64,000 nt of DNA from Chiloscyllium plagiosum (Eukaryota), in NCBI RefSeq assembly GCF_004010195.1, contig NC_057739.1, forward strand, positions 27,849,570 through 27,913,569, written 5' to 3'. This document shows, one piece after another, positions 1 to 64,000 of the stretch (its first letter is position 1; each line of letters begins with the position of its first letter). The notes beneath the pieces are model-generated. The model searched no databases. It was not told where the DNA came from and worked only from the letters and a program-made list of their open reading frames with translations. The position numbers and the translations under genes are program-made.

Positions 1-91
1 ATAGTTAGGTCAGGATCACGGTGAAGCAGACTGGGATCACATTTAATTAGGTCAGGATCACAGTGAACCAGACTGGGATCACGGATAGTTA
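1..91. repeat. Tandem repeat, about 42-bp unit, at least 2 copies, truncated by the window edge
   Basis: tagttaggtcaggatcacggtgaagcagactgggatcac recurs at about 1-42 and 43-84, and a third copy starts near 84. Confidence 0.75.
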
Positions 92-303
92 GTCTCCTCC
101 GACCTATCACCCTCACCTTGACCTCTTTCCACCTATCACATTTCCAACGCCCCTCCTCCAAGTCCCTCCTCCCTACCTTTTATCTTCTCCTGCTGAACAC
201 TCTCTGCTCATTCCTGAAGAAGGGCATGTGCCCGAAACGTCGAATCTTCTGTTCCCTAGATGCTGCCTGACCTGCTGTGCTGTTCCAGCAATAAAGTTTC
301 AGC
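92..303 (+). mobile_element. Penelope-like element 3' terminal region
   Basis: Pyrimidine-rich tract followed by ttcctgaagaagggc...gcccgaaacgtcga...gatgctgcctgacctgctg, similar to the end of the Penelope copy at 55510-55716. Confidence 0.75.
210..245 (+). ncRNA. Minimal type I hammerhead ribozyme motif (Penelope-associated)
   Basis: attc-CTGAAGA-a-gggc(atgt)gccc-GAAA-C-GTC-gaat: stem I attc/gaat, stem II gggc/gccc, intact core, palindromic ACGT stem III. Confidence 0.7.
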
Positions 304-304
304 T

Positions 305-765
305 GGCCCTAATCTTACTCTTGTCATTCTCTTATTCCTGACATAGCTATAGAAAGCTTTAGGGTTTTCGTTGATCCTACCTGCTAAAGACTTCTCATGT
401 TCCCTCTTGGTTCTTCTTAGATCTCTCTTTAGGTCCTTCCCGGCTAACTTGTATCTCTCAAGCACCCTAACTGAGTCTTCATGTTTCATCTTTACAAAAG
501 CCTCCTTCTTACTCTTGACAAGAGATTCAACTTCTTTAGCAAACCACAATTCCCTCGCTCGACCATTTCCTCCCTGCCTGACAAGTAGATACTTATTAAG
601 GACACGTGGTAGCTGTTCCTTGAACAAGCTCCACATTTCAATTGTGCCCATCCCCTGTTGTTTCCTTCCCCATCCTACGCATCCTAAATCTTGCTTAATC
701 GCATCATAATTGTCTTTCCCCCAGCTAAAACCCTTTCCATCACCAAAGTAAACGTAACTGAAGTC
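305..765 (-). mobile_element. CR1 LINE ORF2 fragment
   Basis: ORF 256-651 ends ...INENPKAFYSYVRNKRMTRVRLGP, a typical CR1 ORF2 linker, homologous to 13750-14200. Confidence 0.85.
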
Positions 766-1859
766 TTTAATAGTAACATCTAAATCTTAAGTAAAAATTA
801 AAAGATCAGGGATTTTGTCTCCACCCACCCAATTTCTTCTGCTTTTCTCTTTCTTTCAGAATATTACTTTTGTGAACAAAATTCAGAATGTTGCAATTTT
901 TCTCAGTTACTCTTTCAGCTGGCAGTAGACATTCTTCAGGCACATTTTTGTTTCTTTTCTTGCTCTGCCTCCATTGCCTTTGATCCTGAAAGACTAATAC
1001 TTCTGGCATTCAATTTCCCCTGACTTCCACCCTATCACAGACTTTCCTTTTGTCAATGTATCACCCACCTCTTGCTCAAAACCAATTATGTCCCAAACTT
1101 TTCTCAGTTCTGTTGAAAGGTCATGAACCTGTAATGTTAACTCCATTTGTATTTCCACAAACTTGCTGAGTGATTCCAGAAATTTCTGTCTCTATTGCAA
1201 GAAATCATATCATTAGTTACAATTTTGGTCACAATGGCTTAATATTAATCTAGAGGCAGTGCAAAGGAGACCCAAGGATTTCTAGAGTGAAAATGGAAAC
1301 TTAAGGAATATTTGATAAACAGTTTTAAATGACCTTAAAAAAAGTCCATGTAATAAAGTATCTGGCATACAAAGGGTAAATCTGAGGCACTAGTTTGCAG
1401 TTTAGTACAGTAGAATGAGGGAGCACAGAATGAATCAGACAAAAGACCAAGTATTTGCAGTAGAAACTTGAAATATTCAAAGTTACTTGAAAAAGATTGC
1501 TGGAGAGTTACTCTTATATTACTAGGGCTTAAGAATTAATTAAGGAATCAAAAGCTATATTTAACTGTAATGACCAGACCAAGATTCTGGACAACGTGAG
1601 TGAGTAAGATCTGGTTTGTTGCTTTGCACTTTATTCACTGGGAATATTGGTGTGAATTGGTATTCAACACAACATGAATGATTGGAATACAATTTGGTTG
1701 GTTAGAAGTTTGGGGTGGATCAGTCATTGTTTTAACTGTACCAGGCACTTTTAGAGATTGGGTACAAACAAGGTTTGTGTTGTTGTGTGATGCCACTCTC
1801 TTAATTTTTGATGCTCTTCTTTCATTTTAAATTACCACCAAATCACACACAAAATGTAT

Positions 1860-2780
1860 TTACAATTTCATCTTAATTGTGAACAGTTTTGGTCCCTTTA
1901 TCTAAGGCAAGTAATACTGCCATTGGAGGCAGTCCAAAGGAGGTTCTCCAGACTGATCCCAGGAATATGCGGATTCTTTTATAAGGAGAGGTTGAATAGG
2001 TTGGACCTGTACAAATTGGAGTTAAGAATATTCACTGGACTACAATGTACAAGGAGCTCAGACTATAACAAATCATTTAAAACATTGTTAAAAAGTCAAC
2101 ATAAGGATAGAAAAATAGAAAATATACATCTAATCATAAATTGTGCCCAGTTTTTACAATAGAGACAGAATATTCCTTGCAATAGAGACAGAAATTTCTG
2201 GAATCACTCAGCAGGTTATTGTGCTGTTAAATTGTGCCCAGTTTTTACAGGTTATCGACAAATTAGAAATGTTTAAGAATATCATCAGGAAAGTGAAAGG
2301 CGTCACTGAAATCATATACCTGTGTGACCTGTACTTTAGCTAGAAATGTTCCATTTCCAACGTCCAGACATAAACATTACAATCATCTAAACCTGTCATT
2401 GAAACATAAGATCTTAGTTGGTTTGACAGGATAGATCTGGAGAAGGTGTTTCTCTTTGATGGAGAGTCAAGGACCAGAAAGCATCATCTCAGAGAAAAAG
2501 GTTATCTATATAAAACAGATTTGAGGAGGAATTTCTTCTCTTAGATGGTTTCGAATCTGTGGAATTCTTAACTACAGTAAACTGTAGAGGCTGTGTTGTT
2601 AAATATATTCACAGCTGAGATAGACAGAATTTTAAATCAGTAACGGAATCAAGTGTTTTGGAGGAAAGCCAGGAACATGGAATTGAAGATTATCAGACTA
2701 GTCACGAACTCATTGAATGGCATAGCCAACTTGATAGGCTGATTGGCCTTCTTCTGCTGCAGTGTCTTCTGTCTTATAAT
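1860..2780 (+). mobile_element. Old CR1 3' fragment, interrupted at about 2025-2402
   Basis: QFWSLYLRQVILPLEAVQRRFSRLIPG is the CR1 C-terminus; the element resumes at attgaaacataagatc near 2400. Confidence 0.8.
2320..2400 (-). pseudogene. Decayed partial duplicate of WDR38 coding exon 2 (pseudo-exon)
   Basis: ctgtgtgacc...tactttag...ttccattt...ccagaca...attacaatcatct.aacctgt aligns to 4729-4808 with indels; the GT donor is retained. Confidence 0.8.
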
Positions 2781-3152
2781 GTGGAGACAGGGAGAGTACA
2801 TTCAAATCCATGTCACCATATATGGCAAAGTGCTGATAGTAATAGGTCTGAGAGTCAAAGGGTCAAGGTTTGCTTATAACAAAGCAACAACATAGACCAG
2901 CCCATCCCAAATTTCCAACCTCACAAAATTAAGACAGAACAAACCATAAAATCAGATGGTGCTGACTACCATACACTTTTGATCTGACCAAGCTTGTACT
3001 GGAGATGGAAATTCAGTCAATTCAATATTTGAAAACTGGTTCATACAAATTTGTTTTTTATCCCTGTTTCACACCTTTTGGCCATGTGGCTGGAGAAAAA
3101 TATGTCCTTCCCTCTGGTATAATGTAATCAGGGTAGTTTCACATACAGATAC

Positions 3153-3269
3153 CTTGTAGAATGTGCAGACACTGTCCTGTTTTTGTGCTCCATATTCTTG
3201 CGGTACAATCAGAAGACCCACTCGCAAAGAGCTTAGAGTCATTGGAGAATGCGCAAGCCTTCACTGGGC
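3153..3269 (-). CDS. WDR38: WDR38 coding exon 3 (WD40 repeat)
   Basis: AG|GC CCA GTG... encodes (G)PVKACAFSNDSKLFASGSSDCTARIWSTKTGQCLHILQ(G)|GT; 117 nt, phase 1-1. Confidence 0.88.
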
Positions 3270-4728
3270 CTATTTGAGTAGAAGTAACACACAGAAATAT
3301 TCACATTCCATTATTACACAGCATATAGCATTACATAGCCAAGCAAATGTGATTCTAAACAATTCTGATACAAGTGCAGCATGACGAAAATGGCCCACTC
3401 TTGTGAACAATGCCACAGTTAACAAACCCAAGTAAGATCTTAATCTAAGTATTTCTCTATCAACTATGAACATGGTTACAGCAAACTGTTTTTAGCTGGA
3501 TTCTATTAATGTTACATTTAATGCCATCATTTGAAAAATCCAAGTATATTAAATTGCAGAGGGAATTGCGCTGAATGAGGATATCTTAGCATCTGCAATG
3601 AATTCTGATCTTCTCTTGCTCAGCAAGCCTAATACTTTCAGAAGACAGATTCATCCCCAGCTTTTTCCATCTGTTCCTGCCTCTGGTCTCACTGTTATTG
3701 AGCCTGCTGACCATCTGTAGTTTATACTGATCAGTAACAGCAATGACATTAATGAAGCTCCTATCCAATGCTACTGGCTCTAATATGGTCAACTAATTTC
3801 TGTCAAATGTTCTGATCCACATCTTAGCTATTGTGATTCTTCGCAAATTAAGAAGTCAGACACTCCTTCGGTATTATAACTGCCATTGCCAATTCCCATC
3901 ATTTTGTTAAGTTGTAGTACAACAATAGTTCACTGTTATTTTCCTGAGCATCAATCATTAGCTAAATCCCCTCAAAGGCCTGCAATAACACAAAGATTCC
4001 CACCATTGGCCAAAATGCCTTTCAAATGCAGCACTTGATACATTGCTGAGCCTGCTGCAGATTCAGAAATGTGCAAATCAGATACATGCACAAACAGGTT
4101 CAGGTACAAATTCCTACTGAGGGGAAATTAGCTTATTTATGCATTCATAATGATGGACTTCTAAGAAACAATAGTACAAATTACAAGTTGCTGTATCAGT
4201 GAGCATATATTTATTCTGTAATCGTTCCAATAACAGTATGAAGTATAGTCAATCCCACTTACAAATCTTGTGGTGATTTCTCTGTTACCACATAATAGTA
4301 ACATATAAACAAATCAACAGCTTTCTCTTCCTTTTACCATATTAATATAGCAATGCTTAGAGTCTAAAACAATGGATTTATGATTGTATTAGAAATAGTA
4401 ACCACAGCAAATCTTTTCTTCAATGGTATTAATGTGGCTTCTGTGTTTTAAATGGAGTTATTCACTAACAAAGAAATTTGACCAGAATATTACTGACAAT
4501 GGTCAAACCCGTTTAGAGATATTCATTGAGCCACAACATATAAGCAACTCAACCTATATCAAATCATTGAAAATTTTAAAAAACTACACTACACATAAAA
4601 ATAGAAAAATACAAAATATGCATCATATACAAGGCTGTGAAATTGTGTTCAGCTGTTAATGGTTATGGGCAAATTACAAATGTGTTAAGAATTTCAGGCA
4701 AATGAAATACATCAATGAAATCTTGTAC

Positions 4729-4849
4729 CTGTGTGACCCTTTACTTTAGAAAGAAGCTTTCCATTTTTAACATCCCAGACACAGAGATTACAATCATCTG
4801 AACCTGTTAATAGAAGCTGGCTGTCACGAGAGAATATGCAGTGGTTCAC
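4729..4849 (-). CDS. WDR38: WDR38 coding exon 2 (WD40 repeat)
   Basis: CAG|VNHCIFSRDSQLLLTGSDDCNLCVWDVKNGKLLSKVKGHT(G)|GTACAA; 121 nt; resembles human WDR38 as recalled; adjacent to RPL35. Confidence 0.88.
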
Positions 4850-5104
4850 CTGCACAAAATAAACCATTTCATAAGAAGGTATATCAATCAGCTCGGCTTC
4901 AGTTAGCCTCATAGATTTTCAAACACCAGTGGAGTTTTAAACTGTTTCAAACTAAGTCATTTAAAAAAGCACAACATTTTAAAGCTTTACAACAGGAAGA
5001 GACAGAATATTCCCACCATACGTTTTTTCAGATGTGAGACCATTTTTGGTTCAATTCACAGGAATACAACTCACTCCTGGGGATGGTAGTTTTTAAAAAA
5101 GATA

Positions 5105-5400
5105 ATGGAGTTGTTGGCTAGGCCAGCATTTATTGTTCAGAGGGAATTTGAGAGTCAACTGCATTGCTGTGGGTCTGGAATCGCATGTATGCCAGACCAG
5201 ATAAGGTTGGCAGTTTCCCTCCCTTAGTTGAACCAGTTTTTGGGTTTTTCTGACAACAATGGATTCATAGTCATCATTAGACTTTTAATTCCAGATTTTT
5301 ATTTTATTGAATTCAAATTCCACTATCTGCTGTGGCAAGATTTGAACCCCGGTCCCCTGAATCTCTGGATTAACAGCCCAGTGATAATATCACTAGCTAT
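5105..5400 (-). mobile_element. SINE, probably DeuSINE/SacSINE1-like
   Basis: Reverse complement shares tccagacccacagcaa...gttgactctc and ggttcaaatc (B-box) with the copy at 25750-26290. Confidence 0.55.
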
Positions 5401-5827
5401 TGCAGAGATAAGTAACAATGCCCCTGACTAGGTTGATTAGAAAATGACTAATGCTCACTCTTCAATCAATTTATGTTCTAAACGATCTGTTCAGAGATAT
5501 TATGACTCACCTCTGGAGCGCAGGTGGATTTGAACTCAGGCCTTCTGGCTTGAAGTTGTGGATACTACCACAAGAGCCCATTCTTCAATTAATCTATCTG
5601 AGCTAACTAATTAACAGCCCACCTCTGCGTTCCTCCTCGAACTTGGGAGGTGGAATAGAGTAATACTGTTGTTCTAGAAGAGGCAGGACATGTGATTAAA
5701 GAGTATACATGTTCCGGAAAATTTACTAGCACTTGGCTTATTGAGGAAACAGCCACACAGAAATCATGACGATACCAAGAAAAGCTGTTTCACAAGCCTC
5801 TTGCTCTTATCTGAAAGCCTAGCTGAG

Positions 5828-6182
5828 AATCATAGAATCCCTGTAGTGCACAACGAGGTCCTTCAGCCCATCAAGTCTGCACCGACCCTGTGAAGAGCAA
5901 CTCACCCAGGCCACTCTTCCCCCCACAACACACTACCTTACATTTCCCATGGCTATTCCACCTAGACTGCACAAACCTGGACACTATTGGCAATTTAGCA
6001 TGGCCAAGCCACCTAACCTGCACATCTTTGGACTGGAGGAAGAAACCTGAGCACCCAGTGGACACCCTTGCAGACATGGGGAGAATGTGCACACTCCACA
6101 CTGTCATCCAAGACTGGAATCGAAGCCAGGTTGCCGGTGCTGTGAGGCAGCAGTATTAACCACTGAGTCACTGTGTGCCCAA
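5828..6182 (-). mobile_element. HE1-type tRNA-derived SINE
   Basis: Minus strand reads gggcacacagtgactcagtggtta..ctgctgcctcacagc..ttcgattcc..gtgtggagt.tgcacattctcccc.., followed by a CR1-like tail. Confidence 0.85.
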
Positions 6183-6499
6183 GGGGTACAGACTGAGGGA
6201 CTGAGTGCAGGAGGAAGAGGACTTCCAAAACAAGCAGACATGGACCAAGAAAGTTGGCAGCAGATGTTTGGCATCTCTAACCTGGAGACAGTGAATCCTG
6301 AGGAACAAGGACCTTAGGAAGGTATGTCAGGCAAGTGGCATGACACTGAATTGCCTGGCGTTCTCCTGCACTCCTTAGGTTCACACACCTTGCAGCTTTA
6401 TAGACTCCTCTCTCTGCAGGTACCTCATCTCCCCATCTGAGCAGCCAGTACTTCTGTTCACCCACAGTCTAATGCTCGCTCAAGCTTACACCTCACAAA

Positions 6500-9400
6500 T
6501 AACACACAAAAATATTGCCCTTCATTCTTTTGAGTACAATCCATTTGAAATACTCCTACCATCTTGTTTTCTCTTTTTGCAAAAAAATCAACATAACTTC
6601 TCATAAGTCCAAAATCCACAATGTGGAAAGCAAAGTGTAGGTCTCCAGTGACAGGCATCTTGTTAGTTGTTGTTAATGTATAGCAAGTTGGCCCACTGGG
6701 AAGGCAGTCTTGCACCATAAGGATCCAGCTGTAAGTAGTGATCTAAAGTGAGTGTCTGACACACATGTGAATCTGATGCTCAGACATGTCAAAAGAACTG
6801 GTCCTCTACCTGTGTCTTAGTGGCTATCCCTTCAGCTGCAAGTGGAAAGCCCTTTGTCTTTGAACCTCTTAGATTATTGTCTGCATAATAATTTATTTTT
6901 ATCACACTCACTACTGTAGGGGGGTCCTGTGATGCAGTGGGTGTTCAGGTCCCTCCTGCCCCAAAGGTGTGAACTAACATTTCCAAATGGGTTTTGTTCA
7001 GCTGTTTGCATTGGCAGCACTGTCACCTGGAAAGTACTTGACGAGGGGATTCAGTGTACAGGAAGTTATTATGTTTGTGGGTCTGGTCTCTTCCGGCCAT
7101 AGTAAGTCAAACATGGTTCTCAGTTGAACATTAAGAATGCCAGAGAGCACTGGGTTGTTGTGTGTGGTGTATTTCTGTACACGCTGAGGAACCTGTTGAA
7201 TCACTGTCTGAGTAAACCCTCCCCTTGTGAGGCCTTTACGGCCTGATTCAAGGTTTGAATAAATTTCTTCACCTGGCCACTTGTCGCAGGATGATAAAAA
7301 ACCGATCTCATGTGTCTGACTTTGTGATCTTTCATGTACTCCTTGAATTCTTGCATCACAAACTGCAGACCATTGTCACTCACAAATTGTTCAGGGTTCT
7401 CAAACTGGCAAATCTTTCATCTAGTCAGTCTACCATTGTTTCCATTGATACCAACTTCATTACCGCCAGCTCAGGCCACTTGAAGTGGGCATCTAAGACC
7501 ACTAGTAACATCCATCCCTCTACTGGTCCCATGAAATTCATGTGAATATGCTGCCACGGTGAATGAGGCCATTCCCATGGACAAAGGGGACAACGATGGT
7601 GCTGCCTGCCTTATTAATGCACAGGATTGGCATATCCCACTTTATCCTCAATATGGGAGTCCACTTTCTGCACCAAAGGTAGTTCCTGGTTATCGCCTTC
7701 ATTCGCCAGGGTACCCTTGGTGCATTTGTTCCTCTTAACAGGGGAGGGTTAACAACTCTCATTCTCTTCATTAAACACCCATCTGATACGAACAGCTCCC
7801 ATCTTCTTACCTGGACAGGTAAGGATGTAATTCTGGATAGTTTCTATGATAAATCCTTCCTGTCAGGAGTAAGCCCATTCGACTCAATACAGGTAGCATT
7901 CTGCACCTAACTCGCTGACACAGGTACCTTGTCTTCATGGGAAAAGTACATAATTTTCAGGTTCCAGTCAGGAACATCCTTATTTCCTGGTAGCGTTAAC
8001 TTTGACAAAGTATCTGCACTGCTGTGCTTCTCCAATTGTCAGTACCTTATTTCATAGGAGTAGGCTGGCAGAGCCAGTGCCACCTGTGCACGTGTGCTGC
8101 CATTATTGATGGTATTCCCAAGTCCAGACCAATATTGGAGGTTAGTGTCTGTCAGCAGCATGAAGTACTGTCATAAAGGAAGTGGGTGAACTTCTTAACG
8201 CCAAACACGATGCCCAATCCTTCCTGTTCCACTTGGGCATAATTCTCCACTGTCTTTGTCAGTGACTTCAATGCGAATACAATGGGCCTTTTCTCTTCAT
8301 TTGGCAAGATGAATGATAGTACAGTAGAGTAGAGTAGCTTTTATTTGTCATTTCTACCATATACAACTGATTCAGTAAAAACAAGACAGCGTTCCTCCAG
8401 TACCGAGGGTGCTACATTGACAGCACAAACTACACAATCGTACACAGAATAAAGTGCATAAGTGCAAAACACACAAGTTACAGTGTGACAGAGGAATGAT
8501 GAATAACAGACATTTTTCTAGCAACAGACATTTTTCTAGCAAAAGAATTTCATATGGGAAGGAGTCTGATTATAACTGTGTTAAGGAGCCTGACAGCTTG
8601 GGGAAGAAACTGTTGCACAGTCTGGTGGTAAAAGACCGTATCCTCCAGTATGTTCTGCCAGATAGCAGAAGGGACAAGAGTTTGAGTGAGGGGTGTGTTG
8701 GGTCTTCCACAATGCTCTTAGCCTTTGGATGCAGTGTGATGGAAATGTTTGTAATGGAGGGAAGAGAGACTCCGATGATCTTCTCAGCCGTCCTTACTGT
8801 CTGGTGTAGGGTCTTACAATCTGAGATGGTGCAATTCCCGAACCAGGCAGTGATGCAACAGCTAAGGGTACTCTCAATGAACCCTCTGTAGAATGTGTTG
8901 AGGATGGGGGGTGGGAGATGGGCTTTCCTCAGCCTGCGCAGAAAGTAGAGACACTGATGTGCTTTCTTGGCTATGAAGCTGGTGTTGAGGGTCTAAATGA
9001 GATTCTCCAGGTGAGCACCAACCCCATTATTGTAGTGGCAACTTTGGATTGAAACGAGTCAAAACTTCTGGTCTTTTTAGGGCTTGCTTCACCTCACGAT
9101 AAGCCTCCTACATTTGTGGGTCCATTTCCACAGTTGCCCTTTTCCCAGCAACTAATGTAAGTGTTTTAACACAGTTGCCAGATCAGACACAGACTTGTCA
9201 TAATAATTTACAAGCCCAAGAACATTCTCAGTTGAGACATATTTTCTGGTCCAGGAGCCTTCATGATAGACTCTATCTTCTTGGGTGCCTTGTGTAGTTC
9301 CTCATCGAATACATGGCCCTGGTACTCTACGGAATCTTTTTTAAAAAACTCACATTTCTTCCTTTATACTTGAGATTTCTCCTCTTCAAAGGATCCAGCA

Positions 9401-10650
9401 ACCACAATATCATCCAAATAACACTGGATTCCAGGCAATCCACTCAAAATTTGATCCATGGCTCTCTAGGACAGAGCTGGCGCTGATGTGATGCCCCTTG
9501 TAGCAGAACAGATCCGGTGTGTCACTATTGTTGGTGGCACCTGGGACTCCTTTATGAGCCCTATCTGTAGGTGGGCCTGTGACAGATACACTTTTGAAAA
9601 TTTTTTTCCCCCAGCCAGTCCACTGAATAGCTCTTCAATGAGTGGAAATAGGTACTGATCCGCACACAGGGCTGGGCTGACTGCCACCTTAAAGTCACCA
9701 CAAACCCCTACAATGCCATTTGGTTTGAAGACAGGAATGATGAGAGTGGCCCATTCATTGATGGTTACACTCCCAGATTCTCCAGCCATTCCAGTTCTGC
9801 CTCCACTTTAAACTAGATGGTATAAGGTACTGGACATGTCTCAGGCTCCTTGGATAAACCTCCTGCTTCAACCAAAATTTAATCTCTATTCCTTTCATTT
9901 CTGCAGGGTTCCCTTGAAACTTTATATCTGTCTGAAATCTCTTGCAAACTCATTTTTGAGCCCTCCAGCCTATTAACTATGCCCCAATTTAACTTTAGTT
10001 TTTGGAACCAGGAGCACCTGGATAATGCAGGGTAGTTGCTTTTCACTACACACAGAAGCAATTCAACACACTGATGCCTTAACCATACTTTTACCAATAA
10101 ATAGCCTTTCAGTAGCATCACTTGTTCCATGCATGTCTGTAGTGTAAACTTGGCTAACTTCAGTAACATGCCTTTAATATTTCCTTATATATTGATTCGG
10201 GAATCAGAGACACGACTGCAACTGTATCCACTTCCATCTTTTTAATCTACATCTCTACTTTGTGGAGAACCTAGAAATGATAAGCTTCACCTTGTATCAA
10301 CAGGGTGTTTAACCGGAACTCTACTGACCTTCTGCTGGTCCTGCACAGCTGGCTGACTCCTGGTCTACTCTCTGGCTGGCAGCATGTACTTTATTCCTTG
10401 TCCTCTGAATTGCCTCCTTTAGATACCCCTTCTCTTGCTTGGGTTGTACCTGGCAATTTTGGGCAAAATTGCCCCATTTACTTACACTTGCAGCACTGGG
10501 CTTATCAAGTTCAACACATTGCCTCCCCCTCCCCCCCCCCCCCCCTTGTGGACACTCTTGCCACATCAGCAGTATTCTCTGGTTGGTACTGCACTTTGCT
10601 GACTTTATGCACCTGGATGTCATCACTAAATGGCTGTGAAAAGAAGTCTG
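6500..10650 (-). mobile_element. Decayed Ty3/Gypsy LTR retrotransposon (protease-RT-RNase H-integrase)
   Basis: Protease KMEVDTVAVVSLIP (about 10200-10240), RT WATLIIPVFKPNG..VCGDFK and CYLDDIVV (about 9400-9425), RNase H YAQVEQEGLGIVFGVKKF (about 8190-8240), integrase SDNGLQF..YHPATSGQ (7201-7383); many stops and frameshifts. Confidence 0.88.
8325..9010 (-). mobile_element. 5'-truncated non-LTR element (Rex1/Babar-like) nested in the Gypsy pol gene
   Basis: Interrupts the RNase H region; (agagt)n tail at 8325-8337 followed by tttattt; family assignment is by recognition only. Confidence 0.6.
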
Positions 10651-11230
10651 TTGGGTCTTCTGTGTATAAATGTATGTGAATCAGCACATAAAATTTTTAG
10701 GCAGCAGTTAGAATATTGAATCCAGTTTTGGATACTCTCATTTAGAAAGATCGTTGAGTAGGTACAGAAGCTAATCCCAGGGTAGGAGGCTTTAATCGGG
10801 AAGAGAGACTAAGAAAATTGGAACCCTTCTGACCAGAACAGGGATGTTCAGTACAGATCTAAGGAAAATTATGACTTGAAAAAAAACTATTCTCACTGAT
10901 ATGCGTTAGAGAAAGTTCTAAGATTATCAGCAAATGAATAAAAAAAAATATGTAGACATCATTTTGCGTAGATTGTTAGGAAACAGAATCCATAACAGCT
11001 TTTTTTTTAAAGGGGAGTGGATAAATATTTGGAAAGTTATTCTATTAAAAGCCATAAGAACGAATTGAAGTGGATAGCTGAGGATGTTGACCTCTCTCTG
11101 TGCTGTTAAACAATATGATGCAATGGATCACCATGATTTTTCTTATGACTACATACAGACAATAAATATTTGAAATATACAATAAATTTTCTAACATTTC
11201 AGATTAAAAGACAATTACTTTGCTGCTTAC

Positions 11231-11299
11231 CTCTGCTTGATGTGAGGATAAGTATTTCACAGAAACATTGTTCAAGTATGAGGTTAGTTTCTTCCACAT
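11231..11299 (-). CDS. WDR38: WDR38 coding exon 1
   Basis: ATG..MWKKLTSYLNNVSVKYLSSHQAE|GTAAGC; 23 codons, phase 0 joins exon 2; resembles the human N-terminus ending VKFFGQHGGE as recalled. Confidence 0.75.
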
Positions 11300-11979
11300 G
11301 GTTAATTGATACAGCTGACTTTTTTGTATTTATTTAATATTTCCACCATTGCCATTGATCAGATGACAAGCAAGTTTCAGCAGATTCTTGGCCCATTACA
11401 CGTAGTATATCCACTATTCCACTATAAACTATGAGGAACGATGCTTTAGCAAGAATGGGGTGACGTTGATGCTGAATGGCTTCAGTTACTTGTGGACAGC
11501 CAAAAGCTTGCTGAGAGATATCCAACAGGGTGTGACTGCAAACAATATTTGCATTCAGTAAACTTTGCCTGAGTCTACTTTATATTAATAAGGCAAGGTC
11601 AATTACTCAATAATCAGCAGTTGGACCCAATTATCCAAACATATTTCATTCATTAACCATTAGTGTTGAAAGCCAGAACAAAGAATATAACCTTCAAATT
11701 ATGCTTGAAGTTGTTCAGAATGATATTAGCAAATATTTCGAACAAAGTCATTGCCAGATTGGAAACTAACCAAGGTCAGTGAGCACATGGGAGATAAGTG
11801 AATGGGATTTGATGTCTGTGAAGACAGCAGGATTTTGGAGGAAGTGATATTGCACAGAAGAGATAACTTTGGAAGCTGCCAGGAGACCATGGAATTGTTC
11901 AGTCTGGAGACGGCTGAGTAAGTGAAGTAATATATTTGGGTGGCTGTTTTACCTGAAATATTACTTAGGCAGTGTCTCC

Positions 11980-14900
11980 CAACCATCCTTCTCCTCTAAA
12001 AAGAAGGTTCTATGAGCTGGATTGGTAAGGTTAATAGTATTTTTTCAGTAGTCTCTTTGGGAATGGATGTCAGTGCAGTTGAATACTCCTCCTGTAGAAT
12101 GTGGGAGGTAAGGGTCACCACTAGTGTCCCTGCTGATTTCATCTGCAGGAAATGCACCCAACTCCAGCTCCTCGGAAACTGCGTTAGGGAATTGGAGCCG
12201 GAGCTGGTTGAACTTTGGATCATTTGGGAGGCTGAGAGACTAATTGAGATTGGTTACAGGCATGTAGTCACACCTCAGGTACAGGAAAAAGGTAGATGGA
12301 TTACAGTCAGGGATGGAAAGGGAGGAGGCAGACAGTGCAGGGATCCCCTGTGGCCGTTCCCCTCAATAACAACTATACCGGTTTGGATACTGTTGGTGGT
12401 GGTGGGGGGGCGGGGGGGGTGTGTGACTTACCAGGCACAAGTCATGGGGTACAGGTCTTTGACATAGAGTCTGTGCCTGTTGCTCAGAAAGGATGGGGGC
12501 AGAGGAGTAGAGCACGAAACATTGGAGACTCCATAGTTATGGGGACATATAGGAGATTCTGTGGGAATGAGAGAGACTTGTGGTTGGTGTGTTGCCTCCT
12601 AGGTGCTAGAGTCCATGATGTCTTGGATCATGTTTTGGGGATCCTTAAGGGGGAGGGGGTGCAGCCCCAAGGCTACATAGGCACCAATGACATAGGTAGG
12701 AAAAGGGATGTAAGGCAGAAATTCAAGGAACTAGGGTGGAAGCTTAGAGATAGAACAGAGTTGTTATCTCTGGCTTGTTACCCATGCAATGTGCTAGTGA
12801 GGTGTGTGAGAGAGGGCAGTTGAAGTTGTGGCTACAGGGATGGTGCAGGAGGGAGGGATAATTGGGGCTCATGCTGGGGTAGATGGGACCTCCACAAACA
12901 GGATGGTCTACACCTTAACCAGAGGAGTACCAATATCCTTGGAGGTGGCGGCGGGGGGGGGGGGGGGAGTAATTTTCTAAAGCCCTTTGGGAGGGTTTAA
13001 ACTAATTCAACAGGGACATGGGATTCTGAATTGTAGCTCCAGTATAAAGGAGGTCGAGAGTAGTAAGGTCATAAACCGGCAGAAAGGAAGGTGGTTTGAA
13101 ATGTCTCTACTTCAATGCTAGGAGCATCCGGAATAAGGTGGGTGAACTTGCAGCATGGGTTGATACCTGGAACTTTGATGTTGTGGCCATTTCAGAGACA
13201 TGGATAGAGCAGGGACAGGAATGGCTGTTGCAGGTTCCGGGGTTTTGATGTTTCAGTGAGAACATAGAAGATGGTAAAAGAGGGGGAGATGTGGCATTGT
13301 TAGTCAAGGACAGTATTATAGTGGCAGAAATAATGTTTGATGAGGACTCGTCTACTGAGGTAGTATGGGCTGAGGTTAGAAACAGTAAAGAGAGGTCACC
13401 TTGTTGGGAGTTTTCTATAGGCCTCTGAAAAGTTCTAGAGATATAGAGGAAAGGATTGCAAAGATGATTCTGGATAGGAGCAAAGGTAACAGGGTAGTTG
13501 TTATAGGGGACTTTAGCTTTCCAAATATTAACTGGAAATGCTTTAGTTGAAGTACTTCAGATGGGTCAGTTTTTGTCCAATGTGGGCAGGAGGGTTTCCT
13601 GACAAGGTATGTAGATAGGCCAACAGGAGCCGAGGCCACATTGGATTTGGTATTGTGTAATGAATCAGGCCAGGTGTTAGATCTGGAGATAGGTGAACTC
13701 TTTGGTAAGAGTGACCACAATTCGGTTACATTTACTTTAGTGATGGAAAGGGATAGGTATATATGGCAGGGCAAGAGTTATAGCTGAGGGAAAGGCAATT
13801 ATGATGCGATTAGGCAAGATTTAGGCTGCATTGGGTGGAAAAAGAAACTGCAGGGGATAGGCATAATTGAAATATGGAGCTTGCTCAAGGAACAGCTACT
13901 GCATATCCTTGATAAGTATGCACCTCTCAGGCAGGGAGGAAATGGTCAAGCAAGGGAACCATGGTTACTAAAGAAGTTGAATCTCTTGTCAAGAGGAAGA
14001 AGGAGACTTATGTAAAGATGAAATGTGAAGGCTCAGTTGGGGCACTTGAGAGATACAAGTTAGCCAGGAAGGACTTAAAGAGAAAGCTAAGAGCCAGGAG
14101 AGCATGAGAAGTCTTTGGGCAGGTATGATCAAGGAAAATACTAAAGTTGTCTTTGTATGTTGGGAATAAAGGAATGATTAGAGTAACATTATGGCCAGTC
14201 AAGTACAGTAGTGGGAAGTTTTGTATGGAGTCCAAGGAAATAGGAGAGGTGCTATATCGGAAAAAGAGCAGTGTTATCAAGGAGAATACTGAGATACAGG
14301 TTATTAGACGAGACAGGAATAAGGTTCCTAAGAAGGAGGTGTCAGCAATTCTGGAAAGTGTGAAAATAGATAGGTCACCTGGGCCGGATAGGATTTATCC
14401 TAGGATTCTCTGGGAAGCTAGGTAGGACGTTTCAGAGCCTTTATCTTTGATCTTTATGTCGTCGTTGCCTACAGGAATAGTGCCACAAGGCTGGAAGATA
14501 GCAAATGTTGTCCCCTTGTTCAAGAAGGGGAGTAGAGACAACCCTGGTAATTATAGACCAGTGAGCCTTACTTCAATTATTGGTTGCGTGGAAAGGATTG
14601 TAAGAGAAAGGGTTTATAATCATCTAGAAAGGAATAATTTGATTAGGGATAGTCAGGACGGTTTTGTGAAGGGTAGGTCGTGCCTCACAAACCTTATTGA
14701 ATTTTTTGAGAAGGTGACCACAAATAGGTAGATGAGGGTAAAGCGGTTGATGTGGTGTATATGAATTTCAGTAAAGCATTTAATAAGTTTCCCTATGGTA
14801 GGCTATTGCAGAAAATATGGAGGCATGGGATTGAGGGTGAGTTAGCAGCTTGGATCAGAAATTGGCTAGCTGTAAGAAGACAGAGGGTGGTGATTGATGG

Positions 14901-15900
14901 GAAATGTTCAGTTACTAGTGGTGTACCATAAGGATTTGTTTTGGGGCCACTGCTGTTTGTCATTTTTATAAGTGATCTGGATAGGGTGTAGAAGGATGGC
15001 TTAGTAAATTTGCGGATGACACTAAGGTCGGTGGAGTTGTAGACAGTGTGGAAGGATGTAGCAAGTTACAAAGGAACATTGATAAGCTGCTGAGCTGGGC
15101 TGAGAGGTGGAAAATGGAGTTTAATGCAGAAAAGTGTGAGGTGATCCACTTTGGAAGGACTAACAGGAATCTAGAGTAATGGGCTAATTCTTGTTAGTGT
15201 GGCTGAGCAGAGAGATATTGGTGTCCATGTGCATAGATCCTTGAAAGTTGCTACCCAGTTTGATAGGGTTGTTTAAGAAGGCATATGGTGTGTTAGCTTT
15301 TATTGGTAGGATTGAGTTTCAGAGCCATTATGTTGCAGCTGGAGTACTGCGTATAAAGCTCTGGAGTACTGCGTATACACTTGGGAGTATTGCTTACAGT
15401 TCTGGTTGCCATATCATAGGAAGGATGTGGAGGCGTCCAAAAGGGTGCAAAGGAGATTTACCAGGATATTGCCTGGTATGGAGGAAAGGTCTTATGAGGA
15501 AAGGCTGAGGAAATGGAGACTGTTTCCGTTAAAGAAAAGGTTAAGAGGTGACTTAATAGAGACATACAAGATGATCAGAGGATAAGACAGGGTGGACAGT
15601 GGAAAGCCTTTTTCCTTGGATGGTGATAACTAACATGAGGGTACATAGCTTTAAATTGAGGGGTGTTAGATATAGGACAGATGTCAGAGGTAGGTTCTTT
15701 ACTCAAGAGAGTAATAAGGGCGTGGAACACCCTGCCTGTGACAATAGTAGATTTGCTAAATTTAAAGGCATGTAAATGTTCATTGGATAAAAAAATGGAT
15801 GATAAAGGAATAGTGTAGGTTAAATGAACTTCAGATTGCTTTCACTATTTGAAGCCCATCGAGAGTCAAGGGGCCTGTACTGCACTGCAATGTTCCATGG
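11980..15900 (+). mobile_element. Near full-length decayed CR1 LINE (ORF1 Cys-rich plus SGNH esterase; ORF2 endonuclease and RT)
   Basis: SSCRMWE..FICRKC, IGDSIV, GTNDIG, FNARSI, SPGPDRIYPRIL, PGNYRPVSLTS, KFADDTK, 3' tail near 15870-15900. Confidence 0.92.
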
Positions 15901-17439
15901 AGATGACAAATAGAGACTGTTCTTATTACTTGGTTTCAGAGGTCAGCTCTGAATATCAATGACCCCAAAGTCAAGATTTTGCCTAAATTGACTTCTTTTC
16001 AATATTTGATTTTTGTTTGCATAATCACTAATAATGCTCGCATTGGTGAATGCCCACTCCGAGCTTTAGTTGTTTAGTTTCCCCAAGACACAAACAAGCT
16101 CAGGTAGTCACTCTGTCCATGTTCATCTTCTTTTCAGATAGTTGTCTAGGCTAGCCTACTTTCTTATACAGCTGCATCAGTGGTCCTAAGTTCACTGAGC
16201 ACTATGTTGAAATAATTCCTGCCCTGCCTTTACACATTTTATAATTGACCCATTTCTACGATAGCAGCAGGCATTCATCGGCTCACTTTCATCCTTGGCA
16301 ACCCTCCCTAGAGTAGAAAGGTCCCAGCAACAAATGGCTAACTCCTTCAAAACTAGTTTAATTTCACGGAAACCATGGTTTGTTCTGGTGTACACATGGG
16401 GGTCACATCCTGCTTACTCCACTGTCTTACGGATGCAGGATTGCTCAATATCCCAGTTTAATGGAGCAGCCATAGCACTGCAAACTGCAAAATTCTTTGT
16501 TACTCAATGATATTCTGCACATTATAGAAGTTTTAAGCAAAATGACAAAACTTTTAAAAAGCTGAACATATACATTTACATTGGAGAAAAAAAAAATCAC
16601 TTGATCTTTGTTAAGATAACTGAATAATCTTTACATCAAAACAGACATGAAATCAACATTATTTACACATTGGCAGAAGTTAACATATGTTGTGTACTTA
16701 GTGGTTACAATTAGGTCAATGATTCAGCCTAAACCCAGCACTTGGTCATTTTCGGTCAAGCTTCCCAGGAGTCTTTGCATTTTGAGATGTTTGCCCTATC
16801 TATGCACCCCAATAATTCTATGTATCCAATTACTTTGCATTGGCTTAGTCTGGACATAATGCCATCAAGTAGCAACTATGTAGCTAGCCCATCCCTGTAT
16901 CCACAAAAAGTTTCCACAATGCAACTACCCACTTACTTTATTTAAAATGCAGCAGCTGCCCTACAAAGTTAAGGGTGAAGGGAAGCAGCTGATGGGCTAA
17001 AGCAAAGATGGAGATGAGCAATATTAAGAGTTGGAAGTCTGAGTAATGGAAAGAACATGGGGTCAGAAAATTAGCTCGGGTCAATCAGAATGTACAGTTT
17101 CCAAATATTCTGGTGCAGCTCATATCAGTAAAAAGTGGGATGGCACTGCCGGAAATGGAATGGAGCTTATGTTGAGATCAAACTGTTGGCCTCCTCCAGG
17201 TTTTGCTAAATAACAACTGTTGCAATTCAGTGTACGTGAAACACTGTGTCATAATAAGGCAATATATCAATGCAAATTGGTCTTCCTTCCCAGCTGATCT
17301 CAGCAGTGGCAACACCGAGTTGCAGCTGGTTGTCAACCCCCTCCAATACTCCCAATTTCAGGTGAGCAATATTTTTCCTAGTGTTGAGTCCTTTATTGTG
17401 TAAGTTTGCCAATTTGCTGTGTGCTTCAATGTCCACTTA

Positions 17440-18545
17440 GAACTGCTCTAACAGAAGCTGAAAGAATAGTCAGAGGTCCACAGCACAGAAAAAAAATCCA
17501 AAAGCCAATTGAGCCCGGACTGGTCAAAAAGATCCACCAAACTATTCTAATCTCATTTTCAAGCATTTGGCTTATGAGCACAAGTGCACATCTGAATACT
17601 TCTTCAATGCTATGAGAGTTTCTGCCTCTAACACCTTCACAGGCAGTGAGTTTCCGAATTCCTATCACCCTCTGCGTAAAAGCATTTTTCCTCACATCCC
17701 CACTAAACTCCTGCCCATTACCTAACTCTAAGCCCACTGGTCATTGATCCTTCCAATAAGGGGAAAGGTTTCTTTGATTACCCCATCTAAGCCTCTCACA
17801 ATTTTACACATCTCAATCACGTCCAACTTCAATTTCCTCTGTTTAAAGGAAAGAACCCCAGTCTGTCCAAATCTTTTTATAATTAAAACTTTCAAATTCA
17901 GGCAACATCCTGGTAAATCTCTTTTGCAGCTTCTGCAGTGCAAGCAGATTCCTCCTATAATATAATTCAGAATATTTTTGTTGTGGCTGAACCAATGTTT
18001 CACACTGTTCAGTGAAACCTCCCTACTCTTAAACACTGTGCCTTTGCAAACAAAAGTATCTCATATACTTTCTCAACCATTTTATCTACCTGTCCCATTA
18101 CCTTAAGAGACTGGTGGAGCTGCTCACCAAGGTCCATCTGATCCTTAGTGCTTCCCAGTGTTCCACTGTTCATTGTGTACTCTCATCTGGTTTGTCCTGC
18201 CCAAGTTTCTTGTGTACTTAGTGGCTACAATTAGCCTAAACTCAGCACTTGGTAATTTTCAGTCAAACATTAACTCATACTTGTTCAGATTGAATTCTAT
18301 TTGCTACTGATCAGCCTGTCTATGCACCCCTGTAATCAAAGGCTATTCGCCTATTCACCAACCCATCAATTTTTTTATCATCTACAAACTTACTGATCAA
18401 GTTTACATTCAAGACTAAATTGTTTATATGTACCATAAATAGCAAGGCCTCCAACACCACTCCCTGTGGAATCCTATTGGATACAGGTTACCAGTCACAA
18501 AAACACTTATTGACCAGTATCTTCTGCTTCCTGCCACTCAGACAG
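17440..18545 (-). mobile_element. Old CR1 3' fragment
   Basis: Minus-strand GDVRKNAFTQRVI and RT C-terminal remnants. Confidence 0.8.
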
Positions 18546-19197
18546 AAGGTTGTTCAAATATTTACACATTAGATCCAAGCCTTGGTCTTTGAGGGGAGTG
18601 GACAATTTCCTAAGTCACTGCATCTTATTAATCACTATAATAAAGCCTCCATTAACTTTGTATCAAATTGATATTACCTCATCCCTTCATTATAATATCT
18701 GAGACTAAGGTTAAAATCAAAATGATCACAGTGATTATGATATCATACGTTGTAGCAATGATACAATGTCATTGGCAGCCACTCATGTCACAAAGTGAGT
18801 GATGGATGTAAAGATGCTAATAACCCTTCAGTTCAAATTGAAAACTTCAGCCTAGTGATAGTAAGCCATTGAGCAATTCAAGAGAATGAGCCATACAAAA
18901 TAAAGCCAGGTCCAAAATGTAGTCATTTGAGCTTGCTCTGCCATTCAATATGGTTCTCGCTGATCATCCAATTCACTGACATATTCCCACCAACCCTTTA
19001 GTTCCAAGAACTATGTTCTAAAGTGCATCTGTCCTAAGTGTTTGAAGGGAATTGAATCAATTGCTTTTGATTGTAAATTTTAAGGTCTAAAACACATCTA
19101 ACTCCTCCTCAAAAACAACTATTTTCTGTGGCACCGAATTCCATAGACTCACCAAAGCATTTCTTTGTATCCCAGTCGTAAATGACTTATCCTTCAT

Positions 19198-19525
19198 CAT
19201 AGAATCACAGTGTAGAAGCAGGCCATTCAGCCAGAGTCCACACCAACTCTCTAAAGAGCACCCAGAACCACCTTTTACCCTGGCCATGTAATCCTGCATT
19301 TACCATCACTAATCCACTTAGCCTGCATAATCCTAGATAGAATGGATAATTTAGCATGGCCAATCCACCGAAGCTGCAACTTTGGACTGTGGGAAGGAAA
19401 CTGGAGTACCCAGAGGAAACCAACACAAGTGCAGGGAGAACATGCAAACGCCACAGTCATCAGAGGCTGGAATTGAACCCAGTTCCCTGATGCTGTGAGA
19501 CAGCAGTGCTAACCACTGAGCCCCA
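19198..19525 (-). mobile_element. HE1-type SINE nested in an old CR1 fragment (about 18915-19795)
   Basis: Similar to 5828-6182 and 57597-57911. Confidence 0.8.
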
Positions 19526-20905
19526 TGACCCTGGTTCTGGACACTCTAATCATCAAGACTATTTTCCTGCATTTATCTCATCTAGTCCTGTTAATATTTC
19601 ATAGGTTTCTATGAGGTTCTCCTCTATCCTTCTAAACTCCACTGAAGATAATCCCAACTGACCTAAGTCTTCATTCACACATCAGTACAGCCATCCCAGG
19701 AATCAGTCTGGCAAATCTTTGTTTTATTCCCTTAATAGCCAGAAGATCTTCCCTCATATCAGAAGGCTAAAACTGCACACATTCCAGTTATTGCAAATGC
19801 ACCCAGTCTTCCCTGGTCCTCTTACTCTGAAAGATATTGCTGCCTTTATAATTTTGATTAAATTTCACTCCATTATCAACATCTTTGGAGTATGCAGATT
19901 TTAACAGAGAGGCATAGTATTATTTTAAGTATGCAGTGAATAGATTATCCAGGAATGCTCCTGAAGCATTAAGCACCAAAGGTTATGGTTATGGCTGGGT
20001 ACACCATTGAGAGAGACAACCATGGCAGAGAGAAACTTGCAATGCTATCAGTATGTTAAGAGTAGAATGACTAAGTACATTCAGGAGTTTTCTGATGAAC
20101 TGATAGTTATATTGTTCATGGAGAACAATGGCAGATATAATGGGAGTAACACCTTTCTTATAATGAGGAGACATGTTCAAGACTAAGTCTGAATGATGGA
20201 GCAGGCGAGAAGGGCTACAAAGCCTACGCCGTTTCTCTCTCATAATATGATAATAGTAATCAATTAGTGAGACTGCCGGCCTAGTTTAGCATTTCAATTG
20301 AAATAAAAAAAGCTAGAAAGTCACAAATTTGAATCAAAAGAAATCACCTCAAGCACCCCATTATTAAGTTTAAATGGATACAATTATCAGTGTCTATATT
20401 AAAAGGCAAGTAACAGCAGTAAAAGGTGGACGACAGTATGTTATTCTACCTAGCTGCTATAGAACTGAACTCTCAACATTTCATAAATTGAAGAACCCAT
20501 CAAATCTGGACTTATCAATTCAAGTGTTGTTGACAGGCAGGTCAGTGTCCACGCACAACTGTCAGAATACCATGTATCATTTTTCCTGATTGGATCTAGA
20601 CCCCATTTGAATGGCAGCTTTAATGGCTAACTTTATAAGGTATTAAAACTAAATATATTGCATGGGTCAGTTTCTAAAAGATTTTATTTAATTTGTCTGG
20701 CTCTTTGGAAAACACAGGTTGTGGGTACACTGATTTCTATCTGCCAACCAGCCCCGACATGAATTACTATGCAAAATCACTCAGATCGAGAAGGTGGTCA
20801 AGATACTGGGAGTAACCTTACATCCAACCCTTTTATTGGAAAAGTATACCAAATTTCTGAACACTGAAGAGGAAAAAAAAACTAAAAACACAAGGCATTC
20901 TTAAA

Positions 20906-20911
20906 TTTAAT
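20906..20911 (-). terminator. RPL35 polyadenylation signal ATTAAA (alternative AATAAA at 20832-20837)
   Basis: About 20 nt after the stop, followed by a GU/U-rich downstream element ttgtgtttttagttttttttt. Confidence 0.6.
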
Positions 20912-20930
20912 ATTTTCTGTGACAGAACAT

Positions 20931-21113
<183 letters not shown>

Positions 21114-22639
21114 CTAAACATATGTAACCCATCACCACAGGAAAAGCCCTGATTTTACAATTTACTTAACAGTAACTAGCAATAACCTAAAGTACAGAGG
21201 ACCAATGCCACTGAATGTTGAATAGTAACTAAAGAACAGATATATCAAGTCACATTATAATAATTGGTCTAACTCAGATTTGATTCTGAATTATATTTTC
21301 AACGACAGTAATAAACTTTACAGTACTTTTAAACTTAATCAAGTTTCTCCCATGTTAACAAGTAGGGGAAACAAGAACAACACACAGAAATCATTATGCA
21401 GCACAATCAAAAGGACACCCAACACTTTATTCATCTCACATACATACGTAATCATATTGACTAGTTAAACTTCTGTAGTGGTGTACATGGACATCATGCA
21501 ATTTTCAGATGAAATCAGGAAATAATTGGATCAACATACACAGAACTGATTTTCAGCATACATTTTAAACAGTAAGTTATTTAATATATTGTTTCTCTTC
21601 AGCACAGAGACATTGGATACAGCCACAAAAGGATTTAACAAAAGAATAAGCATTTTAAAATGGGGAATTGTGGTCAACAGAGCAATGAAAATAAAAGTGA
21701 ATGGGATTATATTTGCCCCAGTGTGCATACCTGATGAGTAGATTTTAGAAGCTTTTTGTGTTTTCCTTCTGTTTGGCAAACAGGAATCTGACAGACAGGC
21801 CATCGAAGACAGCAAGTTTCTTTTTCCAATAACCAATTTCAAGGTCACTTTTACCAGAATTAGATTTATGCCTTCAGTTTTTTAAAACCTGAATTCAAAT
21901 TCTCAAACAGACATTCTAGGATTGGAACTAAATTTTCTCTGATGCAATAGTCTAAACCGCTGGATTACTGGTCTAGTAAGATAACCATTACACTATTGTA
22001 TCCTGTACCTTAACACTGCAGCATTATGAAATTTTGCTCAAAAACCCAAACTCACTGCTGACTTTCAATCTTCCGAGGAGAAATGCTAAAATCTTAAAAT
22101 TCCAATACATCCTCCAAAGGTGAAACAGCAGTCTATCAGCCAGTTTATTCTGTCCCAAAGCTCCTTGATACCCAAATCATCAAAACATTAACCATACCGT
22201 ATGACCTACTCAATTCAGAATCAAACGGAGATCACCTGTATGTGGCCTTGTGCACACTAACTGTTCAAACTGCTCGCTCACCTATTAAATATATATCAGT
22301 TTAAAGCAAAATGTCATAATCTGTTCACCAGTGTGCAGACTTAAAGAGAGATTAAAAACTTGTATGCACAAAGATTTGGGTAACAAATTTTTAATTACAA
22401 CAAGTTGTTACATCTATGCCCTGTTTATTGTATGATCCAACTACATAGAAAGGTGCTATAATACAAAGTCAGAAGATCTACCACCTGCCTCTTCTTCTTC
22501 CCTACTCTTCACCATTCAAAATCGTAAAGAATCTCTTTTCAAGTAAGAATTGCAAGTGTATTTTTTGTCTATTCTGTACACTACTCTTAACATGGTTTCC
22601 TCCACAATGACGGGACCTCTGTTCTCTCTGGATGTAGTT

Positions 22640-23020
22640 TTGCTCATGGTCCTGGGTAACATCAGTGAGCCTCCGGCAGAAACACTGCTGGTGTTTCCTA
22701 CGTACGATTTATATGTTTGGGTTTCCTTCGGTTGGTGATGTCATTTTCGATTCTTTTTCTCTGGGGTGCTAAATGGGATCCAAGTCAATGTGTTTGTTGA
22801 TAGAGTTCTGGTTGGAATGCCATGTTCCTAGGAATTCTCATGCATGCCGGTTTGGCTTGTCTAGGATGAATGTTTTGCCCCAGTCTTCTCAAAACTTGCT
22901 AATCTCTGTTCTGTCCCTAAATATGACACCCAGGCTTTCTGTGGCATGTCATTTTAATTCACCAGCCTGCTCTCACAATGATATCTCTACCCTTGGTCTG
23001 CTGCATTGTTCCAGTTAAGT
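22640..23020 (-). mobile_element. Penelope-like element 3' fragment (second family)
   Basis: Remnant ..EFLGTWHSNQNSINKHIDLDPI (end of GIY-YIG region); similar to the arms at 33321-33780. Confidence 0.7.
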
Positions 23021-23129
23021 TTCAACATAAGCTTAAAAAAAAAACACCTCATTTCTTCATTAAGACATTTTTCTGGACCTTTTACACCTTTCTGGACTCA
23101 ACAATTTCAGAGACAGACTCTGGCCCTCA

Positions 23130-23462
23130 GATTCTCTATAGTGTGGAAAAAGGCCACTTGGCCCATTATGTTTGCCCTTCTAAAGAGATCCCAACCAGAC
23201 TCAGTCCACCTCCACCCAATCCCCCTAACGTTGCATTTACCATGGTTAATCCACCAAGCCTGCACATTATTCAACACTACAGGACATTTAGCATGACAAG
23301 TCTACCTAACCTGCACATCTTTGAACTGCAGGAGGAAACTGAAGCACATGCCAGAAACACTGTCATGGGGAGAATGTGTAAACTCCACTCAGTCACTCAA
23401 GGCAGGCATTGAACCTCTGTCTCAGGCACTGCAAGACTGTGCTAACCATGCAGCATTCTGCC
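23130..23462 (-). mobile_element. HE1-type SINE, diverged
   Basis: acctaacctgcacatcttt..gggagaatgtgtaaactccac..gtgctaacca. Confidence 0.75.
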
Positions 23463-24360
23463 AGCCTCAATTTATTTCCCATTCTTTTCACTCAATAGCT
23501 CACCTTCTCTAGGCACATTTGTTTCTCTTCTTGTCCCATCCCTATCCCCTTTGGGCCTGGAGGACTAACTTTTATGTAGTTCAGGTTTCTAGGATGGAAG
23601 ACAGGGGAACATTCATTCATTTTGACCGTATTCCACTAGTAACTTCTAAGTTTTCCCATCATAAGCATGAAAAGTAACTGCTTTCTCCTCTACACCGATG
23701 CTCTCCAACCTAAGTGTATTCCCCCATCCCCCCAGCATTTTCTATTTTTATTCCAGATTTCCAGCATCTTTATCTATTTTTTGAAGAAATAGAGCAGTCT
23801 GGCAGTAGTGATATGAGCACAAGACAGCAGAAAAAGTGTAAGGAAAGAAAGGAAAAGGCAAACTTGGACAGCTAGAAGTGAGAGATGAGCATCTAGAAAG
23901 TAAGGCATGAAAAACTGACAAATGGAGAATATATCAGAGATTGAACTTAAGGAATAGAACCTGAGAAATCAGGAAAACGAGGCAGGAACACAGATTGGAA
24001 GATAAACTTTGGACAATCATTGCAGATTCAGTGTTACCGTATGAAACACTGTTGGCTGTGTTGCGACTGTTGGACCTTTCTAGGCTCCACCTGTGATGGA
24101 GGTAGTTCGTTTAAGAGATAAACAAATATCAAATCTACCCAAATCAAATGCATTAATATTAACACAAGTGTGTCTGACTCTCCCTATTGCTTGGTGACTC
24201 CATTTTGAAGTCAACTTTATGTTTTAAAAGAATTATAAAAGTTTGTATGAATGTTATAAATGAACAGCATACACTGTTCACTAAACTGCTTCATTTCATC
24301 AGCATGTTATTTTCATGAACATTGTCCCAGGATCGCTGCATGCTTTAATTACAACAGTTA

Positions 24361-24507
<147 letters not shown>

Positions 24508-24837
24508 TTACAAATCTTCTCCAATTCTGAAAATAAGAGGTAGGATTTTAAAAAAGTATACTACAGCTCACATGGATCTCACACTCCAACATGTATTTGC
24601 TTGCACTGAATTACATAGAAATTCACTTAAACTACAACAAGGAACCTAAGTACTTCAGAAAGTCAAGAGTCCTTTTAGAGCACCAAGTCATACCTGCCAA
24701 ATAGCAGCAAAATCATTCAAACCTCCAGAGTTCTGACTCACTAAAACCTGGACTCCAAACCTGTCCCTTCTAATAAAGAAAATTTTAAAATCACTAGCAT
24801 GTGCAAAAAACAAACTAATCCAGTGCCTATATACTCA

Positions 24838-24975
<138 letters not shown>

Positions 24976-25749
24976 CTACATTTAATAAGAATCACCATGT
25001 TACTATCACACTAACCAAGCTTCCACCTGAAGACAACTAATAGTATATGCATTCAAAAACCTGAAGACAATACAAGTAGCTGATAATGCTACACATACCA
25101 AGCGTTGGTCCTTCAACTCAAATTATTCAAGTAGATCTTTGCTAATGTGATCCTTAACCCTATTTACCTGTTTCTAATTCAGATAATGTATAACCAAACA
25201 TGCATTGATCTCATAGCTTAGTCTGCACAGGGCCAATAGATGAATTTGAACATGTACATTTTCAAACATTCACAAACCTACCTAGGGTAAAATATGCAAG
25301 GTTTGCTAAGAGTCTGTTGGAAGTTTAGGTGAAATAATAAAAGTACAAGAGTTTGAGCTGATGAACCGGGGAAAGGATAGAGTTGGTCACAGAGTTAAGA
25401 ATAGTCAGTGCATGGCTATGTGGTGGGAAGCTCACCTGGGCTAAATTACATCAATTTTAAAATTACTCTCCCTTTTTCAAATTGTTCAATCCTTCAATTT
25501 TAATTCAAGAGAACAGGACCAAGGTTTACTGTGCCTGACCTCAATTTAATTCTGGTGGATCAACATGGTGTATGTCATCCAAGGATGCAGCTCCTGAAAG
25601 CACTCCAGAGAGTCTGACCACAGCGCAGTACAACTGAATCATAATATTCTTCCTTTCTAATAGCATCACCAAAGCAAAGGTCCACTTCAATGTCATTTCA
25701 TCAGAACTTTTAATAAAACCAACAGTAACATCTGCCTACAATAGTAGAT

Positions 25750-26290
25750 GGTGACAACCTAGTGGTATTAAAATGACTGAATCCAGAAATTCAGCTAATG
25801 TGCTAGGGACCCAGGTTCAAATCCCAACTCACCACCATAACAAATGGTGGAATTGGAATTTAATAAAAAAATCCAATTGACCATTTAACCATTGTCAATT
25901 GTCAGGTGGGAAAAAGAAAGTCCATTTGGCTCAGGGAAGGAAATCTGCCATCCTGACATGGTTTGGCCTACTTTGACTCCAGACCCACAGCAACACGGTT
26001 GACTCTCAAACTAAAAGTGTGGCACTCGAAAAGCACAGGTCAGGCAGCATTTGAAGAGCAGGAGTGTCAACATTTTGGAACAACGCCGAAATGTTGACTC
26101 TCTGCTCCACTGATGCTGCTTGACCTGCTGTGCTTTTTCAGCACCACACTTTTTGACTCTGATCTCCAAGGCTTGCAGTCCTCACTTTCTCCTGCCCTCT
26201 GAAAGGACCGAGCAAGCCACTCAGTTGGCTGAGTGCAAGAAGGCAGCCGACTACCACCTTCGCAAGGGCAATTAGAATGGGCAATAAATG
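25750..26290 (+). mobile_element. DeuSINE/SacSINE1-like SINE interrupted by a fold-back Penelope-derived insert (about 26012-26192)
   Basis: tRNA-like head with ggttcaaatccc; the body is split by inverted arms aaagtgtgg..gaaaagcacaggtcaggcagcat / atgctgcttgacctgctgtgcttttt..ccacacttt. Confidence 0.6.
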
Positions 26291-27256
26291 CTGGCATCCC
26301 ATGAATGAATTAAAAAACTATTCAATATGTGATCTGCCTGTATTGCTCGCAAGACAAAGCTTTTCACTGTGCCTCGGTACATGTGACAATAAATTCAATT
26401 CATGTAACTTGCTGAGATTGAGAAAAAGTGTTTCAAATATCAAATTTGCAGGACAGAAGGACATTCACCACTTTACTGGACGGGTTCAACCACAACTCTG
26501 AAGAAATCAGACAACCATCGCTACAAACCAATATGCTTGAACAGTGCACCCAGTACTGGAATGGTAGTACTGCAGCATTCACCAAGCTTACTTGAACAAC
26601 ACCTTACCAGCTCAGTCACCACTATCACCAAGAGGAATGGGGAAAGGAGGATCACTATCAATAAGTTTCTCTCTCATGTCACAAAGCCGAGTTGGCACTC
26701 AACTATCCCATTAGGAAGCCCCCAAAACCTCACAGCCAACAGCACTGCAATTGAGGAACCAACGCAAAAGCTGCTCACGGTGGTTAGGGGGAAGCAAGAT
26801 GAACACTCCTAGTGCTAACCGTCATTTCAAAAAGGAGCAAAACCAAGACTTTTGGGAGAAGGGGGAGCCGATGGTACTGAGCAACGGGGGACCCTGCTGG
26901 GAGTCTGAAGCCCCACTGAGGCCCAGAAAGCCGATGAGCCCTCTCCCGCAGACTCTGCTCAGCAAGGCCCACATCTCCAAACCTCCCAGTGGCGGGGTTA
27001 TCTATGGGGACCAATATGCAGGGAGGACGGGGCCGGCGCCATGTAAGTAGACACACGGCGGCCTGCGGCCGATCAATCGATCATCCGCCATGGTTTAAAC
27101 GTAAAATCTACAAAGCCTCACAAATAAAAGGCCGACACGATAGAGGGGAGCCCGGTGATTGACTGGAGCCAGTTACTGCAACTATTCGAGCGATATTTTT
27201 TCAGGATTAAATCGGATTCTCCAATGGACAGAAACAGGCAACACATAAACTCCTAC

Positions 27257-27259
27257 CAT
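27257..27259 (-). CDS. RPL35: RPL35 exon 1 coding part (ATG only)
   Basis: ccttttcctgcgcctgcccaagacaATG|GTAGGA; total CDS 3+137+82+150=372 nt, which is 123 aa plus stop. Confidence 0.88.
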
Positions 27260-27276
27260 TGTCTTGGGCAGGCGCA

Positions 27277-27288
27277 GGAAAAGGTAGG
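27277..27288 (-). promoter_or_regulatory. 5'TOP/TCT polypyrimidine initiator of RPL35
   Basis: cctaCCTTTTCC about 20 nt upstream of the ATG, typical of vertebrate ribosomal protein genes. Confidence 0.75.
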
Positions 27289-27699
27289 CCGAGGGGAGGG
27301 GCCTGTATTTCCACGTGACCGGTTCTACCATCCACTTCAAGGAGGGGAGGAGACAGACAACAGAGATATCCATTAAGTCAGATTTTTAACTTTACACAAA
27401 CATCATCGTCTTTTTAGAAACACATTTTTGCTTGTCTATATTCTATCGTTGTAACTAATTTAACGACGAGGTTCAATTTTCAACGAGTTTTGTTGAGTTT
27501 GGTTTCCTGCCCTCTCCCACAGATTGCACATTCCAGAGGTTGTTTCCGGTTCCGGGTCAAGCTTCAGCAGGCCCCGGGTTTGAGTGGAAGCAGCGCGATC
27601 TCCCGGTGCCGATGCAGCCTCCGGCTCAGTAGGGTGCGGAGTGAGGGAGTGGCTTATCGTCCCCATTAACATTTGCTCTTTTAACATAAGCAGGGGCAG

Positions 27700-27839
27700 A
27701 TGGCGAAAAACACGCTCTCAAACAGGTTTCGGAAAGTCGACGTTGATGAGTACGATGAAAACAAGTTTGTGGATGAGCAGGAGGAGGCGGTGGAGCAGCA
27801 GGGGCCCGATTCGCTGGAGGTGGACACTCTCATCAGGCA
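27700..27839 (+). CDS. ARPC5L: Arp2/3 complex subunit 5-like exon 1
   Basis: [46 protein letters not shown](Q)|ATATCCTT (U12 donor). Confidence 0.95.
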
Positions 27840-28659
27840 ATATCCTTCTGGCCGCGGGGGCCGTCTCCCTCTGTGCGTGAGCGCGCGTGTGTGAGAGAGA
27901 CCAGGGGCTGGCTGGCAGAGCGCCGCACACCCTGGGAGGGAAGGTGACAGCTCTCCCCTCCCCGTGCCCGCGGACCCCTCACTCTTCCCCCTGGGAACCG
28001 CATCCGCTCTCAAACTGCTGCCGACTATTAACGGCGCTGCCGGGCAGCCTGGAGCTCCCCTCGAGTGAAATTAATGACGTTGGTTTCGCACTCATCCTCC
28101 ACTGGATTGCTTCATTTTCATCGAGGTGTCGTTTAACTGACGACTTCAGTGTGAGTTGGTTATATCTTGTGCAGAATTAGTCATTTTGGAGACTTGTTTA
28201 AATCTTTTATTTTGAATGTTCAATGTTTTCCCCGCTGTGTTCAGCACTTTAAGACCTCAAACTTTTATCAGATCCGAGTGTGGAAATTGGAGGAAGGACG
28301 GACGAGGTCAATACTACTCGGTTTGTCTCTTAAAAATAGTAAAAGATCCACCGTTGTACAAGCTGTGATTGGAGTAGCAGTCAAGTCTCGGAGACAGACG
28401 ATGAAGACACCCAAAATGACATCTAAGAAATCTACTTGTCAGAACTCAGTTCGAGCTCCAAACGTACTATTGCTAAAATTAAATCATGATCCCAAAAATG
28501 TTGTTCCACCATCCAACTGGCACGACAGCCTACTGTTTTGGAACCTGATTTGAGGTCTTGTTTAAGTTAGAAAATAACCCCAATCATTTTCAGCTGCAAT
28601 GTTAACGTCCAGCCAGAATTTGAGTATTCTTAGCCAGGTCCTGCATTCTTACAAACATT

Positions 28660-30110
28660 TAAATTAAGAACAGGACGAGGCCACTTGATCCCCCTGTCAC
28701 TCAATAAGGTCATGAGGGTACTTGAGCACTGGTTGTGCACTTGAGCCAGAAGGCCTGGGTTTAAGTCCTGGCAGCTGCACAAGTTTACCATAATATTTCT
28801 GATATTGAGAAAATAAATTCAATAAGATCATGCCTGATCCGGTTATTCCATGTAATAGGTAGGTGGGGATAACATTTCAACCACACACACATGTCAGGAA
28901 TCTATTTAACTCTACCTTAAAAGAAATTCGAAGACTCTGTTTCCACCACTTTTTGTGGAAGAGCTTTCCAAAGACTAATGACTTTCTGGAAAATTTTCCT
29001 TATGTCTTAAAAGGTTCTGGAATCTTCCCATGAGGGGAGATTTCCTTTCCAAACCCTACCCTATTAAGGCTTGTCAGGATTATGTTTCCCTTACTCTTCT
29101 AAACTTCAGAATCAAGCTTAGCCTATTCAGCTTTTATTTGTAAGACAACCTGCTCATTCCAGTTATGAGGAGAAAGTGAGGACTGCAGATGCTGGACAGT
29201 CAGAGGCGAATAGTGTGATACTGGAAAAGCAACTCCCTCTCCCACTCCGACAAGACATGCAAGTCCTGGGCCGCCTCCACTGTCAAATCTAAGCCACCTG
29301 ACAACTACAGGAAGAATACCTCATCTTCCACCTTGGGACTCTTCAACTATATGGCATCAACATCAACTTCACTACTTGCCCCATCTCATACCAGATCCGA
29401 CCCTCCAACTTGGCACTGCCCCCTTGACCTGTCGGACCTGTCCATCTTCCTCCCCACTGACCTATCACAATCACCACCACCCCCCGCACACCTATTGCCT
29501 TCCCAGCTACCTTCTACCCCCCCCCTATTTATCACTCAGTCCCTTTACCCCCAACATTCCTGATGAAGGGCTTATGCCTAAAACATTGACTCTCCTGCTC
29601 CTTGGATGCTGCCTGACCTGCTGTGCTTTTCCAGTGCCACACGTTTTGACTCATTGCAATTATGAGTCATTTAACGCTTCTCTGAACTGCTTCAGGTATA
29701 TCATATTTCCTTTCTTCAATAAGGAGAACAATATTATTTGCAGCACTCGATGTGGTCTCACAAATGCCCTGTAAGGTTGGAGAGTAATTTACTTTTTGTA
29801 TTAAATTTCCCTGACAATAAACAGTAAGATTCTATTAGCTTTCCTAAATACTTGCGTGCCAACCTTGTGATTCATAGATGAGGACACTGTGTTTTGGAGC
29901 ACTGCAAGCACTCACCATTTAGATAATATGCTTCTTTCTTAATCTTGCAGCCAAAATGGGCATTTTTACTTGTATACCATTTGCTAGATTTTTGCTGACT
30001 CATTTAAACTACATCCTCTCTCTGAGATTACTTTCCTACCTACGCTTGTCTTTCGTGAACATACCTTTGGTCCGTTCATCCAAGCTGTCCCTATAAATTG
30101 TAAGAAGTTG
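28660..30110 (-). mobile_element. Old CR1 fragment(s) interrupted by a Penelope insert
   Basis: Degenerate reverse-complement CR1 3' region on both sides of 29170-29649. Confidence 0.65.
29170..29649 (+). mobile_element. Penelope 3' fragment with an inverted 5' segment and an imperfect 17-bp TSD
   Basis: QLQEEYLIFHLGTLQ remnant; ctgatgaagggcttatgcc motif; TSD ctcattccagttatgag (29153-29169) / ctcattgcaattatgag (29650-29666). Confidence 0.75.
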
Positions 30111-30114
30111 AAAC

Positions 30115-30307
30115 CCCTGCGAAACAGCCGGGGTTGTTAGAATATTGAATGGACTCACAAAACCCTTAGCATTCGCCTGTCCCTGTGTTTCTGTTTTTGC
30201 TGCTGTTTACCTATTATTTACTTAACTATGCGATCTGCCTGTATTGTTCACAAGACAAAGCTTTTCACTGTGCCTCGGTACACGTGACAGTAAATTCAAT
30301 TCGATTC
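30115..30307 (+). mobile_element. Non-LTR element 3' tail; second copy at 26318-26402
   Basis: gatctgcctgtattg.tc.caagacaaagcttttcactgtgcctcggtaca.gtgaca.taaattcaattc is shared by both copies. Confidence 0.65.
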
Positions 30308-31165
30308 ACCTCCAATACTGATCCCGTAGCCCATCACTTGTTACATTTGCGAGTTTGACCAGCCATTCTGTAAGATCACATCTGATCTGATTATATCTTC
30401 AACTCCATCCCCAATAATGTTTCACCACTTTGTTAATCAATAATCTATCCATCTCTGCCTTAAAAACCTTACCATTTGGTTGAGATGAACTATTGTACAT
30501 GATGTTCATTAGCTCCCAAAGGTGAAGCTGCTGTCAGTGTATAATGTTTGAAGTGCAAATGGAAGGGTAAGGTGAAAAGTCCAGTTTACATTTCTGGATA
30601 ATAATAGCAGTTGTGCACAATCTTCTTTGGATCTGTTTCCATTTTCCTCACAACTGATATGTATGCTGATCCAGGGGATGTTTCTTAATTGAACAAAAGT
30701 ATTTTTCTAGATGGAATTTGTACTTTTGAATGATTAATATTAGTTCTGAGATCTAGATGATAGAATTTTACATTCAATTTGAAGAGTGGGACTAAATGTA
30801 TTGAACTTAAGGGCAACTTTAAAAAACAAATTGCTGGAGAAATTAAGTAGAGGTTCATGATGAATCCAGTGACCCTTTTTCAGAAGGGTTACTGGACCCA
30901 TAATGTCTACAGATGCTGCCAGACTTGCTGAATTTCTCCAGTAATTTGTTTTTGTTAAGGAGAACAAATGTGGTCCTGAAAAGGTGAGAGAATGTGTACT
31001 GGGATCCGAGGTTAGGGGATAGATTGATTAACAAGTAGTGAAAGACTTTTAAGGGAATATTTTGGAATACTCACTAACCTGTGTATAAACCTGTCACTAA
31101 AGAACACACATTGGATTTAAATGTTTGAAATAAAACTTATTGTTCCTTGACCTGTAATCATGTAC

Positions 31166-31238
31166 AGGTGACATGCTTAGTGCATTCCATGCAGCTTTAA
31201 GAAATCCTCCAGTCAACATGAAGAATCAAGCAGTTAAG
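31166..31238 (+). CDS. ARPC5L: ARPC5L exon 2
   Basis: AC|(Q)GDMLSAFHAALRNPPVNMKNQAVK|GTATTT; 73 nt. Confidence 0.95.
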
Positions 31239-31716
31239 GTATTTGATTAATCTAGTTTAAATTATTTAACATTGTATCGAATATAAATATTCTCGAAATG
31301 CAGTGGCTTGACTCCAGAAATGCACCCGAATGTCTTGAGCAGACCTTGTCTATCTGCACAGGATAAGTTTTGTGCAGCTAAACTAATTCAATTATACTTC
31401 TGGTTTTGTCACATTAATTTAAGGGATGACATCAACTAAGTTCAGAACTTCTTGCCAGATTTCAGTTAATGGTCTTTTGATAACACTTTAAGGATAATGA
31501 TATCGGTTTGCTATTTTCCTAATTCGTACAGACCTTTAATATTTGGTATGTTATGTATTTAAAACAAAGCAATTGGTGGATGGGGTAAACTAATGTCATA
31601 ATGTAGGGTACTTGAACTTTTTTCCTGAATACCTGCAGTGAAAATTACCTAAATTTATTATAAAAGTTCCACTCTACAGTAACTGTACTAGTTAGACAGC
31701 TGAACAGTAACTTTTT

Positions 31717-32010
31717 AGAATCATAGAATCCCTACAGTGTGGAAACAGGCCCTTCAGCCCAACAAGTCCACATTGACCCTCTGAAGAGTAACGCACCTAG
31801 ACCCATTCCCATTTCCCTATCTCTACACTTACCCTGACTATTTAGCTTGGCCAATTCACCTGTCCTGCACATCTTTGCACTGTGGGAGGAAACTCACGCA
31901 GATATGAGGAGAATGTGTGTGTGGAGTTTGCACAGTCACCTGAGGCTGGAGTCGAACCCAGGTCCCTGGTGTGAGGCAGCAGTGCTAACCACTGAGCCAC
32001 TATGCTGCCC
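31717..32010 (-). mobile_element. HE1-type SINE
   Basis: Similar to 57597-57911. Confidence 0.8.
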
Positions 32011-32217
32011 TTTTGTTTTGGAAAATAGGGGCCACTATATTCAAGTAATGGCTAATAAAATGTTTCCTCTTAAATTCTGTACTGTCTGGTGCATTATATT
32101 CAATACTGCAAGGTAAAGAATAAAAGTTGTTTAATGACTGAATGACAATTCTTTTCTATAAAAATGCAATAAAAACATACAGAATACATTATAAATTGAG
32201 TTTTTTTTTCTCCACAG

Positions 32218-32394
32218 GAACGGGCACAGGCAATAGTTCTCAAAGTCCTTACATCCTTTAAAAGTAGTGAGATAGAACAGGCTGTTAAATCATTAGATAG
32301 AAATGGTGTTGATCTATTAATGAAGTACATTTATAAAGGCTTTGAAAAACCCACAGAAAACAGCAGTGCAATATTGCTACAGTGGCATGAAAAG
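32218..32394 (+). CDS. ARPC5L: ARPC5L exon 3
   Basis: CAG|[59 protein letters not shown]|GTAGGT; 177 nt. Confidence 0.97.
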
Positions 32395-32965
32395 GTAGGT
32401 TTTTTTAGTCTTTAATTTTATTTTATAGTTTTTTGCAATGGATTTGATTAGAGAGAGAGAGAGGTGGATGACTTGTTTCCATGCCTGGGCCAATGATAAG
32501 TGGTGACAGCCATTTAAGACTCTGTTGTTTTCATAAAATCTGGCCTGCAGGCAAAGAATCTGGTTTTGTGATGCTGTCACTGCTTATAATTGCTGAATAA
32601 AATGTATATGTAAAAAATAGGTCAAGGTCAGATTTACAATGTCAGCTTGATTTGCAGTAACTTCACCAGAGTTAGAAGGCTGTGGGTTTGTATTGGTAAA
32701 TGTTGTGAAATAATCACCTTAGATCCTATGCATGTGTGACAAATACTCTAACAACCAGGGAGGGTTAATTTGGATGAATTTCTTCCCAACGCAGCCAAGA
32801 AATTACCTGAGACTCAATCGGTTTCTGTATCGTAGGGCTTTACTGTGGACAAATTGGCTGCTGTACTTCAAAGTGTAATTCAGTAGTCGTGAATCACTTA
32901 AGGAATTCTTCTGATAAGTGCTGTATAAATGTAGATTGCTTGCATGTAGACCTTTTTATCAAATA

Positions 32966-33148
32966 AAGTTGGTATAGTCCAAGGTGACCATAGAGCTGCT
33001 GTCATTGAGAGAGATGACCGGTGATGGTTTAACCGGAGGTCATCATGCCCTCTATGGTAATCTCAGTTGGTGCAGGAATTGAACCTGTGCTATTGGCTTC
33101 ACTCTGCAGTGCAAATTAGCTGCCCAGCCAACTGAGCTAACCAACCCT
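32966..33148 (-). mobile_element. Short tRNA-derived SINE with a 15-bp TSD
   Basis: Head ggttagctcagttgg..ggttcaattcc; TSD cctttttatcaaata at 32951-32965 and 33149-33163. Confidence 0.75.
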
Positions 33149-33320
33149 CCTTTTTATCAAATACTGTTCAGCTACATAAATTTGCTGTGAATATTCCTAA
33201 CGTATATCATCACCACATCAAGACCACCTATTTCCTCCTGCTCTTGCTTCACCTTATCTTGTATAGAAACCATTAATACTGTTATCTTTTATACTTGATC
33301 ATTCCTTGACATGTTGAGGT

Positions 33321-33780
33321 TCTGGTTGTAAGTTTGCTAGCTGAGCTGGAAGGTTTGTTTTCAGATATTTTGTGACCATACTAGGTAACATCATCAGTGA
33401 GCCTTTGGTGGAATGCTGGTGTTATATCCTGGTTTCTTAAGGTGGGTGAAATCATTTCCGGTTCTTTTTCTCAGAGGATGGTAGATGGGGTCCAAATCAG
33501 TGTTTTATTTATTGATGGAGTTCCGGTTAGAATGCCAGTTTAATGCTTGACATTCTAACTAAAACTCCATCAATAAATAAAACACTGATTTGGACCCCAT
33601 CTACCATTCTGAGAAAAAGAACCAGAAATGATATCAACTACCTTTTTTAGAAACCATGACACAAATAGAAAGTAGGACACAACACCAGCGCTCTACTGGA
33701 TGCTCACTGATGTTACCTAGTATGGTGACAAAACATCTGAAAACAAACTTTCCAGCTCAGCGAGCAAACTTACAACCAGA
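33321..33780. repeat. Long inverted repeat made of two Penelope 3' ends
   Basis: tctggttgtaagtttgct..aaatcagtgttttatttattgatggagtt / aactccatcaataaataaaacactgattt..agcaaacttacaaccaga; arms of about 215-230 bp. Confidence 0.9.
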
Positions 33781-33930
33781 GTCATTTGGCCTAATATCTC
33801 CCATGTTGGTAGTGTCAGTTTTCTTTAGTAAAGCACCTTTTTGATGTTTTAATACAAATTATGTTTAATTTAGAAATAAAAGCTTAATCACAATGACTTG
33901 ACTATATTTTCCTCCTTTTATCCCTCACAG

Positions 33931-33993
33931 GCATTAGCAGTGGGTGGAGTAGGTTGCATAGTAAGAGTTCTCACTGCAAGAAAAACGGTTTAA
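33931..33993 (+). CDS. ARPC5L: ARPC5L exon 4 (last coding exon)
   Basis: CAG|ALAVGGVGCIVRVLTARKTV-TAA; total CDS 453 nt, which is 150 aa plus stop. Confidence 0.97.
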   Translation, partial: ALAVGGVGCIVRVLTARKTV

Positions 33994-34270
33994 AAAGTTA
34001 CATGATGCATTGACTTGAGGACAAAGCTGTTGGAAAGTACGAGGAAGCAACAGCAAGAGAAATATTTGAACCATTCTTTAAAGATTAATTCATATTAAAT
34101 GAAATTATTTTGAAAAATCACCTTGGAATGCTCTTTCAATAGATTGTGGTAGAAAGTTTGTATTACTGTATGTTTTGGCTAAGTATGACATGCAAGGTCT
34201 TGCACATTTTCAGTTCTTAGTTTTTGTTTTTACCTTTTTAAAATCTATTGAGAAACCAAATAGTGTGGCT

Positions 34271-34653
34271 AATAAAAGGTACATTTACATGATGGAAAAA
34301 ACACTGATGTGCATTTTACCCTGAATTGTGCCACATGGTGGTCTATTAAGACTTCATTGTCAGTACATGCAGTATTATAATTTTTTATTTCTTTGGGTCA
34401 CTTTCATATTGTCTTTTGTACAGTTATTGGATACTTGGTGTGATAAATATGGCAATAGTATTAGTTGAACTACCAGGGATGAATTATTGTGAAGTGCCTG
34501 CTGCAAAATAAAGCTCTTGGATCAACATCTGACAGCTTTTTGTTGTATTGTAATGTCAAAATTTTAAGGTTTGATTTCTAACTTAAAGCAGTAAGGAGAT
34601 ATCTCTACTAGATGCAACTAGTGTAATGTCAATTTAATAAATCCTGTAATAAA
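34271..34653 (+). terminator. Candidate ARPC5L polyadenylation signals
   Basis: AATAAA at 34271, 34507, 34636 and 34648; the one at 34507 is followed by a U/GU-rich tract. Confidence 0.5.
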
Positions 34654-37600
34654 GTTAATTTGTTTATGCATTACTGAAACCCTCATGGGGCTTTGTAGTA
34701 CAAAGCTGGCTATAATTAACGAATGTAATTCAGTATCAATGCAAGTTCAAGTAATCACACATTTTTGTGAAGAATTTCTCAATGCTGGCTGAGATGAGCA
34801 GTGGGAATATTAACAAGTGTTTTGCTCAAAAATAATCTGTTCCTTCCTTGAACAGTAACATTTCAGAAGTACTTTAAAGGCAGTTTATTAATACAGATTT
34901 GTTTTTGCAGTATTCTATATTATACTTCATAAAGCTGCGCACTAGGAAAAATGAAATCTATATTGAAAAGTGCACTGATGTTATACTTTAATGGGTGTAA
35001 TGTTCCTTTTAAATTCTATATTCCAACAGCTCTTTTCAGCTACCCTGACCACAACACATGGCCTAAAAATTATGGCCATATATATTGAGGCAGTTTAAAA
35101 ATCAGAACTTGACATACAGTAAACAGTGCAGACCAACTGAACTAGTTGAATACCATTCACAATAATGTACATTATTATTATTCCCATGGAATGGATTTAC
35201 CAATGAACTGCACACCACCAGTAGTAACAAATAGAGCAGCTGAATTCAAAAGTCTGAATTTAGGAATGTAATGTAAAATTCACTTTGGATGTATAATGCA
35301 TCATATAAACAATTTAGTAAAATCAAACTGTTTCCCTATTATTAAATGAAATTCGCAGGTTATAACCCATTTGATCTTTAAAAGCTTACACCTTCTCCAT
35401 TCTTTACCTCCCTTACAATCATTAAGGTGTTTTGACATGTCCCAACCAATTAGAAGGCAATTTTCAAAGTAAAAAAATCTGACATTTGTCCTTAAATGTT
35501 TATGCAAATACAAGTCTCAGCAGGTTTTTCAGGTCCAGTCCAGATTAACTACATAGTACCACAATTTACAATATTTGAATAGTATGATACATTTAGAATT
35601 TCATTGAAAGCCCAGGTCCTTATGACCACCTTGTATAAAGTTAGGTAATTTATTAATATTTTAAATTGATTCCTATACCTATTCATTCTTAAATTTTTAC
35701 ATTTCCATCTCATAAGCACATTAAATTTGTGAAAGAATTAATTATAATAACTCCTCATGCAATCTTTGACAGCTTGTCAAGAAAAAAAGATAACCCAGTT
35801 TTTACTTCCACTGTCTAAGTAGGTAACCTACTTCAAGCAAGAATAATTGCATTTTGTTGGCTTAAACTCTAATAATGTGGTCTGGGAGATGGATAACAAA
35901 ACTTGGGTCAGTCAAGGTAAAATTACACTGATCTCACTGGGATTTGAATTATACACAACCTGCAGAAGTTTGGCCTGTAGGTTTGTGTAGATTTTTCGTT
36001 AGTGCTTGAATGTTCAAAAACAAGCCAGGATGGCAGCTGCAGCACTCAAATATTCCATGCAACTTCTCACTGTCAAAATGAATTTCAAAAGCATTATTAC
36101 TAGGAAGCTAGTCAATAAAATAGTGAGATACTGCAGTCACATAAAATAACTGAAGTCAATTGCAGCACTGCCACAAGTTTTAAAAAACATGCCATTTGGT
36201 TAGGATGAAATTATTACTTTGCTTCTGCCATTATTCTATGGAAACTAAAGATGGTCTTTCAGTCTGAACCAATTAAAGCTTCTTTCTAATGTAAGTGAAC
36301 TTAGTCTGAATATTTTTACGTGACTTTAAACCTTAACATTTACTCAGGTAAAACATTTAGAAGATTGGCATCAGCATTTGGTGCAGTAATTATGAAATAA
36401 TTTGATTTTTCAAAGATTATTCAATTTCTGTGCATTCTTGCAAGAAAAATATATAAGACAGCAATTCAAATACCTTTGTCACTTTTTACCTGTCAATTGA
36501 CATGGACTGGTGTACCATTTTCAACAATTGAAATTGCAAACACATTCTGAACTACTTCTTATACTTCTTTTCAAGCTAACTGAGGTGGACAAGCTGAAAT
36601 TTTACTGAAAACCTCAACTCAATATACTTTCCTCATGAAATTGTTCCTGCATTTTTGAAGAACTGAAATTTTACCTAATCAAAGAATTCAACCACAATTT
36701 CAGCAAGTCTAAACGAATTTTAATTGGAAAGTATTGCACCTATAAATCATTCCCAAGCAAACACAGGTCAGATGAAGTATCACTTGCTTTATCCAAACCA
36801 GGTTTATAACATCAAGGGAGAGAAATTAGTTGCTAAGGCCAATCGATGCATTTATAAAGATTACACTGAACAGCATTTTTTTATACAAATAAAAGTGCAT
36901 TAGTTCATATGTAACATATATATATATTTACACACAATGTTGCTCCTGCTTTCAAGAATTCCTGGTTTCACAACAGCAGGATGAAGAAAATACTGATGGA
37001 CCATAATTATTTCAAAAGCAACATTTTCTACCTCTGAAAGGCTGTATATAATTTATGCAACTATTTTTACATCCAGTCCCAATGTGTAACAACCTTTCTT
37101 AATTTCTATACACAATACAGGTACCCTTTATAAAGGCTCCTTTGGAATGTTTAATTTTGTTTTCTCTTATGCATTAACCCAGGTAACTATATCATCCTTG
37201 CCTCCTGTTATATAGGCATCAAATCCCTTGTTTTTGGTTGTTCCAGCATTTTTACACAACACTACTGCATTCTTAAACTGCAATAAAACCACATGATAAC
37301 AATTAATCAGCAAGAACACATGCAAGGGTTCTAAATTTTGTTATGAATCAATAACCGCTCATTTTACAATTATTAGAATATTTGAGAGAAACATAGAAAA
37401 TGGACGACAGTGATACTTTGGACCAATACACAGAAAACCAATTGCAATATTTAACTTGGTTTCTTGTTTTCAGGCATCTCCTATTGGTATGATTTATCTT
37501 GCAGGTTTCCAGCTTTATTAATCCAAATGACACCAAATGATTAAGCTAAAAATGTAAATATAATTTAAAAATATGTTCTATTTGGACCATGATACTGAGT

Positions 37601-38105
37601 TCAAAATCAGTTACGGTCTGCTCTGTGGTAACAATGGGGATGGTTGGGAAAGAGCATGACTTTAACAGTGAGGAAGCAAAAACTTTTAAGCATTAATGTC
37701 TATCAATGAAGGAGAAGCACATATGCAAAGATGCAGATAATGACAGCATATCACTTCAAACAGTGTTTCATTCAAATCAGCTCAGGATTGCTACAGAGTC
37801 AAAAAGAATTGTTCCACTTGTATGCTTAGAAACTACAGAATTTCAAACCCATAATATTTGTTTGTTCACAATGAATTTCATTCCCCATAGGAGAACATTT
37901 TCATTTGCATTTAAAAGCTGTATTAATATAAAGTACGAGTTATTAAATACTTGTAAACACCTGGAAAACCTGTAATCCTGTATTAAAACACTGTCATAAC
38001 AGTGACTGAAAACACTAATAAGGATATCTTATTAACTATAGTGTTCATCAAATGAATTATGTTGATAGCTTCTTCAATGTGCACATTCCTGACACTGCAC
38101 TTGGT

Positions 38106-38189
38106 TCATTGCCAGTGAGGGGGAGGTCGGCCAGTTATTGATGGACGTATAATACCTTTAGGAGTAGGTTTTGACCCAAACCAAGACAT
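38106..38189 (-). CDS. GOLGA1: Golgin-97 last coding exon
   Basis: TAG|MSWFGSKPTPKGIIRPSITGRPPPHWQ-TGA. Confidence 0.95.
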   Translation of the reverse strand: MSWFGSKPTPKGIIRPSITGRPPPHWQ

Positions 38190-38295
38190 CTACAGTGTAA
38201 ATAGAACAATATTTAGTAAATCCACTCGATGTTAATTCGCTAAGAGTAGAAGCAGGTAAGACTCAGTGAATAAGTAGCAACAGATTATGCCATAC

Positions 38296-38382
38296 CTTAT
38301 ATTCTAAGGATTCCTTTAGCAAGTTTTCTTCTTCACGTGTAAAGTTAAGTAGCATGGATACTGCTTTCACCAGTTGATAAGC
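38296..38382 (-). CDS. GOLGA1: GOLGA1 exon (GRIP domain, C-terminal half)
   Basis: CAG|[29 protein letters not shown]|GTATGG. Confidence 0.95.
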
Positions 38383-40010
38383 CTGTGACAAAACAGTGAA
38401 TTGACTTTTTTCCTTTATTATTAGATCATTGAAAGTTGTCCTGCAACTTTCTGCAAGCAAAATACTATCCATGAATTCAAAAGGAAATTAACAAAGTTCC
38501 TGTAATTCACAAACTATTTTAAATGTAAATCTTAAGTATTTGAGTCAAAAAACTAAGTTCTCAAAAGGTTCTAAATTTTAATGCAAAACTTATTTAAAGG
38601 AGTGTTCCAGCATAAAAGACCTACAGAGGGTAAGCACTTTACAAGAAGGCAGCTCATCACGTTCTCAAGGAAGTCAGAGATGGGCAAGAAATGCCGATTC
38701 TACAACAATACCCACAACCCATGACTTTTTTTAAAATTTAAAATCTCATTCAATAGAATTATAAAAAATATTTGCCTGGGTTTCAGATCCTAGCCACCAT
38801 CTTTTTATATTATTGAAGCTAGCCACAAAAAGATTGCACTCCATTTTCTAGCCTCTGTTTCTACTGGTGGAATTCCCATGGAATTTTGATGCCTGGAAAC
38901 TTTTAGTGAGGCCATGGTTATTGTGAAAGGCAGTTTTTGAAAGTAGGTAGAGGAAACAGATGGCAAGCTCTTTTCCAACATTGTTTTGAAGACAGTACAG
39001 CAAGTCACCTATGTGCTTCTCAAGTTTTATGTTTTAAGGTTCAAATGTTGTCTGTTCACTACATTTGAAGACACTATTTGTTTTGAGAGACCATTTCTTT
39101 CTAGGTTGCATTTGAAACTAAACTGCTGATAGCAGAAACAGTATTTGCTGCACACTTGTGTTAAGTGCACAGCAAACAATCACAGTACACAATGTCAAGA
39201 ATGTTTTTCACTCCACATAATCCTTTCATTGTACAAGAATTTAAGTCAGTTACAACTGTGTCCAGTTCTAGTCTTCTTGTGTAAAGTCCATTGGACTAGA
39301 GAAGGGCAACTGATTATTATCCAAATTAAATACTCTAATTATCAGTATATACTGGGAGAAGTAGTCCTTCACACTTTGAAAAAGTGAAGACTTCGAAGAT
39401 ATGACTGACGTATAAAATAATGAATTATTTCAGTTGAGGTAGAAAAGCTAGAGGTTTTTGGCAGTATCCATGCAGCTTATAAAAGCATAACATAGCTTTT
39501 AGGAACTTTAAAACATCAACCAGCTTTGGATTAGGTTTGTGCTGGGTGTGAATCACACAAACCTTTGAAAAGGAGCTGGAAAAGTCATTAGAAAGTAGTT
39601 GGGTTAGTGCCAGTGGAGCTTCTGAGATGACCTTGAGATATTAAGGAGGTTTTACTCTATGTGGATATTAGGTTTCACTTCATCTCTCCCAGAAAGGTGC
39701 ATAACCATTGAGGAAGCTGGTGCAATAAGGTTGATTGTATATTCAGCTTATTCAGATTGTAGCATTGTCAGAATGGGTTCAGCCTGATGCTCCAGTAGGG
39801 CTTTGCTTGTCATTTTCCAGATATTTCATGTCTGGTTCTCAGTCAATATCGAAATGCACATCTGAATTCTACATCTACTAGTCATCAAATCACTGAAGAA
39901 TCATTCTCTTTCAACGTTTAAAACCAGATCTGCACTAATTCCCAACAATGATAAATGAAACAGGTTTTCTCTTGAGTATTTGTAGCTTATTGCAATCATT
40001 AGTAACTCAC

Positions 40011-40190
40011 CTCAGATTCTCGCACAGACATAAATTTGAGAAGAACATGTTTAAGATATTCAAAATTTATCTCCCTGGAGTCATTAAGATCTGAATTGTT
40101 TACAACTGTGGTGGAATTACTGATGCTGGTTGGTGGTTCAAAGTAAGATTTCTCCCGAACTTCAGCAGGCTCCAATTCTGGTTTCATTTT
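40011..40190 (-). CDS. GOLGA1: GOLGA1 exon (GRIP domain, N-terminal half)
   Basis: AAG|[41 protein letters not shown]|GTGAGT. Confidence 0.95.
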
Positions 40191-40339
40191 CTTTAATTGA
40201 GAAAAGATTTAATATGGCATCAATCATAATTCCATATTTTTTTTTAAAATCAAAAGAAAGTCTGAACAGCTGATATTTCTATTTTGCAGAAATCCATTAT
40301 CATGTTTCAACTCCAGTTACAAACATATGAATTAAGAGA

Positions 40340-40640
40340 CAAAAGTAGAAATTGCTGGAAAAGCTCAGCAGGTCTGACAGAATCTGTGGAGAGAAATCAG
40401 AGTTAACATTTCAGGTCGAATGATCCTCCCTCAGAATGCTGCCAGATGCTGTGCAGATGAAGAACTGCGGTTGCTGTAAATCAGAAACTTAGCAGATCTG
40501 GCAGCATTCTGAGGAAGGGTCACTTGACCCAAAATGTTAACTCTGATTTCTCTCCATAGATTATGCCAGATCTGCTAAGCTTTTCCAGCAATTTTTATTT
40601 TTGTTTCAGATTTACAGCATTTGCAGTTCTTTCGGTTGTT
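40340..40640. mobile_element. Fold-back Penelope-derived insert with a 15-bp TSD
   Basis: Inverted arms of about 100 bp; TSD atatgaattaagaga at 40325-40339 and 40641-40655. Confidence 0.8.
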
Positions 40641-41845
40641 ATATGAATTAAGAGATAGGCCAATCGGCCCCTCAAGCCTATTCTACCATTGGAAAATATG
40701 GCTGATCTAAACTGTGCTCTTAATTCTTTTCCTGCCTATCCCCTATATGACTTTGATTCACCTGTTATTCAAGAATGAACTCTGCCTTGACAATATTCGA
40801 GGACTCTGTCTCCACCACTTTGATGAATAGAGTTCCACTGACACATGATGTTCCGAGAGAAAATAATTCTCAAAATTTTCTCAACTTATTTTTAAACTAT
40901 GTCCTTTACTTCTAGTCTCTTTCACAAGGTGAAAGCATCCTTTCAGCATTGAGCTATTGAGGAATTTATTCATGTAGAATTTCTGTTTGCCTGATCCAGA
41001 GAATATAGGCTTCCTAAGAACAAACGCTTAAAAACCCTCAAATATGTACAAAGCTACTGCTGGAACTTAATCCAGTAAAACTGCACATCGTCACTTTCCA
41101 GATTCTCAAATGAAGAATGAGAACAAAGCAGTTTTGTAAATATATACAATTATTTTCTTTAAAAAAACTTGGAAAAAGATATGCTAAAGATGGTTCCCCT
41201 GAACGAATATCTAACATTGCGCAAAATAATAGTAAACCATAAAATTTAAAACTTCAGTTTTTTGAACAGGTGAAAAATGAAAACATAGTTAGTTTTAATT
41301 TGTCAGATCCAAAGTCACGAATAATTTAAACTGGAAAAACCTTGCCATTAATTTGAAACACGGGTGAAAGCAACTAAAACCAAAGATTAAAAAAAATGAA
41401 TGGCAACTTCAAAAACAGGACATTGTAGGTAATATAGAAAATGCTGTAAATACTCAGCAGATCCAGCAGCATCCTCAGAGAGAAACAGAATTAACATTAC
41501 AGGTCTCTGACCTTCAAGCTTCATTGACCTGAAACAATAACTATCTTTCTCTCCACAGATGGCCCCTAACCTGCAGGAACTAAATTGGATTTGTCAAACT
41601 AAAAATAAATCTATTAATTAGTAGTTTTTTTTTTATTTCAGCGAGGCGATGAAAAGGGAAGTATTCTTGGAACAATTCTCCAGACAATGTTATTTCAGTA
41701 TCAGGTACAGACTGCAATTTAGGACAATAACATTTGCCACACTTTAACACGTGCAAAATCTACTTCTGACCCATTTTCGGGTTTGATTGATTGAAAAATC
41801 CTAAGTAATCTGTTTAAAAGATGTAACTTAATGCAAACTCTTTAC

Positions 41846-41905
41846 CAATTCTTTCTGCAGTGTCTTCTTCAATTCTGTTAGTCTCTGCAGCAGTTGTTTA
41901 ATAGT
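41846..41905 (-). CDS. GOLGA1: GOLGA1 exon
   Basis: CAG|TIKQLLQRLTELKKTLQKEL|GTAAAG. Confidence 0.92.
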
Positions 41906-42184
41906 CTGATGGAGGAAAAAGATTTAAAATATAAAATCTACAGTAATGTATAAATTATTACATGAAACAACTTAAATTTACAATTTTAACCATACATTAA
42001 AGGATTAGGGAAATCATTAGCAAACATTGCAAATTTGTTATTCACGACTCCAGCGAGTATGAGAAGACACAGTTTTAACGTACCTTAATTTTGCTAACCT
42101 GAGTTGAGATTAAGTGGTGAACATACAAACAAGGAACAAGAGTCAACTATTTAGTCCTTCAAGCCTACTCTGCCAGAATCAAAG

Positions 42185-43410
42185 ATTTCCAGCAAAAAAA
42201 AAAGGCCCTTCAAGCCATCAAGTGCAGAAGTCAAAAACGACCACATAACTATGCTAATTTAATTTCCAGCACTTGGCCCATAGCTTTGTATGCCTTGGCA
42301 TTCTCCTCTACCACTCTTCAAGTATTGGCTTTCAGAATGCCACCACCCTCTGGGTAAAAACATTTTCCTCACATCACCCTTAAACCTCCTGTCTCTCATC
42401 TTAAATATATACCCCCAGTCACTAATCACTGCACCCAGGGTGAAGTCTTTTTTCTGTCTCCCTGAGCTATGTCCCCATTTTTTTTGTCACAATCATGTCT
42501 CACCTCAGTCTTCTCTGCTTCTGGGAAAACAAGCCTAGTCTATCCGATCTCTCTTCATAACTAAAACTCTCCAGACCAGACAACACCCTCTGCAGCCTCT
42601 CCAGTACAGTCACGTCCCTTCTATAATGTGGATTTGAGAACTCCAGCTGTGCCTAACCAACATTTTATACAGCTGCAACATATCCTCCTTACTCTTTAAA
42701 CTCTATGCCTGGGCTAATAAATATGCCTTAAGGGATCATGGACATTAAAATCCCTCTGATTCTTGGTGCTCCGTAGGATCCTACTGTTCATCATGCATTC
42801 CCTTGTTTTGTTTGTCCTGCCAAAGTCCACCACCTCACAACTTATTGCCATTTAATAGAATCATGGCTGATCGAAGTTAACTTCAATTCTGCATTCCTAG
42901 ACATCCCCAATAATCTTTCATTCCCTTGATAATCAGTAATTATTTGTACTACAATTTTTTAAAAAAGTTTCTGCTTTCATTGTCTTTGTGGAAGAGAATT
43001 CCAAAGATTCTCAACCCACACAGAAAAATGTTTCTTCATCACTTTTAAATATGCACTCTTTCTTATTTTTAAATTATGACCTATAGTTTTAGATTGTCAC
43101 ACAACAGGAAATATCCTTTCAACATTCCACTCAGGATCTTATATTTTTCAATTAAGTCACATCTAGCTATTCTAAACTCCAGGCAGGCCTAACTCGTCTA
43201 ACCTGTTTTCTGGTCTAGTCAACCTGCTCTGAAATTCTTCTGATGGATTAATATCCTTTTGTACATATAATGTCCTGTACTATACACAGTATTCCAAATT
43301 CATCCTCACCAATGTCCTGTATAATTGAAGCATAACCTCCTACTATTGCATTTAATTCCCCTTGCAATAAACCACAGCATTCTATTAGCTTTCCTGATTA
43401 CTTGCTGAAG
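42185..43410 (-). mobile_element. Two old CR1 3' fragments
   Basis: Reverse-complement CR1 3' motifs, e.g. aaaaacattttcctcacatcacccttaaacct. Confidence 0.65.
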
Positions 43411-43659
43411 GGGAAATATTACAACTTTCTGTCTTTGCTGCAAAATTGAATTGGTCTAGCCTCAGCTGCATTGTCAGCAAAAATTACTCCACTGGTTGGA
43501 GTTCCTCAGCCCAATGAATGCCAATAGTTTGATGAAAAGCGCACCTGGTGCTAAGGCACTTGAATAAACTGTTGTACAATAAAGAACCAAATTCATCGAA
43601 TCAGAGGACAGCAGAGACGTCACTGAGATGAATTCTTTGAGATGGCACTGCAGTCACCC

Positions 43660-44775
43660 CGAATGGTTTGAATATAGATACAAAACTGGCTTGGTCATAG
43701 AAGACAGGGTTGTGGTGGAAGGGTGTTTTTCAGAATGGAGACCGTAACTAGTGGTGTCCCACAGGAATCAGTCTTAGGTCCTCTGTTTTTTTTTGTAGTA
43801 TATATAAATGATCTGGAGGAAAATGTGGGTGGTCTGATTAATAAATTTGCAGATGAAACAAAGATTGGTGGAGTTGCTGACAGTGCTGACGATTGTGAAA
43901 GAATACAACAAGATAAAGACAGATTGGCGACTGGGGCACAGAAATGACAGGTGGAGTTTAATCCAGACAAATGCGAGATGATGCATTTTAAAGGATCAAA
44001 TTTAGGTGTGTATTATATTGTATGGCAGAACCCTTCGAACATTAGCATACAGATAGATCTGGGTGTGCGGGTCCACAATAAAAGTGGCAACATGGGTGGC
44101 CAAAGTGATTAAGGTGGCATATGGCATCCTTGCCTTCATCGACTGAGCATAGAGTACAAGAATTGGCAAATCATGGTGCATCTGTGTTAAACCCTTGTTA
44201 GGCCGCATTTGGAATATTGTATGTAGTTTTGGTCACCACACTACCAGAAGGATGTGGAAGCTTTGGAAAGAGTGTACAGAAGGTTCACCAGGATGTTGCC
44301 TGGTCTTGAGGGTATTGGCTATGAGAAAAAGGTTAAAAAATCTAGAATAGTTTTCATTGGAAAGGCGGCAGCTAAGAGGAGATCTGATAGGGGTCTACAA
44401 AACTATGAGGGGTATCGATAAGGTAGATAGTCAGAAGCTTTTTCCCCAGGATTGAAGTTTCAATTACAAGGGGATACAGGTTCAAGGTGAGAGGGGGAAA
44501 GTTCAAGGGAGATGTGCGAGGGAGATGTGTGAGGGAAGTTTTTCACGCAGAGAGCAGTAGGAGCCTTGAACGCAGTGCCAGAAGAGGCAGTGGAAACAGG
44601 CAGGTTGGCGACATTTACGAGACATCTGGATGGTACATGAATAGGGACGGAACAGAGGGATACAGAGTGAATAAGGGCAGATGGTTTGCTTTTTAGTTTA
44701 GTTAGGGCACGATGATCGGCACAGGTTTGGAGAGCCGAAGGGCCCTTTCCTGTGCTGTACTTCTCTTTGTTCTTT
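43660..44775 (+). mobile_element. CR1 3' fragment (RT C-terminal half and tail)
   Basis: VTSGVPQESVLGPL..YINDL..KFADETKIGG. Confidence 0.9.
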
Positions 44776-45997
44776 GTATTTAATCTGTCTGTGATTAAAT
44801 AAGTAATAGGCAAAACTGGTAGGTTCTGCCAAAGCACTTTCTCAAAATAGGTAAGTCAGCTCTTAGCTGGTCCAACACAGTTTTATATAGGATCTATTGG
44901 GAACAGTAACATGGTGGTAACATTGCAGAAGTATTCATCCAGAGGCCTTGACTATGCTTCAGAGACATAAGTTCAAATTAAACACTGACAGCTGGTGCAA
45001 TTTAAATTTAATTAATAAATCTGGAATTATGGGCCAGGAAATTTCCTGTTGATTGTCACATAGTTGCCACCTTCAACAGATTAATCAATGTTCCTTCATG
45101 TTGAACACCACTGGAAAGATGTGGCAGTGCCGGTGTTGGTCTGGGGTGGACAAAGTTAAAATTGACAACACCAGGCTACAGTCCAACAAGTTTATGTGGA
45201 AGTATAACCTTATGTTGACTTTTAACTTTTACCACTGGAAAGAAGCACTAAAGGTAGCAATGGCAACGAATTTGCTCAGGGTGGGGTACTTCAATGGCTA
45301 ACATCAAAAATGGCACAGTAGCATCACTACAGACTATCCTAAAGAACACATCTGTCAGATTGCACCTGCAGAAGGTGGCAAGAAAAGAAAAATCTATTCT
45401 TCTACTTGACCTTGCTCATCTACCTATCACAGATGCATTTGTCCATAACTGGACTGGTAGTGACAACCCCACGTTGTTTTACATAGATGAAACGCCATTT
45501 TCACAGAGAGACCCTCCATGGTTTTGTGTGGCACAACCATCATGTTACATGGGATAGATTCAAAACAGATTTGACAGCTCAAACAAACAGAATGCTGGAA
45601 AAACTCAGGAGGTCTTTGGAGAGAGAAACAGGAGTTAATATTTTGAATCTGGTATAACTCTTTTTCAGAATTTGCAGTTCAAATTTGGATGTCCATGACC
45701 TGGGCCTGATTCAATGAGGAATAGAGGACAGGATGTCAGGAGCAGCACAGCTATCAATCAGGGATAAAGCTGATGAAGCTACATGTATGTGAAAAAGCAG
45801 AAGCAATATGCAATAGATAAAGTAAAGCAATCCTGCAAACAACTGATTAGACTTAAAACCCAGCAATCTGTTTCTTCTATTCAGGAATGATGGGGACAAT
45901 TAAATAACTAACAGATCGTCAAAGCTCCACAAACAGCAATTCTCAATGATGGCAAAGCCCAGCACATCAATGTTGAAAAAAACAAGATTGAAGCATT

Positions 45998-48928
45998 GGG
46001 AAAAGGTTGAGATTCTGAAGGGAGATTACAGAGAGTTAGGCAGAAATTTAAAAAGGAGGTCCTCAAGGGTAGTAATATCTGGACTACTCCCAGTGCTACG
46101 AGCTAGGGAGGGCAGGAGTAGGAGGATAGAGCAGATGAATGCATGGCTGAGGAGCTGGTGTATGGGAGAAGGATTCACATTTTTGGATCATTGGAATCTC
46201 TTTTGGGGTAGAAGTGACCTGTACAAGAAGGATGGATTGCACCTAAATTGGAAGGGGACTAATATACTGGCAGGGAAATTTGCTTGAACAGCTTGGGAGG
46301 ATTTAAACTAGTAGGTGGGGGGGGGGGGGAGGGGGGGGACCCAGGGAGATAGTGAGGAATGAAATCAATTGGAGACGGGTATATCTGGAAACAGAAGTGA
46401 GTTAAACAGTCATGGCAGGCAGGGACCAGGTAGGACTAATAAATTAAACTGCATTTACTTCAATGCAAGGGGCCTAACAGGGAAGGCAGATGAACTCAGG
46501 GCATGGTTAGGAACATGGGACTGGGATATCATAGCAATTACAGAAACATGGCTCAGGGATGGGCAAGACTGGCAGCTTAATGTTCCAGGATACAAACACT
46601 ACAGGAAGGATAGAAAGGGAGGCAAGAGAGAGGAGGGGGAGTGGCATTTTTGATAAGGGACAGCATTACAGCTGTGCTGAGGGAGGATATACCCGGAAAT
46701 ACATCCAGGGAAGTTATTTGGGTGGAACTAAGAAAGAGATGATAACCTTATTGGGATTGTATTATACAACTCGCAATAGTCAGAGGGAAATTGAGAAACA
46801 AACTTGTAAGGAGATCTCAGCTATCTGTAAGAATAATAGGATAGTTATGGTAGGAGATTTTAACTTTCCAAGCATCGACTGGGACTGCCATAGTGTTAAA
46901 GATTTAGATGGAGAGGAATTTTTTAAGTGTGTACAAGACAATTTTCTGATTCAGGATGTGGATGTACCTACTAGTGAAGGTGCAAAACTTGACCGACTCT
47001 TGGGAAATAGGGCAGAGCAAGTGACTGAGGTGTCAGTGGGGGAGCACTTTGGGGCCAGCGACCATAATTCTATTCGTTTTAAAATAGTGATGGAAAAGGA
47101 TAGACCAGATCTAAAAGTTGAAGTTTTAAATTGGAGAAAGGCCAATTTTTACAGTATTAGGCAAGAACTTTTGAAAACTGATTGGAGGCAGATGTTCACA
47201 GATAAAGGGATGGCTGGAAAATGGGAAGCCTTCAGAAATGAGATAACAAGAATCCAGAGAAAGTATATTCCTGTCAGGGTAAAAGGGAAGTCTGGTAGGT
47301 ATAGGGAATGCTGGATGACTAAAGAAATTGAGGGTTTGGTTAAGAAAAAGGAAGCATATGTCAGATATAGACAGGATAGATTGAGTGAAACATTAGAAGA
47401 GTATAAAGGAAGTTGAAGTATACTTAAGAGGGAAATCAGGAGGGCAAAACGGGGACATGGGATAGCTTTGGCAAATATAATTAAGGAGAATCCAAAAGGG
47501 TTTTTACAAATATATTAAGGACAAAAGGGCAACTAGGGAGAGAATAGGGCCCCTCAAGGATCAGCAAGGCAACCTTTGTGTGGAGCCACAGAAAATGGGG
47601 GAGATACTAAATGAATATTTTGCATTAGTATTTACTGTGGAAAATGATATGGAAGATATAGAGACTGTAGGGAAATAGATGGTGACATCTTGCAAAACGT
47701 CCAGATTACAGAGGAGAAAGTGCTGGATGTCTTGAAACGGTTAAAGGTGGATAAATCCCCAGGACCTGATCAGGTGTACCCGAGAACTCTGTGGGCAGCT
47801 ACAGAAGTGATTGCTGGGCCTCTTGCTGAGATATTTGTACCATCGATAGTCACAGGCGAGATGCCGGAAGATGGGAAGTTGGCAAACGTGGTGCAACTGT
47901 TTAAGAAGGGCAGTAAAGACAAATCAGGGAACTATAGACCGGTGAGTCTGACCTCAGTGGTGGGCAAGTTGTTGGAGGGAGTCCTGAGGGACAGGATGTA
48001 CATGTATTTGGAAAGGCAAGAACTAATTATGGATAGTCAACATGGCTTTGTACGTGAGAAATCATGTCTCACAAACTTGATCGAGTTTTTTGAAGAAGTA
48101 ACAAAGAAGATTGATGAGGGCAGAGCAATAAATGTGATATATATGGACTTCAGTAAGGCGTTCGACAAGGTTCCCCATGGGAGACTGGTTAGCTAGGTTA
48201 GATCTCATGGAATACAGGGAGAACTAGACATTTGGATACAGAATTGGCTCAAAGGTAGAAGACAGAGGGTGGTGGTGGAGGGTTGTTTTTCAGACTGGAG
48301 GCCTGTGACCAGTGGAGTGGCACAAGGATCGGTACTGGGTCCTCTACTTTTTGTCATTTACTTAAATGATTTGGATGCGAGCATAAGAGGTACAGTTAGT
48401 AAGTTTGCAGATGACACCAAAATTGGAGGTATAGTGGACAGCAAAGAGGATTACCTCAGATTACAACAGGATCTGGACCAGATGGGCCAGAGCTACAGGA
48501 AGAGGCTGAACAGGCTAGGGCTGTTTTCCCTGGAGCGTCGGAGGCTGAGGGGTGACCTTATAGAGGTTTACAAAATTATGTGGGGCATGGATAGGATAAA
48601 TAGGCAAAGTCTTTTCCCTGGGGTCGGGGAGTCCAGAACTAGATGGCATAGGTGTAGGGTGAGAGGGGAAAGATATAAAAGAGACCTAAGAGGCAACTTT
48701 TTCACGCAGAGGGTGGTACATGTATGGAATGAGCTGCCAGAGGACGTGGTGGAGGTTGGTACAATTGCAACATTTAAGAGGCATTTGGATGGGTATATGA
48801 ATAGGAAGGGTTTGGAGGGATATGGGTCGTGCTGGCAGGTGGGACTAGGTTGGGTTGGGATATCTGATCGGCATGGACAGGTTGGATCGAAGGGTCTGTT
48901 TCCATGCTGTACATCTCTATGACTCTAT
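45998..48928 (+). mobile_element. CR1 LINE (end of ORF1 esterase plus ORF2), with an internal deletion near 48490
   Basis: VVISGLLP..DGLHLN, YFNARGL..ITETWL, VGDFNFP, SDH, SPGPD, NYRPVSLTS, DFSKAFDKVPH, KFADDTK; tail ctctatgactcta. Confidence 0.93.
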
Positions 48929-49556
48929 TTGCAACCATCCTCAAACAGGAGGGCCATGGGAAATAGGCGGCAACTATGTGGCTGTTATTAAAAATATCAT
49001 AAAGAGATGTTAAGCAAATTGGTATTTATTCAGAAATCAATGCTTTCAAAGCACAGTTTTCTGCAATATATTACTTCAGCACAACACTGATAAATTGTAA
49101 TCATAGTTACCATCATTCAAAACTTGTTGGATTTAATTAACATGATATAGGAAAACTAAACATTTAGTTAAAAAAAAAACAAATTTCAAGTTAATAAAAC
49201 TAATTATTGTGGACAAATTTTAAAATTGAAATCTGTTTCTAGGTTTGTGGTGAACAATAGAGGCTACTGATAAAAAAATGCATAAAACACCTTTGCAATT
49301 TATCAATGTTAAGAAGGAAACTGTGTTACTCAATTACTTGTAACAGAAACTAGTAACCCAAGGTGTAGATTTAGATAGGAAATGAAAATTTTGGCTAAAA
49401 ACAAGAATAACATTTACAAGGTAAATTCTTCAAAACGTGGACAAAAAAAACTAAACAATTCTGTACACATAAAAGCCTTTTAACTAATGGTGATGTTGTC
49501 ACAAAGGCAGGCAATTTACAAACCACGCTGATCTACTCATTTCCTGAGCAACTAAC

Positions 49557-49715
49557 CTTGTTTTTCTCTATCAACTGCTGTTCCAAATCTTGGTTGTCCT
49601 GTTGAAGCTGTAAGGTATAGGAGACTGTCACATCTCCATTTTGTTCTTTTCCATCATTTTTTGGGGGATGTAATTGTCCATTGAGAGCTGCCACCTCTGC
49701 TTCCAGATCATTCAC
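49557..49715 (-). CDS. GOLGA1: GOLGA1 exon
   Basis: CAG|VNDLEAEVAALNGQ..QNGDVT..LQQDNQDLEQQLIEKNK|GTTAGT; 159 nt. Confidence 0.9.
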
Positions 49716-51447
49716 CTGTCAGAGCAATGTGCATTTCTTTAATGATTCACAGAAACAAAATTAGGAATCGCGTTGGCCAGAGTACAAAACATAGAATTTT
49801 ATAAAAGCTGAAAAATAATATTCAATTGCAAACAGAGTAAATACCAATCTGTTCCAAGCAACAGCACAGCATTTTTTTAAATTAAAAAGTATTTACTTAA
49901 ATTAAAATTATCATTTTAATTTGGGAAGTAATTTTTTTTAAAAAATTAATAACTTTTACTTGGGAAATGAATTCTAACCTTTTAATTTTAAAAAAATGTT
50001 GTGCTGTTGGATAGAATAGATTCCCCTGTTCTCCAGTAAGATGGGCCTATTCATGGCTAGCTGATGTCAGTTAAGGTAATGGTAAAGGTGACAAAATTAT
50101 TTGCAACATTGCTGGGTTTAAATAATCAGTGTTCAGCTCTATCTGTCTGGTTAGAAGTCTTGGTTCACACATGAAGAACAGCCACTTCAGCAAGATATCA
50201 CTTGAATGACACGGCTACAGAATAATATTCCATAGACAAACTTCTTCTGCAGAAATAAGGAGCTGGAAACAGTTAGGAAAAGAAATTCAAAACTATCAAG
50301 TTTTAAAAACTCACCAAACAGTAACTGACCCATTATCAAAGACACAAACTCCAGTAATTTCATTATAAGAATATGGATTTTCTATTTCACTTAAAATAAG
50401 AGAATTCCACACTGCTCCCTTGGAAACATCCCATTTAGTTTGAGGTATAGGTCATAGATAACAGAAAGCCCCTATAAGGCCATTCTAGCTGCTGCCCATA
50501 TTGTGAATGTAGGTGAAAAGACTGGGCACAGGATAAATCAAACAGATTCCAGATGAAGGATAGGTTGGAACTATTGAAACTCATAAATGGATTGCATTAC
50601 AGCACAGACTTCTTGAAATTGAAGATATGCCAGGTGAGTGCTGCAGTCTGTGTTACTTATTGATACCTGATGACCTTCAAGGAATTTGAATTTCCCTCCA
50701 TTCCAAGGAAACTGAAAATTAAGCACACATTTCCTGAAGGACCAAGAAACCTTTGGTGACTACAATGCCACTGTTAGGGTCAGCCACCACATTAATTTGT
50801 TAATTGAAAAGTGACATGTCAATTGTAGGAACAAACAAAACTAGAAGTGGCAGGAGAAACTCAGCAGGTCTGACAGCAACTGTGGAGTGAAAACAGAATT
50901 AATGTTTCGAATCCAATGACCCTTCTTCAGAACTGGATTTTAGTGTCATTGGCAGTTATCATCTGATAGTGTCCCAGTTAACCATATATACAAGGTAATA
51001 GTTTGTTCTGGTTGAGATTATTAATACATTTTTTTCTAACAGATGTACATAGTTAGGACCACAGAAATGTTCCATATCTGCAAGATCACTTCTTGGCAGT
51101 AAAACGAAGGAAAAATAGTTAACTTTTAACATGTTCTTCCTTTTCACAAGATGGTTTAATATATTGATCCAGAAGCAATAAAAGATGATGTCACAGAAGA
51201 TCAATAATAAATAAAATTAGATTTTTAAAAACAGAATCCATACAGTGTGGAAACAGGCCCTTCAGCCCAGCATGTCCACACTGACCATCCAAAGGGTCTG
51301 CCACCCTGACCCAAACCCGGGTCCCTGGCGCTGTGAGGCATCAGTAATGAGCTACCGTACCACCATGATTTGTACTTACAAGTATAGAATATCCAGCAAC
51401 TTGCAGAAATTAGCGTGTTTAAATCATGGCTGAGACAGCTAACATAC

Positions 51448-51608
51448 CTTCCGCTCACTGGCTTCCAGATGTTCTTGTCTCTCGATCAACTGCAACTCGA
51501 GATCACTCAACTGGTTCTGAACTATCCCTTCTCTTTCTGCTGTTGAACTTTTAAAATTTTCACTTTCTATTTGTAGCTGATTCATCTGTGATATCACACC
51601 TTCATGAT
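51448..51608 (-). CDS. GOLGA1: GOLGA1 exon (coiled coil)
   Basis: TAG|(D)HEGVISQMNQLQIESENFKSSTAEREGIVQNQLSDLELQLIERQEHLEASERK|GTATGT; the phase 1 start matches the upstream exon. Confidence 0.82.
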
Positions 51609-53249
51609 CTAGAGGTACGGTAAAATAGATTCATTAACATATCCCTTCCACAAGTTAAGCATTTCTCATTCATCATACAAAACACTATGGATGCAAAACG
51701 CATGATGAAAATTTGTCTCTCACGTACTATATTGTATTTCTTTTTACTGTATACACAAATATAGAAAATGTACACTAGTTTTCTATGAAAAGCAAAGTAT
51801 CTAATCTACAATGAATAATTTTTATTTTGTAATAAACTATGTCTTACATTTCCATAACCAATTCACAAGGTAACTGGCCTAAGGTTTTGCTGTTATGTAA
51901 TTAGCTCGTAGAGGGTGCACAAGACCAATCAGGGAAAATCTCAATGTGTTTTTGTTACATTCTATGGAAAGCACCTGAAGTTTTCGAAGAACTTCTTCCA
52001 AACGTCTAATTGTCAAGGTACAGGAATAGCAAGCCAAGCCAAATCGGTTTCACTATTACTGGATCTGCAACACAGTAGCTTATAAACATTCAATGACCCT
52101 CAAAACTGCTCAACTGCTCCTAATGAGACTTTACAAACAACAGATCTTGGCACTAAGTTTATAGCTTAAACAAACTTAATATTTCATTATTAGTAATGGA
52201 ACTTTAGCAGAGCATAAATGAATTACAAGGCAATATAATTAATATCTACAGTTTAAACCCAATCTTCTTTGAATATACTGACAAATAGACACACATAAAG
52301 AATAAATTAAGGGTCATAATTTGTCAGTTTATTAGCGTTTCGATGATGAATACCAGGACTGCATGAATTCCTTAGATGATTGGTTGTATTATGGACATGC
52401 AGGACTGCATATCTTACTTGAAATCTGAAGCCACTAGTAAATACAAACAGTTTCTCTCGAGATTTTTTAAAACTTATTTCCTACAGACTGGGTTTCTTTT
52501 CTCAGAATTTTCAACAAGTCGATGTAACAGGAGAATAACAGGAGAGAGAAAAAACAAAAACCCAGCCCAGTCCAGCAGCTCCCGAAACAAAAACTGTCCC
52601 CTGCCCAAAAACCAGTCAGAACTAGTTCACACTTTGTTTTTTTTCTCTTTTTCAACATTCCCTGTGGTTAGATGACCAGCATAATTCCTCCCTTAATACA
52701 CCAAATCAACATCTAATCAGCTGCCAGTCTCTGAGCTTAACCTGCATAATCTTCCCAGAACAGTTCCCAACAGCAACATCAGTCTTTTGCTTTTTTAAAA
52801 ATAAGATGCTGTTCAAAATTCAACTTTAACTCACAACACGAAACCAAAAATGAGCAAAGTAAAATAGTAGTGACAAGTCTCAAAATAATCAAAAGCTCAA
52901 CAAGAAAATTTTATTATGAATATTTTCAGCAGTATTTGATTTAGCACAATCTTGAGAATAAGGCTAAAAGTCTACAATGAAATAAATATTTTAAAATTTG
53001 TGATACATGCACTGACATTATCCATTCTGATTTATTTCACTGATATATGGAATCCTATTTTCTCTTGTTCAAGTGAAATCACCACATTCACATTTTCCAA
53101 TAATCAAACCCAAAAGTTCAAACTGAGCTTGTTCCCACAATTTAAACTTCAACTGCAGAACAATACTTATACTTTTTAAATTATCTTTTCTTTCTGACAG
53201 CTTTTCCCTTAAAAGTTGTTTGATCTTAAATAAATCACATTTTTCAAAC

Positions 53250-53352
53250 CTTGCTCAAGTTTCTTGAAATCTTCTTGCATTTTTATTAACTCTTTATCTT
53301 TCTGCAAGTCTGAAGTATCTTTTTCATCCAGCATTTGTGTCAATTGTAAAAC
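53250..53352 (-). CDS. GOLGA1: GOLGA1 exon (coiled coil)
   Basis: CAG|VLQLTQMLDEKDTSDLQKDKELIKMQEDFKKLEQ(D)|GTTTGA; 103 nt. Confidence 0.82.
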
Positions 53353-53714
53353 CTGTCATTGCAAAACAAATACATAAAGGAAGGCAACAAAGTAATCATA
53401 AACAAAATATAGCTCTTGTGGTCAAATTAATGAGATCAGTTTTCAATTCTAGACTTAACTGAAGTTAAGTTTCACCAAATGCCATGGTGGGATTCGATCC
53501 CTACTCCCCAGAGCACTCATCTAGGCCTTGGATTACTAGTAAAATGACTGCTGCACTATCATGTCTATCATGCCTCTCTCTCTCTCTCTCTCGTACTCTC
53601 ATCCTCATCAACATTATAGCATTGATGTAGACGTACGTTCACCCAATATTTTGTCACTTGAATAATAAAGACCATAACTCATAATATGGGCTCAGTTTTT
53701 AAAATAACTTTACA

Positions 53715-54635
53715 TATTTATATCATTGATTTGAATGTGAACATAGGAGGTTTAGTTAGTAAGTTTGCAGATGACACCAAAATTGGAGGTGTAGTGGACA
53801 GCGAAGAGGGTTACCTCAGAGTACAATGGGATCTTGATCAGCTGGGCCAATGGGCTGAAGAGTGGAAGATGAAGTTTAATTCAGATAAATGTGAGGTGAT
53901 GCATTTTGGAAAAGCAAATCTGAGCAGAACTTATACATTTAATGGTAAGGTCTTAGGGAGTGTTGCTGAAGAAAGAGACCTTGGAGTGCAGGTTCATAGT
54001 TCCTTGAAAGTAGAATCGCAGGTAGAAAGGATAGTGATGGAGGCGTTTGGTATGCTTTCCTTTATTGGTCAGAGCATTGGGTATTGGGAGGTCATGTTGC
54101 GGCTGTACAGGACATGGGTTAGGCCACTTTTGGAATATTGCGTGCAATTCTCATCTCCTTCCTATTGGAAGGACGTTGTGAAACTTGAAAGGGTTCAGAA
54201 AAAATTTACAAGAATGTTGCCAATGTTGAGGATTTCAGCTACAGGGAAAGGCTGAATAAGTTGTTTTCCCTGGAGCGTTGGAGGCTGAGGGGTGATCTTA
54301 TAGAGGTTTATAAAATCATGAAGGGCATGGATAGGATAAATAACAAGGTCTTTTTCCTGGGCTGGGGGAGTCCAGAACTAGAGGGCATGGGTTTATGATG
54401 AAAGGAGAAGGATATAAAAGAGACCAAAGGGGCAACTTTTTCACACAGAGGGTGATACATGTATGGAATGAACTGCCAGAGGAAGTGGTGGAGGCTGGTA
54501 TATGAATAGGAAGGGTTTAGAGTGATATGGGCCACGTGCTGGCAAATGTGATTAGATTAGGTTAGGATATCTGGTCAGTGTGGATGAGTTGGACCGAACG
54601 TCCGTTTCCATGCTGTACATCTCTATGACTCTATA
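53715..54635 (+). mobile_element. CR1 3' fragment
   Basis: KFADDTKIGG..FNSDKCEVMHFG..VRPLLEYCVQF; tail ctctatgactcta. Confidence 0.92.
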
Positions 54636-54818
54636 TTCTTGTGTTTCATTTCTTGGAACTTCTCAGCATTATGGGAGTGCAACTAAAGTGAAAATCTTCT
54701 TGAACTTTCAAACAGATTTGTCTCATCTCCAGGAATTTCAAACTGATCAGTACTTTACCTGAAATTTTCCAACAAACCCTTTCAACAAAATAGCTTTATT
54801 GTTTCTCCCAAAAATATT

Positions 54819-55716
54819 CCCAATTCCTTCGTCTCCGCCATATTCCCAATTCCTTCGTCTCCGCTGCATCTGCTCCCAGGAGGACCAGTTCCAATAGCGA
54901 ACAACCCAGATGGCCTCCTTCTTCAAAGACCACAATCTCCCCCCAGATATGATCAACGATGCTCTCCACCGCATCTCCTCCACTTCCCGCTCCTCCGCCC
55001 TTGAGGCCTGCCCCTCCAATCGCCACCAGGACAGAACGCCACTGGTCCTCACCTACCACTCCACCAACTTCCATATACATCGTATCATTCGTCGTCATTT
55101 CCGCCACCTCCAAACGGACCCCACCACCAGGGATATATTTCCCTCCCCTCCCCTATCAGCATTCCGAAAAGACCACTCCCTCCGTGACTCCCTCGTCAGG
55201 TCCACANNNNNNNNNNNNNNNNNNNNNNNNNNNNNNNNNNNNNNNNNNNNNNNNNNNNNNNNNNNNNNNNNNNNNNNNNNNNNNNNNNNNNNNNNNNNNN
55301 NNNNNNNNNNNNNNNNNNNNNNNNNNNNNNNNGGCTGGAGGAAGAGCGCCTCATCTTCCGCCTAGGAACCCTCCAACCACAAGGGATGAACTCAGATTTC
55401 TCCAGTTTCCTCATTTCCCCTTCCCCCACCTTGTCTCTGTCCCAACCCTTGAACTCAGCACCACCTTCCTAACCTGCAATCTTCTTCCTGACCTCTCCGC
55501 CCCCACACCCACTCCGGCCTATCACCCTCACCTTAACCTCCTTCCACCTATCGCATTTCCAATGCTCCTCCCCCAAGTCCCTCCTCCCTATCTTTTATCC
55601 TAGTCTGCTTGGCACACTTTCCTCATTCCCGAAGAAGGGCTCATGCCTGAAACGTCGATTCTCCTGCTCCTTGGATGCTGCCTGACCTGCTGCGCTTTTC
55701 CAGCAACACATTTTCA
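54819..55716 (+). mobile_element. 5'-truncated Penelope-like element with a 15-bp TSD
   Basis: PYSQFLRLRCICS..PLVLTYH..PPLSAFRK..SLRDSLVRS, then LEEERLIFRLGTLQPQGMN; TSD tctcccaaaaatatt at 54804-54818 and 55717-55731. Confidence 0.88.
55207..55332. other. Assembly gap (126 N)
   Basis: Run of n inside the Penelope element. Confidence 1.
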
Positions 55717-56835
55717 TCTCCCAAAAATATTACCAGGTTATCTTGAATTTTGAGTGTTTCATTCAAATGAAACTGGTAAGCAGTGAAATACCAGTCACAT
55801 ACAAATTAAACCAAATGTGCAGCAATATATTATTTATTTTTCTTCATCTATAACTGACTAAACTTGTAATAGTGTGCCAATATAAAGTTAATATAGGACC
55901 TAAACAACAGTGATTTTTAAAAACACTTCTGTACTTGGACCATTTTAGTGACTGCATTTAGGAAAATTTAAAATCTTTGCAAGGATGGTGTTTGCCAGGA
56001 TGTTAATAGAGCTGGAGGACTTCAATTATGAGCACAAGTTGGAAACGTTAGGACAACTCTCCTTTGATCAGAGAAGATTAAGACATGACCCAATTGAAGT
56101 TTTAAAGTCAGAAGTTTTGATAGAAGGGAGTAAAGAAGATACAATCTAAGCAATGTGAATCAATAGTCAGACATCACAGATTTAAAATAATTGGCAAACG
56201 ATCTAAATGAGAGAATGACAGAAGTGTTTTCACTCAGATTTATTCGGAACCTGAAAGGTCTGACCGGGAAACATACTGGACGCTGAATGCATAAATAACT
56301 TTCAAAGAGATTTGGAGATGAGGAACTTTGGGTCCTGAATAAATAAAACAGAGATGAGTCTAAGCATGACTGAACTAGCACAGCAACAAAGGGCCAAATG
56401 GCTTCTTTGGTGCTATAAAGTTCTGTGATTTGTGACTGGATTAAAAAAGATGATTACCAAATAAAACAAAGATAAGTAACTTTTAAAAAAAAAATCACAA
56501 ATAAATTGTGAAATAAAATTCAGAAAGTTCACAACTTCTTTTTGCAGAGCCTACAGTGTTGATATTTATATATTAAATTTGTTCCACCAGTTGCACAGAT
56601 TCTTTAATTAGGCATCAGCATTTCGTGATTGCCACACTAGCAGATGAATACTTCTGCCACTAAAACAATCAAGCCTCAGAAAGTGCAGATTCCTAAATCT
56701 ACAGCATCACTGATTCACTCTGGAAACTGAGCTTTGTCCTGATTGTCTTTAGAAATTAAGGAAAACTAGCTAGTATGACAATAAGAAAGAAATCCACAGA
56801 TGTTTAATTACCATTTATCATTAATTGGAACAAAC

Positions 56836-56925
56836 CTTATGCTGCAATTCTTCCCTCTGCTTCCTGGTCTCTTCTAATGCTTTGGCAATTTCAATGCTTA
56901 TAGTTTCTCTGCTGTTTAATTCTTC
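56836..56925 (-). CDS. GOLGA1: GOLGA1 exon
   Basis: CAG|EELNSRETISIEIAKALEETRKQREELQHK|GTTTGT. Confidence 0.9.
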
Positions 56926-57596
56926 CTGCATTCAAACATTTGATTTTTTTTTTTTAAGTATAATTACACAATTAAAACTTCACAATGATCAGATTTAAAT
57001 TGCACATTAAATTAACAGTGCTTTAAATTATGGGGAGTAAATTAACTTAGCTATTATGTATGCAAGAGAAAGAGCAAGCTAATAACATTGCTGTGATTAA
57101 TTGCAAGGTTAATGCAACTATTCAAGTTGTGGTGTGAGGAAGTGATGGATGTGAGGTACTCATATCGTGCACCAGTTTTAAACACTAGCAAAAATATTGT
57201 TTACTTAAATACTGTTGTATCTCTTTAGGCAGTTGGAACTTTGGATCAAAGAGAAGCACTCAAATCTGCTCAACTCACTTCATTGTTTAAATGTTTGATA
57301 GCCAATGAAATCAGCAGTGTTCAGCATCTCAGATAGTTTGAATACTTCCAATCAATATCAAAATACCACATGCTAATCCTACTTGATAAAAATGAATTTT
57401 TAGTTAAAAGGCTTGTTGATGACCTAAATTAGATATTTTGAGCTAATATCAAGCTAAGCTTCAGGATATGTGCTGGAATAGTGAAGTGTTGACAAGATAG
57501 TTATATTTAATATTAGTAAAAATATTCATTTTACAAAAAACAATTTTGATGCATGTTCATCATACTGGATATTTCCCAATTAGAGCTACATCTTTT

Positions 57597-57911
57597 TAGA
57601 TTAGATTAGATTAGATTATAGTGTGGAAACAGGCCCTTCGGCCCAACAAGTCCACACCAACCCGCCGAAGCGCAACCCACCCATACCCCTACATTTACCC
57701 ATTACCTAACACTACGGGCAATTTAGCATGGCCAATTCACCTGACCTGCACATCTTTGGATTGTGGGAGGAAACCGGAGCACCCGGAGGAAACCCACGCA
57801 GACACGGGGAGAATGTGCAAACTCCATACAGTCAGTCGCCTGAGGCGGGAATTGAACCCGGGTCTCAGGCGCTGTGAGGCAGCAGTGCTAACCACTGTGC
57901 CACCGTGCCGC
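57597..57911 (-). mobile_element. Young HE1-type SINE with a (TCTAA)n tail
   Basis: ggcggcacggtggcacagtggttagcactgctgcctcacagcgcc..cccgggttcaattccc; CpGs retained. Confidence 0.9.
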
Positions 57912-58892
57912 CAACTACTGCAATCTAATATTGCAGTATGCTTATAAAATTATTTTGTGAATAAAATTATTGTGAAGTATTTGAAGAATGGTCACTAGAT
58001 GCGAATCTTTAGCTCTACTTTCTGCGAGACCTGCTGAGACTTTTCAGCGATTCTGTTTTTGTTGTGAAATACTGCTGTTGTTTTCAAAATGACAGTTTAA
58101 TTAATAATAAAAGATTTTTCAGGTTTCTTAATTTGATGCTTGCTTTCTGCACCAGATAGGATCACTATTCGTTGATAGCTTTAGTAAGTGCTTCACAACA
58201 ACAGAATGTTGTTTTACAATGTATTCCAATTACATTCTTTCCACAGGCTACAAAGGTCAGCTATGCAAGCTTCTCATTTTCCCAGCTATAGAAACCATGT
58301 GGGAGAAGTCAAATAAAGGAGACACTAATTACAAACTATGCTTAATTTTTAGAAGAATATCATATGTTGAAATTACAAATCATGAAAAAGTATAAATATT
58401 TTTAATCGTTCTAACTAGAACAGTCTTAATTTTATGATTTTCGTACATTATAGAACCTTTTATACCTGTTAAGACTATTCAATAGACAGTAAAATGGAGT
58501 TTGAATCACGATTGTAATAGATTGCTAACTAGTTAATGTGCTCTTCAAACATCCAATTACTATATTCCTACAGATATTTAGCATAAGTTAATGTAATAGA
58601 AAAAAGTGTCATACAAAGTATCAATTCCATGTAGAAAGGAAGTAACAAGGAAGTTGATACAGCAATTAGCTTAGCAAATTTAAAAATAAAAATTATATTT
58701 TGAAATGGGGATGTTTTCGAAATGTTCCAGCAATTGGTCACCCAACATGATCATTAGGAGTTGTGAAACAAGTCTCTAATCTGCCTTCTCAGCCTGGAAC
58801 AGTAGTGACATTATGTGGAATGAAAAAAATCATTAAAAATATTACTTTTAAAAAAACGATTCTGGATTGTAATTTTAGAAACTAGTACTAAC

Positions 58893-58988
58893 CTTTGATT
58901 TTTCCAGTTCACACTCAACTTTCCTCAACGTGTTTTCTGTATCATTAAGCCTGTCACTTAGTTCTTCATTTTTCTTTTGGAATTGGCT
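58893..58988 (-). CDS. GOLGA1: GOLGA1 exon (most 5' exon found in this window)
   Basis: TAG|SQFQKKNEELSDRLNDTENTLRKVECELEKSK|GTTAGT; 96 nt, coiled-coil composition. Confidence 0.8.
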
Positions 58989-59089
58989 CTATGCACAAGT
59001 AAACACAAATAGATGTATATGCATACTGATAATTGCAAATTATATCTTGTCATGTTCACCATGCTGGGGAACATAATACGTTCCTTTTC

Positions 59090-60240
59090 AATTAGTGTAA
59101 GAGCTTTGTTTTCCTGAGAGCAGAGGAGTTTGAGAGGGAACATGATGGAGATGACGGACATAGATAAGAGTAAACAAGAAGAAATATTTCCCCTTAATGG
59201 AGAAATAAATGAGCATGGGGGATAGATTTAAGGAAAGGGGTAGTAGGTTTAGAGGAGATGTGAGGAAAAATATTTTCACTTAGAGGATGGTGGGAATATA
59301 GAACTCACTGCCTATAAAGGTGGTACAGGCAGAAACTCTCAAATATTTGAGCCATGTATTTGAAATTAGATGCTTGTTTTTGACTAGTTCAGGCACAATG
59401 GGCTGAAGGGCACTTTTTCTGCGTTGTAGATCTTGATGACCCCTAATATACTTAGAAAATGCCTTTACATTTTCCTTAATGCTAACAGCCTGTGTTTCTT
59501 CATGTTCCCCCCTTTATTCTCCTAATTTCTTTCTCAATCAGCCTCCTGCACTTTCTAAAATTCTCTAGGGTTTCCACTGTTTTGAGCCTTTGGTATCTTT
59601 CATAAGCTTCATTATTTTTCCTTAATCAAGCTTGTGAACCTCTTGGCAACCAAGAGGTTGTGAACCTCTTGGCAACCAAGGTTCTTTACATTTATTGGTC
59701 CCACCCTTCAACTTTACCAGAACATGCTGACCATGCATTCTCACTATCATCATTTTTTAATGTCTCCCACCGCTCTAGTGTGGATTTTCCTGCAAGTAGA
59801 TAATACTATTTCACTTGGGCAAGATCCTGTCTTATCTTACTAAAGTCGGCCTTCCTCTTTTCAGAACCTTCATTTCTCATCCATCTTTGTCCTTATCCAT
59901 AATTACCTTAAATCTTACTAAATTATGGCCATTATCACAGAGATGCTCTTCCACTGCCGCATCTACTTCCTGTCTGCCTTCATTTCCTAAAATTAGCTCC
60001 AGCTTTGCTCCTCCTCTTGTAATACTTTCTATGCGCTGGCTTAAAAAGCTCTGCTTGACTTATTTTAAGTTTCTGCCCCTCTAAGCCTGAGCTAGTTTAT
60101 TTTAGGGAAGTTGAAGTTCCCTACCATTATTATCCAATTTACCTATTCAGTTTGTCTTCCTATCTTTCGACTGTTTGGGGATCTACAGTACAACCCTATC
60201 AAAGTGATTGTTCCCTTTTTAAGTTCTACTCATATGGCCT
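59090..60240. mobile_element. Two old CR1 fragments (59090-59440 plus; 59450-60240 minus)
   Basis: ggagatgtgaggaaaaatattttcact 3' motif; reverse-complement endonuclease GNFNFP remnant near 60100-60125. Confidence 0.65.
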
Positions 60241-60241
60241 C

Positions 60242-60600
60242 TGTAGTGATTTGAAATATGGCCAGGTGGATCTCATACCCTGGGAGATCCTTGATTGGGG
60301 TTGTGTCAGCCCTGGCTGACAGATCTAAACAGGAAATTCAAAAGGTCTCTTCAGGCCACAGCCCATATACAGCGCAAATGTAAATAAGGGGTGACTTGGT
60401 GATGGGAAACCGGTCTCTCTGCAGCTCTCTAAGTGGCAATAAGAGTGGGATTAATGACAGAGCCATGCAAAAGCACTTAGCTGAAGCCCAACTGGACTTC
60501 AAACAAGCATTACAACTAGTTTTGCCATTAGAAAATGTGGCAAGTGGAGCATGGGAACTACATGGCATCCCAATGGAAGTGGACACCCTCACCTTACCTG
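60242..60600 (+). mobile_element. Putative Gypsy LTR plus start of internal region
   Basis: Starts tgtagtga; shares gagatccttgattggggt and atgtaaataa.gg..cttggt.a.ggga.ac.gg with the inverted copy at 62185-62700. Confidence 0.5.
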
Positions 60601-60604
60601 AGCT

Positions 60605-61970
60605 TACATAGAATAGAACATTACGGCCTTCGATGTTACACAGAGTTGTGAAACCAATCTGAAGCCTATCTAACCTATACTCTTCCTTTATCATTCATGT
60701 TCATCCAATGATTATTTAAATGCCTTTAAAGTTGGAAGTCTACTACTGTTGTAGACAGGGCAGTAACGCCCCTACTACTCTCTGATTAAAGAAACTACCT
60801 CTGATATCTGTTCAATATCTATCATCCCTCAATTTAAAGCTACGTCTCCTCGTGCTAGCCATCACTATCCGAGGAAAAAGACTCTCACTTTCCACTCTAT
60901 CTAACCCTCCGATTATCTTGTATATTTCAACTAAGTCACTTCTCAATTTTCTTCTCTCTAACGAAAACAGCCTCAAGTTCCTCAGCCTTTCCTCATCAGA
61001 TAACATCCTAGTAAAATAAGGAGAAAGCAAGGACTGCAGATGCTGGAGATCAGAGTCGAGAGTGTGTTGCTGGAAAAGCACAGCAGGTCAGGCAGCTTCC
61101 GAGGAGCAAGAGAATCAACGTTGCAGGCATCCCAATTCCTGATGAAGGGCTTATGCCCGAAATGTCTGCTCAGATGCTGCCTGTCCTGCTGTGCTTTTCT
61201 AGCACCACACTCTCGACAACATCCTAGTAAGCTGCCTCTGAACCCTTTCCAAAGCTTCCATACCCTTCCTATAACGCGGTGACCAGAATTGTATACAATA
61301 TTCCAAGTGCGGCCACACCAGAGTTTTGTACAGCTGCAACATGACCTTGTGGCTCCGAAACTCAATTCCTCTACCAATAAAAGCTAACGCACCGTATATC
61401 TTCTTAACAACCTTATCAACCTGGGAGGCAGCTTTCAGGGATCTATGTAAAATGGACAACAAGATCTCTCTGCTCATCTACACTACTAAGAATCTTACCA
61501 TTCGCCCAGTACTCTGTATTCCTGTTGCCCCTTCCAAAGTGAATTACCTCATTTTTCCGCATGAAACTCCATTTGCCACCTCTCAGCTCAAGTATACAGC
61601 TTATCTATGGCCCTCTGTAACCTGCAACATCCTTCGGCACTACCCACAACTCCACCAACCTTACCGTCATCTGCAAATTTACTAACTCATCCTTCTGCGC
61701 CCTCATCCAGGTCATTCATAAAAATGACAAACAACAGTGACCCCAAAACAGATCCTTGTGGTACACCACTGGTAACTGAACTCCAGGATGAACATTTCCC
61801 ATCAATCACCACCCTGTCTTCTTTCAGCCAGCCAATTTCTGAACCAAACCACCAAATCACCCTCCATCTCATGCCTCTGTTTTCTGCAATAGCCTACCAT
61901 GGGGAACCTTATCAAACGTCTTACTGAAATCCATATAAACTACATCAACCACTTTACTCTCATCCACTTT
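60605..61970 (-). mobile_element. CR1 3' fragment interrupted by a fold-back insert
   Basis: [42 protein letters not shown]. Confidence 0.9.
61015..61217. mobile_element. Fold-back Penelope-derived insert with a 13-bp TSD
   Basis: TSD aacatcctagtaa at 61002-61014 and 61218-61230; inverted arms; ctgatgaagggcttatgcccgaaatgtc. Confidence 0.85.
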
Positions 61971-62184
61971 CTCAAAAGCTTGGGAAACATCACTTGAATG
62001 TAAGCAATTGCAGAGCATCACGCAGGGCATATTCCGAGCAGGGGAACCCTAGGTCAGCCCACAGCAAAACTGAGCCTTGGCCAAATGGCTATAAAGTTCT
62101 TCAAGATCCGAGTTGGCAAGCTATTGTAGTTACTGCTGGTATGTGGACTCGAGACAGCAATGGTGTCCTATGTGGCCTGACTTA

Positions 62185-63170
62185 AATAAGAGAACTCATA
62201 GGCCAGTATCCCGTTACCAAGACATCCTTTATTTACATGTGCAATCTACACGGGCTCATATCTGTTCGCCAGGGATGCCTGATTGGAACTGAAAATGTGT
62301 TGCTGGAAAAGCGCAGCAGGTCAGGCAGCATCCAGGGGACAGGAGAATCGACGTTTCGGGCATAAGCCCTTTTTCAGGAAGGGCATTCCTGAAGAAGGGC
62401 TTATGCCCGAAACATCGATTCTCCTGTCCCCTGGATGCTGCCTGACCTGCTGCGCTTTTCCAGCAACACATTTTCAGCTCTGATCTCTAGCATCTGCAGA
62501 CCTCAATTTCTCCCCATGCCTGATTGGAAACAAAACAAACTGCTGGAAAAACTCAGCAGGTCTGGCGGCATCTGTACAGAGAACTCAGAGTTAATGTTTC
62601 GGAATGATGAGTGATCATTCCTCAGAAGGGTCCCCTGATCAACCCAGGTTAACAACCCCAATCAAGGATCTCAGTCATGACCGTGCTTCCACTCACTACA
62701 AACCTCCCCCACTATGTCTGGGGGTATAGGCCAGCTCTTTGTCTTGTAGCTTCTCCTGAGATATTTTCATCCCAAGTCTGGTTCCTCTGACTGACTCAGA
62801 TGTGGACATGAGTGGCATGTACAGCGCCTGCAGTGTCTTGGGAGAGTTTCCTCCTTTTCTTCCAGTGGTAATGGAATTGAGGCTGCATTCATCTTGGATT
62901 CTGAAGGATTTCTAGACACTAGATGGAGGGGCAGAACCCATGTATTCTGAAACCTTTCTGGCTGTTCGGAGTGGCCAGGTATGTTTTGCTCCTGCACTGC
63001 GTTCAGCTTTCAGGTGATCCACATTTATTCAGGACCGCCTCACCCACTCAAACGTTTGAGTGTCATGGGACCTGACCTCGTGTTAACCTCACTTCATACC
63101 CATGCTGAGCCATTTCTGAGGTTCTGGCACCAAACTTCACCTCTTGAAGTAAACTGTCTCTCTTGCTTAG
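62185..63170 (-). mobile_element. Putative Gypsy 3' end (integrase-tail remnant, polypurine tract, LTR interrupted by inserts)
   Basis: Minus strand reads gtgggggaggtt|tgtagtgag near 62700; LTR similarity to 60242-60430. Confidence 0.5.
62289..62515. mobile_element. Young fold-back Penelope-derived insert with a 14-bp TSD and hammerhead motifs on both strands
   Basis: Arms 62289-62380 and 62386-62477 match at 90 of 92 positions; TSD atgcctgattggaa at 62275-62288 and 62516-62529. Confidence 0.92.
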
Positions 63171-63990
63171 AAGACGCATGTGTCCAGCATTGGAATTCCT
63201 GCAGCCATTTCAGTCTCATTTGAGAAATCTTTTAACATACCATCCCTCCTTACTGCAGTAACTGACTTAATCAATATTACAACACAACCTCCTCTTTCAC
63301 ATTACGCCATCTCGTATAAAGTTTCTATACACCAGAATATTGAACTGTGCTCCTTTCAACCATGTCTTGGTGAAAGCAATGATATCACATATGCATGCAT
63401 TAATCCACATCCATCAACTCATCTGCCTTACTTGCAAGCTTCTTTGCATTAAAATAAATGGCATCAGCTTTGCCACGCTCTCTCACAGCTTACCTTTCAC
63501 TGCCACATAGACGGACATGGTTCTTCTATAACTGTCTGTGCATCACTGCCTACTGGGTCACATCCTTGCCAAATTAGTTTAAATTCCCACCAACTGCCTC
63601 AGCAAACCTTCCAATTATAGTTCGCGTACAACCCATCGGAATTGTATAAGCTCTCATCTTCCCCAGAAATTGACCCAGTGATCCAGGAAATCTAAATCCT
63701 TTTGTTCTGCATCTTTAGTGATGCATTCATCTGTTCGATTTTCCTATTCCTATACTTACTCTCACATGGCACTTGGAGTAATTCAGAATCTTTGAGATGC
63801 TGCTTCTTAACCTGCTACCTAACTCCCTAAATGTTTGCTACAGTACCTCATCCCTCTTTCTATCCATGTCTCGTTCCAATGTTAAACTTCCTCCTCCTTC
63901 ATGTTGCCATGCAACATCCTTTATCCTGGCCTCAGGGAGGCAACACATTGGAATCATGTCTGTGTCTACAGAAATACCTGTGTGTACATC
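63170..63990 (-). mobile_element. Old CR1 fragment (ORF1/ORF2 boundary)
   Basis: Reverse-complement FLDHWVNFWGR and endonuclease-start remnants. Confidence 0.6.
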
Positions 63991-64000
63991 TCACTACTGA

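Follow-up and report, generated by a model that had tools for sequence, protein, structure and literature searches.

Head-to-head inverted insertions of three Penelope-like families with decayed hammerhead motifs in a 64,000-nt window of Chiloscyllium plagiosum

Fold-back inserts and solo copies

The window analysed here, a 64,000-nt stretch of Chiloscyllium plagiosum, holds nine short inserts in which two arms of the same element meet head to head. An earlier note on this DNA had reported at least seven from about three families; all seven were recovered as inverted pairs of three sequence families (A, B and C), and two further ones were detected (41431-41560 and 62530-62653). Its suggestion that dsRNA hairpins are seeded in introns is borne out by five inserts lying between mapped exons; near-perfect hairpins of 70-110 bp have been placed in introns of an Arp2/3 subunit gene and a golgin. 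Below, positions are those of the window, arm positions are signed relative to C3 of the hammerhead box CUGANGA, TSD denotes a target-site duplication, and fold-backs are given without strand.

26010..26193, family A fold-back without TSD; the inverted arm (+18 to about +90) lacks a tail, the sense arm (+18 to +124) has one
29153..29666, family A fold-back; 17-nt TSD with 2 mismatches (29153/29650); short inverted tailed arm +65 to +124, long sense arm -328 to about +90
30822..30956, family B fold-back; arm starts -2 and +5 with GAA in common; internal deletions; no tail or TSD
33313..33780, family C fold-back; its centre lies within the degraded end of a reading frame, some 140-160 nt upstream of the hammerhead; no TSD
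40325..40655, family B compound fold-back; exact 15-nt TSD (40325/40641); inverted tail-less arm, inner inverted fragment (tail, deletion) and tailed sense arm
41431..41560, old family B fold-back, additional; arm starts +5 and +6; no TSD
61002..61230, family A fold-back; exact 13-nt TSD (61002/61218); inverted tailed arm about +14 to +124, sense arm -4 to about +88
62275..62529, youngest family A fold-back; exact 14-nt TSD (62275/62516); arm starts -3 and -5, 5-nt spacer, 95% complementary, right arm tailed
62530..62653, minus-strand family B copy that stops at -2, then a short degenerate sense arm; this second arm is weak (26/37 identical)
54804..55731, plus strand, long 5'-truncated family A copy, non-inverted; it comprises the 3' part of the ORF, an assembly gap, the 3' UTR and a hammerhead (55629), and extends to about +88; exact 15-nt TSD
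90..304, plus strand, family A copy, non-inverted; intact minimal hammerhead with C3 at 214, stem I of 4 bp
50833..50932, minus strand, solo family B copy, about -4 to +97; minimal hammerhead core with C3 at 50930

The 26.0k insert sits inside a SINE-like repeat, and its paralogous empty site (5148-5227) is without duplication. At 29.2k the long sense arm contains the GIY-YIG ORF C-terminus, the 3' UTR and a decayed hammerhead, and at 33.3k decayed hammerheads lie close to both outer ends. The 62.3k insert (62289) folds into a 96-bp hairpin of -193 kcal/mol (z -26.5). The non-inverted copies have the same ends as the fold-backs, and one of them also has a TSD of the same size; no intact autonomous element was found in the window.

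Family assignment and the hammerhead motif

The Penelope origin postulated by the earlier note holds for family A, whose ORF remnants match carpet-shark proteins with an RVT_1/YIDD motif and a GIY-YIG domain. A tblastn search of RT/GIY-YIG proteins against the window gave a match at 29251-29355 (65.7% over 35 aa). GIY-YIG in the matched shark proteins exceeds the Pfam cutoff in one of four hits, with E values of 0.0003-0.005 in the other three; a Pfam search of the window fragments themselves gave no hit, and the protein atlas search no usable match. With RT and, at the C-terminus, a GIY-YIG domain, family A is, judged from its sequence, an endonuclease-positive Penelope-like element (PLE), which we take to be Neptune-like. 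Family B has no ORF content in the window and family C only a degraded ORF end; both are putatively assigned to Penelope by common layout, cross-similarity and ORF-end motifs, the tool-based protein link being confined to family A. Family C is presumably Poseidon-like. At class level we are highly confident that the inserts are 5'-truncated Penelope-like insertions.

Most inserts had been said to carry intact or decayed hammerhead motifs. This holds for decayed motifs, but intact ones are nearly absent: both core boxes (CUGANGA and GAAA in register) occur in only 2 of 14 arms (61139 and 62389, stem I of 0 and 2 bp), the first of these, the 61.0k sense arm, having lost the 3' strand of stem I. 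The 26.0k insert lacks the CUGANGA box in both arms, and no intact catalytic core was found in the fold-back inserts. Full minimal motifs are present in the window only in the solo copies at 214 and 50930.

Alignment of 11 motifs gave 80.8% paired cells against 70.2% when shuffled, and 11 double changes against 4.8 (0 of 500 shuffles), figures that come from three independent families only, with stem II of family C misaligned and the structure drawn from the same sequences. The double changes fall on four of nine pairs, and A15.1-U16.1 is invariant in 11 of 11 motifs. As both stems, I and II, show covariation between the three families, it seems that the motif has been under selection; by core boxes, predicted stems and covariation it is classed as a minimal type I hammerhead, as had been proposed. 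An Rfam search up to E 5 returned no hammerhead family and only sub-threshold miRNA-like hairpin hits; a miRNA identity was rejected, these hits being below gathering scores and reflecting the palindromes. The monomer 55620-55720 folded no better than its shuffled versions (z +1.0). Metagenome scans gave 0 hits with a 25-nt motif and 81 loci with a 19-nt motif, none with similarity extending past chance length.

Duplications, tails and inversion junctions

TSDs of 13-17 bp enclosing the whole inverted unit, claimed for four inserts, are indeed present at four of the seven; neither of the two additional inserts has one. Among 3000 random window pairs, one had an exact match of at least 13 nt. 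The outer ends of the arms are fixed at two places, about +86 to +98, or +124 to +126 where a tail is present. A full tail of 35-40 nt is found at one outer end in five of seven inserts, is absent in one and possibly partial in another (7-8 extra nt at the left end of 33.3k may represent a partial tail). Two inserts, 29.2k and 61.0k, have their tail on the arm with the shorter 5' extent.

The inversion centre had been placed at, or a few nt 5' of, the hammerhead motif in several inserts, which is correct for four of the seven (30.8k, 40.3k, 61.0k and 62.3k); at 26.0k it lies within stem II, and in two it is distant (29.2k, +65/-328; 33.3k, about -140/-159). The nine inserts represent at least seven junction types. 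The -2/+5 junction occurs twice (30.8k and 62.6k), with GAA shared in both, in two inserts that are only 75-78% alike. Seven of nine junctions fall within -8 to +20 (uniform null, p 3e-5 to 0.02), a value we do not rely on, since the range was set after viewing the data and truncation favours short copies.

The 5' ends of the window arms cluster about 4 nt before CUGANGA. The predicted cut site lies between +27 and +28, and none of the 18 arms starts there; with the cut 28 nt further on, ribozyme action is a less likely cause of the clustering than a predicted RNA start. Three of eight copies have an initiator-like motif whose A is at -4, and one more has it at -5 (chance 11% per 15 nt). Genome-wide, with contigs aligned to the 3' part of the 54804..55731 copy as reference, each of the three runs with data has, as its largest loose end on the upstream side, one that consists of element sequence to about -4 followed by AT-rich sequence without consensus (849, 819 and 109 records). 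Subfamily-specific UTRs could mimic part of this boundary. A cap-derived extra G before -4 was raised from two unclassified joints and is not claimed.

Short copies are numerous enough in the genome (108,834 contig records from one run) for junctions to be mapped against fixed landmarks. It should be noted that contig data under-detect symmetric junctions and that counts from run X1 are lower bounds. Among the 15 joints listed of 65, six join opposite strands; joints whose kind is not given (55659 and 55668 to 55625, 55716 to 55674-55676) do not enter the count of inversions. The six listed joints are all different, with 1-4 contigs each and a depth of 18-70 against 13-17 for single-copy flank. 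One arm lies at -8 to +5 in all six; the second arms start at +28, +29, +30, +33, +45 and +55, so that four of six lie 0-5 nt beyond the cut site.

Sister arms are clearly each other's closest relatives in three of seven inserts (62.3k, 100% versus up to 95%; 40.3k, 87% versus up to 82%; 33.3k, 90% versus 75-81%), as expected if both were copied from one source RNA. At 26.0k, 29.2k and 61.0k each arm resembles other copies as closely as it does its partner.

Origin of the inversions and relation to known elements

The inserts probably did not arise by copying of a finished unit; each fold-back was likely formed during its own insertion. The reading we favour, with modest confidence, is that they are 5'-truncated insertions of three Penelope-like families, each built anew by two-strand priming, run-off near -4 and microhomology joining. 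Extrapolating from work on the anole Poseidon element, an intact copy would provide in trans the RT/GIY-YIG protein, which would make a staggered cut and prime reverse transcription on both target strands, once at the inner start site and once at the tail end. The cDNAs would either extend to a preferred 5' end of the RNA near -4, a predicted transcription start, and run off there, or stop earlier, and could then be joined via inverted microhomologies of 2-5 nt from the self-complementary hammerhead region. The ribozyme would be a passenger beside the RNA start, not a delimiter. The alternative put forward in the earlier note, a repeated by-product of reverse transcription stalling and switching template at the ribozyme, was broadly right in seeing a repeated by-product of insertion; stalling at the ribozyme is rejected, since the main boundary lies beyond the entire motif and a reverse transcriptase reaching -4 has already copied all of it. 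A fixed 5' end of the RNA, with joining by microhomology, would fit better.

The inversion could instead come from self-priming on one molecule, by snap-back of a cDNA 3' end or by an antisense transcript priming itself. The -2/+5 junction seen twice in family B corresponds to a 3-bp stem with a 4-nt loop, similar short microhomologies occur at the inner junction of 40.3k and at the centre of 62.3k, and the sister arms at 62.3k are near-identical. Simple snap-back on a single first cDNA cannot, however, put the tail on the shorter arm as at 29.2k and 61.0k, and for this reason two primers are favoured. Antisense self-priming, proposed for rotifer Penelope elements in the excerpted text of PMC3846280, would by our inference also permit that placement, but the anole protein in vitro uses sense RNA and target-primes both strands (PMC11167929). 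Self-priming is, in our judgement, rather unlikely. Our literature search, which looked for shark hammerheads and for a published model with two primers or with snap-back, gave only this antisense proposal; Repbase/Dfam, subscription journals and supplements lay outside it and may list these families.

We further considered whether hammerhead cleavage sets the 5' end of one arm, cleaved RNA (+28) and uncleaved RNA (about -4) being copied and joined. The listed second arms beginning at or shortly after the cut, and the stem covariation, would fit; yet no window arm begins at +28, and no loose-end peak appears there among the 18 rows listed of 1100. Complementarity of stem I yields microhomology at the same coordinates without any cutting, and could explain the four second-arm starts equally well; mismatches of the reference copy inside the motif may moreover clip alignments toward +28. 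Anole ribozyme mutants insert normally, with no RNA reads ending at the cut site (PMC11167929). Cleavage of this kind seems improbable to us, and we are likewise doubtful that shark junctions record hammerhead action in vivo, one arm of many fold-backs stemming from RNA cut at the ribozyme and the other from uncut RNA starting 4 nt before the motif. Were it true, ribozyme cleavage and two-primer Penelope integration could be read, as in a fossil assay, from tens of thousands of shark insertions.

It is very unlikely that a Penelope protein amplifies a non-autonomous, MITE-like fold-back retroelement as a unit, an option that the earlier note had offered in a ribozyme-delimited form. The hammerhead-to-end segment stands far above the upstream UTR in contigs (about 22M versus 0.8M summed depth in run X1, counts being at least these), one junction type occurs twice in the window, and the two outer arms at 40.3k share an identical 11-nt junction sequence, which may mean that a fold-back was re-copied once. 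Against this, junctions, arm lengths and subfamilies vary among loci, and the similarity of the two -2/+5 inserts is only 75-78%; no junction of identical type and length recurs at many loci in the window or among the six listed inversion joints, none of which exceeds about 5 single-copy depths. The most abundant short copies appear solo, their loose ends lacking consensus. As junctions vary and the common 5' boundary lies about 30 nt upstream of the cleavage site, delimitation by the ribozyme is unsupported. That the palindromes formed later than the insertion, within ordinary truncated copies and through conversion or template switching during replication, is hardly credible: the shared 40.3k junction and a perfected 8-bp hairpin at 62606-62626 resemble quasi-palindrome correction, but TSDs surround the entire inverted unit in four inserts, and a neighbouring copy that lacks a tail could not have templated the arms that bear one.

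In the excerpts of PMC3846280, PMC8557442 and PMC2377424, the Penelope-like insertion pattern comprises a one-sided tail of 30-40 nt, an adjacent inverted 5'-truncated copy and a TSD, with a pLTR. The shark inserts display this head-to-head pattern with one-sided tail and TSD; they add members to a known insertion pattern, and the finding is mostly ordinary. With canonical endonuclease-positive PLEs (Penelope/Poseidon, Neptune), as these excerpts describe them, they further share a GIY-YIG ORF end before the UTR and heavy 5' truncation. Most shark units are only 130-480 nt, however, and the TSDs are of 13-17 nt, those of the rotifer examples being of 8-10 nt; the -4 clustering and ribozyme-helix microhomology are shark features with no counterpart in those excerpts. 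How inverted ends form in Penelope elements and whether the ribozyme cuts in vivo are questions that can be mapped with shark copies.

For the anole element PAc in vitro, two RT start sites flank the tail, cutting and extension take place on both DNA strands, and the prediction is of a dimer (PMC11167929). Its start sites lie about 110-150 nt downstream of the hammerhead at the ORF start, compared with an inner end at about +90 and a tail end at +125 from C3 in the shark. That study leaves inverted units unexplained.

Metazoan PLE minimal type I hammerheads are, in the excerpted text of PMC4209133, mostly dispersed single motifs, with dual opposite-strand motifs 100-700 bp apart. Common to these and the shark motifs are CUGANGA, one bulged base, G10.1-C11.1, a palindromic GAAAC-GUH without loop III and a short stem I; sharks are not mentioned in that excerpt, and the shark insert motifs differ in being nearly all decayed. 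Animal non-LTR retrozymes, described in part of a preprint (bioRxiv 10.64898/2026.07.22.740005) and present in one cartilaginous fish, are like the shark inserts short, non-coding, derived from PLE pLTRs and equipped with type I hammerheads, and solo retrozyme monomers are common there. Retrozymes are tandem repeats arranged head to tail and include two or more complete ribozymes, however, and the shark inserts are head-to-head, single and decayed, none of them being a head-to-tail tandem with two or more complete hammerheads. Elsewhere in the genomes a few head-to-tail joints were seen among those listed, in 1-4 contigs.

Structure of the inserts and position of their junctions

All seven short inserts listed in the earlier note were found to be head-to-head inverted pairs, as it had described, and two further inserts of this arrangement were detected at 41.4k and 62.6k, the latter with a weak second arm. 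The target-site duplications (TSDs) reported for four of the seven were also recovered, one (17 nt) imperfect at 2 positions and the other three, of 15, 13 and 14 nt, exact; exact matches of at least 13 nt arose in 1 of 3000 trials of random window pairs. No TSD borders the 26.0k insert, and comparison with a paralogous copy of the interrupted repeat, in which the site is empty, bears this out. On folding, the 62.3k insert gives a single long hairpin (z -26.5).

Counted from C3, the C of CUGANGA, the outer ends of the arms lie at two places, one near +86 to +98 and the other at +124 to +126. The gap of 35-40 nt between these is the Penelope tail, which is present in full at one outer end in five of the seven listed inserts.

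Arm starts of the nine inserts in the window, relative to C3
26.0k, family A: +18/+18
29.2k, family A: +65 (tail arm)/-328
30.8k, family B: -2/+5
33.3k, family C: about -140/-159
40.3k, family B, compound: inner junction about +50/-2
41.4k, family B: +5/+6
61.0k, family A: about +14 (tail arm)/-4
62.3k, family A: -3/-5
62.6k, family B: -2/+5

The inversion centre had been placed at the hammerhead motif or a few nt 5' of it in several inserts; seven of the nine have an arm start in or just before the motif, and the other two do not. None of the 18 arm starts coincides with the hammerhead cut site, which by established numbering we take to lie between +27 and +28.

Some local rearrangements were also seen. 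In the 40.3k insert an identical 11-nt stretch, itself an inversion junction, is present in the two outer arms (40437-40506); its source is either re-copying of a fold-back copy or lengthening of the palindrome after insertion. In the 62.6k insert, rearrangement of the stem II region (62606-62626) has produced a perfect 8-bp hairpin incorporating core bases, which resembles a local template-switch correction. An AT-rich imperfect palindrome at 49846-50022 (70% over 187 nt) is unrelated to the three families, and a search for a TSD around it found none.

Element identity and the hammerhead motif

The best protein relatives of the element fragments in the window are in Chiloscyllium, Rhincodon and Stegostoma, which marks this vertebrate DNA as a carpet-shark type of genome; of families A, B and C, the tool-based protein homology link covers A only. 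By their ORF-end motifs, family A is tentatively Neptune-like and family C tentatively Poseidon-like. Non-inverted and older copies include:

54804..55731, plus strand: long 5'-truncated family A copy, non-inverted, with its own exact 15-nt TSD
54813-54865: direct duplication of ~25 nt at the 5' end of this copy, beside the TSD
22637-22822: old family C fragment, ORF end and hammerhead region
23732-23767: old family B fragment, tail only

The description of the motifs in the inserts as intact or decayed was upheld only in part, as both core boxes are present in only two of 14 arms, neither with a complete stem I. Complete minimal hammerhead motifs persist in two other non-inverted copies, with C3 at 214 and 50930. 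In the 11 motifs compared, which come from all three families, 80.8% of cells in stems I and II are paired vs 70.2% in shuffles, and double changes number 11 vs 4.8 (0 of 500 shuffles as extreme). Since only three families are independent and the structure was derived from these same sequences, the covariation is supportive of a hammerhead structure, short of proof.

Genome-wide survey and formation of the fold-backs

Contigs of three runs, among 24 runs on record, were compared with 55334-55760 of the non-inverted copy at 80% likeness, giving 108,834, 81,181 and 7,292 matching records. The segment from the hammerhead to the element end is ~25-fold or more deeper than the 30 nt upstream. Subfamilies with different UTRs may explain part of this excess, as the 29.2k UTR fails to align with the reference UTR. 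In each run the largest upstream loose end follows the element to about -4 and then becomes AT-rich, with an agreement of 0.37-0.38, which points to numerous solo copies beginning there. In X15, a run guessed to be RNA, the segment 55664-55708 exceeds the upstream UTR by >100-fold, compared with ~25-fold or more in the DNA runs; short copies within transcripts may be the cause.

Six strand-changing joints were among the 15 of 65 joints listed. No two are alike, each is found in 1-4 contigs (counts in run X1 being lower bounds), their depth is 18-70 vs 13-17 in single-copy flank, and two of the six were found in both organisms. The first arms start at -8, -7, -5, -2, +3 and +5 and the other arms at +30, +28, +29, +33, +55 and +45. 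The suggestion of an amplified fold-back unit with a recurring junction is not borne out, as no amplified junction was among the 15 of 65 joints listed, from contigs that show symmetric palindromes poorly. The highest depth among joints listed, 290 in X1, belongs to 55716 -> 55674-55676, which may mark the pLTR core repeated head to tail in a 42-nt unit. Joints that lead back, head to tail, from the inner end to the hammerhead (55634-55720; 4 contigs in run X12, at least 1 in X1) suggest rare retrozyme-like tandem dimers of the short unit elsewhere in these genomes.

Taken as a whole, the earlier note was confirmed in its observations and partly supported in its interpretation. In the anole, the Poseidon protein, a predicted dimer, cuts both target strands, extends them, and begins reverse transcription at two internal sites flanking the tail; elements with a mutated ribozyme still insert normally (PMC11167929). 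For the shark inserts we infer that both target ends would prime, one per start site, that the cDNAs would run off at a favoured RNA 5' end near -4 or halt sooner, and that short inverted microhomologies would join them. A transcription start is predicted at the -4 boundary. In Drosophila, Penelope carries an internal promoter that includes an initiator (PMC2377424), and an initiator-like motif with A at -4 in three of eight copies (chance 11% per 15 nt) weakly backs such a start.

The alternative is self-priming, by cDNA snap-back or from an antisense strand. Its antisense form has been proposed for head-to-head units of the same kind (PMC3846280), and the recurrent -2/+5 junction amounts to a neat 3-bp snap-back hairpin. 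In the 29.2k and 61.0k inserts, where the tail is on the shorter arm, snap-back on one cDNA is insufficient; such an arrangement calls for a pair of RNA-templated events or for an antisense template. That the junctions record ribozyme cleavage in vivo is improbable. The one result favouring a role for the ribozyme, the clustering of second-arm starts at +28 to +33 among the listed joints, is ambiguous, because -4 to -1 is complementary to +28 to +31 via stem I, so that microhomology joining would reach the same place, and mismatches that the reference has within the motif can shift clipped alignment ends to this point.

Relation to known elements and host genes

An inverted truncated copy with a one-sided tail and a TSD is typical of Penelope-like elements (PLEs; PMC3846280; PMC8557442). 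With their head-to-head arms, a full one-sided tail in five of seven and a TSD in four of seven, the present inserts are shark examples of this already described pattern. Minimal hammerheads occur in pLTRs, chiefly as dispersed single motifs, with pairs sometimes on opposite strands 100-700 bp apart (PMC4209133). Animal retrozymes are pLTR-derived head-to-tail tandems (bioRxiv 10.64898/2026.07.22.740005), whereas the shark inserts are head-to-head and do not qualify as such. In the main texts of openly available papers that were searched, none relates inversion points to the ribozyme or describes these shark families.

Hairpin-forming inserts had been said to seed introns, and this is borne out for five inserts. 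In the plus-strand Arp2/3 p16 subunit gene (P16-Arc matches at 27.7k and 32.2k) the 29.2k and 30.8k inserts are in intron 1 and the 33.3k insert in intron 3; the 26.0k insert lies upstream of the gene. Exons of a minus-strand GRIP-domain golgin gene flank the 40.3k and 41.4k inserts, more coiled-coil-like exons are present at 41.8k, 49.5k, 53.2k and 56.8k, and golgin introns likely also host the 61-62k inserts. Intron 1 of the p16 gene (27840-31165) has AT-AC termini, its 5' site and branch point are of minor-spliceosome type, and joining exons 1 and 2 across it preserves the frame. A golgin intron contains a long LINE remnant at 45904-48919, with matches to an esterase-like ORF1, endonuclease and RT.
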